Part shown: piece after piece, positions 1-64,000 of the stretch
Layout of the letters: each line of letters begins with the position of its first letter
Numbering within the stretch: the first letter of the stretch is position 1
Assembly (NCBI GenBank): GCA_051439505.1
Contig: JBFRWI010000151.1
Location: 19,413-83,412, forward strand
From: Hormoscilla sp.
Lineage (GTDB): Bacteria; Cyanobacteriota; Cyanobacteriia; Cyanobacteriales; Desertifilaceae
Length of the DNA: 64,000 nucleotides
Reading direction: 5' to 3'
Notes under the pieces: generated by a model
Told to the model about the DNA's origin: nothing
The model's database searches: none
What the model saw: only the letters and a program-made list of their open reading frames with translations
Made by a program: the position numbers and the translations under genes

Positions 1-41
1 TTGTTCGGGGCCCGATCGCAAGCCAAACCCTTGTCACAGAG

Positions 42-788
42 CTAAAGGCTAATCAGGCCCCAGGCCGCTAACGCTACCGCGATCGTTCCTCCCGCCAACA
101 GCACGCCACCGGTTATTGTAATCACCTTTCCAGCCAGACGAGCCGCTTTTGGATAAGGGGGCTTCTGCCACTCCCAAATGTATGTTTTGACTTTGGCTTG
201 GAAGTATCCCAGTTGCTCCAGTTGCTGGCGATAGTCCTCTCCATAGCGTGGCATCCGAGCAAAGGGCAACTCTCCTATCCCGCGCTGGGGTAATATCCGC
301 CGCCGCTGATATGGCACCGTCTCTTCCCCAAAGTTTTGCTGGTACTCCTCGCTATCTAGCAAGGCATCGATGAACCCTGGCAGCCCTTTGGTTGCCAGTA
401 CAATTGACCAGGCTAGCTTCTCCCGATCGTTGTACAGTTCCCGTCCCAGGATGCGCTGCACGCACATCTGGACAAACCGGTAGTTGTTGTTGCACTCATA
501 ATTACGCCGGCGGAATGGCTCGGAAGTCGCCAGACCCCGAATGAATTCCCGCACTGTGATCTGACCAAATCTCAGCTGGGATTCTAAGAATGTTTGCCGG
601 TTGCTGGTCAGTAACTGTTGTTCGTTAAATATCTGGCGATAGCCTGCCCAGATCAACTCATCCATTTCCGTACCTGCTAGCAGGTTTTCGGCTGTGTAAA
701 TTCTGGGCTGCTCATCTCCTGGTATTTCATATCCCGCTACCCGCTGGTTTTGGCTTGATGCCGGATAGCTGAGTAATGGAATTGCCAA
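42..788 (-). CDS. cpcL: Phycobilisome rod-core linker, CpcG family, membrane-anchored CpcL (CpcG2) type
   Basis: MAIPLLSY..SQNQRV start, linker domain (QLRFGQITVREFIRGL, VPYQRRRILP) and hydrophobic C-terminal helix (VITITGGVLLAGGTIAVALAAWGLI). Confidence 0.88.
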   Translation of the reverse strand: MAIPLLSYPASSQNQRVAGYEIPGDEQPRIYTAENLLAGTEMDELIWAGYRQIFNEQQLLTSNRQTFLESQLRFGQITVREFIRGLATSEPFRRRNYECNNNYRFVQMCVQRILGRELYNDREKLAWSIVLATKGLPGFIDALLDSEEYQQNFGEETVPYQRRRILPQRGIGELPFARMPRYGEDYRQQLEQLGYFQAKVKTYIWEWQKPPYPKAARLAGKVITITGGVLLAGGTIAVALAAWGLISL

Positions 789-949
789 TCGCTCGCCTCC
801 TTCTGTACATGTACCTATTTTCTGGTTCCTTAAAGATTAAGCGATCGAGTTCACATAAGTCTTGCTTTTGTTACAAATCTTAAAAAAAGTTGAACTTATG
901 TAATCCTTTCACTACCGGTTGACCAGCAGCGTCGCCCCAGCTAACCCCA

Positions 950-1696
950 TTAACCTACCTCTGCCAGTTTTTTCTCTAGGTCAAACAGGAAGCCGTGGAT
1001 GTATTCCTCGGTCCATTCGGTGCCATAGAAGCGGGTAAACATCCCCCGTGCTGGATCCTTCTCGGCTCGATAGCGCAGGTAGCGCAGTTGCGCTTGCTTA
1101 ATCTCTTCTAGATACTGATCCTCAGTGACCGGTTCTGCCTGGTCCACAAAATCTAGGTAAGCCTGGAGATAGTCACAGAAGGCAGCAAATACCCGCGTTT
1201 CCACCACCGATGTTTCTGTAGGACGGGTCCAGAGAAACGCCGGTGAGAAGAAGGGTTGAGCTTCTGCTGGAAAGTCGCCTCCCCAGGGCAGGTGTTGTTG
1301 ATGGTCTTGGAAAATAGGTAGGATCGGCTGGGTATACTTTTCCTGGTATGCCGGTCGATCGCGAAACAGCGGTTGCATATCTAGGGCGATGAGGTGTCCC
1401 CCCGGTAAGGTGACTAGGTCGGCCCCGAAAAATGGTAGGTCATATTGGAGCTGGGGGAAAATCACGAAGTTCAATACCTGTAGCGCCTCTCCTCCCTGGA
1501 CGTGGGCTGCTCGGATTTGCCGGAGCTTCTCGGTGGCAAAGGCGTGACTGGTGGTGAGCACCTCCGATTGCTTCTTCCCCTTTCCGACTGTCGCCTGCTT
1601 GCGATCGAACCCTTCTGGGATAGGATAGGGGCTAAGGGTGAGTCGATCTTTGAGATAGTCGATCGCGTAATCTAGGAATTTCTGATATAGAGTCAT
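950..1696 (-). CDS. pebB: Phycoerythrobilin:ferredoxin oxidoreductase
   Basis: FDBR motifs [42 protein letters not shown]; directly downstream of pebA. Confidence 0.95.
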
Positions 1697-1756
1697 TTTG
1701 ACATTGCTGATTAATGCTTACCAATTACCGTGAATTGACCATGCACTCTTTGGGAG

Positions 1757-2488
1757 TCATTTTTTGCTGCTGACTGCTAATGGCTTGGCATCTGCAAACA
1801 AGAACTCATACAGGAATCGTTCCGACCACTCGTGACCGAAGTAGCTGCTGAATAGACCTGATGCTGGATCCCTTTCTGCACTATATTGGTCGTAGTCTTT
1901 CTGTGCTTTGACGATCCGATCGATGTCTGCGGTATCCGTCAACGGTTCTGCTTCCTCCAGCATTTGCCAATACAAATTTAAGTATTCTATGTATGCATCC
2001 ATTAGCTTAGTCTCCACCGTCTCCGCATCAGTTTTTGCAAATAGCAAATATTTGGAAAAATACTGATTGGCATCGTAAAACTTCATTTCTAAGTTCTGCG
2101 CTAAGTCGTTGTAGCCATCGCGCACTGCTTTCATCGGCTCTATATATTTTCGGTGATACTCGGCATCTCTAAACAAGGGTTGAAAGTCTAGTACCACGAT
2201 AATTTTCTTTTTGCCGAAAGACAAGAAATCTATCCCTAACAAGGGGATATCGTAACAGTGGGCCGGATAGATCACGCTGTTAAATACTTGCGCTGCTGCC
2301 CCCCCATCTATGTAGGTATAGCGGATTTTACGTAGTTCGGGGCATTTGTAACACCAACTCTGAATGGTCGCTCCTGTTTGGCCCCGATCGCTTACCTGAC
2401 GTTCCAACCCTGGGGGTATGGGCTGGCTTTGTAAATCGAACCGCCGAAATAGCTCTGTTTCTAAGTATTCCAGGTATGGTCTGTACAT
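1757..2488 (-). CDS. pebA: 15,16-dihydrobiliverdin:ferredoxin oxidoreductase
   Basis: FDBR motifs VFNSVIYP, PLLGIDFLSFG, LDFQPL, YSAERDPASGLF. Confidence 0.95.
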   Translation of the reverse strand: MYRPYLEYLETELFRRFDLQSQPIPPGLERQVSDRGQTGATIQSWCYKCPELRKIRYTYIDGGAAAQVFNSVIYPAHCYDIPLLGIDFLSFGKKKIIVVLDFQPLFRDAEYHRKYIEPMKAVRDGYNDLAQNLEMKFYDANQYFSKYLLFAKTDAETVETKLMDAYIEYLNLYWQMLEEAEPLTDTADIDRIVKAQKDYDQYSAERDPASGLFSSYFGHEWSERFLYEFLFADAKPLAVSSKK

Positions 2489-2712
2489 AATGGTCCCTTG
2501 CTTTGCCTTAACTCTCCCTGAGGATAGACTAGATCTGTTGGGCCTGTCTCCTTTGCGCTCGACAAAGAAACAATCCTTAACATTCCCTACCCCCCTTACC
2601 GACAGCTATGATAACACACCGGTAGCGACATGTGGTTTCTGAGAGCTGTTTGATTTTCAGGTGTTCTGCATGGTAGTCTGGTCTGAGAACCGGTGGTGTC
2701 AAGGCAGGCGAT

Positions 2713-2814
2713 AAGCAATTCAAAATTCAAAATTTAGAATTCAAAATTGGGAAAGTCCTGCCAGAACAATGATCTCAGGCGTAGACCTATGCAATTTAAA
2801 TGCATGACAGCTTA
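2713..2814. repeat. MITE-like remnant with (AATTCAA)n heptamers, ending in TGCAATTTAAATGCATGACAGCT
   Basis: Heptamer repeats at 2717-2748; right end resembles the termini of the element at 43573-43842. Confidence 0.55.
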
Positions 2815-2877
2815 AGAAGCACGCTTCGTGCTTACTACGAACTTAAGTAACTTAAGTAAATACAGGAAGAGTGAGTA

Positions 2878-4359
2878 ATGGGCGAGATTTGGAGAAAGTT
2901 ACAAGCATTTTTAGGGATTTATGACCCTGGCCAGGAGTTAGGTTTAACAGTCTTGGCAAAAACAGATAAGTTAACTATTGTATATCAGCACTGGCAGTTG
3001 GCCAAACAAACTGCCTCCGAACTCGTCCTGCGCGGCGGCGGGTGGTGGTCTGGTTTATCTGAGGTCGGCCTCACAATTTTAATATTGGGATTGAGTTGGT
3101 TTATGGGACGCACTGACATTACTTGCATGCGCCTTGATGTGGATTCAATGTATTGCACGACGAAAAATAGACCCCTACTTGGCATATATTATGGAGAAAA
3201 TGATACTGCCTGGCAGGTGCAAAAAGCGGAGGTGAAAAGTAAAATTCCTGCCCGGGGAAGTTATGAAGTTTACCGAATTGTTTTGTTGGCTGAAGAAAAA
3301 CATGTCCCGGTGACAAATGAGTTTACGCGCGATCGGGCTATGTTGGAAGAGGTGGCGGCAAAAATAAATAAATTTATTAACAACCCCGGGCAAAATATCC
3401 TGGAAATTGAAATGGAAGATTGGGGATGGAAATTACAGAAGCCCGCACCTGATTTTCTCATTTTTGCTTTTCTAGCCTGTTTATCGATCTATTATAAAAC
3501 TATAGGATCGGGAGTAACCTGTAGTTTGAATAAAACTACAGATACGGTAAAAATAAGGCAAGCCCGTAAAGGACATTTTCAGGTATCATATCCTCTCGAT
3601 ACTGTTCGCGGCCTCGGCGTGGAAGAATATACTCACAGTCAGGGGAGTGGCTATCGTATTAGTTTAATTCTCGCTGATGGTCGGCGTCAACCTTTAATCA
3701 GAAATTACAGTCCCGATCGCCAGAACCAATACAAAGCAGCAGACAAAATTCGGCAGTTTCTCGGCCTGAATGAGGTGAAAGATTTGATTTACCGAGATGG
3801 AAATGAATGGTTAGATGTTTCGACTGCCATCTCAGAACCAGAACTACCAGAAGGAGAAATTGTTTTTCAGGGAGAAAAACGAATTTATAGGACAGCAAAG
3901 ATGATTAACAGCCCCTCAATTGCTGCCTGGGATCTGGAGTTTGCCCATCTGGGTTTCCAACTGTTAGGAAATCTGCAAATAACTCCTTATGGGGCGATCG
4001 GGCGCTGCTACGGGCAACAAAATGGCTACAGTTATGCTTATGTAAAAGAGGGTAATAGCTGGGAATTTCAAACTACCTTTGCTGGAGATGCCTCCCTCAT
4101 AACTAGCACGAGGTATTTTCTCTCCGACATTCAGAGTAGAAGGATTTTTCGTAACTCTTATCCGGGAATGGGAATAGCACAGCTTTATCGCTGCCATCAG
4201 GAAAGAGTGCAAGAATTGGCGATCGCCTATGGGGAACCTCACCTTGTCGAGTGCGACTTGCAAGCATTTGCTGCTACCTGCGATCGGGTGCTAGGGCGGA
4301 TGCCATCGAATCTATTCGAGAAGTTTTTAGCACAGGTTTTTCCGTTATTACTTTCTTGA
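2878..4359 (+). CDS. Hypothetical membrane protein (two TM segments, two related beta-rich repeats)
   Basis: 493-aa ORF with AGGA upstream; repeated Y.I.L.L..G...P......AA.KI..F segments. Confidence 0.7.
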   Translation: MGEIWRKLQAFLGIYDPGQELGLTVLAKTDKLTIVYQHWQLAKQTASELVLRGGGWWSGLSEVGLTILILGLSWFMGRTDITCMRLDVDSMYCTTKNRPLLGIYYGENDTAWQVQKAEVKSKIPARGSYEVYRIVLLAEEKHVPVTNEFTRDRAMLEEVAAKINKFINNPGQNILEIEMEDWGWKLQKPAPDFLIFAFLACLSIYYKTIGSGVTCSLNKTTDTVKIRQARKGHFQVSYPLDTVRGLGVEEYTHSQGSGYRISLILADGRRQPLIRNYSPDRQNQYKAADKIRQFLGLNEVKDLIYRDGNEWLDVSTAISEPELPEGEIVFQGEKRIYRTAKMINSPSIAAWDLEFAHLGFQLLGNLQITPYGAIGRCYGQQNGYSYAYVKEGNSWEFQTTFAGDASLITSTRYFLSDIQSRRIFRNSYPGMGIAQLYRCHQERVQELAIAYGEPHLVECDLQAFAATCDRVLGRMPSNLFEKFLAQVFPLLLS

Positions 4360-4794
4360 AACTAGGTGTAAAATTGGAAATAAATAGCGGGATTGCTGAC
4401 TGGAAATATTTTTCAAGTTCTTCTTTCATCTTTACCTAATTCCTGATTTTTAGATCCTGTTAGCGACATACTGCGGCTTCACCCCTGCCTTATATGTTAT
4501 CTGACAAATGCCCGATCGCACCCGCAGAAGTTATTTTTGCCGCACTCATGTCCTGGAGATTTCTCATCGCCCAGTTCGATGCTTCACCTGCATCACGCGC
4601 TCGGGATAAGATAAATCTAGCGCAAAAATATTAATGTTGTAGGTTTTGTCTCCGCACGAAACCCAACCCGCGATATGTTGTTAGCTTTGCGCCTGTTGGG
4701 TTTGCTGTCAACCCAACCACAGAGATGTCATGCATCTTCGTTGCACCCGATCGCATCTTTCTGTTGCGGCTCTCTTTTCAATAGTGTTAACATA

Positions 4795-5142
4795 TCATAA
4801 CGGAAGATATTGGACGCGGTTAGCACAATCTTCCGGATCGGATGCTTTAGCTATCAGTTCTAAGTCGCGGACACAATCACCAATGGAAACATTCTGCTGA
4901 TGGGTGTAGATAACACCCGCAAAATTTATTCCCTCAGCAAGACGCAGATTAGCTTCCACAAGAAAATCATCATCTTGCGAAAACATAACTCGCCCAAGTC
5001 CAGTAGCACGATCGAGTAAAATGGAGTCGGATGTGCCAGTGCGACCATCTTCTTGAACAGTCAAAACATCCACACCCCGCTGACGCAATCCCTTTGTAAT
5101 TGGTTTGGGTACTTGCTCATCCATATACAGGGCAATACTCAC
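4795..5142 (-). CDS. DUF5615 PIN-like toxin (VapC45-like)
   Basis: LYMDEQVP..I..GLR.RGVDVLTVQEDG..G.SD..LLDRA..LGRV.FSQDDDFL; start overlaps the upstream stop. Confidence 0.85.
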   Translation of the reverse strand: MSIALYMDEQVPKPITKGLRQRGVDVLTVQEDGRTGTSDSILLDRATGLGRVMFSQDDDFLVEANLRLAEGINFAGVIYTHQQNVSIGDCVRDLELIAKASDPEDCANRVQYLPL

Positions 5143-5462
5143 TTCAGATACCCCTTTTCCCGTAGTTTTTTCGCAAGAGGAGATTCTCCCGCTTCTCGGC
5201 GAAGTTTTTCGACATACTGGAATCGTCGTTCCATATCGGCATCAAGTTCTTCTTTATTATCCCAATAGTACGCCAAGGCCGAATAAATTTTGCTCATGGA
5301 AACATGAGGATAGTTGTCATGCAATTCTTCCGGACTCCAACCGTAAGCTTTCACTGATGTCACCAATTCTACTACTTTCATCGTAGTTCCAGTGATGTAC
5401 GGCACCTGGCGATCGTCTAGTTGGATATGTTTATACTCAGTGCTTGCTAATACCATTCTCAA
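5139..5462 (-). CDS. DUF433 antitoxin-like protein
   Basis: P.I.GT.MKV.ELV....YGWSPEEL...YPH.SMSKIYSALAYYWD. Confidence 0.88.
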   Translation of the reverse strand: MRMVLASTEYKHIQLDDRQVPYITGTTMKVVELVTSVKAYGWSPEELHDNYPHVSMSKIYSALAYYWDNKEELDADMERRFQYVEKLRREAGESPLAKKLREKGYLK

Positions 5463-5486
5463 TGCTCCATTTTAAATTCTACCTTC

Positions 5487-5909
5487 TCACTCCAGAGAAT
5501 AACCTGTTGTTTTTTCAATATATTCCAGCACCTTTTCATAAGCATCTTTGTTGCTGCGGGGATGGAGGACGATCGGGTCTTTGCTATCAGGCAACCAAAA
5601 GGTCAGCTTTTTACTATTTGGTTCGCATGAAAAAGCACTTATGCGGTTAAGATCTACCACATATTCCTCCCGATCGTAACTGAATTTTATCCAATTTGCT
5701 CCTAATGAATAACCAGTTATTTTTCTGAGGTACTCCTGCACTTTATAATAGCTTTCCGGGTTGCCTTTGGGATTGATGATAATCGGAACACCGCTATCAG
5801 GCAACCAAAACGTGATCTTGCCGTTCGGCGCACTCGAAAAGGCACCGATGCGATCGAGATCGATCGCGTAAATATCTCTGTTATCGATGATTTTGACCCA
5901 AGATGCCAC
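5487..5909 (-). CDS. Hypothetical protein made of two internal ~65-aa repeats
   Basis: WVKI..R..Y.IDLDRI.AFS....KITFWLPDS..PI occurs twice. Confidence 0.75.
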   Translation of the reverse strand: MASWVKIIDNRDIYAIDLDRIGAFSSAPNGKITFWLPDSGVPIIINPKGNPESYYKVQEYLRKITGYSLGANWIKFSYDREEYVVDLNRISAFSCEPNSKKLTFWLPDSKDPIVLHPRSNKDAYEKVLEYIEKTTGYSLE

Positions 5910-6002
5910 AGTCCCACCGCCGATTGCTGTTGGCTTAGATCATACTGCCGCTGGGGAGACTGAGGTTGTGATATCTCTCACCTGCTGGGTGCCATGGGCG
6001 AA

Positions 6003-6047
6003 GCATTTTTCCCCAAAAGGCTGTCGCGCCTTTTGGGGAAAAATGCC
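6003..6047 (-). terminator. Perfect 18-bp inverted repeat directly after the pyrG stop
   Basis: GCATTTTTCCCCAAAAGG-N9-CCTTTTGGGGAAAAATGC. Confidence 0.55.
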
Positions 6048-6048
6048 A

Positions 6049-7665
<1,617 letters not shown>

Positions 7666-7818
7666 CTAATTTATATACTCACGCAATTGAGCCATCCTCT
7701 TTTCGCCGACCACCCGATGCTGATTTTTCCCTGGCGCATTTTACCAGAATTTCTACCCTACCGCACAATTGGTATTTTTCTTCATCCCATAGCTCCGCCC
7801 CAATGCCAGAATTTAGCA

Positions 7819-7974
7819 ATGGCGGAAAACCTGCTAGTATATGAGGTGGAGACGAGGAGCTGGCAGTGGCACATGGCAGAAATTCAAGCCGTGGGCATTA
7901 CGGAGGATAAAGTGGTAAAACTGATGGCCAGAAATATCCAAAAGCTGCCAGCAACAACCCAGCGATCGCTCTGA
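7819..7974 (+). pseudogene. Fragment of an AAA-ATPase/Ser-Thr kinase/His kinase (HstK-type) gene
   Basis: ENLLVY....SWQW.MAEIQAVGIT..VVKLMARNIQKLPATTQ resembles the segment after the AAA domain; no flanking domains. Confidence 0.6.
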
Positions 7975-8009
7975 ATAGGGTTCGCGTATATATAAAGATA
8001 TATACTCTG

Positions 8010-9782
8010 ATGCAAAAAATTATCGGATTAGCTACATTAGGAACAGTTGTGCTGACATCCCCGGCCTGGGCAGAACAACCGCTATTTGTGGTCTATCCAC
8101 CCGCCGAACATGAAACTACAGCCCCACAGATATTTTTGATTGGTACGGCCCCGACTTCCGGAGAAGTATTGGTTAATGGTAATAGGATCGATCGCAGTCA
8201 GGCGGGACATTTTGCCCCGAGTTTTCCCTTGCAGCTGGGAGAAAATATATTTATTCTGCGCTATCAAGACCAGGAACTAAAGATTAAAGTAACTCGCAAG
8301 TCAACGGCACCACCAGCAGCTGTAGGGATGGCATTTGCAGAAGGTTCCCTCAAACCAGCAGTAGATATAGCTAGGATGCCAGGCGATCGGTTGTGTTTTG
8401 GGGCGATCGCTCCGGTGAACGCCACAGTTTCCGTACAGTTGGGGGCTCGCACAATTCCCCTGGGGCCTCAACCCCAAGACCTGCAACTGCCGCCCAATTA
8501 TGCCGTATTAACAGGGGAAAACCAGCCCAATTTTCAAGAGGAGGCGGGCAGTCAATACTCCGGTTGTACCATTCTGCCCCAGGCGAACAACAGGACGCCG
8601 ATCGATTTAGGCCAACCCAGGTTTCAACTGACCGTGAATGGTCGGACAATGACGCAGTTAGGGCCGGGAAAGATTTCGGTTTTGTCTGGTACCCAATTTG
8701 AGATTGCCGAAGTTACTGTTGACTCCGGTATTGCCCGCACTGGCCCCAGTACCAACTATTCTCGCCTCACCCCTCTGCCCAAAGGAACCATATCTGCCAT
8801 TACCGGACGTGAAGGAGAGTGGTTGAGACTAGACTATGGAGCATGGATACGCAGCAGAGAAACCCGCACTTATACCAGTTCCGCGCCGCCGACATCCTTA
8901 ATTCGCAGTGTCCGGGCCCGTCAGATACCAGGTTGGACAGAGGTGCTATTTCCCTTGCAAGTGCCAGTACCGGTGAGTGTAGAGCAACATACTGACACCA
9001 TTACCTTAAATCTCTACAACACCACTGCCCAAACGGACACAATTTTCTTTAATGACGACCCGCTGATAGAACGGCTAGACTGGCAACAGACATCACCTAC
9101 CCAATTGCAATATATCTTTGAGATTAAAGGGGCCCAACAGTGGGGCTACAAGCTCAGATATGAAGGCACAACTCTGATATTGTCCCTGCGCCATCCTCCA
9201 GAAGTGAAGAGAAGGGGGCGCAAACCCTTATCGGGAATGTCTATTCTGCTAGACCCGGGACATGGCAGCGAGAATGATTTGGGTGCGAGAGGGCCAAATG
9301 GCTATCCTGAAAAAGATGTGGCCCTGATTATCTCCCAGTTATTAGCAGAGGAGTTGCGGCGACGGGGTGCCACGGTGATTATGACTCGGGAAGGAGATGA
9401 CGATCTGTGGCCCCACGATCGGGTAGAGATAATCGAACGGACAGAACCAGATCTAGCTCTGAGTTTGCACTACAATGCCTTACCAGATAGCGGAGATGCG
9501 ATCGGGACTGCGGGTATCGGCAGTTTCTGGTATCATCCCCAAGCTCACAGTCTCGCAGTATTTTTACATAACTATCTAGTCGCACAGCTCGATCGTCCCT
9601 CTTACGGGGTGTTTTGGAATAATCTGGCTTTAACCCGTCCATCTGTGGCCCCAGCCGTGTTATTGGAATTGGGATTTATGATCAATCCGGTAGAATTTGA
9701 GTGGATCATCAATCCCAGGGAGCAGGAAAAAATGGCCGATACCCTGGCAGATGGCATCGTGCAATGGGTCAAAGGCCATTAG
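8010..9782 (+). CDS. N-acetylmuramoyl-L-alanine amidase (Amidase_3, with SH3b-like region)
   Basis: Signal peptide, ILLDPGHG, EKDV, SLHYNA, AVLLELGFM. Confidence 0.93.
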   Translation: MQKIIGLATLGTVVLTSPAWAEQPLFVVYPPAEHETTAPQIFLIGTAPTSGEVLVNGNRIDRSQAGHFAPSFPLQLGENIFILRYQDQELKIKVTRKSTAPPAAVGMAFAEGSLKPAVDIARMPGDRLCFGAIAPVNATVSVQLGARTIPLGPQPQDLQLPPNYAVLTGENQPNFQEEAGSQYSGCTILPQANNRTPIDLGQPRFQLTVNGRTMTQLGPGKISVLSGTQFEIAEVTVDSGIARTGPSTNYSRLTPLPKGTISAITGREGEWLRLDYGAWIRSRETRTYTSSAPPTSLIRSVRARQIPGWTEVLFPLQVPVPVSVEQHTDTITLNLYNTTAQTDTIFFNDDPLIERLDWQQTSPTQLQYIFEIKGAQQWGYKLRYEGTTLILSLRHPPEVKRRGRKPLSGMSILLDPGHGSENDLGARGPNGYPEKDVALIISQLLAEELRRRGATVIMTREGDDDLWPHDRVEIIERTEPDLALSLHYNALPDSGDAIGTAGIGSFWYHPQAHSLAVFLHNYLVAQLDRPSYGVFWNNLALTRPSVAPAVLLELGFMINPVEFEWIINPREQEKMADTLADGIVQWVKGH

Positions 9783-9801
9783 TGACGGGTGATCAGTGAC
9801 G

Positions 9802-9838
9802 GATGAGGGCCATCGACACCCGATCGATGGCCCTCATC
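9802..9838 (+). terminator. Hairpin after the amidase gene
   Basis: GATGAGGGCCATCGA...TCGATGGCCCTCATC inverted repeat. Confidence 0.6.
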
Positions 9839-10023
9839 ATATGAGTAATTATACTAGATATTCGATATTGTCAGTTGTTAAACCCATGTTAGGGATGACA
9901 GTTGGGCAACTGCACGGCGAGATCTGACAAGTGCGAGTGACATAAACAACAGGGGTTCGCGCTCAAAGCAACAGGGTGCGAACAGAAGACCATTTTGTCC
10001 CTCGGGCCTTGCAGATGCAAATA

Positions 10024-10800
10024 GGGACAGTTGAGGAACTAGAACAGTAGTGCCTCACTGTTTGACCTGCCCGATAAACAATGAAGACATAGCTGAGAAC
10101 CCGCCCGCCGAACCCTAAAGGGTCCGGCTACACTCACAAAGCCCGCCTGCGCGGGCTAGGTTAGATGCATTATCGTTGCACCCGATTAAAACCTTAGGCA
10201 GGAAACAATTTTCAGGCAACAGCATTCTCAAATGCTATCAGCAAATTGAGACTATAACAGTATTGTTTAACTGCCCGAACATCACTGAAGAGTTCAAAAA
10301 TCACAAGTTCTCAGCCAGCAACAACTCTCTCAATAGTGGGACAGTTGCCAAACTGGAACAGAAGTTACACTCAGTTCGATCGAGTTGATTAACAATGAAG
10401 ACATAGCTAAGGATAGCATTCCGAAGCTGAAAGTAACCCAAGAAGCGAAGCGAACGAAAATTTTTAGTTTGTCGGGAAACATTTTTCAGGCAGCCGCATT
10501 CTGAAAGACTACGAGCTAATAAAAAGTTAAACTGTTGCGGAACGATTACCTAAATGCTTAACTGGCCTGATGCTCTAAGCTAATAACTTATAAACCAGAA
10601 AAACCTCTCTGGTGAGACAGTTATCAAACTGGAACAGGAGTTACACCAAGTTGAAGCTAGATGACCCACAATAAAGACATAGCTTAAGGTTGCACCGCTG
10701 AAAAAATCCCCAGAAGTAATCAATATTTTTGGGCTAGTCGGGAAACATTTTTCAGGCAACAGCATTCTATAAGCACGTGAGCTAAAAAAGTTGCTCAGTC
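10024..10800 (+). repeat. Three diverged ~280-310-bp tandem non-coding units (plus a partial one near 9897)
   Basis: Units at 10024, 10338 and 10614 share GACAGTT-N4-AACT(G/A)GAACAG, ACAAT(G/A)AAGACATAGCT and GGAAACA(T/A)TTTTCAGGCA.C.GCATTCT. Confidence 0.85.
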
Positions 10801-10855
10801 ATTTTTAAAGCTGAGAACTTAAAAAGTTAAACATCAAACTAACAAGTGCAAAACG

Positions 10856-12082
10856 ATGAAAACCTCTACCATGAAAACCTCTCTAAAACGCTTTGCTGCT
10901 CTGACCGCTGCTACCCTCTCTACAGTAAGTGCGATCGCCCCATCTGTGGCGGCAACCTTTGCCCAACGGGAAGTCGAACAAGACAACTTTATCGCGGTGG
11001 CTGCACCTCGTGGTATTGTTGGTTATCAACTGTTCGTGCTGGAACAAAAATCTAACCAACGTGCTTGCTGGAGTGAAACTCCACAAGCTGATGGGACAAC
11101 TCTTGTAGACCCATTGCTGCTAAACTTTGACTTCACTGGAATTTGCGGACGGGGCACCGACAGTAATGGCTTTTCCATCCGGGCGGCAGGTCAAGACATG
11201 GCCTTGAAATACAGTCTCCGCGTCCAGGAACGGAATGGGGATCTCGTACTCCTGGGAGTTCCCGATGACCGGAATTCCCCAGAACTGGAAATTGGTCGCA
11301 CCAATGGCGTCAAAAAAGATTACGTCAAAATTGAACTCAATCCCGGTTGGCGCTTTAGCAAACGAACCTACGAGGGCAAGGAGCTGGGTCACATCTATTT
11401 TACCAACAATCTTGACCCGATCGCGATCGCCAATGGTCAGGTAGATAATACGATTCCGGACATTCCCAACCCCACCCCCAGCTTCGGTGACATCGCCAAT
11501 GACATCTATGAGGATGAAATTAACGCCGCAGTTGACCTGGGATTCATCTCTGGTTTTGCTGAAGACAATACCTTCCGCCCCCAAGTGGCTTTAACTCGCG
11601 AGCAACTGGTCTCGATGATCTTGGAATCTCTGAGCGGGCTACCGGGTGCCAACATCAACATTCCCACTCAAGCTTTCTCTAATCCTTATCCTGATGTGGA
11701 GACTTCACGCTGGAGTGCGGCCAAGATTCAATGGGCGAAAGATAATAACATTGTCAGCGGTTACACTGACGGAACATTCCGCCCGGCACAACCCGTGACG
11801 CGAGCTGAACTGATGGCCATACAACGGCGTGCTGCTGAGTTTGCCAAGGGTATGAGTGGGCTTCCTCAACAACTGACCGCCAAACAGCCTGTCACTAATT
11901 TCTCGGATACTGACAATCACTGGGCAGATCCTGTCATCTCTCAAATGTCTTCCTACTGCTCTGTGGCCTCGCCGCTGAATGAAATAGGCGATCGCTTTGT
12001 CCCTGACGATTATGCTCGCCGCAACTATGCAGCAGCATCAACTCTGCGGATGCTCAACTGCGTTAAGTCTGAGTCTTTCTAA
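10856..12082 (+). CDS. DUF3747 domain protein with C-terminal S-layer homology (SLH) domains
   Basis: Signal peptide; VDPLLLNFDFTGICGR.TDSNG.SIR (DUF3747); SLH motifs FRP...LTREQ and GY.DGTFRP..PVTRAE. Confidence 0.88.
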   Translation: MKTSTMKTSLKRFAALTAATLSTVSAIAPSVAATFAQREVEQDNFIAVAAPRGIVGYQLFVLEQKSNQRACWSETPQADGTTLVDPLLLNFDFTGICGRGTDSNGFSIRAAGQDMALKYSLRVQERNGDLVLLGVPDDRNSPELEIGRTNGVKKDYVKIELNPGWRFSKRTYEGKELGHIYFTNNLDPIAIANGQVDNTIPDIPNPTPSFGDIANDIYEDEINAAVDLGFISGFAEDNTFRPQVALTREQLVSMILESLSGLPGANINIPTQAFSNPYPDVETSRWSAAKIQWAKDNNIVSGYTDGTFRPAQPVTRAELMAIQRRAAEFAKGMSGLPQQLTAKQPVTNFSDTDNHWADPVISQMSSYCSVASPLNEIGDRFVPDDYARRNYAAASTLRMLNCVKSESF

Positions 12083-12102
12083 CCTCTCTAAATTTGATTA
12101 GT

Positions 12103-12174
12103 TGTAGGGTGGGCATTGCCCACCTTACTTATTTTTTTTGCGTAGGGTGGGCATTGCCCACCTTACTTATTTTT
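12103..12174. repeat. Two tandem GTAG-type REP palindromes followed by T-tracts (possible terminator)
   Basis: GTAGGGTGGGCATTGCCCACCTTACTTATTTTTT twice; same family at 49242-49295 and near 55835, 55955, 57888, 58068. Confidence 0.75.
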
Positions 12175-12392
12175 TGGGTATCATAGCATTTGCTAGACTG
12201 GCAATCAATACTCTGGAACATAATAGGATCGATCCTGCTGCGCACTTCGCGATCGTTCACCGGGACCTCACCAGAGAGCGGGTGAGGTAACAAAAGTCTT
12301 GACCAGACGATCTTTAAACTCTTGAACATCCCGAACGAGGAGATATATTTATGAAAGGCGATCGGCATATCCATCCTAGAGGGAAAGAGGAG

Positions 12393-12543
12393 CAGGGCAC
12401 TGGTTGCTGTCTGATTAATAAAACTGCTGAAACTCTTACATAATTATATAACTTACATAACAGGGTGCGCGTTGATTTCAGAGAAAATAGCTATATCCTT
12501 TACTGGCTGAGGGTTTCTTTTAATTAGACTGAACCAGTCCCTG
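12393..12543. mobile_element. Putative MITE with imperfect terminal inverted repeats
   Basis: CAGGGCACTGGTTGCTGTCTGATTAA ... TTAATTAGACTGAACCAGTCCCTG; no ORF. Confidence 0.5.
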
Positions 12544-12719
12544 TGCTGGATCTCCTGGGTCGATCGTGTAAAATGTGTAAAATGTATAGCACAATACATC
12601 TTAGCCCCAAAAAGGCTAAAATCCTTGATTTTGCCTGGATATAATATTTACTTATCACCCAAAACCCAGGAGACCCACTGTGCTAAACTAGCAGGACAGT
12701 AAATCAGGGGAGAAAGAAG

Positions 12720-13367
12720 TTGCCAAACTTAGAAATATTGATTGTTGACGACCACCATCTGCTGCTGAATGGTACGATCGCCCTGGTGCGCGATCGCTTT
12801 CCTCATGCGGATATCGTCTCTACCCGCACGGTCCGAGAAACCCTCGATCGGGTGTCCGGAAGGATGCCAGATCTGGCCATCGTAGACTTATCTATTCCCG
12901 ATACATTGGGGAGTGAGGCCACCGTTAGCAATGGATTAAAATTGTTACAACAGTTAATGTCAAAGTATCCCGAGCTAAATTTGATGATCCAAAGCAGCTA
13001 CGTCAAAGCATTAATTCGCATTCAGCCAGAAATCGAAAATCACCAAGGAGGATTTACCATTGTGGACAAAAGTCTTCCTGTAGAGGTATTCGTGAAGCGC
13101 ATGGAATGGGCCTTAGAAGGGTTAACTCATACCAAAGACATGCAAACCGATCTGGAATTAAAACCGGAATGGCTAGAAACCCTAGAACTAGCATTTAATC
13201 AAGGGCTGCAAGACAAAGCGATCGCCATAGCAATGTTCAAATCAGAACGGAACATTCGCCATTACTGGACGAAAATTCAAGACGCCCTGGGAGTGTACCC
13301 AGAAGAAGGAAAAAACCTTCGCAGTCTCACCCAAATTCGCGCCCGAGAACTGGGGTTGCTCGACTGA
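12720..13367 (+). CDS. NarL/LuxR-like DNA-binding response regulator
   Basis: ILIVDDH, AIVDLSIP receiver Asp, C-terminal HTH GLQDKAIA..M..SERNIRHYWTKIQDALG. Confidence 0.9.
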   Translation: MPNLEILIVDDHHLLLNGTIALVRDRFPHADIVSTRTVRETLDRVSGRMPDLAIVDLSIPDTLGSEATVSNGLKLLQQLMSKYPELNLMIQSSYVKALIRIQPEIENHQGGFTIVDKSLPVEVFVKRMEWALEGLTHTKDMQTDLELKPEWLETLELAFNQGLQDKAIAIAMFKSERNIRHYWTKIQDALGVYPEEGKNLRSLTQIRARELGLLD

Positions 13368-13403
13368 TTGTTCTGCTATGCTACTGAGGAGTTTTATCTT
13401 GCC

Positions 13404-14699
13404 ATGTCACGCGAAATTTACATTGCCGAGTTTTATAAGCAAACTAGATACAATACTTTGCTGGTCTGTTTGCTATTACTATTTTTGAGTTCGACATTAG
13501 CTAGCCTTTTTAACTATTTGGAGCCCAACCTTCTGACCATTTACTTAAAATGCCCCCTCTATCTGGGGATCGGCTCCTTATGTTTAGCCATTTATCTCTA
13601 CTTCCATCCCGAACGCATAGAGCTCATTTCCCGGCTTGTCAAGTATGGGATTTGGGTAGGGGTGTTCGTTCCCATCAATCTGTTTGTCCTGGCAGCAAGT
13701 TTTTTTCCTGACAAAACTCTGATCGACATCCTACCGCCACCGCTTTTTGCAGGAAATTTTCAGTTTACCTTGAGCCTTTTTATATTTTTAAGACATCGAA
13801 ATTGGCGAGTAAACGCCCTCGTGATTTGGTTTTTAGTTGCGGCTCCCGTGCTGTTATATCTGTTGCTCCATCCGATAGAATTGCAATTTCTACGAGGAAA
13901 AGATTTAGCCTTTGCTTTCGGTCCGGCTTTAGGAGGAAACCTCATTTTAGTTGCTTTTATCATGCACATCCAAGAATTAATTGAAAAACTCTTTGCCGAG
14001 CGGATCGAGCACTATGAGGAAATTGTAGAGCGGCAAACAATACGCCAGGAATGCATAGAAGAAGCCTTTGCACTCATTCATAACGGCCCGTTACAAACTC
14101 TGGCCCTACTGCTGCGGGAAGCCAGACAACAGGACATTCCCAAAGCAGAACTGATCGATCGCCTGGATCGGCTGAATGCTGAAATTCGCGCCATCGGAGG
14201 TCTGACGGCCCAAATGCCAGCAATGGATCCGACAGCTACCAGTGAAACCTTGCATTTAGGAGATGGAACGAATATCGATCTCGACAATCCCCTGCACCTG
14301 TTATTACGAGAAGTTTATACCCACACCTTAGGTCGAGATCTGCCTCACTTCCAAAAAGTGCGGGTCAAAGTGCGGGACTTTCAGGCTTTGGGAGAAATTC
14401 TATCCAACGATCTGAAGCGAGAATTGTGTTTGTGGCTGGAAGAGGCCCTCTGCAATGTGGGAAAACATGCTGTGGGGGCGACGCGCATTACGGCAACGGG
14501 ACGATTTCAGGGCGATCGCTACGTACTGAAAGTAGAAGATAACGGCCCGGGATTGGCAGGGAAAAAGCGCAGTTCGGGCACCAAAAACAGCGAGGCTTTA
14601 GCCGGGCGACTGGGAGGTAGTTTTCGGCGATCATCTTTGCCCCAAGGTGGGACGAGCTGCGAGTTATCTTGGCCCTTTAATGTCACCTATATCAGGTAA
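13404..14699 (+). CDS. Membrane sensor histidine kinase-like protein (HisKA_3-like H box + HATPase)
   Basis: 5-6 TM helices, IHNGPLQTL H-box, EEALCNVGKHA N-box, VEDNGPG G1; ATG at 13404 follows GAGGAG. Confidence 0.85.
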   Translation: MSREIYIAEFYKQTRYNTLLVCLLLLFLSSTLASLFNYLEPNLLTIYLKCPLYLGIGSLCLAIYLYFHPERIELISRLVKYGIWVGVFVPINLFVLAASFFPDKTLIDILPPPLFAGNFQFTLSLFIFLRHRNWRVNALVIWFLVAAPVLLYLLLHPIELQFLRGKDLAFAFGPALGGNLILVAFIMHIQELIEKLFAERIEHYEEIVERQTIRQECIEEAFALIHNGPLQTLALLLREARQQDIPKAELIDRLDRLNAEIRAIGGLTAQMPAMDPTATSETLHLGDGTNIDLDNPLHLLLREVYTHTLGRDLPHFQKVRVKVRDFQALGEILSNDLKRELCLWLEEALCNVGKHAVGATRITATGRFQGDRYVLKVEDNGPGLAGKKRSSGTKNSEALAGRLGGSFRRSSLPQGGTSCELSWPFNVTYIR

Positions 14700-15065
14700 A
14701 ATAACTCGATCGTCCCCCAAATATTCAATGCCTTCAGCAACCTCTTTGTATACCTGACACAGATATTCCCGCAGCAGCTGTGCGGACATGGGGTTTCTAT
14801 CCGTTTCGCGAATCAGAAACGCCAGGGTTTGTAAAGGGCGATCGTGCAATTGACAAAAGCAACGGTTCATCAGTTCGCGATCGCGGCGAATGCAAGCTTG
14901 GAGAAATTGCATTTTATTCCATAGATGGTGAAAGTACCAAGCTCCGATGGCCAAACTAGCCACCATCGCCGCGATCGCCACCATCGCCACCATCGCCCCA
15001 TAGGCCATCCCAGCCATCCCTAACATTATAGACATTAAACGATACCAAAATCCACAGCCAGGCAT
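14664..15065 (-). CDS. Small membrane protein with H-box helix only (no ATPase domain)
   Basis: TM segment then LHDRPLQTLAFLIRE, paralleling IHNGPLQTLALLLRE of the neighbouring kinase; start uncertain. Confidence 0.6.
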   Translation of the reverse strand: MPGCGFWYRLMSIMLGMAGMAYGAMVAMVAIAAMVASLAIGAWYFHHLWNKMQFLQACIRRDRELMNRCFCQLHDRPLQTLAFLIRETDRNPMSAQLLREYLCQVYKEVAEGIEYLGDDRVILPDIGDIKGPR

Positions 15066-15082
15066 CCGTTATGGCCAGCCTT

Positions 15083-15319
15083 AATACTTCTCGGTTAATA
15101 ACTTGTCATTGCGAGGGGGGGAACCTAAATCAACATTGTGAGTACCTTCGCTTATATCCCCCCCCGAAGCAATCTCACCTCTGACACCAAACCGATCTTC
15201 CTCTCATACAGGGCGGGAGGATTGCTTCGGGGGGGTTAACTCGGTTGAGCATAAGTTAATCGCTATGTACCCCCCCCCTCGCAATGACAGACAGATCAGA
15301 TCCTTAACAGAGAAGTATT
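15083..15319. mobile_element. Palindromic MITE-like element (GTCATTGCGAG...GAAGCAATC...GATTGCTTC...CTCGCAATGAC core)
   Basis: TIRs AATACTTCTCGGTTAA/TTAACAGAGAAGTATT; flanking direct repeat TTATGG(C/T)CAGCCTTAA. Confidence 0.8.
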
Positions 15320-15377
15320 ATGGTCAGCCTTAAGAATCAGTATCTCAGAGAGACCGGCAAGTCCCATTACCGAAAAC

Positions 15378-15417
15378 TGCCAACTTACTTTGCACTTTTC
15401 TGCAAAGTAAGTTGGCA
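15378..15417. promoter_or_regulatory. Perfect 17-bp inverted repeat upstream of the giant gene (candidate operator or hairpin)
   Basis: TGCCAACTTACTTTGCA-CTTTTC-TGCAAAGTAAGTTGGCA. Confidence 0.55.
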
Positions 15418-15732
15418 CAAAAGTGTAATGACTTCGACGGGCGGACGAGCAACAATGAAATCGTGAGCCGTTATCGATGGTGCCAATCTGGGGTACCAGG
15501 GTTCAAACCTTTGCACGATCAAGGCCCCCGGAAAATATGAAGATTACATTAAGGAATTCACTCCTTATTCTCCAGATAGTTCAAACTAGAACAGCAGCTT
15601 GGGTTATAGCCTTGTTGAGGTGAATATCGAAAATATCAAAAGACTTATGCCCCCTTATGCCCTGGTACTTATTACATTCGATCTCATGCCGTCGATCGTC
15701 TCGTTCAAATCATCGTTGCATCTGATAAACCC

Positions 15733-18700
15733 ATGTCTATGAACGCCAATATTTCTCTAGAAACTTCTGCCGCTAACCTCAATAGGGCCATTTCCGAGAC
15801 CCAAGCACTCCTCAAAGCATTCGTGAGGGACGATCGCTTTCGGGTAGAGGACCTGACAAATGCCTTTCACGCGGGGGTACATGAGGAGGAGTTCTCCCAA
15901 CTGCTCGGACAGTTTGAGCTTGGGGACTTCAGCGGGTTGCCCAATATTGAGATGCGATCGCGATCGGACACCGGTGGTGCCCTGGGGGTCTACGTCGCGG
16001 ACACGGATATGATTTATCTGGCGGAGGACTTTTTGGAGAACAGCACCATCTCCCAAATTGTGGAAGTGCTGCTGGAGGAAATAGGCCACGCGATCGATGC
16101 CCGCATAAACGCTACAGATAGTGCGGGGGATGAGGGGGCGATTTTCTCGGCTTTGGTGCGCGGGGTAGATCTGAGTGAGGCCCAGTTGGAGGCGTTACAC
16201 CGGGAAAACGATCGCATCCAACTGGTGATTGACGGTCAAACAGTGATGGCAGAGGCGGCCACGATTATGGTGGATACCCTAAATGATACGGAAGATTCTG
16301 GTGATGGAGTGACGAGTTTGCGGGAAGCATTGGCCAGTGCGACCAGCGGTGACACCATTACCTTTGATTCTGGGGGAACGATTACTCTGGGGGGATCCCA
16401 GTTGGAGATTACGAAGGATGTGACGATCGATGGCGATATCGATAATGAAGGTACGCCGGATATCACTATTGATGCCGATGGTCAAAGCCGCGTGTTTAAT
16501 ATTGATGATGGAAGCACCACACAGATTGCCGTGTCCTTGGAGGGTCTGACGATAACGGGGGGTAGCATCTCGGGAAATGATGATGGTGGTGGGATTTACA
16601 ACAGCGAATCTCTCAGCATAACTAATAGCACGATTAGTAATAACTCGACTGGAACTGGAAATAATCCCCGCGGTGGGGGCATTAACAATAATTCGGGTAT
16701 AGTGGTCATCACCAATAGCACGATCAGCGGCAATTCGGCAGGTGCTGATGGTGGGGGAATTGAGAATTTTCTGGGTACGATGACCATCGCCAACAGCACG
16801 ATAAGTAACAATTCGGCGGCAGGTTATGATGGTGGGGGTATTGATAATATTGTGGGTACGATGACCATCGCCAACAGCACGATAAGTGGCAACTCGGCAG
16901 GTGATGATGGTGGTGGGGTTAAGAACAGTGGTATGATAACCATCACCAACAGTACGATAAGTGGCAATTCGGCAGGTGATGATGGTGGTGGGGTTAACGT
17001 TAGCAGCAGCGGCCTAAGCGGATTCATTCCCTATGCCTATCTGGCTAGTACGATCGTGGCAGACAACACTGCTGGAATCAGTGATAACGATCTTTTTGTT
17101 GATGCGAGTGGCACGATCAGTGCTAGGAACAGTCTCATAGAAAGGGACTCTGACCAAATTAACGGCACGAACACTGACAATATTACTGGAGTAGACCCGC
17201 TTCTGGACCCCAATGGATTGCAAGATAACGGCGGTTCGACAGAGACGATCGCCCTCCAATCTGATTCGCCAGCGATAGATACTGGCAGCAACCCGAATGG
17301 TTTAACTAGCGACCAGCGGGGGGATAATTTGCGGGAGTTCGGGGCCGGGGTTGATATCGGCGCGTTTGAATATCAGCTCCAGATCGCCAGCATTTCAGAC
17401 TATACAGCGACTATATACGAAACCAGTGCTGACTTTGGCAAAGCCCTGGCTCTTGACGGTGATGAAGATTATGTGGCCTTACCGGAACTGGGATTCTCAG
17501 GAGGAAATACCAGTGTTTCTGTTTCTGCATGGTTTAAGGTCAACGAGTCTGCCGGAGAGAGAAACAATATATTTGGCTTTGGTCAGGATGGCTCGACCCG
17601 TGAGACTTTCTCTATTCGTACCAGAGGAGATGGTGGCTTCCGTTTTTACTTCTGGGGAGATGACCTGGATGTAGATGTAGATCCTTATTATGGAGAATGG
17701 ACCCATGTAGCCGCCACCTACGATGATACTAGCGAAATGCAATCGGTATACGTGAATGGCAGCTTGGCGGGCGAACGCCAGGTTAGCAGTACACCGAATT
17801 TTGCCAATAAAAGTTATCGCATCGGCGGTTTCAACGATGAATATTTTGATGGCAGCATTGATGAAGTGCGGATTTGGGAGGCGGCCCTCACTGCCGAAGA
17901 AATACAGGATAATCTCTACAGCCCCCTCACTGGTACGGAAAAAGACCTGGTGGCTTACTACAGCTTTGAGGATGATGCTACGACGATCGCGGATCAAAGT
18001 GGCAATGAAAATAACGGGACTCTCCAAGGCGGTGCGTTTGATGAATCTTTGTCTTTTATAGGCTACGTGGACCTGGAACTCAGCAGTGAAGTCTTTTCGG
18101 AGCCGGGAATTATCGTTAATTATACGATCGAGAGCGATACGGCATCAGAGGGAGATGACTTCTATCAATCCCAGTTGGATATCAGCACTACCGATGGAGT
18201 TGACCCCACTAACTCGATTTTCATTCCCCAAGGAGAAGATACGGGCCGGATTTATTTGACCGCCCTGCCCGATGCGATCGCGGAAGACGACGAAGAATTA
18301 ACCCTGCGACTGGTTTCCGACTTTGACGATGCCCTATCTCTGGATGGGGATGGAGATTATGTAGATGTCCCTGATGGAACCTGGTTTAATGGAGATTTGA
18401 CCATAGAAGCTTGGGTATATGTACGCAACTATAACAATTGGTCGCGCCTCCTAGATTTTGGCAATGGTCGAGCCGATGATAATGTGTTGGTTGCCTTGTC
18501 GAATGGTACGAGTGGACAACCTCGTTTTGGTGTTCATCTTGGTGATGACCCAAGCAATTTAGAATCCCCAGTTCAACTGCCACTGGACAGTTGGAGTCAT
18601 ATTGCAGTTACTCTCAGCAATACCACAGGCATTATGTACATCAACGGCGAACAGGTAGCCATTAATGAGGCTATGAATATTCCCGCTGGTGAGACACGCA

Positions 18701-21700
18701 CGCAAAACTATCTTGGTCGTAGTAATTGGAGTAGCGATGCTGATGCCGATGCTCTATTTGATGATGTGCGCATTTGGGACGTTGCTCGCACCGAAGAAGA
18801 AATCAAAGCTAACCGCTACAATACCCTAGTAGGCGACGAAGATAATTTAGTTGCCTACTACAGGTTTGATGACGGCTATGTGAGTATAGCAACTACTGAG
18901 GATGCAACCGTTGAGGATGTCACGGGTAATGGTAATGATGGCAAATTTCGGGGGGATGCCACTATCACCGCTGATAACTCTGACCGGAACAATGTTCTCA
19001 CTCTAGATGGGGATGGGGATTATATTGAATTACCAAACCTGGAACTCTCAGGAGATACTAGCGTTTCCGTGTCGGCATGGATTAACGTAAACGCAGGCGC
19101 TGAAGACAGAAACAATATATTTGGCTTTGGTAACGCTGGTGAGAACGGTGAGGTTTTCTCTATTCGTACCAGAGGAGATGGTAGCTTCCGTTTTTACTTC
19201 TGGGCAGATGACCTGGATGTAAATGTAAATGATTACTACGGAACATGGACTCATGTAGCCGCCACCTACGATGCTACTAGCGGAATGCAATCGGTATACG
19301 TGAATGGCAGCTTGGTAGGCGAGCCCCGCGTCGCCACGCCGGATTTTGCCAATGACAATTATCGGATCGGTGGTTTCAACGATGAATATTTTGATGGTAG
19401 CCTTGATGACGTAGGCATTTGGAATAAGGCCCTCAATAGTGAAGAAATAGATGATATTATCAACAATAATATCACAGAGGATGGATTATTAGCCTACTAT
19501 GACTTTGATAAGTATCGAGTCCAGGATGCCACGGGTAACGGCAACGATGGCATCTTCTATGGTGGTGTTACCGAAGAGAGCGTTTATAACGATCCGTTCT
19601 CGATCGATGGAGAAGGTCCTACCTACGAAGTAGACAGCGCTCAGTCTGCCACCATTACGATCGCGGACAGCAACGCTTACACCCCAGGGGTCATAGTTGC
19701 GGACCTCTTTAATGATGAAATCTCCAGCGACCAAACTGAAAATCTCATCAACATAATTGATGACAGTTGGGAGTTCCAGGTGAAACTGGCTAGCGAACCC
19801 ACAGAAGATGTCACCATTGACCTCAGCACGACTTTGGGCAATCTCGATACGAACAGCCTGACCTTCACCTCGGACGACTGGACCCGCTATCAAACCGTCA
19901 CCGTTACCAATTTCTCTAGCGAGGCGGCTTTCGATCTGAGTGTCACCGCCACCAGCAACGATGCAAATTACAGCAGCGCGGAAACCATCGCCATTACTCC
20001 TACAGATGAGGTGCTCAAGCTGGCGGTCACCGAAGGAGGCACTACCCAGGAAGCACCCATTATTCCGGTTGGCGTCGATGGCACCAGTAACGCGATCGAG
20101 GACAGCGACGAACCGGGGATCTTCACTATTACCTTGGGAGATGAGGCCCCAGAAGAGGGTCTGCGAATTCCCTTTAGCGTCACCAGCGACACAGATACAG
20201 ACTTTGAAGTTGTAGGGGATGAGTTCAGTCTGAATGAAGCCTTCACCTTCGATGGTGTAGACGACTACATTGAATTCAGCGATAGTTCTGTGGGGGGTGC
20301 CTTCGATGGAGGAAGTTCCGCCTTCTCGATTACCGGTTGGATTAACCCCGATGCCCTGGGTTCCACCGTTCTGGCCAATGCCTCTTCCAGCGCTGCGGGC
20401 AACATTGAGTTGGGAATTGATGCCAGTGGCAACCTGAATCTCACCCTCGATACGGACGCCGACACCGATACAACCCTCAACCTGGGGAATGGCGCGATCG
20501 CGGCTGGGGATTGGCAGTTTTTTGGTCTCACATTGGATGATAGTAATAATGGCCTAGAGCTTGACGGCATTGATGATTATGTCGAGTTGAATCCCATTCC
20601 AGCCACAATCGCTGCTGGAGAAGCCTTAACCATTGAGCATTGGATCAAGCCCGATGCCACAGATGCTCAAATCCTCTTTTATACAGGGGATAACACGGAT
20701 GAAAACGGTTTTAATGGTAATGGTTCTCACCTACATACCGGAATCAACAGCGGTGGCAGCTTTACTTTTGTTTATGATGATGATGACAACGATCTGATCT
20801 TGATCGCCGATACAAGCCTAAATGCGGGGCAATGGTATCACCTGGCGGTAAGCTTTGAGTTAGGCTCCTCCGATGCAGATGGCGAGTTGAAAATGTACAT
20901 TGATGGGGAGCAGGTGACGTTCGAGGGCGGTCAGTCCAGTTTGGCAATTAATTCTTTAGCGACGACAAATCTGGATTTTAGCCGTTTTGGACGACCGGGA
21001 AGCAGTGAAAGATACTTTGATGGGGAGGTAGACGAACTCCGAGTTTGGAACGTCGTGCGCACGGCATCCGAAATCGAGAATAACCGCTTTGTAAGCCTCA
21101 CTGGCAACGAACCTGGCTTGGTTACCTACTATACCTTTGATGAAAGGGATGATGGGACGATCGCCGATGGCAGTGGCAATGGCAACGATGGCACGATCGA
21201 GGGATCCCCGAGTTTCGCTCCTTCCCTGGGAACGGTCACCGCTTACATAAATCAACCCGATGAGAGTAATAATGCCCTAGAGCTTGACGGCATTGATGAT
21301 TATGTCGAGTTGAATCCCATTCCAGCCACGATCGCTGCTGGAGAAGCCTTAACCATTGAGCATTGGGTCAAGCCCGATGCCACAGATGCTCAAATCCTCT
21401 TTTATACAGGGGATGACACAGATGAAAACGGTTTTAATGGTCCTGGTTCTCACCTACATACCGGAATCAACAACGGTGGCAGCTTTACTTTTGTTTATGA
21501 TGATGATGACAACGATCATATCTTGATCGCCGATACAAGCCTAAATGCGGGGCAATGGTATCACCTGGCGGCAAGCTTTGAGTTAGGCTCGGACGATGAA
21601 GATGGCGAGTTGAAAATGTACATTGATGGGGAGCAGGTGACGTTTAATGGCGGTCAGTCCAGTTTAGCAATTGATTCTTCAGCGACGACAGCGCTGAATT

Positions 21701-24700
21701 TTAGCCGTTTTGGACGACCGGGAAGCAGTGAAAGATACTTTGGTGGGGAGGTAGACGAACTCAGAGTTTGGAACGTCGTGCGCACGGCATCCGAAATCCA
21801 GAATAACCGCTTTCTAAGCCTCACTGGCAACGAATCTGGCTTGGTTACCTACTATACCTTTGATGAAAGCAATAATGGGACGATCGCCGATGGCAGTGGC
21901 AATGGCAACGATGGCACGCTCCAGGGAGCCCCGAGTTTCGCTCCTTCCCTTCTTCGCAACAGGGTCACCGCTGATGAAGAGACTACGAGCGGTTCATCCC
22001 TGGCAGATCCTGGAGATACTCCCTTTACCATCGGCGCATCTCTCAACAATAGCAGTTTCTTTGATGGGGCGATCGACAACCTGGCCATATGGGATCGAGC
22101 CCTCACCCAAGAGGAAGTGGAAAGCCTGACCTACCAAACCCTTACCGGTGCGGAAGATAATCTAGTCTTCTACAGCGACGGGGAGACCCTCCAAGGGGAC
22201 GCAACTCTGGTCACTTCTAGTCTGGAAGACAGTGGTTTCAGCCAGAACATTGTCGAGTTTGCCCCTGGTGAAACAACGGCGGAAGTGGGCATATTGCCAA
22301 TAAATGGAGATGACATCGACAGCAATACAAATGATGACATCACCTTAACCCTGGAAGGCAGTAATTCCGTCCTTTACGAGCTAACCACCAGCAGTGCCGA
22401 AATTCAGTTGGAAGAGGATGATGAAGTCGGGATAATCTTCGCAACCCTGACAGAACAAGGCATCCTGGACGATCGGGCGATCGCAGACCTGATAGATATC
22501 GAACTGCTGACCTTTAACTCTTCGGATGATGGGACGACGGCGACGGCGAACTTCCGAGTCCGCCTCACCGAAGATCCAACGGCAGAGGTGACAGTTACCA
22601 TAACTGATGGGAATGGCACGGACAGCACCTCATTTACCTTTGACAGCACCAACTGGGATGACTATCAACAGACGGATACGAATAGCAACCTGGATCTAAC
22701 ATTCGATTCCAGTTATCTGGTGAACGTCTCCGCCAGTAGCACCGATACATCCGATACAACCTATAACATCAATGCCATGTCCCTGCCCCTGACGGTAGCA
22801 GAGCAAGCAACGGAGATATCGGAGCTATTCACAAAGGAAGCTGATGTGACGGTAACGACGACAACAATAGATATAGAGTTTGCTGATGCAACAGATCTAA
22901 CTGTCACGGCGGACAGCCTGGACACGGTGAATCTTCAGATTAGTGCGAGCGCGTCCTTCACCAGTGCGACCCTGATAGAAGGTCAGACCCTAGAGTTTGA
23001 TGGGGGAGTGGAACTGATCGTCGAGGAAAATACAGATATTACGAACGCTCCCACTCCGGTGAATGTCTCTGTCAGCACCGGGGGGACGATCGCCACTACA
23101 GATGTGGCGGCGGAAATCCCATTAATCGCAACAATAGAGCTAGAGTTTGCTGATGCCACAGATCTAACTGTCACGGCGGGCAGCGTGGAAACGGTGAATC
23201 TTCAGATTATGGCTAATTCGTCCCTCACCAGTGCGACCCTGACACAAGGTCAGACCCTGGTGTTTGATGGGGGAGTGGAACTGATCGTCACCGAAGATAC
23301 AGATATTACGGACGCTCCCACTCCGGTGAATGTCTATGTCAGCACGTCCGGGACGATCGCCACTACAGATGCGGCCTCAATCACAACAACAGAAGAAACC
23401 ATAACCACCACGAGTACGTACAGCACCACCTTTGCAGTGGGACTTCAGAGCGAACCCACTAGCGATGTTACCTTTGACCTGGAGATTAACGATGCTGGTA
23501 CCAATGAAGGAATTTTTGACTCGGACACGACAACCAGGAGCCTGACTTTCACCCCTGATAACTGGGATAGCTATCAAGAAGTGACGCTTTATGGGGTTGA
23601 AGACCATGAGGTAGATGGAGATCAAACCTACAGCATCAGCGTTACGAATGTAAGTAATAACGATGGCCCGTATGAGAGCGAGACTGGTACCCTCTCAGTC
23701 ACCAATGAGGACATAGATGAGGCGGTGGAGGAACTGGACTCCGACGAAAGCAGTTTAATCAGTGGCGACATTGTCGCGAGCTTTACTCAGAGCAAGGTAG
23801 AAGTAAATGAAGACGGCACTGTAGACACGACTTTCACCGTCAGCCTAAGCGAAGAAGCCCCCGCAGGGGGACTAATTGTCAACTTTGAATTTGTCGAGGG
23901 TCTGGGGACAGCTACCCTGGGAGAAGATACTCAAGTACTGTTTTCCCTGGCCTCGGTAGACAATTTCCTGGGTGAGGTAGAAGTCAGTCCTGAGTTTGGT
24001 GCTCAGCCAGTATTTGTGGATATTGATGGTGATGGGGATGAAGATGCTTTCATTGGCAGCTCTAAGGATAATGGGGGGGTGACGTTTTTCCAAAATCAAG
24101 GCACCCGGGACATCCCCAGCTTTGAGGAAATCTCTAATGGTGAGGCGAACGAGATCACTGGAGATCTGATATCCTTGACGGCCAGTAGCGGAGCACTAGC
24201 GTTCGTAGATCTAGACGGCAATGGTGTCTTTGATGCCTTGACCTCGGAAGCAGATCCTGCTGATGCGATAGATGCGATAGATGCGATCGCCGAAAACCTG
24301 GGAAACTTGAGAATCCCCATGTTTGTTGATTCATCGACCTCCAACAATTCCCTGGAGAACATTATCGGGAACTCTTCGACATCCAGCGATATCCCACCAG
24401 TTCCAGCCTTTGTGGATATCGACGACGATGGGGATGAAGACCTGTTTATCACCTTAGTAGAACAAGATACCGAAAAGATCGTCTACTACATCAACGATGG
24501 CAGCACCGACGACCCCTTCGGCAGCGCTACTAGCAATGACTTTAATGATTTGTTAGCTGATGGCCAGGCAGCCATATCATCGGAGATAGAAGGCAAGTCG
24601 ATCGTCTTTGAAGACATAGATAACGACGGGGACTTCGATGCTTTCATCGGGAAGAACTCAGGGGAGATTGTCTATTACGAGAATGTTCCTGATGAGGAAG

Positions 24701-27700
24701 GGATGGCCGAATTCCAACTGAAGACAGAAGAGTCCTTTCTGCTAAGGAATGTAAATATTGGCAGTACTAGCCGACTGGCCTTTACGGACATAGATTCTGA
24801 CGGGGATGTAGATGCCTTTGTTGGCAGCGGTGAGGGCTACGTGACCTTTTACGAAGGGGGTATCGGACAAATCCTGATTCCCGAAGAGGCAACTGAGGTC
24901 ACGGTAGACCTGAACGAACTGATTATAGATGATGCGATCGCCGAAAACACCGAAACATTTGACATAGAACTCCTGGCGCACATCGGCAAAGCGACCCTAA
25001 GGGTGGTCCGCAATTATAACCCCACGGATGGTACGATCGGACTGCAACTGACGGACGAAGACAATGCATTAGCCTCTACAAGCTATACCATTCCAGCAGG
25101 ATCCCATCTGAGCTTTACCGTGGGAGGGGAGATAGTAACCATAGCGCCAGTGTCCGATGTTACCCTCACCCAAGACACCCAATTCGATATCGAAGTAACG
25201 GTGTCCGAAGGGGATGCCACGAGTCTAAGCGCGAATTCCAGTAACCCCATCACGACGGTCTTCGATGTCACGGACTACGAAGTTGACGAAACAGCCAAGA
25301 CCCTCTCGGTGACGATCCTAGACGACGACGAAGCCCTTGTTAATATCAGCGAAACGAGCTTCACCACGAGTGAAAATGGAACAACATCAAGCAGCTTTAC
25401 GGTGACTCTGGACAGCGAACCGACGGAACCAGTCACGGTTTACCTGGGCACGAACGATACCAGTGAAGGACTCTTAGCCCAAACAGTGGATTTGCAAATC
25501 ACTGAAGCCTACGACTCTAGCACCGGTGAAATCGGCTTGCGGATAGACAACTCCGGCATCTACGGCCTGGTATTTGATGCGGGTAGCACCCTAGTCTTTG
25601 GCGATGGCAGCACGGCGACAGTGAGTGAAACGACGATCGTCTACAACTCCGACGAAGGAGCAGATGTGCCGATAACAGGGGATAGCGCCGATCTGACTAA
25701 TATCGCTAGCCTGGCAGAAGAAGATGACACGGGCAGCCTTGTAGGGGAGTTGGATGTCACGGGCAGCCTTGTAGGGGAGTTGGTGGAACTCGGCTTTGAC
25801 GCCACGAACTGGGATGAGGCCCAAACAGTCACCATCATCGCTCAAGATGACGACGTGGAGGATGGCGATATCTCCTACGAGATCCGCAGTACCGTTGTCA
25901 GTGCTGACATCAAGTATCACGAAGATACGGTGCCCCTGGAAGTATTGGCCTACGATGCCAGTACGGCCACGGTAACGGTGCAGATCGATAGCCTGCGGGT
26001 GCGCGAGACTACCCTGGCAGCGGGCACCTCTTTGAAGTTCGCCAACGGCACCATCGCCACGGTCGATAGTGATAGTGCTGTAGAACTGAGCAATACAAGC
26101 TCTACTGAGGTAAGCTTGACTCTGGATACCGCAGCCTTAGGCGCAGGAGCAGTCAGTACGGGATTGGTCAGCAACGCCGACAGCGACAACGTCAGTGCTG
26201 AGGTGCGGGTCACTCAAGCCTACGATCCCAACACCGGAACCATTGGTTTGGAACTGGTAGATCCGGGGAATCTGCGCCTGGAATACGATGCGGGCACCAC
26301 GATAATCTTTGAGAATGGAGCAACCATTACCCTTGACGACGCGGTCTCCGTGCGCAGCACCAATGAAAAATTAGTCAGCGTTACCCTGAACGCATCTAAT
26401 GTCACCATTCCAGTTGGAGAAACCACGCGCTTCACCGAAAGCATCTCCTCAGACATTACGGTCACTAACAGCGATGACGATACGGCAGGGGTGACGATCG
26501 CGATTAACGGGGATGCCTTAGCTGAAGGAGTGGAGAATAATTTCTTCAGCGTGGTGCTGAACAGCGAACCTACTGGAGAGGTAAATCTGATCCTGAGTCC
26601 ATCGGACAACGAAATTCAGTTAGAAGACGAATTTGATGGAACGCGCTACACGGCAACCTTTGACGAGACCAATTGGAACATACCTCAAACCATTGAGGTA
26701 ACGGCAGTAGATGACTTTGAAATCGAATACAACCACTCCTCCACCATTACCTTTGACCTGGAAAGTGACGATGATTTCTATAACGAAGATAGCCTCGTAG
26801 CAGATAAAGAAGTCCAAATCTTCATCGAAGACAACGACTTTCCCGTTGCCAATGTAGAAGCAGTTGCAGGGGCGATCGAAGCGAACGCCCCGGGGTACTT
26901 CGCCATCACCCTTAACCAGGCGGTCTCCGATGACTTTGATAGCACGGGTATCGTCGTCAACTACCGTATTAGCGGCACGGCAGATGCCGATGGGGATGAA
27001 ACGAACGAAACCGATGACCTGCAACCGATTTCTGGGTCGGCCCGCATCGCCCCCGGTCAAAGGAGCAGCCCGTTAATTGCTTTCCCGATCGACGACTTCA
27101 AGGTAGAGGGGGTTGACCTCATTGTTAATAGCGCAGCTACGATTACTAGCGGCGGCGGTGCGATCGAGCTGGAAATAGATGTCTTTCCCTTCATGGGGAG
27201 TTACACTGCCGGGGCAGACACCATCGAGTTGCAACTAGACACCAGTTCAGATGATGAGGTGAAGACGATCCTTTCCGGTGGCACGACCTTAATCTTGCCT
27301 AATGGTGAAGTAACGGTGGCAACGACCGCGATCGTCAGTAACCAAGAGAGCACGATAGTCGAGCTGAGCGAGACTGACAGCAATAGTTTCTCGGATAGCT
27401 CAGTTTACCAGCAGATAGACCTGCCAGCGGGAACTGAATTGAAATTGGGCGATCGCACTGTCAGCGTGAGGGAGGACGCAACCGTCACTAACGAAAGCAG
27501 CACGTCAGTTACGGTTGAATTTGCCGACGATCTCACCGACGCTCTGGATGTGGCCGATGGTGACACCACTCAATTGCAGGGAGAGATCGTCACGGTCACC
27601 TTAGACAGCGGAGATAACTATGAGATCGGTGATGCTGATTCGGCCAGCATGACGATCCAAGATAATGACAAGCCTGGGGTGCGAATTGTGGAAATAGGAG

Positions 27701-30700
27701 GGGTTACCACAGTTGAAGAAGGAGCCTCATCTGGCAGCGAGTTCTTTGTTTCCCTGCTGAGTCAACCCGAAAGCGAGGTCGAACTCACCCTCAGCAACAG
27801 TACTAGCAATAGCGCCAATCTCAATGTTCTCAGCTATGACGGCTCGAATATCGCGCTACAAGTCGCAGATACAGAGGATATAAGTGCCCTCACTCTCCCC
27901 GTTGACGCCACTTTAACCTTCTTTGATAGCAGCGGTAGCGAGTTGGGCACGGGCACCATTGACAACGAGTTTTTCGTTGATGACACCGACGAAGGTACGA
28001 CAGACGAAGCGACAGAGACCTTAACCACCAGCGACGATCTCAGCACTGCCTCTACTGCCACCTACAGCTACACCGAGTTTTCATTCCCAGAGGGAAATGA
28101 CAATGATAGTGATGACATCAACGAGGAAATCACTCTCACCTTCGATTCCACGAACTGGTACGAACTCCAGTCAGTGACGGTGTTTGGAGAAGATGATAAC
28201 GTCGTGGAAACCGGAGATTTTCATACTAGCAACATCGAGTACTCTGCCACCGGAGATCCCACATACGCAAATCTCACTATTGCCGACCAAAGCATCCGGA
28301 TAATCGATCGGGTCTTGGAGAAAGAACAAACGATCGAGGCCCTAGCGGAAGGGTTCCTAGCAGTGCAAGACACCCTGGATAATCTGGAATTGCCGATCGT
28401 GGGCCAGATGGGGGTATTCGGTATCTTTGACGAATTTTTGAACGAACTGGTGGATGCCTTAGAGGCACAAGAATATATCACCGCAGATGTTCTGGCTGAA
28501 ACTATAGGGGATACGATCACCGCTCAGTTGGGGGTAGACGAACTGACAGTTGAAGTGACAGACCTTTCCGACACGAATGTCGCTTTGCTGCTCAGCTATG
28601 AGGATACTCTGGAAGAGGCGATCGCCCTAGATACGGACCTGGGCCTGCCAGCATTAGGACTGGGGATTGAAACTAGCGGGGATCTGGAACTGACCCTGGA
28701 CTACGACCTAGACCTGGCCTTTGGCATCAACAGCGACGATGGGTTCTATCTGGATATTTATAGTGAGGAAACTGACGAAGATAACGATGGCGAAACGGAC
28801 AATGTGGGGACAAGCTTGACCGCCAACGCATCCCTGGCCCTGAGTAATGAATTTACGGCCACGGGCAACATGGCATTCCTACAGGTGGATTTTGCCAACG
28901 GTCTTGACAGTGGTAACTCTACCTCAGGTACAAATATCAGTGCCGAGATCGATGCTAGCTTCCAGAATCCCAACAATGCCAACGACAAAACCCTGACCTT
29001 GAGCGAACTGACGGATTTACGCGGCACGAGCAACATTTTCGACTTCCTCCAGTATGAATTGGATGGAAGTGCCGCCATAGACTTCCTCGTGACCACCTCC
29101 GTAGAAGGGGATACCCAGTTCCCCTCTCTCAGCTTCAACTTGGAGTCAGAACTGAACCCGTTGTTCAATGCCGCTAACAACTCAGAGACCTCAACTCTCA
29201 GCGAGTTCACGATTGACTTCACTGAGATCCAAATGGACTTCGGCGAATTCATTTACAACATGGTGGGTCCGATAATTACAGATGTCAACGACTTCCTGGA
29301 TGAGTCGGGTCTGGTGGACGTGATTGAGTTCCTAACCGAGGAGATCTCCCTCATAGAAACCCTGGATCTGGTAGATGACTTCGATCGGGACGATGACGGT
29401 GGGGTGAACGTGCTGGAACTGGCCCTGACGATCGTGGAAGCAACATCGGATCTGGAGGATCCGAAATATCAGGAGTTCTTTGATGCGGTACTGCTGATCG
29501 CAGACACGGCGGACCTGATCGTAGATACCCTGGAAAATTTTGAGAACGAGGGAGCTATTTTACTGAACTTCGGCGAGTATTCTTTTGACTTCAATGCAGC
29601 AGACTCTAATAACGACACCAGCAGCCTAGATCCAGAAGAGGAACAGAAAGAAGAGGATACTTTAAACGACACTGCCCTGTCAACAGCGGAAGACGACCTC
29701 GAAAACTCAACCGAGAACGACTCTCTGTTCGAGGTGTTCGACAAGATGGATGAACTGGGAATCAGCTTCCCTCTATTGGAAGACCCCTTCACCATCATCA
29801 ATCTCTTCTTCGGCCAAGATGTAGACCTGGTGACCTACGACGTGCCCGAACTCGACCTAGAGTTTCCCTTGTCAGCAGAATTTCCGATTTTCACGGGCAT
29901 CAATGGTGTTTTGGAAGGAAGTCTGGCAGTGTCCTCAGATCTGGAAGTTGGGTTTGATACCTTTGGCTTTAGTCAATGGGAAGAGACCGGGTTTGACATC
30001 GAAGATTCCTACCTGATACTGGACGGGATCTACCTGAACGATCTCGACGACGAGGGCGAAGACGTGCCGGAGTTGGAATTGAATGCGACGATCGCAGCGG
30101 GGGTAGAGGTAAATGCAGTGGTGGCGAGCGTTAAAGCTACTGGCGGACTGGAAGGGTCAGCGGAATTAGATGTAGTTGATGAAGGGCAATATACCGGCCA
30201 AAGCGATGGGAAATTCCGCATCTCAGAGCTGGTGAACGGTTTGAGTAACCCCCTATCCTTGTTGGAACTTTCCGGGGAACTGGCAGCCTTCCTGCGGTTG
30301 GTGGTGAAAGTAGGGATTGATGTGGGTTTATTCGAGGTCACGAAAAAAGTTTTGGATGAAGAACTGGCGCGGGTAACTCTGTTTGAATTCACCCTGGGTG
30401 GAGATACGACGAGTGGAGATTCATCGGGCAGTTACATTGCCGATGGGACAGTATTTTTTGATGGCAACTTCAACCAGAAATTGGACCCCACCGAACCCTT
30501 TACCACCACGGATGCCTACGGTCACTACGTCTTGGAAATTCCCCCATCCTTCGATCTCAACTCCGATGGCGTTATAGACGAGATCGACGGTCAACTGGTA
30601 TCGAGGGGCGGGGTGGATAGTTCTAGCGGGGTATCGGCAGGCACCTTAATAGCCCTGCCGGGTTCGACAATTATTTCTCCCCTCACGAGTCTGAAGGCAG

Positions 30701-33700
30701 AACTATATCAACTGGATCTGGATCCCGATGCAGCAGAAACCCTGGTCTTAAATCAACTGGGACTAGAAGGCATCATCGATCTAGATAGTTTCGACGCCCT
30801 GGAAGCGGTCGGATCTAACGAAGAACTGGGTCTGGATACCTATCTAAATCACGTCAAAATCCAAGCCCTATTTAACAATGCCCGTGGTTTTTTGCACGGC
30901 CTGCAACAAGCTGACCCCACCCTGGCAGTAGATGGCAACAACCTGCAAAATGTTCTCGAAGCAGTTGCTCAGTTCTTTATCGATCGCCCGGCCACGGAAC
31001 CATGGGATCTCAATGATATGGCAGAGGTGCGGCCTTTCTTCCAGTTCCTGGTCGATCGCAATGAGGTTTCAGCAACAGCAGCACAGATTGATGCTATAAC
31101 TCAAATCGTCACTGACAGCAACAGTTTCCTAGATGAAGCTACCGCCGTCGCCCAACCCTTGGGTTTAACCAGTACCATCCCGGTTATAGCTTCGGTCAAG
31201 CGGGTCATGCAAGGAGATTTACCCGCGATCGCGCGACAATTGGGCAACGGCAACTTTACCCCCCCAGATGCCCTGGCAGAATTCGACAGCACGATAAATC
31301 AAAACTACGTGCTGGTGGATGCAGACATCAACGCCTTTGGCAACCGCAGCGTGGATATTACGGTGGATGCAGACAGCGTCAACGAAAATGAAGGGGCGAT
31401 CGCTCAATTTAGCATCAACCTGAGCGATCCGGCTCCCAATCAGGGATTGAACCTATTCTATGCCATCGACGGCACGGCATCTGAGGGCCAAGACTATGAC
31501 TTGCCAGGCACTGGGACGGGTCAACTGTTCGTGGCCCCTGACGAAACCCAGGTCACCATTGACGTGACCATCTTAGATGACAATGCCTCGAAAGGATTGG
31601 AAGCTTTAACCTTAACTCTGGTGACCGTGGGAGAAGGTTACCTGATCGATCCCTTGGGAAGCAGCGCCACTCTGCGCATCATCGATGACGAACCACCGCT
31701 AGAAGAATCCCTGCTGGATCTGAGCGATGTGATAGAAGGGACGATCGGCAATGATAACTTAACAGGAACAGAAGATTCAGATTGGCTTGACGGCAAAGAG
31801 GGCAATGATGAGATCGCGGGGGAAGGCAGCAGCGATTTGATCTTCGGCGGCTATGGTTTGGATATATTGAGCGGTGGTGACGGCAATGACGTAATTCTGG
31901 GCCACTATGGGGACGATAGCCTGTTCGGAGAAGCAGGGGACGACGAACTGCGAGGTGGTTCGGGGGGAGATTTCCTAGATGGAGGGCCCGATAATGACAT
32001 TATCAATGGCTTAGAAGGACCCGATCGGCTGTTTGGGCGTTCCGGCGCCGATCGGCTGATTGGGGGTCAAGCGATCGATCTGTTAGACGGCGGTTTCGAC
32101 AACGATATACTCGAAGGGGGTTCCGGTGCCGATCTGATAATTGGCGGTCCGGGAGACGATCTGTTCATTGGCGGGGACGACAACGATTTGTTCGTGCTCA
32201 ACTTACCCAACCAAGGGTTCGATCGCATATTCGACTTTGACCCTGATGAAGGGGATGTGATTTATATAGTCGATTCCAGTTCCACCGTGACCCTCGACCA
32301 GTTGCGCTTCGTGAATGGAATCTTGGATCTAAACGGAGAGAATCTGGCGTTGATCCAAAATGAAGACCAAACCTATGCCTTCTTCCCGAATTTAGAGGGG
32401 ATAATTCAGATTGTATCTGAGTTGCCACCTGTACCGACCAATCCAGGTGGACCGGGTGGTCCCGGACAAGGTGGTCCCGGACAAGGTGGTCCCGGACTTC
32501 AACCCCAGGTTGCCGATAAAGTTGTCACCGAAGGGCTAGCAGATGACCCGGCGGACCTCAGTCAAGACCTGTTGACCCAAATATTAGATCGGGGCTGGGT
32601 GCGAGTGGCCATTACCGAATTCACCAATGGCTACAACCGGGAATTAGCATCAGGATTAGCAGCAGCTTTATTTGGCGACCCAACTGCTATAGAATTCGCG
32701 ATCCTCCCGGAAACAGAAATCTTGGCAGCGGTAGCGTCGGGCCACGTAGATATCTCCTACGAACTCTTCACTCCTACTCTGGAAAGTGATGCCGCTGAGG
32801 GCATAGATTTTGGCCCCAACGTCTTCTACAACAGCCAGGTAATTCTCTTTAAGCCCGATGCTGGCATTACCGATGCTTTTGACTTAGAGGGCAAAAATAT
32901 GGGCATAGTGCGAGACTCAGCAGGTTTAAGGGAACTGAATCAACTGTTGAGTGACAATTCTATTAATGCCAATCCGATCTTCTTTGACTCCCTCGACGAT
33001 TTGGTGAGGGCTTATGATGATGGAGAGGTAGACGCGATCGTCCAAGACTATGAGAGCCTGCGACGCTTTAATACCTTCAGCAATGCAAATTCTTTCAACT
33101 TCCTGGATTTAGATCTAGCGGTGGAGCCCAAGGCCCCAGTCATAGCCGAAAATCAATCGCCATGGGCGGACGTGGTGCGATGGGTTTCTCAAGTGCCAAG
33201 TCAGGCAGAAGAACTAGATATCTTCTCGCGCAACCTGGAACGCTTTGTCTCTAACAGTACCGACGATCGCATTCGTCGTTTCCTCGGTAACAGCGGTAAC
33301 TTGGGAGAACAGTTGGGCGTCCGCTCCGACTTTGCCTTCCAGGTACTAGATGCTGTAGGGAATGCCGAAGACTTGTTTATCGATCGCTTTGACATCCGCC
33401 ACCGCAACCGCAATCATCTATGGATTAACGATGGTTTGGTGTATGGGGCTCCCTTCTCGGACACCGACCAGACAGGAGAGTTGTTAGACAATGACTCGCG
33501 CGATGTCCTGGCAGAAGTGCGGGCCCGAGGAAGGGTCAACTTTGGGATAGTGGGCGATCGCGTGGGCTTCTCTGCCGAGGCCAACGGCGAACTGACGGGA
33601 TTTGATGTTGACTTGGGCAAAGCACTGGCCGCCGCCGTATTTGGCGATGCTACCGCTGTCGAATTTATCGAGCAGGGTGTTAATTCGGGCGATCGCCTGC

Positions 33701-34833
33701 TTTCTGTAGCCAATGGCGCGGTAGATGTAGCCACGGCCAGTCACACCTTGGGGCGGGATGCATCATTAGGAGTGGACTTTAGCCCGGCCTATCTGTACAC
33801 GGAACTTGGGGTACTGGTGCGCACCGAGTTGGCAATTAGTTCCACCGCAGGACTGAATGGTTTGACGATCGGCTTCGTAGAAACCGATGACGTGACGACA
33901 TTAAGGGAGAGTTTGGAGCAGCTCAATGTTAGCTTTGCAGAGCGGATGTTTGAGAGTGACGATGCCCTATTTGCCGCCTATGACAATAGCGAGATCGATG
34001 CCGTTGCTCAAGATGCAACTGCTCTAGCAGCTCGCATACCCACTCTGAGCGAGCCCGACGCGCACCAACTGTTCGATGATGAATTTATTGCCAAAATGCC
34101 CTTGGCACTGGCAACGGATGAAAATCAATCGGCATGGGCTGACGTGGTGCGTTGGGTGGTCTATACTCTGGTGAAAGCCGAAGAGTTGGGCATTACTGCA
34201 GACAATGTTGACCAATTGCTTACCTCCGACAATGTTTCCGACGAAGTGAGCTCCTTCTTGGGTATTACGGGAGATGCGGGAGCAGCACTGGGTTTGAGCA
34301 ACGACTTTGCCGCCAACATTATCCGCACGGTGGGCAATTATGCCGAGATTTACAACCGCCACTTTGACTCCTCCATCCTGCGGCGCGATCGCAATGAGTC
34401 CTTCGAGGAGTTCGGGGTGCAAATTGCTCCTGCAACTAGCGATGCATCTTCGTCAGCTCCAGGAGATATTATCCTAGACATTGACGGCAATGGGGTTGTA
34501 GGTGCCTTCAGCGACGGTGTTTTAGCTTTGCGTTATCTGGACGGGGAAACTGGTGACGCTCTCATTGATGGGGCGATCGCGCCTGATGCTGCTCGCAATG
34601 CTGACGAGATTATCGACTACCTAAACTCGATACGGGATACGGTACTAGATGTGGACGGTAACGGTATGGCAGAGGGCCCGACAGATGGCATTCTGTTCTT
34701 CCGCTATCTGACAGGTCTCACAGGTGATGCTCTGATTGATGGGGCGATCGGTCTTGGTGCCACCCGCACCGCTGCGGATGATATTATCGCCCACTTGGAA
34801 TCCTTCATTATGCCCACTCTGAACGACATCTGA
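15733..34833 (+). CDS. Giant (6366 aa) Ca-binding surface/adhesin-like protein: EEIGH N-domain, CSLREA/beta-helix/choice-of-anchor-Q, LamG x6, Calx-beta, FG-GAP, RTX, two amino-acid SBP domains, dockerin-like tail
   Basis: Uninterrupted ORF; DGVTSLREAL, LQDNGGSTETIAL..DSPAID, FDG.IDE.RIW, DIDGDGD.D, GG.G.D nonapeptides, WADVVRWV...AEELGI twice, DIDGNG..G..DG.L..RYL twice. Confidence 0.92.
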   Translation: MSMNANISLETSAANLNRAISETQALLKAFVRDDRFRVEDLTNAFHAGVHEEEFSQLLGQFELGDFSGLPNIEMRSRSDTGGALGVYVADTDMIYLAEDFLENSTISQIVEVLLEEIGHAIDARINATDSAGDEGAIFSALVRGVDLSEAQLEALHRENDRIQLVIDGQTVMAEAATIMVDTLNDTEDSGDGVTSLREALASATSGDTITFDSGGTITLGGSQLEITKDVTIDGDIDNEGTPDITIDADGQSRVFNIDDGSTTQIAVSLEGLTITGGSISGNDDGGGIYNSESLSITNSTISNNSTGTGNNPRGGGINNNSGIVVITNSTISGNSAGADGGGIENFLGTMTIANSTISNNSAAGYDGGGIDNIVGTMTIANSTISGNSAGDDGGGVKNSGMITITNSTISGNSAGDDGGGVNVSSSGLSGFIPYAYLASTIVADNTAGISDNDLFVDASGTISARNSLIERDSDQINGTNTDNITGVDPLLDPNGLQDNGGSTETIALQSDSPAIDTGSNPNGLTSDQRGDNLREFGAGVDIGAFEYQLQIASISDYTATIYETSADFGKALALDGDEDYVALPELGFSGGNTSVSVSAWFKVNESAGERNNIFGFGQDGSTRETFSIRTRGDGGFRFYFWGDDLDVDVDPYYGEWTHVAATYDDTSEMQSVYVNGSLAGERQVSSTPNFANKSYRIGGFNDEYFDGSIDEVRIWEAALTAEEIQDNLYSPLTGTEKDLVAYYSFEDDATTIADQSGNENNGTLQGGAFDESLSFIGYVDLELSSEVFSEPGIIVNYTIESDTASEGDDFYQSQLDISTTDGVDPTNSIFIPQGEDTGRIYLTALPDAIAEDDEELTLRLVSDFDDALSLDGDGDYVDVPDGTWFNGDLTIEAWVYVRNYNNWSRLLDFGNGRADDNVLVALSNGTSGQPRFGVHLGDDPSNLESPVQLPLDSWSHIAVTLSNTTGIMYINGEQVAINEAMNIPAGETRTQNYLGRSNWSSDADADALFDDVRIWDVARTEEEIKANRYNTLVGDEDNLVAYYRFDDGYVSIATTEDATVEDVTGNGNDGKFRGDATITADNSDRNNVLTLDGDGDYIELPNLELSGDTSVSVSAWINVNAGAEDRNNIFGFGNAGENGEVFSIRTRGDGSFRFYFWADDLDVNVNDYYGTWTHVAATYDATSGMQSVYVNGSLVGEPRVATPDFANDNYRIGGFNDEYFDGSLDDVGIWNKALNSEEIDDIINNNITEDGLLAYYDFDKYRVQDATGNGNDGIFYGGVTEESVYNDPFSIDGEGPTYEVDSAQSATITIADSNAYTPGVIVADLFNDEISSDQTENLINIIDDSWEFQVKLASEPTEDVTIDLSTTLGNLDTNSLTFTSDDWTRYQTVTVTNFSSEAAFDLSVTATSNDANYSSAETIAITPTDEVLKLAVTEGGTTQEAPIIPVGVDGTSNAIEDSDEPGIFTITLGDEAPEEGLRIPFSVTSDTDTDFEVVGDEFSLNEAFTFDGVDDYIEFSDSSVGGAFDGGSSAFSITGWINPDALGSTVLANASSSAAGNIELGIDASGNLNLTLDTDADTDTTLNLGNGAIAAGDWQFFGLTLDDSNNGLELDGIDDYVELNPIPATIAAGEALTIEHWIKPDATDAQILFYTGDNTDENGFNGNGSHLHTGINSGGSFTFVYDDDDNDLILIADTSLNAGQWYHLAVSFELGSSDADGELKMYIDGEQVTFEGGQSSLAINSLATTNLDFSRFGRPGSSERYFDGEVDELRVWNVVRTASEIENNRFVSLTGNEPGLVTYYTFDERDDGTIADGSGNGNDGTIEGSPSFAPSLGTVTAYINQPDESNNALELDGIDDYVELNPIPATIAAGEALTIEHWVKPDATDAQILFYTGDDTDENGFNGPGSHLHTGINNGGSFTFVYDDDDNDHILIADTSLNAGQWYHLAASFELGSDDEDGELKMYIDGEQVTFNGGQSSLAIDSSATTALNFSRFGRPGSSERYFGGEVDELRVWNVVRTASEIQNNRFLSLTGNESGLVTYYTFDESNNGTIADGSGNGNDGTLQGAPSFAPSLLRNRVTADEETTSGSSLADPGDTPFTIGASLNNSSFFDGAIDNLAIWDRALTQEEVESLTYQTLTGAEDNLVFYSDGETLQGDATLVTSSLEDSGFSQNIVEFAPGETTAEVGILPINGDDIDSNTNDDITLTLEGSNSVLYELTTSSAEIQLEEDDEVGIIFATLTEQGILDDRAIADLIDIELLTFNSSDDGTTATANFRVRLTEDPTAEVTVTITDGNGTDSTSFTFDSTNWDDYQQTDTNSNLDLTFDSSYLVNVSASSTDTSDTTYNINAMSLPLTVAEQATEISELFTKEADVTVTTTTIDIEFADATDLTVTADSLDTVNLQISASASFTSATLIEGQTLEFDGGVELIVEENTDITNAPTPVNVSVSTGGTIATTDVAAEIPLIATIELEFADATDLTVTAGSVETVNLQIMANSSLTSATLTQGQTLVFDGGVELIVTEDTDITDAPTPVNVYVSTSGTIATTDAASITTTEETITTTSTYSTTFAVGLQSEPTSDVTFDLEINDAGTNEGIFDSDTTTRSLTFTPDNWDSYQEVTLYGVEDHEVDGDQTYSISVTNVSNNDGPYESETGTLSVTNEDIDEAVEELDSDESSLISGDIVASFTQSKVEVNEDGTVDTTFTVSLSEEAPAGGLIVNFEFVEGLGTATLGEDTQVLFSLASVDNFLGEVEVSPEFGAQPVFVDIDGDGDEDAFIGSSKDNGGVTFFQNQGTRDIPSFEEISNGEANEITGDLISLTASSGALAFVDLDGNGVFDALTSEADPADAIDAIDAIAENLGNLRIPMFVDSSTSNNSLENIIGNSSTSSDIPPVPAFVDIDDDGDEDLFITLVEQDTEKIVYYINDGSTDDPFGSATSNDFNDLLADGQAAISSEIEGKSIVFEDIDNDGDFDAFIGKNSGEIVYYENVPDEEGMAEFQLKTEESFLLRNVNIGSTSRLAFTDIDSDGDVDAFVGSGEGYVTFYEGGIGQILIPEEATEVTVDLNELIIDDAIAENTETFDIELLAHIGKATLRVVRNYNPTDGTIGLQLTDEDNALASTSYTIPAGSHLSFTVGGEIVTIAPVSDVTLTQDTQFDIEVTVSEGDATSLSANSSNPITTVFDVTDYEVDETAKTLSVTILDDDEALVNISETSFTTSENGTTSSSFTVTLDSEPTEPVTVYLGTNDTSEGLLAQTVDLQITEAYDSSTGEIGLRIDNSGIYGLVFDAGSTLVFGDGSTATVSETTIVYNSDEGADVPITGDSADLTNIASLAEEDDTGSLVGELDVTGSLVGELVELGFDATNWDEAQTVTIIAQDDDVEDGDISYEIRSTVVSADIKYHEDTVPLEVLAYDASTATVTVQIDSLRVRETTLAAGTSLKFANGTIATVDSDSAVELSNTSSTEVSLTLDTAALGAGAVSTGLVSNADSDNVSAEVRVTQAYDPNTGTIGLELVDPGNLRLEYDAGTTIIFENGATITLDDAVSVRSTNEKLVSVTLNASNVTIPVGETTRFTESISSDITVTNSDDDTAGVTIAINGDALAEGVENNFFSVVLNSEPTGEVNLILSPSDNEIQLEDEFDGTRYTATFDETNWNIPQTIEVTAVDDFEIEYNHSSTITFDLESDDDFYNEDSLVADKEVQIFIEDNDFPVANVEAVAGAIEANAPGYFAITLNQAVSDDFDSTGIVVNYRISGTADADGDETNETDDLQPISGSARIAPGQRSSPLIAFPIDDFKVEGVDLIVNSAATITSGGGAIELEIDVFPFMGSYTAGADTIELQLDTSSDDEVKTILSGGTTLILPNGEVTVATTAIVSNQESTIVELSETDSNSFSDSSVYQQIDLPAGTELKLGDRTVSVREDATVTNESSTSVTVEFADDLTDALDVADGDTTQLQGEIVTVTLDSGDNYEIGDADSASMTIQDNDKPGVRIVEIGGVTTVEEGASSGSEFFVSLLSQPESEVELTLSNSTSNSANLNVLSYDGSNIALQVADTEDISALTLPVDATLTFFDSSGSELGTGTIDNEFFVDDTDEGTTDEATETLTTSDDLSTASTATYSYTEFSFPEGNDNDSDDINEEITLTFDSTNWYELQSVTVFGEDDNVVETGDFHTSNIEYSATGDPTYANLTIADQSIRIIDRVLEKEQTIEALAEGFLAVQDTLDNLELPIVGQMGVFGIFDEFLNELVDALEAQEYITADVLAETIGDTITAQLGVDELTVEVTDLSDTNVALLLSYEDTLEEAIALDTDLGLPALGLGIETSGDLELTLDYDLDLAFGINSDDGFYLDIYSEETDEDNDGETDNVGTSLTANASLALSNEFTATGNMAFLQVDFANGLDSGNSTSGTNISAEIDASFQNPNNANDKTLTLSELTDLRGTSNIFDFLQYELDGSAAIDFLVTTSVEGDTQFPSLSFNLESELNPLFNAANNSETSTLSEFTIDFTEIQMDFGEFIYNMVGPIITDVNDFLDESGLVDVIEFLTEEISLIETLDLVDDFDRDDDGGVNVLELALTIVEATSDLEDPKYQEFFDAVLLIADTADLIVDTLENFENEGAILLNFGEYSFDFNAADSNNDTSSLDPEEEQKEEDTLNDTALSTAEDDLENSTENDSLFEVFDKMDELGISFPLLEDPFTIINLFFGQDVDLVTYDVPELDLEFPLSAEFPIFTGINGVLEGSLAVSSDLEVGFDTFGFSQWEETGFDIEDSYLILDGIYLNDLDDEGEDVPELELNATIAAGVEVNAVVASVKATGGLEGSAELDVVDEGQYTGQSDGKFRISELVNGLSNPLSLLELSGELAAFLRLVVKVGIDVGLFEVTKKVLDEELARVTLFEFTLGGDTTSGDSSGSYIADGTVFFDGNFNQKLDPTEPFTTTDAYGHYVLEIPPSFDLNSDGVIDEIDGQLVSRGGVDSSSGVSAGTLIALPGSTIISPLTSLKAELYQLDLDPDAAETLVLNQLGLEGIIDLDSFDALEAVGSNEELGLDTYLNHVKIQALFNNARGFLHGLQQADPTLAVDGNNLQNVLEAVAQFFIDRPATEPWDLNDMAEVRPFFQFLVDRNEVSATAAQIDAITQIVTDSNSFLDEATAVAQPLGLTSTIPVIASVKRVMQGDLPAIARQLGNGNFTPPDALAEFDSTINQNYVLVDADINAFGNRSVDITVDADSVNENEGAIAQFSINLSDPAPNQGLNLFYAIDGTASEGQDYDLPGTGTGQLFVAPDETQVTIDVTILDDNASKGLEALTLTLVTVGEGYLIDPLGSSATLRIIDDEPPLEESLLDLSDVIEGTIGNDNLTGTEDSDWLDGKEGNDEIAGEGSSDLIFGGYGLDILSGGDGNDVILGHYGDDSLFGEAGDDELRGGSGGDFLDGGPDNDIINGLEGPDRLFGRSGADRLIGGQAIDLLDGGFDNDILEGGSGADLIIGGPGDDLFIGGDDNDLFVLNLPNQGFDRIFDFDPDEGDVIYIVDSSSTVTLDQLRFVNGILDLNGENLALIQNEDQTYAFFPNLEGIIQIVSELPPVPTNPGGPGGPGQGGPGQGGPGLQPQVADKVVTEGLADDPADLSQDLLTQILDRGWVRVAITEFTNGYNRELASGLAAALFGDPTAIEFAILPETEILAAVASGHVDISYELFTPTLESDAAEGIDFGPNVFYNSQVILFKPDAGITDAFDLEGKNMGIVRDSAGLRELNQLLSDNSINANPIFFDSLDDLVRAYDDGEVDAIVQDYESLRRFNTFSNANSFNFLDLDLAVEPKAPVIAENQSPWADVVRWVSQVPSQAEELDIFSRNLERFVSNSTDDRIRRFLGNSGNLGEQLGVRSDFAFQVLDAVGNAEDLFIDRFDIRHRNRNHLWINDGLVYGAPFSDTDQTGELLDNDSRDVLAEVRARGRVNFGIVGDRVGFSAEANGELTGFDVDLGKALAAAVFGDATAVEFIEQGVNSGDRLLSVANGAVDVATASHTLGRDASLGVDFSPAYLYTELGVLVRTELAISSTAGLNGLTIGFVETDDVTTLRESLEQLNVSFAERMFESDDALFAAYDNSEIDAVAQDATALAARIPTLSEPDAHQLFDDEFIAKMPLALATDENQSAWADVVRWVVYTLVKAEELGITADNVDQLLTSDNVSDEVSSFLGITGDAGAALGLSNDFAANIIRTVGNYAEIYNRHFDSSILRRDRNESFEEFGVQIAPATSDASSSAPGDIILDIDGNGVVGAFSDGVLALRYLDGETGDALIDGAIAPDAARNADEIIDYLNSIRDTVLDVDGNGMAEGPTDGILFFRYLTGLTGDALIDGAIGLGATRTAADDIIAHLESFIMPTLNDI
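20542..21950 (+). repeat. Near-identical intragenic duplication of a LamG module (723-bp period)
   Basis: 20542-21227 vs 21265-21950 match over most positions at DNA level. Confidence 0.9.
22864..23371 (+). repeat. Intragenic 267-bp tandem duplication
   Basis: ACAATAGA..TAGAGTTTGCTGATGC...GACGATCGCCACTACAGATG at 22864 and 23131. Confidence 0.85.
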
Positions 34834-34957
34834 TTGAGAAAAAGGCGTTGGGCGATCGCGCAAGACGATGCCTATCGTGGCAGCAAGCGATCGCCCCCCG
34901 ATACTTCGTAGGTTTTGCAAGAGGCAGGGGGCAGGAGATTGCTTCGGGGGGGGGTCT

Positions 34958-35179
34958 GGTCTCCAACAAGGTCTCCAGCAAGGTCTCCAGCAAGGTCTCA
35001 TGAGGGAACGCCAGTACATGATCGAAAGTATCCTGCCCATGGGCTTTGGCGCGATCGATCGGCAACTGGAAGCAATTATCCCGCCATTATTAGCATTATC
35101 GGCAGCATAATTTCTCCCAATACTGCTGGAATTATCTCGTGAAGAATTGTTGGCGAGGTTTGGAGAATTAAACGGTTAG
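34958..35179 (+). pseudogene. C-terminal remnant of an Rpn/PD-(D/E)XK-type gene
   Basis: GLQQGLQQGLQQG..ERQ.MIE..L..GFG.ID.QLE.IIP.LL.L, in-frame TAA at 35108, continues FLPILLELSREELLARF; 5' part replaced by a palindromic element half. Confidence 0.7.
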
Positions 35180-35237
35180 TGGTTAGAATAATTGACAACG
35201 GGCAGCTCTTGTCGCCCGCCCTACGTTTCGGACAAAA

Positions 35238-37919
35238 TTATTTGGTTTTCATCGTGTGGACGCCATCCCAGTAGGGTGGCGGTGGGTCGTTCAGGTAAGC
35301 ATGCGATCGCTCGATATGCACGTCTATAGCTCGATCCTTTGGTTGCAGGTTCTTCGCTTGCTGGAAGTAGTGAATTGCCTGTTGGAAATTCCTGGAAATG
35401 TAGGCGGCACGCCCCAATTTATACAGTTCTAAATATGACTGGGTCACATCATCTAATGCTTCTTGTTTGTAGCCAATTACTTCGTAGATATTGACCGCTT
35501 CGTTTTTGCCCTTGACCCGAATTTTGTCTAGTTCCCGCACCCAGATGCGATCGCGGCAGTAATTGTAAGTAAATTCGCTGATAATCAGGTCGCAACCATA
35601 TTCCTTAGTAACCCCTTCCAGACGGGAACTGAGGTTAACACCATCTCCAATCACGGTATAATCCATCCGTTTTTGGGAGCCAATATTTCCCGATACCACT
35701 TCCCCAGAACTGATGCCCATCCCAATGCGAATTTGGGGCTGGTTTTCCATAAATCTGCGCGCGTTAAATGCTTTCAGACGCTGGCGCATATCCAGGGCCG
35801 ATTGCACTGCCATCCAGGCATGATTCTCTACTGGCAGGGGAGCCCCAAATACGGCCATCAAGGCGTCGCCAATAAATTTATCTAGGGTGCCTTTGTAATT
35901 AAACACCGCCTCCACCATTGTCTCGAAATATTGATTCAGCAGCATTACCACTTCTTGGGCTTCCATATTCTCTGTTAAAGTGGTGTAGCCGCGAATATCA
36001 GAAAATAAAATCGTCACGTCTTTGCGTTCCCCCACCATTAATGAGTCTTCACCCAGGGCCATCACTTGCTCCACTACCCCCGGGTTCATGTAGCGATACA
36101 TGGTGGTTTTCATCCGTTTTTCCTGGCTGATATCTTCCAGCACTATTAAACCACCTCGCACCGCCCCGTCGGGATTTGTCAAAGGGTTGACCGTCAGATT
36201 GATGCTGCGATCGATCTTTTCTACTTCTGAAGCTGGCAATGTCTCCACAATGGGGGAAAGGTCTGGGATATAATTTTCAGAATCACTTATATTCGACAAG
36301 GAAATGCTATTATTTTTCTCAGCCGTCTGGTGAGATTTTTTCCCATTGCTATCAACTCGCTCGTTCCAGGGAATGTATACATCTGTTAAGGTGCGATCGG
36401 GAATTACCAGGATATAGATGCCGCGATCGTCATCAGGTTCCATCTGAGGCTGTGATAAATTATTTTCGCTGACTCCCTTGAGCTGATAGATACCAACTGT
36501 CAAGCTTTGCTCGGGAACATATTGTTTCGTGCCGTGTTTGAGACTATCTTCCAATCGCATTTGCAGATTTTCCACTGGCACCACTTCCCAGACCTGGCGA
36601 CCCAACAGCTTCTGTTCCCACAACCCGATATTTATTTTGCCCGCTGCTTTCTTCACCGGGCAACCCAGTAACTCCAACGCTGCTTCATTCAGGGTAACAA
36701 TTCGACCTTCCATATCCGTGGATATTACCGCATCTGATAAACTTTCCAGAATGTCTTTCTGATATTGTTTCTCTAACAGGACACTTTCAAACAGCTTGGC
36801 ATTTTCCAGGGCCATTCCTGCCTGGATGTTAAATGCCTGCATGAATTCTTCATCCGAACTGGTAAAGCTGCCCTGTTTCTTATTGATCAGTTGGGTTACC
36901 CCGATCAATTCCCCCGCTGAATTAAACACGGGCATGCAGAGGATATTGCGGGTATTGTAGCCACTTTTTTTGTCCGTACTGGGGTCAAACCGGGGGTCTT
37001 CATAGGCGTTGGGAATGTTCAGGGGTTCACCTGTGGAGGCCACATAGCCAGCAATGCCTTTATTGGCGGGAATGCGAATTTCTAGGAGTTTTCGACCGTC
37101 CGCTGTGGCTATTTTGGTCCACAGTTCCCCCGCGTCTTTGCGCAGCATAAATAGGGTACTACGATCGGCCTGCATCAGATCTCTTGCTTGGGCCATTACA
37201 GACTGGAGTGTCGCTTGCACGTCCAGACTCTGACCCAGGGTTTTCGTCGCCTGCAACAGTGCTGCTGCTCCCCGCTGATTCCGCGCCGCCATGTAGAATG
37301 ATTGACAGGTTTCCAGGATGATGCCGATCGAGGAGGCAAACTCCCGGAAGCTTTGTTCGTCGGCGCTGCTAAATCCTGCACCCCCGGCCTTATTCGACAA
37401 CTGCACTACTGCCACTACCTGATTTTTGCTACTCGTTATCGGCATGCACAGCAGGTTCCGGGTATGGTAGCCTGTTTGCTTGTCCAGTTCTTTGTTGAAT
37501 AGGGGATGTCCGCTAGCGTTACTGATGTTAAGATATTTGCCTGTAGTTGCGACTTGACCCGCAATCCCAACGTTCAGAGGAATCCTGATTTCTAATGGCT
37601 TTTGAGAGTCTGTTTGGCTGATTTTCGACCAGAGTTGGCCTTTTTCGGCATCAACCAGAAAGATCGTGGTGCGGTCTGCTTCCAGTATTTGACCTATCTT
37701 TAAGGTCAGTGCATCCATTATTTGCTCTAGCATACTTTCTAGAGCTTCGTTATTGATCAGGTCGATCGCCCGCAGGAATTGCTGGAATTCTGCGGTGATG
37801 AAGTCCAGCAAGCAGACAAATTCTGGCACTGGCAGGTCTTTGACGCGCTGCGTCAATGCTCCCATCATATTGACTTGAGCTAATGAAGCTAGTACGCTGC
37901 CAGTGTTCGGTAGTGCCAT
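35238..37919 (-). CDS. cyaB1: Class III adenylate cyclase, GAF-GAF-PAS-cyclase
   Basis: MALPNTGSVLASL start, two GAF domains with NK..G.F...D motifs, PAS, ILFSDIRGYT, DKFIGDA, GDGVNLSSRLE; ORF track extends to 37988. Confidence 0.92.
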   Translation of the reverse strand: MALPNTGSVLASLAQVNMMGALTQRVKDLPVPEFVCLLDFITAEFQQFLRAIDLINNEALESMLEQIMDALTLKIGQILEADRTTIFLVDAEKGQLWSKISQTDSQKPLEIRIPLNVGIAGQVATTGKYLNISNASGHPLFNKELDKQTGYHTRNLLCMPITSSKNQVVAVVQLSNKAGGAGFSSADEQSFREFASSIGIILETCQSFYMAARNQRGAAALLQATKTLGQSLDVQATLQSVMAQARDLMQADRSTLFMLRKDAGELWTKIATADGRKLLEIRIPANKGIAGYVASTGEPLNIPNAYEDPRFDPSTDKKSGYNTRNILCMPVFNSAGELIGVTQLINKKQGSFTSSDEEFMQAFNIQAGMALENAKLFESVLLEKQYQKDILESLSDAVISTDMEGRIVTLNEAALELLGCPVKKAAGKINIGLWEQKLLGRQVWEVVPVENLQMRLEDSLKHGTKQYVPEQSLTVGIYQLKGVSENNLSQPQMEPDDDRGIYILVIPDRTLTDVYIPWNERVDSNGKKSHQTAEKNNSISLSNISDSENYIPDLSPIVETLPASEVEKIDRSINLTVNPLTNPDGAVRGGLIVLEDISQEKRMKTTMYRYMNPGVVEQVMALGEDSLMVGERKDVTILFSDIRGYTTLTENMEAQEVVMLLNQYFETMVEAVFNYKGTLDKFIGDALMAVFGAPLPVENHAWMAVQSALDMRQRLKAFNARRFMENQPQIRIGMGISSGEVVSGNIGSQKRMDYTVIGDGVNLSSRLEGVTKEYGCDLIISEFTYNYCRDRIWVRELDKIRVKGKNEAVNIYEVIGYKQEALDDVTQSYLELYKLGRAAYISRNFQQAIHYFQQAKNLQPKDRAIDVHIERSHAYLNDPPPPYWDGVHTMKTK

Positions 37920-38168
37920 GAGGATGCGGGAGAGGGTTTTATGCTTGCGCTCCTGGTGGGTATACCTGACTATCTCGTTAACGCGCATGCATGTTAACTG
38001 GCGATGCTAGTAATAAGAGGAAACCTACTACTGCTGATGCTCTGATTTTAAGGTTCACTCCATAGTCGATCCACCAGTGAGAACCTGGAAGGCGCCATCA
38101 ATTTCACCAATGTATCCCACCATTACCTTACCTGCAAGTAATCTGAGACACAAATAGCTGCAAATATT

Positions 38169-39296
38169 TTAGGCTGCTATTACCTGCGGCGTCATTATCC
38201 CTTGGTAGTATCGGCGCAGCTGCCTGGTGGCTGCCTGCCAACCCCAGCGTTCTGCTTCGGCCCGGGCATTGCGCCGCAGAGTAACTCGAAGTTCGCTATT
38301 TTCTAGGAGACGCACTGTGGCCGCGATCGCCCCTTCTTCGTCCGTGGGATCGAATAGATAACCGTTGACCTCATCGGTGACAATATCAATTATCCCGCCA
38401 GTCCCGGCGGCGACCACTGGACACCCAGCTGCCATGGCTTCTAATAGCACTAATCCTAAGGTTTCCGTGCGGGAGGGAAAGATAAAGGCGTCTGCGGATG
38501 CAAAGGCCGATGCTAGTTCTACGCCGTGGAGATAACCGACGAAATGGGTGGGCGTATCGGCAAAATGGGCTTCCAGGGCCGCGCGATGGGGGCCATCTCC
38601 GACTAAGGCCAGTCTGGCGTTAGGAATTGCTTCTAAGACTGGTTTTATCCGATCGATTTCTTTTTCCGCACCCAGACGCCCTACATATAGTAGTAAGGGA
38701 CTTTCGGGATGTCCTTGAGTCAGACGCCATCGCATTTCTGGCGATGCCAATTCGGGATCGAACAATTCTGTATCCACGCCCCGCTGCCATAGGTCTACTC
38801 TTTCTATCCCGTGCGATCGCAGTTCCGATACCATTGCCGTTGAGGTACATAAATTCAAAGCCGCTTGATTATGGGCCCCTTTGAGCATTTCCCAGAGCAC
38901 TGGTTCTAGCATTCCCAATCCATAATGCTGTAAATATTTTGGGAGATGGGTATGGTAGGATGCTACCAGGGGAATATTCATAGTCTTGGCATAATATATC
39001 CCGCCCAATCCCAATATTGCTGGGTTGGCTACATGCACGATATCTGGCTGGAACTTCTCCAGAACTTCGCCTATTTCTGGGCGCGGAAACGCCATTTTCA
39101 ACTCCGGATACCAGGGTAGGGGCATCCAGGATAATCCATGGATTTGGGCCCCTTTGTATTCCGTCAGCCCTCCCTCTGGGCAGAGGATCAGTACCCGATC
39201 GCCGTTACGTTGTAAGTGGTCTATTGTATGACGCAGGCGCGTCACTATGCCGTCTACTTTGGGCAGAAATGTTTCAGTAAAAAGAGCGATGCGCAT
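38169..39296 (-). CDS. sqdX: Sulfoquinovosyldiacylglycerol synthase (GT4)
   Basis: MRIALFTETFLPKVDGIVTRL, FPSRTETLGLVLLEAMAAG; adjacent to sqdB. Confidence 0.93.
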   Translation of the reverse strand: MRIALFTETFLPKVDGIVTRLRHTIDHLQRNGDRVLILCPEGGLTEYKGAQIHGLSWMPLPWYPELKMAFPRPEIGEVLEKFQPDIVHVANPAILGLGGIYYAKTMNIPLVASYHTHLPKYLQHYGLGMLEPVLWEMLKGAHNQAALNLCTSTAMVSELRSHGIERVDLWQRGVDTELFDPELASPEMRWRLTQGHPESPLLLYVGRLGAEKEIDRIKPVLEAIPNARLALVGDGPHRAALEAHFADTPTHFVGYLHGVELASAFASADAFIFPSRTETLGLVLLEAMAAGCPVVAAGTGGIIDIVTDEVNGYLFDPTDEEGAIAATVRLLENSELRVTLRRNARAEAERWGWQAATRQLRRYYQGIMTPQVIAA

Positions 39297-39366
39297 ATTT
39301 TTTTCTAGGTCATTAAAGATTTGGTCATTTATCAGTTACCCAGGACAAATGACCAAATACAAAGGA

Positions 39367-40530
<1,164 letters not shown>

Positions 40531-40890
40531 TTAATCTTGCTTGCCAATCTTCGGTCAATTTAGCAGGTTTGCGTCACCTTTGGGAAAACTTGCTTTTCCT
40601 TATATAGCATAAATGCCTATTTGATTTGGCAGCTTCTCTTTTCTGCAACTGCAACAGTCGTACCGGCGTCCTTCTTTTTCTGCAAACCACCGGCGATCTA
40701 TCTGGTTGCCACCGGCGATCGGCGATTGACAACCGGCAATAGCAGGATTTTGACCGGTGGTGGGATTATTCCTACCGTCGGGTTTGGTGGGGACTCGGTG
40801 AGTAAAACTTCATGGGGGCGATCGCATTTATTCGGTGCGGGCAAATTCCCATGATTATTACAATTATTCCATTTTACGAATTTTTATACT

Positions 40891-41856
40891 ATGGCTTGGA
40901 GCAAGCGCATTCTGACTTTCACTGTAATTGGCATCGCGATCGCGGGTGTAGTGGGGATCAACCTGGTGGCCTGGCGGCAGGTGACAAGGATGACGCAGTT
41001 TGTGGATGGGCGCTCGCGCACCGGCCCGCCAGAGAAACTCAACCTGCTGTCGAAAGTTCGGGTCATTGCTACAGGGGTTAGTATCCCCAGACCTGAGAAT
41101 AGCAGAAATCCTCAAGATTTGGGATTTGAGTATGCTCGCCACGAATTACAAACCAGTCGAGAAGATCGCCTGGAAGCCTGGATGATCGACCCGCCAAATG
41201 CCAAAGGGATCTTTCTGCTGTTCCACGGCTACGCCAGCAGCAAAGACAGCTTGCTGCCGATCGCCGATGCTCTGGTAAAGCTTGGGTACGCTACTTTTTT
41301 GGTAGACTTTTACGGATCTGGGGGCTCGTCGGGTAATAGCACTAGCATTGGTTACTATGAAGCCCAAGACGTTAAAACAGCACATGAGTATGTTGTCGCT
41401 CAATGGCCTCAGCGGAAAACTGTGCTCTACGGTGTCTCCATGGGAGGGGCCGCAGTGCTGCGGGCCATAGCTGTTTACAACGTACAACCCGATGGCGCGA
41501 TCGTCGAAAGCACTTTCGATCGCCTGCTGAACGCTGTTAGCATCAGATTTGCAGCAATGAAACTGCCACCCCGCCCCCTGGCAGATTTGCTGATGTTTTG
41601 GGGCGGTCAGAGATGGGGCTTTAATCCCTATCTTCATAATCCAGCCGATTATGCCCGATCGGTCAAAAGTCCTACTCTAGTATTCTATGGTGAAGGAGAT
41701 CTGCGAGTCAAGGAAAAAGAAGCTGTTGCCATCTACAATGCCCTTCCGGGCTGGAAGCGCTACTGGTCGTTTCCCAAAGGCGGACATGGTTTGAAAGCAA
41801 TTGACAATTTGGAACTCTGGGAACGGGCGATATCGGAATTGTTGGTTCAAATCTGA
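40891..41856 (+). CDS. Alpha/beta hydrolase with N-terminal anchor
   Basis: FHGY, GVSMGG nucleophile elbow, GEGDLRV, GGHG. Confidence 0.88.
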   Translation: MAWSKRILTFTVIGIAIAGVVGINLVAWRQVTRMTQFVDGRSRTGPPEKLNLLSKVRVIATGVSIPRPENSRNPQDLGFEYARHELQTSREDRLEAWMIDPPNAKGIFLLFHGYASSKDSLLPIADALVKLGYATFLVDFYGSGGSSGNSTSIGYYEAQDVKTAHEYVVAQWPQRKTVLYGVSMGGAAVLRAIAVYNVQPDGAIVESTFDRLLNAVSIRFAAMKLPPRPLADLLMFWGGQRWGFNPYLHNPADYARSVKSPTLVFYGEGDLRVKEKEAVAIYNALPGWKRYWSFPKGGHGLKAIDNLELWERAISELLVQI

Positions 41857-41870
41857 TTGTTAAAAATTGA

Positions 41871-41989
41871 GAGTGGTCAGTGGTCAGTTGTAAGTGGTCA
41901 GTGGTCAGTAGTCAGTGGTCAACTAACAAATAACAACTAACAACTAACAAATAACAACTAACAACTAACAACTAACAACTAACAACTAC
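41871..41989. repeat. Heptamer tandem repeats (AGTGGTC)n then (CAACTAA)n between convergent genes
   Basis: Directly visible; (CCACTGA)5 also at 44037-44076. Confidence 0.9.
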
Positions 41990-42056
41990 GTCCTACAGTT
42001 GGTCGTGCGGAATGTAGGTTTCAGAACTTGGTAAGCGAGCGTCGAACTCACGTTAC

Positions 42057-42716
42057 TCACAATAAACCCCGATAGTGAATGAAGACTAAAACCGCAGCCC
42101 AAGACCCCAACGCTACTTTTATAGCAACAAGGATATTGAGCAAAGGAATCACCCCTCCACTCAAAAGCGTCCCCATCTCTCCATGGGGTAACTCGAATCC
42201 AGTTAAAGTGAGAACGGCAAGCACGATAAAAACCAGCACCGATAACTTCTCCCAAATCGCAATCCGCCAACGTTTGTAAATCTTTTGCATCCATTCGGGA
42301 GATGACGTAATCGCGACCAAACCGATCGCCGTTCCCCCGGCCACCCCCGCCGCAAACCCGCCTCCCGGACTTAAATGCCCGCGAATGGCCAGTTCGATAC
42401 TCACTAAAGCAGCAATCGTTGCGCCCAAACGCGCTAAGATGATCGAGGGGCGATCGCGGAACTGATGGATGTGCGTCTGGGGTTTTTCATCCGCCAATAA
42501 AAACTTCGCGCCCCCGATCGCGACTGTAAAGACCACCACTTCAAAGATCGTGTCGTAGAGGCGATTCCGCAAAATTACCCCCGCGATCGCACTCGGCACG
42601 CCGCTGTCGCCTACCACCAACTCGACAACAGAAAAGGGGGGTTCCGGAGCAGCATTGGGCATGACCAGCATTTTAACGTAGAGGGCGATTCCCGCCGCAA
42701 TGTAGATCCATTTCAT
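42057..42716 (-). CDS. mrpB: Mrp/Mnh Na+/H+ antiporter subunit B-like
   Basis: RNRLYDTIFEV, RGHLSPGGGFAAGVAGG. Confidence 0.88.
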   Translation of the reverse strand: MKWIYIAAGIALYVKMLVMPNAAPEPPFSVVELVVGDSGVPSAIAGVILRNRLYDTIFEVVVFTVAIGGAKFLLADEKPQTHIHQFRDRPSIILARLGATIAALVSIELAIRGHLSPGGGFAAGVAGGTAIGLVAITSSPEWMQKIYKRWRIAIWEKLSVLVFIVLAVLTLTGFELPHGEMGTLLSGGVIPLLNILVAIKVALGSWAAVLVFIHYRGLL

Positions 42717-43273
42717 TAATGTTTCTCCTGTGAGTTTGACGCCACGACATAAGTTAGGATTGCTTCGGTTGATGAAAGTTCGGCCTGTAACATCTTGTAG
42801 AGGCGTTCCAGTCGCATGGCGATACAGTAAACTGGTTTGCTATTGTCCCCCTCCTGGAGAATGCAAGTGCCGTGAATATCTTTTTCCCGCAACGCAGCGC
42901 GTAAATCTTCCCGTTCCTCATAGGACAACAGTTCTAAACGGATGTGACGCTTGTTAACAATGGTGCGCAACTTTCCCATCAATTGCTCGCGAATTTCCTC
43001 TTCCCCCTCTTTTGCCAGCACTCCCAAACGCATGACCATTGACGATCGCACCGCTACCGCATAGAGGGTAATCGCCAGCATGGTTCCTACTAAGGCTTCC
43101 GTCAAGGCAACATCGGGAGCGCCCAAAACCGCGTACAGCAAGGCCGCGATCGCCCCTAGGATACCCCGAATGACCAAAGCGCTGTAGGGATTGACCTGTA
43201 ACACCAAAAAGACTGCCGTTAGGGGTAACAGGGCCGCGATCGCGTAAATAATATAAATCTCGCTCTCACTCAT
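42716..43273 (-). CDS. DUF4040 / MrpA C-terminal-like subunit
   Basis: LGAPDVALTEALVG motif. Confidence 0.85.
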   Translation of the reverse strand: MSESEIYIIYAIAALLPLTAVFLVLQVNPYSALVIRGILGAIAALLYAVLGAPDVALTEALVGTMLAITLYAVAVRSSMVMRLGVLAKEGEEEIREQLMGKLRTIVNKRHIRLELLSYEEREDLRAALREKDIHGTCILQEGDNSKPVYCIAMRLERLYKMLQAELSSTEAILTYVVASNSQEKH

Positions 43274-43544
43274 TTTTCCTCCCGCTACTGGAGCAATAGG
43301 CCAGCACGTATCCTAACATCGTATTCCAGATTGCCAAACAAACGATCGCCAGTACCAGTAACGGCCATTCCCGAGGAATTTTCAGCAATAGTCCAAAAAC
43401 AATGCTCATAGAACCCAAAGTATCCGACACTGAAAGACTGTGGAGTTTAAATAAAACCGATCTCTGGCTGAGCAGAGGAATCGATCCCCAAAACCAGAAG
43501 AAAATACCCACAATAATGCAAGTGTAGCTAATAACATCCATCAT
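43266..43544 (-). CDS. mrpG: Mrp subunit G
   Basis: KLHSLSVSDTLGS, three TM helices. Confidence 0.85.
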   Translation of the reverse strand: MMDVISYTCIIVGIFFWFWGSIPLLSQRSVLFKLHSLSVSDTLGSMSIVFGLLLKIPREWPLLVLAIVCLAIWNTMLGYVLAYCSSSGRKNE

Positions 43545-43930
43545 GATTCATTCATTCATTCATTTAATGATAAGCTGTGATGCATTTAATTGCCTCGTCC
43601 AAAATGGGGCAGGCAGGGTAACCGAAACGCTTATGGCAAATGGCCGCGCTTGTTTTTACGCTCAGATCAAATGGGGTGTGGTCAAAATCCGATCCGATCC
43701 CCCCCTTCCGAAAGGGGGAGCAACCGGTGCGCCCCCCTTAAAAAGGGGGGTTTGGGGGGATCCGACGACTGGTCTAGTCCTAGAACTATCAACGGGTTTT
43801 GACCACACCCGCTCAAATGTGCATTTTAGATGCGCGACAGCTTAGTTGCCAGCAGCATTAAAGCTGCACGTTCCTACCGTGAGGGCGATCTCGCCGACAA
43901 TCCCAATCATACCGCAAAACCGAGACCAAC
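43541..43930 (-). pseudogene. mrpF: Decayed second copy of mrpF, split by an insertion
   Basis: 43541-43572 and 43845-43930 align with 45688-45810 (TGC.AGCAGCATTAA.GC.GCA..TCCTAC.GTGAGG.CGATC; CGCAAAACCGAGAC). Confidence 0.75.
43573..43842. mobile_element. MITE with TA target duplication
   Basis: TA|AGCTGTGATGCATTTAA...TTTAGATGCGCGACAGCT|TA; internal CCCCCCTTAAAAAGGGGGG palindrome. Confidence 0.75.
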
Positions 43931-44106
43931 TTGCATTAGGCGTTGCACAACGACACCGATGATCGGCAAGCGGTCTAATCTTGTCAATCGTCCGTTCGTA
44001 ATAGCTGATAATGACTTGTGACAACATTCTAACCAACCACTGACCACTGACCACTGACCACTGACCACTGACCACTATCATCGGTAAAAATGTGCAACGC
44101 CCAAAA

Positions 44107-45570
44107 TTAAATTTTAAACCAGACAATTCCCATCCAAAAGAGTAAAATCAAAATCACGCTCATCGAACCGATTAAATGATCGAATTCCTCGGCAACTCTG
44201 GGCAGTTTGATGCTGAATCTTTTGATGATGGCAAAATAGATCAGCCACCCCGAGGCGATCGTCACTAGGGGTTTAATGATATTCTCGACAGTATAAGCAT
44301 CATAGTAGGCAATATTCGCCGCAATCAAGCCGACCAGGAGGAGGGTTACGGCTATCCAGAAACCGGGTTTGGCTTTGTCTTTCTTGGTTTCCCCTTCGCT
44401 GTGGTGGGGTAAAAAGATAAATTTGGCATACATGATTGCCGTTCCCAATGCCGCTAGATTCATGCCGATTACTTGCCAAGGAAGGAGGTTTTTCATGGTT
44501 AAAACCTTGGCTCCAAAGCCGGAGAGTAAGGGGAAACCCGATATAGAAAAACTGGCGATCGCCAGGGGGAGCCATAGACGGGTGGATATCGGCTGCCGTT
44601 GCAACTGTTCGAGATCGCGACTGGGTAAGGTTCCTGCAATTAAAAACAGCGAGGCTTTAACCAGTCCGTGAGTGAGAGCGTAAAATCCTCCCACTTCTGG
44701 AGCGGCGAGGATGAAGCCCAATTGGGAAACCGTTGAAAAGGCGAGGGTTCGCTTGGTATCCTTTTCAAATATACCGTAGAATATGCCAATCAGGGCGCTA
44801 GCCGCCCCGAAAAAGCGAATAATAGGATCGACTTCTGGCACCATCAAGGCGCAGCGCATGAGGGGAAAAATGCCGCTTTTGACAGAAACTCCTGAAAGCA
44901 AGGCCGAAACGGGGGTTTCGGATTCGGCGTGAGTCAGAGGTAACCACAAACCGGAAACAAAAACGCCTCCTTTGATTAACAGTCCCAAAAAAATGAGCGC
45001 GAGTGCTTCTGGAGGAGCATTCTTTAACCCAGCAAAGGCAAAAGAGTGATTCGCTTGATAAACCAGCACGGCACCGATCAGAAAAAAGAGCATGGCGACA
45101 TTGCTGATGAACAGGTAGCGCAGGCCCACCCACATGGAGCGATCGCTGCGGGGATAGGTGATGGAGAGGAAGGCGGCAATGCTGCTGACTTCCAGGGCGA
45201 CGTATAAGCTGATAAAATCCGAGCAGATAAAGACAGCATTAACGCTGCCGTGCAGAATGATGGAATTGGTGTAAAAAAAGGCGGTTTTTTCCGTATCCCA
45301 ACCGTAAATGATGACGGCTGCCGTAACCAGGGCATTAGTGAGGATAAAAAAGCCGCTCGTGGTATCGGCTTCTAACGTGACGCCGAAATTGTCGAGTACG
45401 GTTAAGGTGAGGGGAGAGGCTTGGAAAAATAGCCCAAATCCATAGCTCACTGACAGTAAGACCGTTACGATCGCCAGAGCGCGATCGAGCCGGGGTAGGA
45501 GGTAAATGAGAAACCCCATAAAACAGGGCAGGGTCACCCAAGCGATCGTCAAAGTATTCATCACAAACAA
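44107..45570 (-). CDS. mrpD: Mrp subunit D-like, copy 2
   Basis: DFISLYVALEV, GLWLPLTHAESETPVSALLSG; paralogue of 46310-47758; start may be the second Met (MNTLTIAW). Confidence 0.88.
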   Translation of the reverse strand: MFVMNTLTIAWVTLPCFMGFLIYLLPRLDRALAIVTVLLSVSYGFGLFFQASPLTLTVLDNFGVTLEADTTSGFFILTNALVTAAVIIYGWDTEKTAFFYTNSIILHGSVNAVFICSDFISLYVALEVSSIAAFLSITYPRSDRSMWVGLRYLFISNVAMLFFLIGAVLVYQANHSFAFAGLKNAPPEALALIFLGLLIKGGVFVSGLWLPLTHAESETPVSALLSGVSVKSGIFPLMRCALMVPEVDPIIRFFGAASALIGIFYGIFEKDTKRTLAFSTVSQLGFILAAPEVGGFYALTHGLVKASLFLIAGTLPSRDLEQLQRQPISTRLWLPLAIASFSISGFPLLSGFGAKVLTMKNLLPWQVIGMNLAALGTAIMYAKFIFLPHHSEGETKKDKAKPGFWIAVTLLLVGLIAANIAYYDAYTVENIIKPLVTIASGWLIYFAIIKRFSIKLPRVAEEFDHLIGSMSVILILLFWMGIVWFKI

Positions 45571-45606
45571 TCAGTTATAGCAACTTTCCGCTACTGCTAG
45601 CAGCGT

Positions 45607-45691
45607 ATCTCTGGCTGAGGATAGAAATCCTTACCCCAAACCAGAATATCATACCCACAATAATGCAAGTGTAGCCAAAAAACTCCCTCAT
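45607..45691 (-). pseudogene. mrpG: 5' remnant of mrpG
   Basis: ATACCCACAATAATGCAAGTGTAGC identical to the mrpG 5' end; ATGA overlap with mrpF stop; frameshifted. Confidence 0.75.
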
Positions 45692-45945
45692 GATTCATTC
45701 ATTCGTTTAATGATATTTGCTAGCAGCATTAACGCCGCATTTCCTACGGTGAGGACGATCGCACCGACGATCCCGATCGCCCAATCATCCCGCAAAACCG
45801 AGACGAACAAAATCAAAATTGCCGTCTTCGTGGAGATACTGGCAAAAGCCAACATTTTCTGCCATATATTATCATTTTCCCAAGCATCATAAATGGGAAT
45901 GAGCAAGGCCAGAATCATGGCAACTAATAAGAGTAAGAGGATCAT
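45688..45945 (-). CDS. mrpF: Mrp subunit F-like
   Basis: Small three-TM protein between mrpE and the mrpG remnant. Confidence 0.7.
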   Translation of the reverse strand: MILLLLLVAMILALLIPIYDAWENDNIWQKMLAFASISTKTAILILFVSVLRDDWAIGIVGAIVLTVGNAALMLLANIIKRMNES

Positions 45946-46325
45946 GGCTTTTTCCTTCGAGTAACGCGATGGATTTCATACCACCCTTCTTCGTGGTATT
46001 GCACCACAATGGTTTTGGGGGTAAACGTAATCAGAAAAATATCCAAAAAAACGAGCCTGTGCGATCGCTTTTCTTCCACTCGTTCGCAGACCATCTCCTC
46101 GTCATTATGGGGACGCAGGATGAGTTCAAAGGCTTCGATATAGGCTATAGGAATTGCCCAAAGGATTTTTCCCAATACCAACAGCCACTCTTTGATGGCT
46201 TCTGGGTTGGTATAACTGCGAGGAATTAGCAGTGAAATGCTCAGACCGATGATCGCATTCGGCCAGCTGAAATCAGCCGTCAGCAGAAACCAGATTGTCA
46301 AGCGTAAGATTAGATGTCCAACCAT
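45942..46325 (-). CDS. mrpE: Mrp subunit E
   Basis: IWFLLTADFS..N.IIG, LITFTPKTIVV. Confidence 0.85.
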   Translation of the reverse strand: MVGHLILRLTIWFLLTADFSWPNAIIGLSISLLIPRSYTNPEAIKEWLLVLGKILWAIPIAYIEAFELILRPHNDEEMVCERVEEKRSHRLVFLDIFLITFTPKTIVVQYHEEGWYEIHRVTRRKKP

Positions 46326-47758
46326 GCAAATCCCATCCAAAAGAGTAAAATCAAAATTATGCTCATCGAACCGATTAAATGATCGAATTGCTCCGCGACC
46401 CGGGGCAGTTTGATGCTCAACCTTTTAAAAATGGCAAAATATACCACCCAACCCAGCGCGATCGTGGCTAAAGGTTTAATCGTATTTTTGACATTATAGG
46501 CATCATAGTAGGCAACATTGGCCGCAACCAAGCCAAGGAGTAGAATAATGACTGCTATCCAGAAACCCGGTCTGCTTTTCTGGTTTTCTACCGATCTTTG
46601 ATGGGGGATAAAGATAAATTTAGCAAAGGAAATGGCAGTTCCCAAGGCGGCCAGATTCATGCCGAGCACCTGCCAGGGGAGGAGATTTTTCATGGTTAAT
46701 ACCTTCGCTCCAAAGCCAGACAGCAAGGGGAAACCGGAGATCGAGAAACTGGCGATCGCCAGGGCGATCCAGATAGGGGTGGCGATCGGTTGCTGTTGTA
46801 GTTCCTTGAGGTTGCGACTGGGTAAGGTTCCCGCGATTAAAAACAGCGCCGCTTTAACGAAGCCGTGAGTGAGGGCGTAAAATCCCCCGACTTCCGGTGC
46901 GGCGAGAATAAAGCCCAATTGGGAAACCGTGTGAAAGGCCAGCATTCGCTTGGTATCCTTTTCAAAAACGGCATAGAATACCCCCAGAATGGCGGTAGCG
47001 ACGCCGAAAATCCGCACGACGGGATCGATCTCTGGCACTACTAAGGCGCAGCGCAACAGGGGGAAAATGCCGCTTTTAACCGCCACTCCCGACAGCATTG
47101 CCGAAACGGGGGTTTCTGATTCGGAGTGAGTCAAGGGCAGCCACAAACCGGAGACAAAAACGCCTCCTTTGATTAATAGTCCCACAAAAATTAGGGCGAG
47201 GGCTTCTGGGGGAGCCGATCGCAACCCGGCAAAGGCAAAAGAGTGACTTGCCTGGTAAACCTGTACTGCGCCGATCAGAAAAAAGATCATGGCGACATTG
47301 GTTATGAACAGGTAGCGCAAGCCGATCCATAGGGTGCGATCGCTGCGGGGATAGGTGATGGCTAGGAAGGCGGCAATCCCGCTGACTTCGAGGGCGACGT
47401 ACAAGCTGATAAAATCCGAACAGATAAATGTCGCATTAACGCTACCGTGCAGAATAATCGCTTGAGTATAAAAAAAGGCGGTTTTATTCGTATCCCAACA
47501 GTAAATAACCACTGCCACCGTGACCAGGGCATTAGTCAAGATAAAAAAGCCGCTCGATGTATCGGCATCTATTGTCACGCCGAAATTATCGAGTAATGTG
47601 AGAGTCAGGGACTCGTCTTGGAAAAATAGACTAAACCCATAGCCGACCGACACCAAAGACGCGCATAGGGCAAGATAGCGATCGAGTTTGGGAAGGAGGT
47701 AAATGATAAACCCGACAAAAAAGGGCAGGGCGATCCAATAGATCGTGATAGCGTTCAT
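46310..47758 (-). CDS. mrpD: Mrp subunit D-like, copy 1
   Basis: Proton-conducting membrane transporter motifs, KRMLAFHTVSQLG. Confidence 0.9.
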   Translation of the reverse strand: MNAITIYWIALPFFVGFIIYLLPKLDRYLALCASLVSVGYGFSLFFQDESLTLTLLDNFGVTIDADTSSGFFILTNALVTVAVVIYCWDTNKTAFFYTQAIILHGSVNATFICSDFISLYVALEVSGIAAFLAITYPRSDRTLWIGLRYLFITNVAMIFFLIGAVQVYQASHSFAFAGLRSAPPEALALIFVGLLIKGGVFVSGLWLPLTHSESETPVSAMLSGVAVKSGIFPLLRCALVVPEIDPVVRIFGVATAILGVFYAVFEKDTKRMLAFHTVSQLGFILAAPEVGGFYALTHGFVKAALFLIAGTLPSRNLKELQQQPIATPIWIALAIASFSISGFPLLSGFGAKVLTMKNLLPWQVLGMNLAALGTAISFAKFIFIPHQRSVENQKSRPGFWIAVIILLLGLVAANVAYYDAYNVKNTIKPLATIALGWVVYFAIFKRLSIKLPRVAEQFDHLIGSMSIILILLFWMGFAWLDI

Positions 47759-47761
47759 GTC

Positions 47762-48106
47762 TTATGTATTATCCTTCTCGATCTCGCGGGTGTCCAAGGT
47801 GGGATGATCTCGCGAGAGTTTCATGACTCCTACCAGCATTAACGCCTGAATCGAGAGGCCGATGACGATTGCGGTCAAAATCGCCCCTTGGGGAACGGGA
47901 TCGGCGTAAGCACGATCGATTTGATTGTCTGAGATAATGGGGGTAAAGAAGCCACCTCGCGAGGCAATGAGGACATAGTAAGCGATCGCCCCCGTACTCA
48001 TCACGTCCATGGAGACGATTTTCATTAGTAGGTTCTTTTTGAGAATGATACCGAAAAATCCGCACAAAAGAGTTGCGAATACAAATGCCTCTAACACGAA
48101 ATTCAC
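47762..48106 (-). CDS. mrpC: Mrp subunit C
   Basis: KKNLLMKI.SMDVM, ADPVPQGAILTAIVIG. Confidence 0.9.
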   Translation of the reverse strand: MNFVLEAFVFATLLCGFFGIILKKNLLMKIVSMDVMSTGAIAYYVLIASRGGFFTPIISDNQIDRAYADPVPQGAILTAIVIGLSIQALMLVGVMKLSRDHPTLDTREIEKDNT

Positions 48107-48642
48107 CTGTTGGGGAATAATGTTTACCAGAATACACGCTTCTTGAGTCTAGTTTCCCTCAGTTTGGGTAGCAATGCAACTTACTAGGTATGGAATCGAC
48201 GCCGAACGATTGTGCGCCGAAGTCGTGGATTGACGATATGACAGGGGTTTCAGCCATTTTTTGCTCGAAAAAGCAAGATCTTGTTTAGGGGGCGTCGGCG
48301 ATCTGCCTACCTGAGTCGAGTTCTACTGCCGCAATAGCCGTCAAACCCAATCCCTGAGAGCGTTTCAGCTATTATAGCATCTCTAGAACAGTTTGTGGCA
48401 AATAGTTCGTACAGTGCTGGACAGTGCCGGTTACTCATGGGTTTTCGTGCAGCGACCACCGGTTACAACCCTGTTGTTTCTGAGCCAAAACCAGGGCCGC
48501 ACTGCCATCCATTACCACGGTGCCGCGCCACTCTCCAAACACTGCGAGATATTCCTGTAGAAAATTGGGACAACAATCAAACCTAATTCATAATCAACCA
48601 TATTTTTGGGAAAAAATATGGTCGATCGATACAAAATGGAGA

Positions 48643-49233
48643 TTAAACTATTACCTCGTCAGCAAAATTTGCCCAGCGCACAAACTCAAATGGTCCCGCG
48701 ATCGAACCCCACAGTCGTTCGTCTGTTTCCGGGTCGCGCCCCCGGTCCAGACTGATCAGTTTCTGTTCGTAAACTTCAAATTCACTGTCGAGATAGCTAG
48801 TTTTACCTTGGCGAACCACGATGCAAGCTTTTCCCGGTTCTACCCGGGCTTTGAAGCTGTGACCCGTCCATTCTACTAAGAAGTTACAGCCCGGGAGTTT
48901 CTCTAGTCGATCGGGGGTGAGTGCTGACAGGCGATCGCGATCGCGGGAAGCTCCGTAAAACTTTTCTTCCTCTTTAATTTTATAGTTTTCCAGTTCAATG
49001 CTTTCTCCCGTATTGACTAATTTCAACACTCGGGTCCGATAGGGTTGGTTGAGCATGATATCATAGGCTTGTTCTAGATACAAACTTACCCCATCTAACA
49101 AGTCCGGGGGCAAGGGACGCATGCAAACGCGAATGTGAGCAAAAAATGGGGGATTTTCAAAGGCTTGCTCTTGGTTGCTGAAGTCGGCTGCCATCCAGCG
49201 TGCTAGGGTGGTAATATCGGTAGAATAAGTCAT
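48643..49233 (-). CDS. cpcT: Chromophore lyase, CpcT/CpeT family
   Basis: MTYSTDITTLARWMAADFSNQEQAFENPPFFAHI, LDRGRDPET...WGS..GPF; longer ORF start lies in a REP. Confidence 0.92.
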   Translation of the reverse strand: MTYSTDITTLARWMAADFSNQEQAFENPPFFAHIRVCMRPLPPDLLDGVSLYLEQAYDIMLNQPYRTRVLKLVNTGESIELENYKIKEEEKFYGASRDRDRLSALTPDRLEKLPGCNFLVEWTGHSFKARVEPGKACIVVRQGKTSYLDSEFEVYEQKLISLDRGRDPETDERLWGSIAGPFEFVRWANFADEVIV

Positions 49234-49313
49234 GTCAGTTCGTAGGGTGGGCAATGCCCACCATGTTAGTTGGGTTCGGTGGGCAATGCCCACCATGTCA
49301 GGTTGGGAATATT

Positions 49314-50471
49314 TTAATTTTTCAGTCCCTGAAGGCTAAATAAGAGAACTTGAGTTACTTGGTCATCTCGGAAATTATCGTCGCTGACGAGAATCAAACT
49401 TTTGCTGCCATCTGGCAAGCGCGGTCCCAGGGTCATGCCTTCTAGGTTATCTAAAGTAATGCCGAGGCTGTTTAAGTCTAGCAGCAGTTGTTTGCGGATG
49501 GGGTTAAGTCCCGTTAGATCGCCTTTGAGACTGGTAACATTGCTAATATCACTTGCCGCACCGGTAGCTAGCTGGAATATTTTGGCACTGAAACCTAAAA
49601 AGCCAAAGGAACGCTCTAAGCTGAGAAAATGACCGCCTCGATCGACTGCTAAGATCTCAGCTAACCCATGAAATAATGCTCCTGGAGGTGGGGGGTCTAA
49701 TAGATAGAAATGTTCGGAAAGCAGTTGGGGTCGTCCATAACCAACCAAATAATGTAACCAACGACTTTTAGCATTCACCATGTCCACCGCATCTGGATCC
49801 CGGTCTTGTGCTAAAGCTGACTCTGTGGCGACAAACAGGCGCAATGGTTCTCCTACACTGGGGATTGTACCAGAGGGATTGATCGTCAAGGCTTCAAAGC
49901 CGCGATTCTCTTGGACCCCAAGCTGTTGCTTGTCTCCCACGCCATCGGGGATATAATGTTTGGGAATGGGCAAACTCCTTTGCCAACGCCCTGTTTGGAT
50001 GTCAAATTCTTCTACAGCAGGGCCAATATCAGTGCCAGCAATGCCTTCTGTAGAGATAAATATGGTTTTGTCTGGAGTTATGGTGATTCCTTCTGGGTCG
50101 ATCGCGCCCCAGGGATAGTAATTTCCATCGGGACCGATCAGATATGTCACCTTTTCGATTTCGATATTCGGTTTTTCGGTATCCAGCCTCATGGTGTAAA
50201 ACCGGGCTGGGGATCCTTCGCTGCGATCGTCCGATAATGCGTAGATGCGACCGAGCCTGCGATCGTAGGCGATCGCGGATATGCCGCCAACGGGAGTATC
50301 TGCAAATGTTGTCTTGGGCAATTCATAGGATCCCAGGAATTCCAGGGATATGCCTAAAAATATCCGCTCTTCCGCAGTCACCTGGGGCAATTCACAACTG
50401 GTCAGCAGACTCGACAGCCCTATCATTATCGCCAATAGCCAGGGCAGAATTTTGCCTTTTCTTATCTTCAC
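49314..50471 (-). CDS. Esterase-like activity of phytase family lipoprotein
   Basis: Lipobox LTSC, GGISAIAYD, LSDDRS, DPEGI, DNLEGMTLGP, LVSDDNF. Confidence 0.88.
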   Translation of the reverse strand: MKIRKGKILPWLLAIMIGLSSLLTSCELPQVTAEERIFLGISLEFLGSYELPKTTFADTPVGGISAIAYDRRLGRIYALSDDRSEGSPARFYTMRLDTEKPNIEIEKVTYLIGPDGNYYPWGAIDPEGITITPDKTIFISTEGIAGTDIGPAVEEFDIQTGRWQRSLPIPKHYIPDGVGDKQQLGVQENRGFEALTINPSGTIPSVGEPLRLFVATESALAQDRDPDAVDMVNAKSRWLHYLVGYGRPQLLSEHFYLLDPPPPGALFHGLAEILAVDRGGHFLSLERSFGFLGFSAKIFQLATGAASDISNVTSLKGDLTGLNPIRKQLLLDLNSLGITLDNLEGMTLGPRLPDGSKSLILVSDDNFRDDQVTQVLLFSLQGLKN

Positions 50472-50553
50472 CTGTTCTCTCCTCTTTCCCGTTTTTCCGC
50501 AGTTTTCGTTCCCAGAAGCAGCCTGGGAACGATTTTATAGAGTGCAGACCCTC

Positions 50554-50786
50554 CAATACTTCAAGGTTTTGCATATAGGTTGTCATTGCGAGGGGGGGGG
50601 TAGGACGCCATTAACTTATGCCGCAAGCAAGTTAACCCCCCCCGAAGCAATCTCCGTCGCCCCTGTCCAGATGCATGCACGCGGCGTAGTTGCTGAGATT
50701 GCTTCGGGGGGTTCATCGTTTGGAGCCCTAAAATGTCGGTTTTGGTTTCCCCCTCGCAATGACAAATTGTTAACCGAGAAGTATTG
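50554..50786. mobile_element. Second copy of the GTCATTGCGAG palindromic MITE-like element
   Basis: CAATACTTC...TTAACCGAGAAGTATTG; flanked by GCAGA(C/G)CCTC direct repeat. Confidence 0.8.
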
Positions 50787-50814
50787 GCAGAGCCTCTAGT
50801 TTATTATAGTACAA

Positions 50815-51357
50815 TTAGCTATCTCGGATGGAAGGAGCATTTGCCAGATAGGCTGCTGCTTTTTGCATCATTTCAATATCTGATGGCGACCAAGAACGAG
50901 CATTTTGGCAGTGATGAGCAGCTAGCAATCCCCACAATCTCCTATCATTGAGAATTGGTACGACTAAGTTAGCGCGGACTTGGATCCCACGCAAGAAATC
51001 CCGGTGGCACTCGGCGATCGCCTCTGTCTCTATGTCGGCGATCGCCCTGAATCTTCCCTCTTCGTACATGGTAGCATATTCTTGATTAAAACAATCATCT
51101 GCTCCTGTAGAGCCATAAATCGATAGTTCTTTAATACCCAAAGACTCGAAGGTTACCTGTCCTTTCCACTGGCGATAAAAGTAATATACTACTACACGAT
51201 CTACCTGTAACCGGTCTCTGAGGTCGTCCGTCGTTTTTTGCACTAAGGCATCTCTGGCCATCGTTTGACTCAGACGGTCAGTTAGAGATCGCAATCCCCG
51301 GTCGAAATTGGGCTGACTTAAAGCCTTGTCAGATATTTGGTTGGAGTTATGGACCAT
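50815..51357 (-). CDS. Stand-alone GAF protein, cyanobacteriochrome-like (DXCF and CH motifs)
   Basis: LQVDRVVVY.F, DDCF, ECHRDFL, VRANLVVPI, LWGLL.AHHC. Confidence 0.85.
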   Translation of the reverse strand: MVHNSNQISDKALSQPNFDRGLRSLTDRLSQTMARDALVQKTTDDLRDRLQVDRVVVYYFYRQWKGQVTFESLGIKELSIYGSTGADDCFNQEYATMYEEGRFRAIADIETEAIAECHRDFLRGIQVRANLVVPILNDRRLWGLLAAHHCQNARSWSPSDIEMMQKAAAYLANAPSIRDS

Positions 51358-51604
51358 GTTCTTCCTCCTGTTCCCAAACGGAAAATACCTTTAATCTACC
51401 ATACGGGGATTCCGAAAGCAAGTATTGAGACTAACATTTTTGCTTCAGGGGCAATTATACTAGAATAAGAAACATCCTGCGGGAAGAACGAAAATATCAA
51501 GAACGGGAAACCAGGCGACAGGGGGCCCGTGCAGATGTTTTGGCCGCGATCGCGGCTGTTTTGCCCGGTTATCACAGCCGAATATTTCTGAGTAAAGCAT
51601 GAAT

Positions 51605-51640
51605 TTGACAAAATTTATCTGCTACTGTATTCTACAGTAG
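51605..51640 (+). promoter_or_regulatory. Sigma70-type promoter with palindrome over the -10
   Basis: TTGACA-N17-TATTCT; CTACTGTA-TTC-TACAGTAG. Confidence 0.6.
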
Positions 51641-51665
51641 TTATCCTGTACTAACTTGATTTAAT

Positions 51666-51860
51666 ATGACAGTCCAATTCAAGGTTCCCTCAATGGTCTG
51701 TGACGGTTGTGCAGAAACCGTGACTAAAGCGATCCAAACGGTTGACCCCGGTGCTAAGGTGAATATAGTTCTGGAAACTAAGGAGGTTAGCGTGGAAAGT
51801 AACGCTTCCCTTGATGCCATCAAAGAGGCGATCGCGGCTAAAGATCATACAGTAGAGTAA
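51666..51860 (+). CDS. Heavy-metal-associated (CopZ/Atx1-like) chaperone
   Basis: 64 aa with MVCDGC metal-binding motif. Confidence 0.9.
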   Translation: MTVQFKVPSMVCDGCAETVTKAIQTVDPGAKVNIVLETKEVSVESNASLDAIKEAIAAKDHTVE

Positions 51861-51922
51861 CATAGGGGCGATCGCCTGGGTAGGACGATCGCCTTCATGA
51901 AACATTGGTGGGCGCGATGTGA

Positions 51923-52338
51923 CAGGGTGAAGCATTGCGGAAGCAAAATGGTTGGTGGGTATCAAACCTTATCGCCGCAATGCTTCACCCCTACAAAAAC
52001 GGCGATCGGGTGGGATGCCAGAAACCGGGTTTCTTTTCAGGATATCGGGGCTAGAATGCAAAAATTGTGGGAAGAAACCCGGTTTCTTTCACTTATAACG
52101 AGGGCAGATCGGGTGTGAGGCCAGAAACCGGGTTTCTTTTCATAATCTCGGCGGGGAGGGAAAAATTGTGGGGAGAAACCCGGTTTCTTTAGCTGCGAAT
52201 TGACGATCGCATGGACGGGGCGATCGCATTTGCGGGACGATCGGGTATGTGAGTTATCCCGTGGAGACCAGAAACCGGGTTTCTTTTCGGTATATCGACA
52301 CCAGAGGCAAAAAATATCGGGAGAAACCCGGTTTCTTT
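51923..52338. repeat. Cluster of palindromic repeats
   Basis: CCAGAAACCGGGTTTCTTT-N-AGAAACCCGGTTTCTT at 52018, 52121, 52268; GGGTGAAGCATTGCGG/CCGCAATGCTTCACCC at 51925-51991. Confidence 0.85.
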
Positions 52339-52358
52339 AATCGAGTGAATTACAGGTA

Positions 52359-54596
52359 TTACCCATTCAGGGTTGCTAAAGTAGCCACTTCCTCGATCCG
52401 ATCGCCTTCTCCCGTCAACAGCAATAGATCTTCTGGTTGGAATTTCATGGCGCTGTCCACAGGATTATGTAGTTTACCATGTCGGCGCACCGCCCGCACT
52501 ACTACATTATAATCAGTCTGTATAGCTGCTGGCTGCATTCCCACCAAAGCAGACTCTGCTGCTAAACTCACCCAATGACTAGATCCCGGACTAATTTGAC
52601 AGCGACCCAGCATCAAATCTTGAAAAGCTGTCAGTTCCTCCGGTTCCCCAACCACCAGGAGTCGATCGGGCGATCGCAAAGTGGTCAGACCTTTGGGATA
52701 GTAACTGAGGTCATCTCCTTGTTGAATTGCCATCACGGTCACCCCGGTCCAGTTGCGGATATCTGCCGTCGTCAATGTACTCCAATCTAAAGGCGATCCT
52801 TTCTCTAAAGTTACCCATTCGCCGTGCAGTTCTGGTGCTGCATCGGTCAAAGCTTGCAATTGCTTCCTCGGGGCGCGATCGGGTCTCACGCTGAGATAAT
52901 GATCTGTGTGAATACCCTTAATTACAGAATGGATGTTGGAGGGATGTTCTCCCAGAGTTGCCAGCATATGCGTGCCCATTTCCAGCGCTGCTTCAAATTC
53001 CGGTTGCACTACTTCCCGCGCCCCCAATTGAATCAGCAGGTCAATTTCATTATTCTGGTGGGAACGGGCGACTACGTCTAGTTCGGGGGCAAATTCTAAG
53101 GCCCGTTTCAGTAACAACCGCGTACTGGTAGGATCCGGGAGGGCGATCGCCAGGGCTTTAGCTTTTTCCAAATGGGCCTTCTCCAATACCAATTCCGAAT
53201 CAGCATCCCCAAAAATATAAGGAATTTGCTGATGTCTCAACCTTTGGATCGCTGCTTCGCTATTCTCAATTATGAGGACTTGATGCCCCCGATTTTGCAG
53301 GATTTTGACAATCACTTGGCCGACTCGTCCGTAACCTGCCACTACTACATGATCGCGCATTTTTTCGGGAATTGATAGGGCTTTAGTGTCCCGAAACCGC
53401 CGCAGGTAATTTGCCAGAAAGGGCAGTTTGGCCAGTTCGTCCGCTATCCGGGGAGACCATCTGATCCACAAGGGTGTTAGCACTAAGGTTATACCTGTCG
53501 TTCCCAATAGCAGCAGATACTTTTCCTCAGTTATGAACCCTTGCTGGAAACCGATAACCGCTAAGACAAAGGAAAATTCCCCGATCTGATTTAGTCCTAA
53601 ACTGACGATCACCGCCGTTTTGAAGGAGTAGCCAAAGTTTAGGACGATCGGCAGAATAATCCCGGATTTTCCTACCATAACAATAGCGACTAGAGCGAGT
53701 ATAGCGCCAAAATTATGGAAAATAAATCCTGGGTCGATCTGTATCCCGATCGAGGCAAAAAACAGACTAACTAAGGTGTCCCGCAGGGGCAATATTTTTG
53801 CTAAAGCTTGGTCGGAATAATCAATTTCTGATATCATTAAGCCAGCGACAAATGCCCCCAGTTCCATAGAAAGACCGATCTTTCCTGTCATCAACGCAAC
53901 TCCCAAACAAAGGACGATCGCGGTCAACAGAAAAAGTTCGCTACTCTCAGTCTGGGCGATGCGTTTAATCAGTCTGCGAACGAGCCACCGGCCAGGGACT
54001 AAAGCAGCAGTCAGGAACAGTACCAATTTCAGCAAAGTACTCAGGATAGCTGCGGTAATATTTGCCGGATCCTGGAAGGCGGGGAGAATAGCTAACATCA
54101 TCGCTAAAGTGAAGTCTTGGGCAATCAAAATTGCCATCATCACTTGACCATGTCGAGTATGGGTTTCTCCCCGTTCCATCAGAGTTTTCAGCACTACAGC
54201 AGTAGAAGAGAGGGAGAGTAGAACTCCCAGAAATATTCCCTGGGTCAGTCCCTCTACCCAACCAATGAGGGGGGCGATGAGGGCCACAAGAGCGATCGTC
54301 AGACCAATTTGCAGTGAACTAGCTTTCAGGAGAATATCCCGAAAGCGTTTGAGTTCCGTGAGAGAGAATTCGACACCGTAGCCGAATAGCAAGAAGATAA
54401 TGCCAATAGCAGCGATGTCTTTAATTTCGCTGGCATTATTTAACAGCTTGAGACCAAAGGGGCCTAAAATTAAACCGCTAGCTAAATAACCTAAAAAGAC
54501 GGGTTGACGCAAGCGGTGGGCCAGGTAGCCTCCCAAAGCAGATGCTCCCAGGACTGTGGTAAGATCTAGAAGAATATTATGTTGTTCTGCCGCCAT
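52359..54596 (-). CDS. CPA2 cation:proton antiporter with TrkA-N and TrkA-C domains (KefB/YbaL-like)
   Basis: LSLSSTAVVLK, GAFVAGL, LNQIGEFSFVL, VAGYGRVGQ, RCK-C tail. Confidence 0.9.
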   Translation of the reverse strand: MAAEQHNILLDLTTVLGASALGGYLAHRLRQPVFLGYLASGLILGPFGLKLLNNASEIKDIAAIGIIFLLFGYGVEFSLTELKRFRDILLKASSLQIGLTIALVALIAPLIGWVEGLTQGIFLGVLLSLSSTAVVLKTLMERGETHTRHGQVMMAILIAQDFTLAMMLAILPAFQDPANITAAILSTLLKLVLFLTAALVPGRWLVRRLIKRIAQTESSELFLLTAIVLCLGVALMTGKIGLSMELGAFVAGLMISEIDYSDQALAKILPLRDTLVSLFFASIGIQIDPGFIFHNFGAILALVAIVMVGKSGIILPIVLNFGYSFKTAVIVSLGLNQIGEFSFVLAVIGFQQGFITEEKYLLLLGTTGITLVLTPLWIRWSPRIADELAKLPFLANYLRRFRDTKALSIPEKMRDHVVVAGYGRVGQVIVKILQNRGHQVLIIENSEAAIQRLRHQQIPYIFGDADSELVLEKAHLEKAKALAIALPDPTSTRLLLKRALEFAPELDVVARSHQNNEIDLLIQLGAREVVQPEFEAALEMGTHMLATLGEHPSNIHSVIKGIHTDHYLSVRPDRAPRKQLQALTDAAPELHGEWVTLEKGSPLDWSTLTTADIRNWTGVTVMAIQQGDDLSYYPKGLTTLRSPDRLLVVGEPEELTAFQDLMLGRCQISPGSSHWVSLAAESALVGMQPAAIQTDYNVVVRAVRRHGKLHNPVDSAMKFQPEDLLLLTGEGDRIEEVATLATLNG

Positions 54597-54773
54597 GTTC
54601 TATTATGCTGGTTTGTTATGCTGGTTATGTCGGTTTAGTTATAATAACGGAAAACCGATCCCCCCTGGGGTTACTGACGAACATTTACAATTATCCGGGT
54701 GTGGTCAAAAGTAGTCGATCGCGCTCGACTCCAGAAGAAACCCGGTTTCGCAGGAGTTACCGGGTTTCTGGCA

Positions 54774-54875
54774 AGACTTCTCGGTTAAACATATAGGTTG
54801 TCATTGCGAGGGGGGGGGTACGTAGCGATAACTTATGGGAAATCTCCTTAACCCCCCCCCGAAGCAATCCCCCCG
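54774..54875. mobile_element. Partial GTCATTGCGAG palindromic element
   Basis: ACTTCTCGGTTAA..GTCATTGCGAGGGGGGGG..CCCCCCGAAGCAATCC, left half only. Confidence 0.7.
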
Positions 54876-54899
54876 CCGTGTATAAGATGAAAATATCTC

Positions 54900-54954
54900 T
54901 TCTTCTTTGTAACCCTATTAGGCAAGTTGAGTTGGTTACAGCTTTGTTGTCCAA
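54900..54954 (-). pseudogene. 5' stub of a DUF3368-type PIN toxin gene
   Basis: MDNKAVTNSTCLIGL overlapping the UPF0175 end; runs into the palindromic element. Confidence 0.55.
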
Positions 54955-55172
54955 CGGTTAACCTCCCTTTCTAAGTCTTCAGCGGGATAGTCGAACACGG
55001 GGATCTCCATTTTACCTAACAACTCCATGAAAGTTGGTCTGGAGTACCCTGCTAACTCTGCCGCTTGCCCGAGGGATAGCTTTCCAGTTTCGTATAGTTT
55101 CCCCATCAGCAGCAACTTCGCTTCCTCCACAGATACATCATAGGGCAATTTTACTATGAGTTCGTTATTCAT
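54936..55172 (-). CDS. UPF0175 family antitoxin-like protein
   Basis: KLYETGKLSLGQAAELAGYSR..FMELL......FDY..EDLE.E. Confidence 0.88.
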   Translation of the reverse strand: MNNELIVKLPYDVSVEEAKLLLMGKLYETGKLSLGQAAELAGYSRPTFMELLGKMEIPVFDYPAEDLEREVNRWTTKL

Positions 55173-55227
55173 GACTACTGAAGTTTACACCTATGGTTCA
55201 TTTTTCGCTAGTTTTATTATTCATATT

Positions 55228-55791
55228 TTAGCGCTTCGGTGCTAGCATTTCGCTCACTGCGATCGCCACTTCCGGAAATGCCAACGGGGAAATAATTGCC
55301 TCATATTTTATAATTACTTGCCTTTTCTAACCCTTATGACTCGGTTCGCGAAAAACGTACAATTGACGATTATTAACATCTAATACCCAGTAATCAGCAA
55401 TTCCCGACTTAGCGGAAACTTTGGCTTTTAATTCCCGATCGCTCCTGATAGTGGTATCCGCGACCTCAATAATCAGATAAACTTCATGAGGAGTCGGATG
55501 GTGGTCTTCATAGTATAATGGATCTGGGATAACTACGGCAATATCTGGTTCTGGTTCCGAATAATCGTCTAACCGCACGGGATCTTGTAGCCGCACCAAT
55601 ACCTGTTCTCCTAAATGCTTTTGTAGTAATATATTTATCCGCGCAACAGCAGCAGAATGTGAGGTTTTTTTGGCTGACTTTTTGATTATCTGTCCTTCAA
55701 TTAATTCTACCTTTTCGTCTGGAGCGATAATTCCCATTTCTCCCAGGCGATGATATTCTTCAACAGTCAAACGACGAATATCTACAAGCAT
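55228..55791 (-). pseudogene. Uma2 family endonuclease with in-frame TAG
   Basis: RRLTVEEYHR, SEPEPDI, LIIEVAD, GIADYWVLDV; TAG at 55327-55329, frame continues ISPLAFPEVAIAVSEML to TAA. Confidence 0.8.
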
Positions 55792-55977
55792 CTTTATCTC
55801 CTGTCTCTTTGGCGGGAAACTATCCGTTAAAGTAAGGTGGGCGCGGTGCCCACCCGACAATTTTAAAAATGATCAAGCCCGCGCAGGCGGGCTTGGTTTT
55901 TGTAGCCCCAGGTTTTAACCTGGGGGTGGTAGCGTATTTCAATCTGGAAGGTGGTGGGCGGTGCCCACCCTACGAGT

Positions 55978-57861
55978 TTACACAGCAGTCAATACTTTAT
56001 CTACAGATTGTACCTGATTGAGGAGATTTTGCAAGTCCTCTCCTTCAATGACCTCTGTTTCTAAGATTTGCTGGGCAATTTTCTCCAACAAATCTCGATT
56101 CCCATTCAGGATATTCAAGGCTTTCTGATGAGCAGTTTCCACAATTTCCTTCACTTCATCATCGATCGCCTTAGCGGTTTCGTCACTGACCATCCGACGG
56201 GGGTTCATCATCCCGCCATCTCCCAGAAAATTATTCTGGGCACCCTTTTCGTAAGCAAGGGGACCTAACACCTTACTCATCCCGTAAGTGGTCACCATTT
56301 GTTCTGCCATATCGGTGGCCCGTTGCAAGTCATTGGAAGCACCCGTGGTAATGCTGCCAAACACGACTTCTTCGGCGGCACGTCCCCCTAGCAATGTGGC
56401 AATTTCACCTCGAATTTCGGCTTCGTCCTTTAAGAAACGATCTTCCGTTGGCAACTGCAACGTGTAACCTAAAGCTGCCATCCCGCGCGGGACGATCGAG
56501 ATTTTTGCCACTCCCGCAGTACCGGACATGGCCGCACCCACCAAGGCGTGACCGACTTCATGATAAGCAACGATCTTTTTCTCCTTTTGATTCAGGACGC
56601 GGCTTTTCTTTTCTAAACCTGCCACTACCCTTTCAATAGCTTCCTTAAAATCTGCTTGGGACACAGTTTCCCGCTTATTCCGGGCTGCTAATAATGCTGC
56701 TTCATTCACCAAATTTGCCAAGTCCGCCCCGGCAAAACCTGGCGTAGTCGTCGCGATCGCCTTCAGGTCTATGTCCGACCCCAACTTCACCTTCCCGGCA
56801 TAAATTTCCAAGATTTTCCAGCGTCCCGACAAGTCCGGACGATCGACCAACACCTGGCGATCGAACCGTCCGGGACGTAACAGGGCCGCGTCTAGACTTT
56901 CCGGGCGGTTAGTAGCAGCAAGCACAATGACAGTGGCATCCCCGACAGCAAAACCATCCATTTCTGTCAGCAACTGATTGAGGGTTTGTTCTCGTTCGTC
57001 ATTGCCGCCGTAGAAACCACCCGTAGCCCGGGACTTCCCGATCGCATCAAGTTCGTCAATGAAAATAATACATGGCGCTTTCTTCTTCGCCTGATCGAAA
57101 AGGTCGCGCACCCGGGCCGCCCCGGTACCCACAAACAGTTCGACAAACTCCGAACCAGAGATACTGAAAAAGGGCACTCCCGCTTCACCTGCTACAGCTT
57201 TCGCCATCAGCGTCTTACCCGTACCGGGAGGGCCGACCAGCAGCACACCCTTGGGGATACGGGCCCCAATAGCAGTAAACCGCTGGGGAGATTTCAGGAA
57301 TTCGACAATTTCCTCTAATTCCGTCTTAGCTTCTTCCACCCCGGCCACATCATTAAAAGTGACTTTGTTCTCATCGTCTTGGACATAGACTTTCGCCTTA
57401 CTCTTGCTGATCGAAAGAGCACCTTGGGGGCCGCCGCCACCAGCGCCGCGACTGAGGAAAAACTGCCAGATGCCGATAAAGATTAATGGCGGAATTACCC
57501 AGCTGAGGAGAGTAGTAAACCAGCGATTCTTTGGTGGTGGCGTCGCAGCGAACTCCACTCCGTTTTCCTCTAGCCGTTGAGGTAATTCCACATCGAAGAT
57601 CGGCGTGGTAGACAGCACTTGTCCTGGTTGGTTGCCGTCACTTTTGAGCTGGTAGCGGATCTCGTTTTGGCCCAAGGACACTGCTGCTACATTCCCATCT
57701 TGCACCTGGTCAATGAAAAAGCTATAGGGAACGCGAGGAATTTGCGGACCTAACAATTGTGGCAAAAACAGATTTGCCAGTAAGAAGGCACCTGCCAGAA
57801 AGAACAGGATATTGGCGATCTGGCGCGATCGGGGCGGTTGAGGATTGTCTTTTACACTCAT
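55978..57861 (-). CDS. ftsH4: ATP-dependent zinc metalloprotease FtsH, FtsH4 clade
   Basis: [34 protein letters not shown]; start MSVKDNPQ. Confidence 0.92.
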
Positions 57862-57978
57862 TATTTTTGCTGATTTTGAAACATATCCGTAGGGTGGGCC
57901 ATGTCCACCTGAGTAAATTGTAATCCACCAAGCCACCTCGGCAGTAGGGGAGGAAACCGATCTGGAGTAGAGAGATAC

Positions 57979-58067
57979 CCCGTTTGTAGTAAGCGCTTTA
58001 GCGCTTTCCCGTTTGTAGTAAGCGCTTTAGCGCTTTCCCGTTTGTAGTAAGCGCTTTAGCGCTTACT
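57979..58067. repeat. Three tandem 29-bp GTAG-REP units
   Basis: CCCGTTTGTAGTAAGCGCTTTAGCGCTTT x3. Confidence 0.9.
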
Positions 58068-58084
58068 GGTGGGCGGTGCCCACC

Positions 58085-59953
58085 CTAGGAGTTACGCACT
58101 TTGTCTACAGGGTACACTTGGTTTAACAGATTTTCCAGTTCCTCCCCTTCGATGACTTCGGTTTCGAGGATGCGCCCGGCGATCGCCTCCAACAAATCCC
58201 GATTATGATTGAGGATAGCCAGGGCTTGCTGATAGCCAGCTTCCACGATCTCCTTCACTTCATCATCGATCGCTTGAGCCGTCTGGGAACTCACAGCCCG
58301 CCTCCCATTACTACCATTATTCCCCAGGAAGTTGTTCCCCTGACGTTTCTCATAAGAGATAGGTCCTAACACTTTACTCATGCCGTAGAGGGTCACCATT
58401 CGTTCTGCTATATCCGTCGCCCGCTGCAAGTCATTAGCGGCACCACTCGTGATGCTACCAAAGACAATTTCTTCTGCTACCCGTCCCCCCAGCAGAGTTG
58501 TGATTTCTCCCCGGTATTCCGACTCGTCCATTACGAAACGGTCTTCCGTTGGCAATTCCAATACGTAACCTAAAGCTGACATCCCGCGCGGGACGATCGA
58601 TATTTTCGATACTTTGCTACTTCCCGGCATCAAAGCACCCACGATCGCGTGACCTACTTCGTGGTAGGCAACAACCTTTTTGTCTTTTTCATTCAGAACC
58701 CGGCTTTTCTTCTCTAAACCAGCTACCACCCGTTCGATCGCTTCCTTCAGGTCTTCCTGGGCTACAGCTTCCCGTTGATTGCGGGCTGCCAATAATGCCG
58801 CTTCATTTACCAGATTAGCTAAATCTGCACCTGCAAAGCCGGGAGTCTGAGTGGCGATCGCCTTCAGGTTTACGTCCGGTCCTAACTTCACCTTTTGCGC
58901 ATATATTTCCAAGATTTTCAAGCGTCCCGATAGGTCAGGACGGTCTACCAACACTTGGCGATCGAACCTTCCCGGGCGCAACAGTGCCGCATCTAGACTT
59001 TCCGGGCGGTTAGTCGCAGCTAGTACAATTACCGTCCCATCCCCAGCACTAAAACCATCCATTTCTGTCAATAATTGGTTCAGGGTTTGTTCCCGTTCGT
59101 CGTTACTGCCACTTTGGAAACCACCATTGCTGCGGGACTTCCCGATCGCATCTAGTTCGTCGATAAAAATAATGCAGGGAGCCTTCTTTTTCGCCTGTTC
59201 AAATAAGTCGCGCACGCGGGCCGCCCCCGTCCCGACAAACAGTTCCACGAACTCCGAGGCCGAGATACTAAAAAACGGCACTCCTGCTTCTCCCGCCACC
59301 GCTTTAGAAAGGAGAGTTTTCCCCGTACCCGGCGGTCCCACTAGCAGGACCCCTTTCGGGATCCGGGCCCCAATTTCCTTAAACCGCTGGGGTGTTTTCA
59401 GGAATTCCACGATTTCTTGCAATTCCGTTTTCGCTTCTTCCACCCCTGCCACATCAGCAAAGGTAATTTTGTCCGACTCTCCCTCTACATATATCTTCGC
59501 CCTACTCTTGCTAAAGGAGAGGGTACCTTTCCCACCCCCAGGATGGAGGAAAAACCTAAATGCTGCTACCAAGATCAGGGGCGGTATTACCCAGTTAATC
59601 AGCAAACCAAACCAGTTATTCTTAGGAGGCGGTGCCGCACGGAACGTAATCCCCTTTCTCTCTAGGCGTTTGGGCAAGTCTGGATCGGGAATGGGAGTAG
59701 TAGCCCGAATTTCTACCTGGTTGCCCTCTCTTTTCAAAGCATAGCGGATTTGGCTTCTACCCCAAAGCACCTCTACCACTTCTCCCCTATCCACCTGGGC
59801 CAGAAACTCGCTGTAAGCTCTCAGAGGCTGTTTGGGACGCCGCAACTCGGGCAAAATCCAGTAATTTACCACCACTGCTATCCCTGCTATTCCTAGCAGC
59901 AGGATGCCTATTTCCTGCGATCGGGGTAATTTTGGCTTCTTTTTGATTCCCAT
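58085..59953 (-). CDS. ftsH: FtsH, second FtsH4-like paralogue
   Basis: Walker A/B, SRH (LRPGRFDRQ), HEVGH; highly similar to the neighbour. Confidence 0.92.
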
Positions 59954-59972
59954 ACTTTCTCCACATTAGATG

Positions 59973-60022
59973 GGAGGACTAAAGTCCTCACTACGAACTA
60001 CGAACTACGAACTACGAACTAC
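59973..60022. repeat. GTAG-REP plus (ACTACGA)n heptamers
   Basis: GAGGACTAAAGTCCTCACTAC followed by GAACTAC x4. Confidence 0.8.
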
Positions 60023-60934
60023 TTAGTCTCCTCCGGGCATCGAGAGCAACTGCCACTCTCCTGCTACTTTACCAAAGACTGCCCGATTTTCTAAGGGGCC
60101 ATATACGTAACGATTGTAGACGTAACCTTTTTCTTCATTGGGTAGAATCACTGGAGTCCAACCGTAGATCGGGTCAACCTCTTGGCCTTTTTCCACCTGT
60201 TCTTGCCATTGTTTTTCCGCCGTCTCCCGGTCAAGCTTGACTACTTCGTTGGAAAGGTTGCTGATCACTTCGCTGTTTAAGGATGGTTGCGATCGCACGT
60301 TAACGTTTCTACCGACAACGATCGCATGATTCAATTCCCAGTCCAGTCCCGAGGCGGATGAGGGTGCTGGATACTGACGATAAAATTCTTTGGTAACATT
60401 AGAACAAATCCACACTGTCGTCCCCCGGTCTACCGGAGGATAGTTATCGCTAGCTTCGGCAGCGCAACTGTTCGCGATCGCCTTTTCCAGCAAGGACCAG
60501 AAGCGTCCATCAGGGTTTTCCAGGCCCAGTTCGTCGATCCCGATCGGTCTACTGAACCCCAAGGATATGCCCTCTGCTGGTAAAATCGAACGGATAAAGA
60601 AGGCATTTCGTTCTGTTACAGCTTGCCGCAGTTCTTGACGAAAACTATCAAACTCGCTACCCGGTTCCACTTCATCATCCAGGTCAATTGGTTTCCGTCC
60701 CAATTCCAGCTTTTCGGACTTGGGTGTAGCTGGTTCTTCCGCGAAAGCTTCAGGTACAGGTTCTGGTCTTGACTCAGTCGGTCTCCTAATGCTGACAGCA
60801 GGTTCTCTGGTCGGAGGATCTTTGTGCAGTATAGTTGCCAGGGTTGCCCCCCCTAATGCTGAGGCCAACATCCCCCCGGCAATCACCAAGTAAAATTCTT
60901 TCTTGATTTCCTTTAGCCACTTATATTCTATCAT
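60023..60934 (-). CDS. Hypothetical exported protein with SH3b-like domain
   Basis: N-terminal TM, VNVRSQPSLNSEVI..L, W..V.....KGYV. Confidence 0.75.
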   Translation of the reverse strand: MIEYKWLKEIKKEFYLVIAGGMLASALGGATLATILHKDPPTREPAVSIRRPTESRPEPVPEAFAEEPATPKSEKLELGRKPIDLDDEVEPGSEFDSFRQELRQAVTERNAFFIRSILPAEGISLGFSRPIGIDELGLENPDGRFWSLLEKAIANSCAAEASDNYPPVDRGTTVWICSNVTKEFYRQYPAPSSASGLDWELNHAIVVGRNVNVRSQPSLNSEVISNLSNEVVKLDRETAEKQWQEQVEKGQEVDPIYGWTPVILPNEEKGYVYNRYVYGPLENRAVFGKVAGEWQLLSMPGGD

Positions 60935-61183
60935 TTTCTCTGACTCTTGCTAACTGTTGATGTTGTTAATGCTTTAGCGCTAGTCGGCATCGGACAATGG
61001 GTGTGTCTCCTATATCTAGGATATCCAGAATTTAATCAGCCATCGACAAACGCGCTATTTTTTCCATATGGTTTGAATGGCTAGCTAGAGATTTGGTTCC
61101 TTGGCTATAGTAATTATCTTAACTGCCAAATATTAAATTATAACATTTTCAGCAATAGTTTGACTAGCTAGTTTTGTTAGCAA

Positions 61184-61201
61184 AATGTAAAGGATTGTAA
61201 C
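61184..61201 (-). promoter_or_regulatory. HLR1 (RpaB-binding) consensus site upstream of the pilin gene
   Basis: Reverse strand GTTACAAT-CC-TTTACATT fits (G/T)TTACA(T/A)(T/A)-N2-(G/T)TTACA(T/A)(T/A). Confidence 0.55.
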
Positions 61202-61277
61202 AAAAATCCTTCTGTGGTAACAAAAGGCGGGGTTTTGCCTGATTAAAAGATATAACTCTGCCCCACCTCAAGGAGAA

Positions 61278-61802
61278 ATGGTTATGAAGACTGAATTTAA
61301 GACCAAGTTCCTGCAACAGCTAATTCAGAAGCGCCAAAACCAGGGCTTCACCCTCATTGAACTGCTGGTGGTGATTATCATCATCGGCATTCTCTCTGCC
61401 ATAGCCTTGCCCACCTACCTCAGTCAGGCTAACAAGGCCAAAGAGTCGGAAGCGAAAATTTATCTTTCAGCAACCATGAAGGCCCAGCAACCCTTCTACA
61501 TACAGGAAAATCGCTTCAGCAGCGAACTCAATCAGTTGAGTGTTAGTATCTCCACCTCAACGGAAAACTACGATTACGGCATTATGACTACCGAGCCTGA
61601 GACTCAGGCCACCCATTATGCCCAAGCCAGAAGTGGGCTAAAGTCCTATCTGATGGGCGCCATGGCGATCGCCGACCCAGACACCGAAGAAATACATATG
61701 CCTAGCATTTCATGCAAAAGTGAAGAGGCTGAGGCCGACGAAGCAGAAGTGGTATACTCTCCAACCGGTCCTACTTGTCCCGATGGATATGAGAATAGTT
61801 AA
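61278..61802 (+). CDS. pilA: Type IV pilin, PilA-like
   Basis: QG|FTLIELLVVIIIIGILSAIALP, C-terminal Cys pair; AAGGAG RBS. Confidence 0.9.
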   Translation: MVMKTEFKTKFLQQLIQKRQNQGFTLIELLVVIIIIGILSAIALPTYLSQANKAKESEAKIYLSATMKAQQPFYIQENRFSSELNQLSVSISTSTENYDYGIMTTEPETQATHYAQARSGLKSYLMGAMAIADPDTEEIHMPSISCKSEEAEADEAEVVYSPTGPTCPDGYENS

Positions 61803-61816
61803 CTCTTTTCTCGCCC

Positions 61817-62062
61817 GTTGAAAACCCCAACCGAGAGGTTGAAAACCCCAACCGAGAGGTTTTAAACCCCAACCGAGAGGTTTTAAACCCCAACCGAGAG
61901 GTTTTAAACTTCAACCGAGAGGTTTTCAACCCCAACCGAGAGGTTTAAAACCCTGACAGAGAGGTTTTAAACCCCAACCGAGAGGTTGAAAACCTCAACC
62001 GAGAGGTTTTAAACCCCAACCGAGAGGTTTTCAACCCCAACCGAGAGGTTGAAAACCTCAAC
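61817..62062. repeat. 21-bp tandem repeat, ~11.7 copies
   Basis: Consensus GTT(G/T)(A/T)AAACCCCAACCGAGAG, contiguous, no spacers. Confidence 0.95.
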
Positions 62063-62196
62063 TTGGAACTCCAAAGGTCGAACTCCTTCCCTCACGTAGA
62101 TCTCGGGGGACACGGAAGGATCCGCCGAGTACCAACGGGTTTTTACCACACCCGGCAGATCCTCCCAGGCCGACTTTGTGCCTGTAGCGGCAGGTT

Positions 62197-63162
62197 TTAA
62201 CCTGCCGATGGAGTCTGCTGACTGGTAATCACCGATTTTTGGGAAAGCATCTGCCATGCCAACTTCGCCGCCCCTACCATTCCCGCCTGGTTGCCCAACT
62301 CTGCGACTAACAGCTGCAAACCTTCACGAGAAATTGGCAGTACCCGCTGTTCGATTTCTGATAATGTTGCGGGCAAGAAATATTCGGCACTCTCACTAAT
62401 GCCTCCCCCAAGGACGATCGCCTCTGGGGTGAGAATGTAAATCAGGTTAGCTAACCCCGCACCCAGATGATGTCCGTAGTTTTTCCAGAATTCCAATGCT
62501 TGCCTATTTCCCACTTTCGCCATGTGGGCAAGTTCCGCAGGAGTCATGCCAGTCCGCCGGCGCACTGCTGGCACGGAGACATGCTGTTCTAAAGATCCCC
62601 GATTACCACTATTGCATTTGTGACCGTAAAGTTCGATGGAAATTAACCCCAGTTCCCCAGCGGCACCGCGATGACCTGTAAACAGCTTGCCATCCAGGAT
62701 AATAGCACCACCCACTCCCGTACCGAGGGTAAGCATAATTAGATTCTGAAACTGCCGTCCGGCACCGGTCCATGCTTCTCCCAAAGCCGCACAGTTGGCA
62801 TCGTTAGCGAGAATTACTGGCAGTCCAGTTTTTTCTTCCAACCAGTCCGCGAAGGGAACGTCCTGCCAAGAAACCAGGTTAATGGCGATTTTCGATATTC
62901 TACCAGGGCCATCCACGGGACCGGGTAGGCCCACCCCGATCGCCAAACATTCCTGTTCGGGATCCAATTGGGCGATCGCCTCTACTGTCACCTCCAAAAC
63001 TGCTTCTGGTAATTGGGGTTTGGGAGTGGCCACTGTCATCGACTGACGGCAACTGCCATCGGGGCCAAATCTGCCTAGCTTAATTGCCGTGCCCCCAATA
63101 TCAATGCCGATCGCTTCTAGGCTATTATCGGGGTTAGACAAAATATCTGCGTCTGTTTCCAT
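62197..63162 (-). CDS. ROK family sugar kinase (glucokinase-like)
   Basis: IGIDIGGT, NDANCAALGE, TLGTGVGG, GELG, CNSGNRGSLE. Confidence 0.9.
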   Translation of the reverse strand: METDADILSNPDNSLEAIGIDIGGTAIKLGRFGPDGSCRQSMTVATPKPQLPEAVLEVTVEAIAQLDPEQECLAIGVGLPGPVDGPGRISKIAINLVSWQDVPFADWLEEKTGLPVILANDANCAALGEAWTGAGRQFQNLIMLTLGTGVGGAIILDGKLFTGHRGAAGELGLISIELYGHKCNSGNRGSLEQHVSVPAVRRRTGMTPAELAHMAKVGNRQALEFWKNYGHHLGAGLANLIYILTPEAIVLGGGISESAEYFLPATLSEIEQRVLPISREGLQLLVAELGNQAGMVGAAKLAWQMLSQKSVITSQQTPSAG

Positions 63163-63178
63163 GCCAATTCTGGTAATG

Positions 63179-64000
63179 TTAGGAATTCTGTCGTAATTTA
63201 GGATTAACGAACTCATTCAAACCTTCTCCCAGCAAAGATAACCCCACAACCATTAAAGTCATAGTCATGCCGGGAAAGAAGGCGGTCCACCAAATACCAG
63301 TGGGTAAAGCGTCTAAAGCCAGACGTAAATCATGTCCCCATTCTGGCACTTCTGAGGGCAGTCCCAGTCCCAGGAATCCCAAACCTCCCAGCGTTAGAAT
63401 AGCATCAGCGGCATTCAGGGTGAACAAAACTGGTACGCTCTGAATTACATTCAGTAATAGGTAGCGGGTCAGAACTGTCCAGGTGGAGGCCCCCATTGCT
63501 TGGGCCGCTTCGATAAAGAGTTCGGTTTTGACGCTGACTGTGTGGTTGCGGACGACGCGGTAATATTGGGGAACGTAGGAAATGCTGAGGGCGATCGCGG
63601 CATTAAAGACTCCCCGCCCCACCACAAAGGCCAGAGTCAGGGAAAGTAGCAGCCCTGGTAGAGTATAGATGGTATCCATCAAGAATAGTAACAGCTTGTC
63701 TAATCTACCTCCGAGATAGCCGCTGACTAAACCCAGGGGAACGCCAACAGCCAGACTCAGGGCCGTCGCCAACAGGACAACGCGCCATGCTGCTTGGGTG
63801 CCAAACATAGTACGGGAGAAAACATCGTAACCCTGGCGCGTCGTGCCAAACCAATGAGACAATGTGGGTGGTTCATGTACCGGGTTAATCAAAGATTCTG
63901 TCGGATCCTGTATCCATCCCCAGGTTTGGAATAGGGAGACCAAAAGGGCGATCGCCACAAATGCCAGAGTAATAGCAGTCCCCACAGCCATCAGCTGCAT
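63179..64000 (-). CDS. Peptide/nickel ABC transporter permease (DppC/OppC family), probably extends beyond the window
   Basis: HWFGTTRQGYDVFSR, EAA motif FIEAAQAMGAS, LGFLGLG.P..PEWG. Confidence 0.9.
   Translation of the reverse strand: MQLMAVGTAITLAFVAIALLVSLFQTWGWIQDPTESLINPVHEPPTLSHWFGTTRQGYDVFSRTMFGTQAAWRVVLLATALSLAVGVPLGLVSGYLGGRLDKLLLFLMDTIYTLPGLLLSLTLAFVVGRGVFNAAIALSISYVPQYYRVVRNHTVSVKTELFIEAAQAMGASTWTVLTRYLLLNVIQSVPVLFTLNAADAILTLGGLGFLGLGLPSEVPEWGHDLRLALDALPTGIWWTAFFPGMTMTLMVVGLSLLGEGLNEFVNPKLRQNS

What the first reader, a model, noticed from the sequence alone, without database searches (positions are those of the whole stretch)
15733..34833. 6366-aa surface protein combining adhesin, lectin-like and nutrient-binding modules
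Seen: one very Asp/Glu/Thr-rich ORF without an evident signal peptide. Order: EEIGH N-domain, CSLREA beta-helix, six LamG, many Calx-beta-like domains, FG-GAP repeats, a ~700-aa unassigned region (about 28320-30400), RTX repeats, two SBP domains, dockerin-like end. Known: RTX nonapeptides mark type I secretion substrates. No T1SS genes are in this window. Inference: with the adjacent regulators, a regulated surface system for attachment to a host or partner, or for sheath/biofilm building.
Basis: partly seen in the sequence, partly recalled or inferred. Interest (0 to 1): 0.8.

Follow-up and report, generated by a model that had tools for sequence, protein, structure and literature searches.

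The report
Cyanobacterial giant adhesin carrying transporter domains
A marine-sediment cyanobacterium encodes an intact 6,366-residue leaderless protein, likely a calcium-stiffened surface adhesin, whose far end carries two copies of an amino-acid-transporter binding domain that appear to have been repurposed for work outside the cell; the same unstudied module recurs in giant proteins of several cyanobacterial lineages.

Summary
The ORF is real and intact (6,366 aa, no Cys, no signal-like segment). Coverage is even, and strains from two other studies differ by in-frame gains and losses of whole modules. Additions: two LamG domains are nested inside a third; the N-domain is predicted to be a zincin fold with EExGH for HExxH; the ~720-aa gap is an unnamed amphipathic beta-sheet domain found in giant ORFs of 26 of 301 cyanobacterial genomes. 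The architecture is not unique: an RTX–SBP–SBP cassette recurs in 23 other retrieved proteins (Microcoleus, Scytonema, Trichodesmium, Capilliphycus), one of 6,571 aa with nearly the same layout. These SBPs form their own clade, apart from lipoprotein AapJ-type uptake proteins. SBP2 keeps the presumed carboxylate-binding Arg (18 of 18); SBP1 is eroded. After the cassette comes an RTX tail (14), DUF4114 (7), or here a dockerin-like module shared by 26 ORFs of this genome. HlyB, HlyD and TolC-like genes lie on other contigs. Best reading: a type-I-exported giant adhesin with a distal ligand-binding cassette (about 55%); export, binding and function are untested.

The parts
12720..13367 (+). Response regulator (receiver domain plus NarL-like tail), possibly linked to the giant gene
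   Evidence: Pfam Response_reg; orthologue upstream of a giant homologue in G016
13368..14699 (+). Membrane histidine-kinase-like protein
   Evidence: weak HATPase_c, below cut-off; adjacency tested
15080..15325 (.). ~240-nt palindromic repeat element (REP/MITE-like), dispersed in the genome; probably unrelated to the system
   Evidence: 165 blastn hits, 69 of at least 150 nt, on 98 contigs; folds as a long hairpin
15733..34833 (+). Giant leaderless acidic surface protein, 6366 aa
15733..16260 (+). N-terminal zincin-like domain with EExGH in place of HExxH (aa 1-176)
   Evidence: AF2 pLDDT 87; top fold matches all zinc peptidases, best Z 7.5, rmsd 4.2, 125 aligned; E115, E116, H119, D122, N126 invariant in 79 of 79 loci
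16261..17376 (+). Predicted beta-helix with choice-of-anchor Q end (aa 177-548)
   Evidence: NF041518 at aa 488-548; repeats D4/D6
17455..19449 (+). LamG1-3 (aa 575-725, 871-1025, 1092-1239) with a weak Calx-beta between LamG1 and LamG2
   Evidence: PF13385
20251..22119 (+). LamG4 split in two, with LamG5 and LamG6 (723-nt repeat unit) inserted inside it
   Evidence: profile positions 1-95 at aa 1507-1608 and 105-150 at aa 2084-2129; repeat D1; one unit fewer in run X13
22861..23376 (+). Two Thr-rich 89-aa repeats, copy number variable between strains
   Evidence: repeat D3; one unit fewer in X13, an extra one in X5
23995..24858 (+). FG-GAP-like repeats (predicted beta-propeller)
   Evidence: PF13517, three stretches
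24859..28269 (+). Calx-beta/Ig-like extender stalk (FxxxNW repeats with inserts)
   Evidence: self-similarity; Pfam weak or absent
28270..30432 (+). Unnamed ~720-aa domain of long amphipathic beta-strands and helices, a marker of cyanobacterial giant proteins
   Evidence: 26 of 301 genomes; AF2 pLDDT 74, pTM 0.58; no whole-domain fold match; strand faces
30433..31689 (+). Conserved 'YIADG' region and Calx-beta domain preceding the RTX block
   Evidence: shared with homologues; PF03160 over cut-off
31720..32412 (+). RTX nonapeptide repeats and capping segment
   Evidence: PF00353, 5 stretches
32545..33462 (+). SBP1, AapJ-like family-3 solute-binding domain, eroded (Arg replaced by Ser, lid loop lost)
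   Evidence: PDB 4z9n E 3.4e-31
33484..34428 (+). SBP2, AapJ-like domain keeping Arg, Ser for Thr, and Asp of the presumed amino-acid site
   Evidence: PDB 4z9n E 2.4e-44
34471..34806 (+). C-terminal dockerin-like module (two ~57-aa repeats with acidic Ca-type loops)
   Evidence: Atlas 0.97 'Dockerin domain' cluster; 26 ORFs in this genome; 6 of 301 cyanobacterial genomes

Best explanation
This is an intact 6,366-residue leaderless, acidic, RTX-bearing cyanobacterial protein that is likely exported C-terminus first by the genome's type I secretion system and likely works as a calcium-stiffened surface adhesin whose distal tandem SBP cassette would grip amino acids or peptide ends on substrates, matrix or neighbouring cells. 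Shown: the anatomy, the recurring RTX-SBP-SBP cassette, the separate SBP clade, the T1SS genes elsewhere in the genome, and in-frame module turnover between strains. Inferred: (1) export by HlyB/HlyD/TolC, with the signal in the last ~60 residues of the dockerin-like end; (2) Ca2+-driven folding of RTX, Calx-like and FG-GAP units into an extended stalk carrying LamG glycan-binding heads; (3) SBP2 binds an alpha-amino/alpha-carboxylate ligand while SBP1 is mostly structural; (4) the N-terminal EExGH zincin-like domain, last to leave the cell, acts as retention or release module, a slot filled by DUF4347 in relatives; (5) the upstream two-component pair regulates it.
For: No Cys, K 0.9%, pI about 4, no hydrophobic leader; PMC3034196 (passages) gives acidity and lack of Cys for RTX S-layer proteins and a ~60-residue uncleaved C-terminal T1SS signal. 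HlyB over cut-off beside HlyD on C53; TolC-like OEP on C135/C175. Relatives without SBPs end at RTX plus cap (L011, L013, L016, L019). Of 24 proteins with the tandem-SBP cassette, 14 end in a second RTX tail, so these SBPs travel in RTX-terminated proteins. 56 fused SBP domains lie on one side of a branch with support 100, apart from 25 canonical AapJ-like proteins including this genome's own two lipoprotein copies beside permeases. Second SBP: Arg 18 of 18, Thr/Ser 17 of 18, Asp 16 of 18; first SBP: Arg 11 of 18. [quoted passage not shown] SBPs can act as adhesins: weak match to PRK11917 'bifunctional adhesin/ABC transporter' (below cut-off) and PEB1 2v25. All 7 strain joints inside the gene whose intervening letters are given have net lengths divisible by three (my arithmetic). 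EExGH domain: first copy N-terminal in 118 of 120 top hits, 109 of 120 with RTX motifs.
Against: No experiment on export, location or binding. In this copy no RTX tail is at the C-terminus, and the dockerin-like module is N-terminal in 6 of 26 ORFs, which argues against it being a pure T1SS signal. No LapG (PF06035) found in the 93%-complete genome and the N-domain does not resemble a LapA plug in the fold search; 12 of 120 relatives carry a second, internal EExGH copy, which a plug would not need. Window SBP2 has lost the GTT and KEP motifs kept by most relatives. The 40 strain differences shown (of 968) are 29 non-synonymous to 11 synonymous: no sign of purifying selection in that subset. 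The canonical SBP group was picked by the RNTT motif and the tree is a quick search without bootstrap. The Arg/Thr/Asp roles rest on recalled family-3 SBP structures, not on a ligand-bound model.
Confidence: 0.55

Rival explanations
1. Structural coat or anti-grazing armour (SwmB/oscillin-like) or released mat-matrix protein; the SBP domains are decaying passengers or spacers with no ligand role.
For: SBP1 eroded across the family; window SBP2 divergent; many giant relatives lack SBPs altogether; giant proteins of marine Synechococcus are linked to motility and grazer defence (PMC9387257, text part 1).
Against: SBP2 keeps Arg in 18 of 18 across distant genera, with higher within-group identity (54%) than canonical AapJ-like proteins show among themselves (44%); the tandem SBP also exists as short RTX-SBP-SBP proteins, three in this genome.
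Confidence: 0.22
2. Extracellular nutrient trap: the tethered SBPs capture dissolved amino acids or peptides at the cell or sheath surface and raise the local supply for the periplasmic AapJ-type uptake system.
For: Core amino-acid site kept in SBP2; four genes with the cassette in this genome; canonical uptake operon on C102; sediment and mangrove habitat.
Against: No permease beside any fused copy; a binder outside the outer membrane has no obvious hand-over route and would compete with uptake; the rest of the protein is adhesin-like.
Confidence: 0.13
3. Contact-dependent antagonism or delivery protein: the zincin-like domain is an autoprocessing peptidase and the amphipathic ~720-aa domain inserts into membranes or carries lipids.
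For: Zincin fold; internal EExGH copies in 12 relatives, three of which also carry a lipase domain; long amphipathic strands with partial barrel matches; releasing metallopeptidases are known in polymorphic toxins (PMC3482391, passages).
Against: No toxin domain or immunity-like neighbour; first zinc ligand His is Glu; the polar faces of the strands are strongly acidic and no whole-domain match to a pore former.
Confidence: 0.07
4. Assembly chimera joining an adhesin gene, an ABC-transporter SBP gene pair and a dockerin gene.
For: Draft genome of 232 contigs; no contig or long read spans the gene; depth of the independent runs is low over the RTX-SBP linker.
Against: Even depth and no joints in X1; strains from two other studies cover 28 and 30 of 30 bins; the cap-to-SBP junction recurs in 4 of 250 other genomes, one a single-contig genome; P0136 has nearly the same layout; fragment P0158 has SBP followed by the dockerin-like module; GC3 0.51-0.59 along the gene, like its neighbours.
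Confidence: 0.02

Closest known systems
Giant RTX adhesins (LapA, MpIBP, BapP-type)
   Same: Leaderless, acidic, Ca-binding RTX and Calx/Ig extender repeats, candidate ligand-binding domains near the distal C-terminus
   Different: No LapA-type plug seen, no LapG found, T1SS genes not adjacent, RTX block 870 aa from the end, SBP cassette and dockerin-like end instead of an RTX tail
Cyanobacterial giant and RTX surface proteins (SwmA, SwmB, oscillin, Sll1951)
   Same: Very large secreted or surface proteins in cyanobacteria, most of unknown function (PMC3034196, PMC9387257)
   Different: Sequence comparison with them was not done; none is described with LamG, the ~720-aa domain and tandem SBPs in the passages read
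AapJ/BztA-type amino-acid ABC substrate-binding proteins (PDB 4z9n; PEB1 2v25 as moonlighting adhesin)
   Same: Fold family and core Thr/Arg/Asp positions in SBP2
   Different: Separate clade, no lipoprotein signal, tandem, fused behind RTX repeats, no adjacent permease, RNTTW motif replaced
NCBI 'transporter substrate-binding domain-containing protein' / 'DUF4347 domain-containing protein' entries (WP_413168053.1, WP_190665576.1, WP_155746486.1, MGF1498211.1)
   Same: Same YIADG-Calx-RTX-cap-SBP-SBP cassette (RTX-SBP-SBP in WP_155746486.1); MGF1498211.1 (6571 aa) has nearly the same overall layout
   Different: Automatic names only; they begin with DUF4347 or other modules and end in an RTX tail, DUF4114 or a peptidase, not EExGH and the dockerin-like module
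Zincin metallopeptidases (deuterolysin 1eb6, SPRTN/Wss1, minigluzincins)
   Same: Predicted fold of the N-domain; weak SprT-like matches in 44 of 80 members
   Different: EExGH instead of HExxH; no match with Z of 8 or more; activity unknown
Dockerin type I
   Same: Duplicated segment with acidic Ca-type loop and helix; Atlas cluster named dockerin
   Different: Repeats of ~57 aa; no Pfam Dockerin_1 hit; no cohesin found in the genome

Membership tests
RTX / T1SS substrate | Gly/Asp-rich nonapeptide repeats | tested here: met
   PF00353, E 1e-27, 5 stretches
RTX / T1SS substrate | No N-terminal signal peptide; acidic, Cys-poor | tested here: met
   (hydropathy only, no SignalP)
RTX / T1SS substrate | RTX repeats directly before a C-terminal secretion signal | tested here: not met
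   RTX ends at aa ~5490; the tail HMM finds no C-terminal copy here, but does in 14 of 24 family members (eight of those seeded the HMM)
RTX / T1SS substrate | HlyB, HlyD and TolC in the genome | tested here: met
   on other contigs
RTX / T1SS substrate | Export depends on the T1SS | not testable with these tools
   needs mutants and exoproteomics
LapA/MpIBP retained adhesins | N-terminal retention module | tested here: inconclusive
   N-domain matches zincins; no retention module among the listed rows
LapA/MpIBP retained adhesins | LapG protease in the genome | tested here: inconclusive
   PF06035 not found; genome 93% complete
AapJ-type ABC uptake SBP | Family-3 SBP sequence | tested here: met
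AapJ-type ABC uptake SBP | Sec/lipoprotein signal and permease/ATPase operon | tested here: not met
   fused internally; no permease beside this gene or the C21, C27, C169 paralogues, unlike the C102 copies
AapJ-type ABC uptake SBP | Ligand-binding Thr/Arg/Asp core | tested here: inconclusive
   SBP2 Ser/Arg/Asp, SBP1 lacks Arg; residue roles recalled; binding not tested
Zincin metallopeptidase | Zincin fold | tested here: met
   top 20 VIA rows are zinc peptidases or zincin-like proteins, Z 5.0-7.5; individually middling scores
Zincin metallopeptidase | HExxH motif | tested here: not met
   EEIGH; EExGH in 79 of 79 loci and 126 of 132 domain copies by regex
Dockerin (cellulosome-type) | Duplicated Ca-binding loop-helix repeat | tested here: met
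   alignment of 24 copies from this genome; Atlas 0.95-0.97
Dockerin (cellulosome-type) | Pfam Dockerin_1 match and a cohesin partner | tested here: inconclusive
   no PF00404 hit; PF00963 not found in the genome; a divergent partner is not excluded

The most novel reading that the evidence does not exclude
Cyanobacteria have turned an ABC-transporter amino-acid-binding protein into a dedicated exported clade, displayed in tandem at the tip of giant surface fibres as a ligand-sensing grip or nutrient trap, on a modular chassis whose ends are interchangeable: an EExGH zincin or DUF4347 self-release domain at the N-terminus instead of LapG control, and an RTX tail, DUF4114 or a dockerin-like module at the C-terminus, the last serving as export or anchoring tag for about twenty leaderless non-RTX proteins of this genome.
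Probability: 0.25. Interest if true: 0.75.

Novelty: new variant of a known kind. Interest (0 to 1): 0.52.

Why it matters
Cyanobacteria have more RTX proteins than most bacteria and the function of most is unknown (PMC3034196). This gene defines three small, separately expressible and so far unnamed units that recur across mat- and bloom-forming genera: an exported AapJ-derived SBP clade, an EExGH zincin-like N-domain (1,705 database hits) and a ~720-aa amphipathic beta domain. If SBP2 binds amino acids or peptides outside the cell, solute-binding proteins have a fixed, non-transport role in adhesion or scavenging, and current 'transporter' annotations of these giants are misleading. If the N-domain self-cleaves, it would explain how cyanobacteria release surface adhesins without LapG.

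Tried and rejected
Homologue search with RTX+SBP+dockerin was swamped by RTX repeats and gave nothing useful. Self-BLAST printed no rows; replaced by phmmer. Cellulosome-like scaffold: no cohesin found. LapG: not found. The ~720-aa domain: Atlas hits were unnamed clusters with low recognition, no PDB sequence match of note, no Foldseek match at E 0.001 or better, only partial small-barrel matches, best Z 9.6 over 83 residues, rmsd 2.0; the model has pTM 0.58 and was not folded in parts, so a new fold is not claimed. N-domain: no PDB sequence match, no Foldseek match at E 0.001 or better. DUF4347 as a caspase-like peptidase is my recollection plus the visible HG...GC motif; a PDB search did not confirm it and the paper read does not say so. 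A duplicated key mislabelled one Thr column; recounted. Synteny with four congeners: RR-HK, the giant gene and the cyclase were not found at the thresholds used and gene order is not kept, so no insertion site could be defined. RNA run X13 holds contigs across the gene, but contigs cannot show transcription and no silent control was laid. No complex prediction was run: no candidate partner. Literature searches that found no description of the cassette or motifs: 0 papers; 0 papers; the library lacks most subscription journals.
Full report
Observation. The ORF at 15733-34833 is there, 6366 aa, Asp/Thr/Glu-rich, nearly Lys-free and without Cys, with no hydrophobic leader. Phycobilisome linker, bilin reductase and CpeT genes mark the host as a cyanobacterium; the genome is a 6.47-Mb draft in 232 contigs, 93% complete. 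Runs holding the gene are marine sediment and mangrove. Run X1, possibly the source, covers 30 of 30 bins at depth 194-315 with three differences and no joints; X3 is of the same study; X5 and X13 come from two other studies, are mostly 90-99% alike, and cover 28 and 30 bins. All 7 joints inside the gene whose intervening letters are given change the length by a multiple of three: for example one LamG repeat fewer (net 714 nt) and one Thr-rich unit fewer (267 nt) in X13, LamG3 missing (618 nt) and an extra Thr-rich unit (282 nt) in X5 (my arithmetic). The gene is real and its modules turn over between strains. No contig or long read spans it.

Anatomy. N-domain aa 1-176; beta-helix ending in choice-of-anchor Q; six LamG domains, of which the fourth is split with the fifth and sixth, 96% identical in DNA, inserted into it; a stalk of Calx/Ig-like repeats of which only one passes the Pfam cut-off; FG-GAP repeats; the ~720-aa unassigned domain; a conserved 'YIADG' region, Calx-beta, RTX and cap; two family-3 SBP domains; a dockerin-like end.

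The body is a family chassis. The second half of the unassigned domain was found in 26 of 301 cyanobacterial genomes (own included), always in frames of 1,324-10,923 aa. Relatives such as L011 (6027 aa), L013, L016 and L019 share LamG, Calx-like or FG-GAP units, this domain and the YIADG region, and end at RTX plus cap. Its model (28 sequences, pLDDT 74, pTM 0.58) has strands up to 22 residues with one hydrophobic and one acidic face and helical inserts. No whole-domain match was found; a hydrophobic groove or barrel is my inference.

The SBP cassette. A search of 1.84 billion representatives with SBP1-SBP2-dockerin and a search among longer proteins gave 23 other proteins of 884-6,571 aa that I counted as family members; in most the order is YIADG-Calx-RTX-cap-SBP-SBP. 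Named ones come from Scytonema, Capilliphycus, Microcoleus, Elainellaceae and Trichodesmium, under automatic names. P0136 (6571 aa, partial) has nearly the window's layout. The cap-to-SBP junction was found in 4 of 250 other genomes of the order, in frames of 2,733-4,844 aa, one in a single-contig genome. What follows SBP2 varies among the 24 proteins: RTX tail 14, DUF4114 7, a peptidase-like end 1 (motif recalled as S8), nothing 1, dockerin-like 1, the window's; fragment P0158 also has SBP then dockerin-like. This genome has three shorter RTX-cap-SBP-SBP genes (C21, C27, C169) with no permease beside them, while two canonical copies with lipoprotein-type leaders sit next to permeases on C102. 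In a quick tree of 93 domains, 56 fused domains fall on one side of a branch with support 100, and the 25 canonical proteins plus 12 tandem or fused domains of other proteins on the other. Caveats: canonical rows were chosen by the RNTT motif, single-domain hits without it were left out, and there is no bootstrap or outgroup. Closest structure is 4z9n. By recalled family-3 spacing, the Thr five residues before the Arg, the Arg and a later Asp hold the amino acid's backbone groups. Second domains keep Arg 18 of 18, Thr/Ser 17, Asp 16; first domains keep Arg 11 of 18 and 12 lack the lid Phe. In the window SBP1 has lost the Arg, and SBP2 keeps it but has lost two other motifs.

The N-domain. 149 stretches in GTDB genomes encode relatives; in 78 of 79 loci it starts the frame, and E115, E116, H119, D122 and N126 are invariant (the AGDEGAIF stretch is invariant by construction, being a search pattern). 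A profile search gave 1,705 proteins; among the best 120 the first copy is N-terminal in 118, 109 have RTX motifs, and 12 have a second internal copy. The model (pLDDT 87) matches zincins consistently but at middling scores (best Z 7.5, rmsd 4.2, 125 aligned; Foldseek best E 0.05); 44 of 80 members weakly match SprT-like. It is a zincin-like domain with the first His replaced by Glu. Six cassette proteins and three chassis relatives have DUF4347 in the same slot. That both are release or retention modules is inference; LapG was not found.

The C-terminal module. Two ~57-aa repeats with acidic loops; nearest Atlas clusters are dockerin-like and mostly from Pseudomonadota. It occurs in 26 ORFs here: 19 within 26 residues of the C-terminus (18 of them without RTX motifs), 6 near the N-terminus, 1 cut by a contig end; in only 6 of 301 cyanobacterial genomes. 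No cohesin was found. Its use at both ends favours a binding or anchoring role over a pure export signal, but in this protein it occupies the place of the RTX tail.

Export and regulation. HlyB (over cut-off) and HlyD are adjacent on C53 and TolC-like genes exist. RR and HK orthologues lie directly upstream of the 3941-aa homologue in G016. Among 13 further loci picked by HK similarity, 3 have an RTX/Calx gene directly adjacent (two of one genus), one has large surface-protein genes nearby, and the rest do not show it; several contigs end close by. The link is plausible, not established.

Known and new. Giant RTX-type proteins are common in cyanobacteria and mostly uncharacterised (PMC3034196, passages; PMC9387257, part 1 of 2); distal ligand-binding domains and N-terminal retention modules are known for RTX adhesins (PMC12153261, passages). 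PMC3482391 (passages) has no EExxH; PMC13723633 (passages) lists DUF4347 in Bap-like candidates without a function; PMC8277102 (passages) was read for DevBCA. Nine searches showed no description of the RTX-SBP-SBP cassette, the EExGH domain or this dockerin-like tag in their listings; most subscription journals are not in the library and no supplements were read. The scan's own index had no note on this genome's gene or on SBP2.

Verdict. A new variant of a known kind: it likely works like a giant RTX adhesin, but fails two membership features (RTX tail at the C-terminus; it is also not an ABC uptake SBP). The size and mosaic are ordinary for cyanobacteria; the exported SBP clade and the interchangeable terminal modules are the surprising, testable parts. 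Interest 0.52.

Noticed in passing
window 15080-15325: ~240-nt palindromic repeat upstream of the giant gene; 165 blastn hits on 98 contigs, 69 of at least 150 nt; REP/MITE-like.
   Followed up: partly
G000 whole genome (e.g. C28, C41, C119, C147, C157, C163, C228): Dockerin-like module expanded to 26 acidic, Lys-poor ORFs with no evident leader, rare in other cyanobacteria (6 of 301); no cohesin found.
   Followed up: partly
L068:7635-14482 (G000 C27): Short RTX-SBP-SBP gene directly followed by a DevB/DevC/DevA-like exporter operon (naming by sequence appearance).
   Followed up: no
G000 C13:21817-24543 and C82:14342-15946: The EExGH domain also heads two proteins whose C-termini look like a lysozyme/GH19-type and an M23-type domain (by recalled motifs), candidate secreted cell-wall hydrolases.
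   Followed up: no
P0288-P0299: Twelve proteins carry a second internal EExGH domain; three also have a lipase domain (PF01764) and one a cohesin (PF00963).
   Followed up: no
window 14664-15065 (-): 133-aa ORF that repeats a stretch of the neighbouring kinase (H..PLQTLA), possibly a remnant.
   Followed up: no
window 55978-59953: Two tandem FtsH genes.
   Followed up: no
window 35238-37988 (-): GAF-GAF-PAS adenylate/guanylate cyclase convergent with the giant gene; about 80% identical in G005, where it keeps the glycosyltransferase and epimerase neighbours but no giant gene; not found in four congeners at E 1e-100.
   Followed up: partly
L024, L030 (G002, G001): Congeners hold short or broken-looking remnants of the RTX-SBP-SBP gene and a split chassis gene (L021).
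   Followed up: no

Follow-up and report, generated by a model that had tools for sequence, protein, structure and literature searches.

The window, by which we mean the whole 64,000-nucleotide stretch of DNA that was analysed, contains an unbroken open reading frame of 6,366 aa that encodes a giant RTX protein. This protein is rich in Asp and Glu (18.9%), poor in Lys and Arg (3.3%), contains 0 Cys residues and starts with an N-terminus that has no hydrophobic stretch. Its parts, all on the forward strand, are as follows:

15733..34833, forward strand: the whole RTX protein, 6,366 aa, acidic and cysteine-free.
15733..16260, forward strand: N-terminal unnamed cyanobacterial domain with an EEIGH motif (zincin-like, first His absent), from Atlas clusters.
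17194..17376, forward strand: choice-of-anchor Q domain (NF041518, E 7e-19).
17692..22134, forward strand: about seven LamG/concanavalin-like domains, bounds approximate (PF13385, E 2e-147, 7 stretches).
24019..24240, forward strand: FG-GAP repeats, the best of 3 stretches (PF13517).
29038..34455, forward strand: C-terminal cassette made up of an unnamed region, Calx-beta, RTX and the two substrate-binding protein (SBP) domains, delimited by BLAST against giant cyanobacterial members.
31369..31689, forward strand: Calx-beta domain (PF03160, E 9e-9).
31732..32193, forward strand: RTX Ca2+-binding nonapeptide repeats (PF00353, E 2e-25, 5 stretches).
32446..32496, forward strand: Gly/Pro/Gln linker PGGPGGPGQGGPGQGGPG, with two full GGPGQ units plus partial ones.
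32566..33459, forward strand: SBP domain 1, AapJ/BztA-like fold, with the carboxylate-binding Arg changed to Ser and the GTT motif replaced.
32785..32787, forward strand: codon for Ser in place of the conserved Arg of domain 1.
33502..34434, forward strand: SBP domain 2, AapJ/BztA-like fold, with the Ser-Arg-Asp clamp kept, a 2-residue deletion before the clamp, and GTTT changed to ETDD.
33754..33756, forward strand: conserved clamp Arg of domain 2, from alignment column mapping.
34456..34830, forward strand: C-terminal duplicated dockerin-like tag (Atlas dockerin-like clusters, 0.95-0.97).

Both SBP domains have their best PDB match in 4Z9N (E 3.2e-31 for domain 1, E 6.3e-44 for domain 2), a Brucella BztA-like protein that the accessible part of the source describes as homologous to AapJ and to YhdW, which binds asparagine (10.64898/2026.05.04.722672); the entry title states that the Brucella ovis protein was solved with glutathione bound. 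The two domains are 35% identical to each other, and against the Pfam profile SBP_bac_3 (cut-off 26.4 bits) domain 2 scores above the threshold at 45.6 bits and domain 1 below it at 21.6 bits. A structure of the 635-aa pair predicted from a 76-sequence alignment reached a pLDDT of 91.5 and a pTM of 0.92 (a single-sequence model, with a pLDDT of 33.6, was set aside), and matched 4Z9N with a TM score of 0.90 by target and, for domain 2, a Z score of 34.7 and an rmsd of 1.9 Å over 310 residues. This match includes the long C-terminal AapJ-type extension, and the structure rows cover mainly domain 2. The high pTM suggests that the two domains of the model are held in a fixed mutual arrangement, and two conserved motifs, ENxSxW and NDxRNxL, may contribute to the interface between them.

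The first-pass annotation had read this region as two AapJ/BztA-like domains in tandem after a GGPGQ linker, and the 4Z9N matches together with the confident predicted fold, which is of the type-II (PBP2) kind, agree with that reading. Its further statement that both domains carry the family motifs is accurate for domain 2 (GFDVDLGKALAAAVFGD, LAEVRARG, AEELGI and VGNYAEIYNR), but domain 1 has only degenerate versions of them (GYNRELASGLAAALFGD, AEELDI and VGNAEDLF). It was also right that the usual SRNTTWT segment is replaced, the position that it takes in natF being occupied by YELFTPT and ATASHT in the fused domains.

The fusion is genuine. Contigs of DNA run X1, possibly the source run, cover 30 of the 30 bins of 30500-35100 with no joint, and the arrangement recurs in dozens of genomes; the possibility that a sequencing error had fused a separate gene is therefore not borne out. 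In a related strain from another study (X5), the part that leads from behind the RTX repeats into the linker (32098-32460) and the junction of domains 1 and 2 are covered by separate contigs, none of the listed pieces alone spanning the full stretch. The linker of that strain is 24 bp longer, in frame, the insertion being present in one contig at a depth of 3.2. The source genome itself encodes three further RTX proteins with the pair at their end (807, 822 and 1,060 aa, on contigs C27, C21 and C169), and on contig C102 it has a separate normal operon in which two lipoprotein natF genes are followed by two permease genes. Contigs of one RNA run (X13) are mostly 90-95% alike over both domains; DNA carry-over is possible there, and they were not counted as expression.

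The ends of the giant protein are less familiar. The N-terminal domain had no Pfam or NCBIfam match and no known retention module was detected in it; its best Atlas matches are unnamed cyanobacterial clusters (0.96-0.97), with a Peptidase_M48 cluster at 0.92. The dockerin-like tag is common to 26 ORFs of the same genome, and its relatives match Dockerin_1. It occurs at either the N- or the C-terminus of these proteins and is therefore not a plain C-terminal export signal; no cohesin partner for it was found in the genome, which is 93% complete.

When the last 795 aa were used as the query, the best 150 matches included 13 other proteins, 1,733-6,571 aa long, that have RTX repeats directly before the pair; 11 of these were confirmed by Pfam and two were above the size limit. 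The full-length homologue search (3,501-11,141 aa) returned the protein itself only, which reflects a limit of sensitivity, as such relatives exist. Scanning of genomes gave 59 loci, 58 of them cyanobacterial by record title, and the carriers include Trichodesmium, Crocosphaera, Okeania, Dapis, Microcoleus, Laspinema, Lyngbya, Planktothrix, Nostoc, Calothrix and Dolichospermum. The module has a scattered distribution among 30 relatives of the source genome, two of the genomes from the same genus carrying broken copies. In 19 of the 23 large relatives a cassette of about 1,350-1,800 aa aligns as a single BLAST segment (from aa ~4430 or ~4900 to ~6240, 36-43% identity), the segment starting later in the remaining 4, and stalks and tails differ among the giants. 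What follows the pair in 21 RTX-type relatives is an RTX tail (10), a DUF4114-like end (8) or something else (3). Short family members adjoin NRPS and ABC-exporter genes, in one locus together with FeeM and ATP-grasp genes. The pair belongs to an old cyanobacteria-wide subfamily that lies inside a conserved C-terminal cassette; the fusion of amino-acid SBPs into a giant RTX protein, as first annotated, is real but not a one-off.

The domains themselves are already listed in databases, where the name ‘transporter substrate-binding domain-containing protein’ hides the family. The Trichodesmium member is Tery_4754, a consensus-like protein for which RTX, Calx-beta and solute-binding family 3 are already given in its database annotation, and which is transcribed at 171-330 CPM with no iron response according to a supplementary table of PMC12090762, a source available in part. 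The locus tag had 0 matches in the main texts searched and none in one supplement of PMC5776111. Our search of the open literature found no description of an SBP pair in RTX giants.

To place the fused domains we built a quick unrooted tree, with no mixture model, from 101 of the 171 non-redundant domains (all 56 family rows and 45 others, 22 of the latter random). The 61 fused domains form one group with an SH-aLRT support of 100, apart from natF, although the family label was taken from search rank and the clade result is consequently not fully independent. Descent from the natF genes of the same genome, the comparison proposed at first pass, is ruled out: forcing the window domains together with those genes was rejected (AU p 2.6e-5), and the fused domains constitute a distinct clade. 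A tree in which domains 1 and 2 are sisters, as after a recent internal duplication, was not rejected (AU p 0.28), whereas the free tree groups domain 1 with other first domains at a support of 99. The window domains sit on long branches (0.74 and 0.62).

The pair shares with AapJ, BztA, NatF and YhdW (4Z9N) the fold, an identity of 33-39% to the natF genes of this genome, and the clamp of domain 2. It differs from these proteins in standing in tandem in an RTX protein, in falling into a separate clade with RNTTWT replaced, and in lacking a signal peptide or lipobox, permease genes and four cysteines. By a hydropathy heuristic, a hydrophobic N-terminus is present in 0 of the 106 family proteins versus 58 of the 63 canonical ones (two locus ORFs scored 2.1 at the first Met, possibly not the true start). 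BLAST with the genome's own permeases on the available flanks found a Nat-type (NatG/NatH-like) permease at 0 of the 58 cyanobacterial loci, of which 53 have at least 3 kb of flank downstream, 30 upstream and 29 on both sides, while at the sole non-cyanobacterial control locus (L074) both permeases were matched. Within the window, none of the 27 ORFs scanned has a BPD_transp_1 domain, and the whole 6,366-aa protein has no Pfam or NCBIfam match to a permease or histidine kinase domain. The missing signal peptide and the 0 of 58 loci with a Nat-type permease uphold the first-pass view of SBPs detached from ABC transport.

At the four canonical Cys positions, Cys occurs in 0 of 215 family domains versus 60-62 of 67 canonical ones, and the net charge per 100 aa is -8.5 in the fused domains versus -2.6 in the canonical ones. 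The four Cys are missing as well from five single-domain stand-alone proteins with signal-like N-termini, among them the two that lie closest to the clade. Since these nearest signal-bearing relatives are Cys-free, the loss may predate the fusion, and we do not take it to prove that the domains have adapted to type I export. RTX proteins are typically acidic, and an absence of Cys has been noted for RTX S-layer proteins and lipases in the accessible portion of PMC3034196; acidic, Cys-free domains fit that description. No type I secretion gene lies beside the giant gene among the 27 window ORFs scanned. An HlyD component (TIGR01843, over the cut-off) is found on contig C53, beside an ABC-exporter ORF of 1,042 codons and not beside the giant gene.

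With RTX adhesins of the MpIBP and LapA type the giant protein has in common a very large size, an acidic multidomain build with a stalk and RTX repeats, putative C-terminal ligand domains and swappable end modules. In these adhesins the ligand-binding domains lie near the C-terminal RTX/T1SS end (PMC5550230, as far as the available text goes), and the known ones are of the CBM/PA14, vWFA, peptide-binding and ice-binding kinds in the portions of the literature consulted. In the giant protein, by contrast, the putative ligand domains follow the RTX repeats, and a known retention module was not detected. In the consulted part of a survey of RTX adhesins dating from 2026, CBM, vWFA and peptide-binding domains are mentioned, and the strings ‘solute-binding’, ‘substrate-binding’ and ‘cyanobacteri’ each occur 0 times (10.1101/2025.09.30.679566); the solute-binding and substrate-binding terms are likewise absent from the available text of an RTX review. 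SwmA, oscillin, Sll1951 and the Trichodesmium HTCaB proteins belong to the same broad class of cyanobacterial RTX surface proteins, for which surface layers, motility or a proposed particle attachment are described in the accessible parts of PMC3034196 and PMC5776111. None of these is described there with binding-protein domains, and the Fe-regulated HTCaB genes that the available portion of PMC5776111 names do not include Tery_4754. Campylobacter PEB1a (2V25; NCBIfam PRK11917, bifunctional adhesin/ABC binding protein) has the same fold and, by family name, an adhesin role, but it is a stand-alone transporter component and the PRK11917 match is far below the cut-off (48 vs 373 bits). By analogy, the pair resembles the ligand region of an RTX adhesin, and its membership of the RTX adhesins is a candidate assignment.

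The binding pockets indicate how far the ancestral function may have been kept. Clamp columns were mapped onto the family through AncQR, with Thr/Ser, Arg and Asp presumably gripping the alpha-amino and alpha-carboxyl groups as in GlnBP and LAO. Of 98 second domains 97 retain the clamp Arg, as do 77 of 94 first domains, the latter figure falling to 7 of 13 in proteins of more than 1,700 aa. Over the RTX-type loci, the window included, the Thr/Ser-Arg-Asp triad is intact in 22 of 22 second domains and 13 of 22 first domains, some of the 9 broken first-domain clamps belonging to close Microcoleus relatives; of the 22 non-RTX loci, 0 have an intact triad in the first domain, and 21 have Asn for Asp there. 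In RTX-type second domains the Arg-Asn of RNTTWT has given way to small residues (MG, AG, SS) or a deletion, and a family-specific His-Asn is found in the pocket loop (T-H-N-L-x-R-D), where the His varies (Q, E and N occur).

In the window, domain 1 has Ser for Arg and its GTT motif is replaced, so that it does not have the amino-acid clamp. Related strains have the Ser as well, encoded in three runs of one study by the other codon box. Their substitutions and short deletions cluster in the domain 1 loop, and both observations come from low-depth contigs. Domain 2 retains Ser-Arg-Asp, although it has a 2-aa deletion, has lost the GTT motif and is changed at Q, D and E positions that are conserved at 77-92% in the family, which makes this copy more worn than most. 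As judged from their clamp residues, the two domains are not equivalent, domain 1 being without the carboxylate-binding Arg and domain 2 keeping its clamp. The altered specificity that was suspected from the sequence at first pass has a counterpart in remodelled pockets in both domains (Arg lost in domain 1; the deletion and GTT loss in domain 2).

Median pairwise dN/dS was 0.15 for domain 1 and 0.10 for domain 2 in 11 RTX-type pairs, domain 1 being higher in 9 of them, and 0.12 and 0.14, respectively, in 205 non-RTX pairs; values for domain 1 reach 0.63. Filters on identity and dS selected these pairs from 903; the window gene is not part of any of them, and they are not mutually independent. 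With pairwise dN/dS below 1 in both domains, the fused domains of the relatives are under purifying selection by this measure.

The explanation we favour, with a confidence that falls a little short of even, is that this transporter-free, AapJ/BztA-derived pair would bind ligands at the tip of an adhesin-like surface protein that leaves the cell by type I secretion. The chain would be exported unfolded in a single step and then fold in external Ca2+, the LamG/FG-GAP/Calx stalk projecting the tip, in which the two clamps would be packed rigidly against each other. The free alpha-amino plus alpha-carboxyl end of a ligand would be held by domain 2, whose side-chain pocket would have been remodelled for something other or larger than a simple amino acid, a candidate being a cell- or matrix-borne peptide with an amino-acid end, of the gamma-glutamyl or another kind. 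The C-terminal placement of ligand domains in RTX adhesins and the glutathione of 4Z9N make such a peptide-like ligand plausible. Domain 1 would be a fast-changing accessory site, here no longer holding a carboxylate, and the role of the pair would be attachment to such molecules rather than import. Against a tip counts the position of the RTX block, which lies about 880 aa before the C-terminus of the 6,366-aa protein, the dockerin-like tag being terminal, and which is N-terminal in the three shorter paralogues. A closed Venus-flytrap domain, moreover, normally buries its ligand, which suits soluble ligands more than surfaces.

An alternative that we regard as unlikely is that the pair is an external sponge that holds free or leaked amino acids or peptides in the sheath or colony and releases them to the Nat transporter. 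The kept clamp of domain 2 would serve such a role, as would the complete natF-natF-permease operon of this genome and the aapJ/bztA genes of Trichodesmium; many carriers are mat, biofilm or colony formers by record title, and short 800-aa versions exist that have no long stalk. The Arg-Asn side-chain motif of NatF is replaced in the RTX-type second domains, however, no route is apparent that would pass the ligand across the outer membrane, and two sites per 6,366-aa chain would be a costly way to store a solute.

Rather unlikely, too, is a ligand-free structural element of the secreted giant (a spacer, folding nucleus or protein-protein contact), with both pockets decaying in the present copy. 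The domain 1 clamps broken in 9 of 22 RTX-type loci, the upper dN/dS of that domain, the long branches of the window domains and the broken copies in two same-genus genomes and several loci are all consistent with it. Against it stands the Arg of domain 2, kept in 97 of 98 family domains, in all 22 RTX-type loci and here although the residues around it in the pocket vary, a pattern that suggests selection for a binding site.

That one domain is now an enzyme acting on an extracellular amino-acid-like substrate, in the way that cyclohexadienyl dehydratase arose from this fold, we consider improbable. The precedent is of the same fold and retains the amino-acid motif (10.1101/157495, in its available part), and both the family-specific His-Asn of the pocket loop and the biosynthetic neighbourhood of short members (NRPS/ABC-exporter genes; one locus with FeeM and ATP-grasp) could be read in its favour. 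Yet the pocket His is not invariant, no family-wide new residue of catalytic type stood out when family and canonical pockets were compared, and cyclohexadienyl dehydratase structures (Z ~19) rank far below 4Z9N in fold similarity. 

GlnPQ SBD1-SBD2, BvgS and EvgS likewise have two type-II domains in one chain (Foldseek E 1e-16 to 4e-19) but feed a membrane permease or kinase, and their whole-pair overlay on our model is poor (rmsd 15-20 Å, 12-14% identity), which means that the domain arrangement differs. Despite these tandem same-fold precedents, it is scarcely credible that the domains continue to work with an ABC importer or sensor in the periplasm, given the missing signal peptide, the protein's lack of a permease or kinase domain and the 0 of 58 loci with a Nat-type permease, or that the fusion is an assembly artefact, which the recurrence in dozens of genomes and the even, jointless contig cover largely refute.

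Should the pair indeed be a ligand-binding tip, it might further represent a new class of tip, a rigid two-clamp module whose second clamp would read a conserved amino-acid-ended ligand and whose first clamp would diversify between strains; this is a bolder proposal, which we put forward as possible and with considerable reserve. Most cyanobacterial RTX proteins have no assigned function, according to the accessible portion of PMC3034196. The family clearly illustrates how a transport component can be put to a use other than transport, and the compact 635-aa module offers easy expression, a predictable pocket and a contrast between a conserved domain 2 and a variable domain 1; it is also present, and transcribed, in a model diazotroph (Tery_4754). 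The attachment of Trichodesmium colonies, benthic mats and bloom-formers to one another, to partners and to particles has been explained only in small part; if our reading is true, these domains would give Trichodesmium and the mat-forming and bloom-forming cyanobacteria a means of chemically recognizing partners, matrix or particles.

At its two ends the 6,366-aa RTX protein of the window, which carries the tandem AapJ/BztA/NatF-like pair after its RTX repeats, possesses further modules, and these are listed here with the surrounding features:

15733-34833 (+), gene for the 6,366-aa RTX protein
15733-16260, its N-terminal domain, an unnamed cyanobacterial type with zincin-like features and EExxH where HExxH would be expected
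34456-34830, its C-terminal duplicated dockerin-like tag (about 120 aa)
35238-37988, convergent neighbouring gene, a GAF-GAF-PAS adenylate/guanylate cyclase
42-2488 and 48643-49296, phycobilisome linker, two ferredoxin-dependent bilin reductases and CpeT

The EExxH domain has two additional copies in the genome. The tag is found at the start or end of 26 ORFs in this genome (the window copy and 25 others), many of which, judged by eye, possess FG-GAP, propeller, subtilase-like or Calx-type regions, and it is expanded in same-genus genomes as well. A search of the Hormoscilla genome for a cohesin partner found none, and we regard the tag as a candidate surface or sheath anchor. The association with the cyclase was not seen at other family loci. 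The linker, the two bilin reductases and CpeT encoded in the window point to a cyanobacterial host that likely contains phycoerythrin.

The same genome encodes three shorter RTX paralogues (L001:7638-10061, L002:7539-10721 and L003:6864-9332), in which the RTX block is N-terminal and the second binding domain forms the end of the protein; the L001 gene is followed downstream by an HlyD-like/FtsX/ABC trio. Their N-terminal RTX module also occurs elsewhere as a fusion with a nucleoside hydrolase domain and with FG-GAP/cadherin proteins. A normal amino-acid transport operon is likewise present (L004:5041-7154), with two tandem natF genes that are 76% identical.

In a further set of fusions (P0175, P0205, P0209, P0176, P0150 and P0144), canonical Cys-containing AapJ-type domains follow different N-terminal regions of 270-420 aa, some of these regions being kinase-like or caspase-like by eye; those fusions placed in the tree fall outside the clade of the transporter-free pair. 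In several genomes the tandem module is broken or split (G002:C1:5764609-5766472 and G004:C23:98198-101292 in two genomes of this genus, and loci L027, L041, L054, L059 and L070), which may reflect decay or assembly error.

The family also has a short form of about 740-830 aa, which lacks RTX and possesses its own N-terminal repeat, at 21 loci (within L030-L065; e.g. L033:10088-20790, L047:9707-15629 and L064:9674-17055) in Microcoleus, Laspinema, Lyngbya and Phormidium. Its gene stands first in clusters that contain an ECF-like sigma factor (at 13 of the 21 loci), an ABC exporter (at 11) or NRPS genes (at 6), with FeeM, ATP-grasp and haem-oxygenase-like genes additionally present at one locus. 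At 21 of 22 non-RTX loci the first-domain pocket carries a fixed change of Asp to Asn and Thr to Arg. The short form may be a binder of an amino-acid-derived metabolite.
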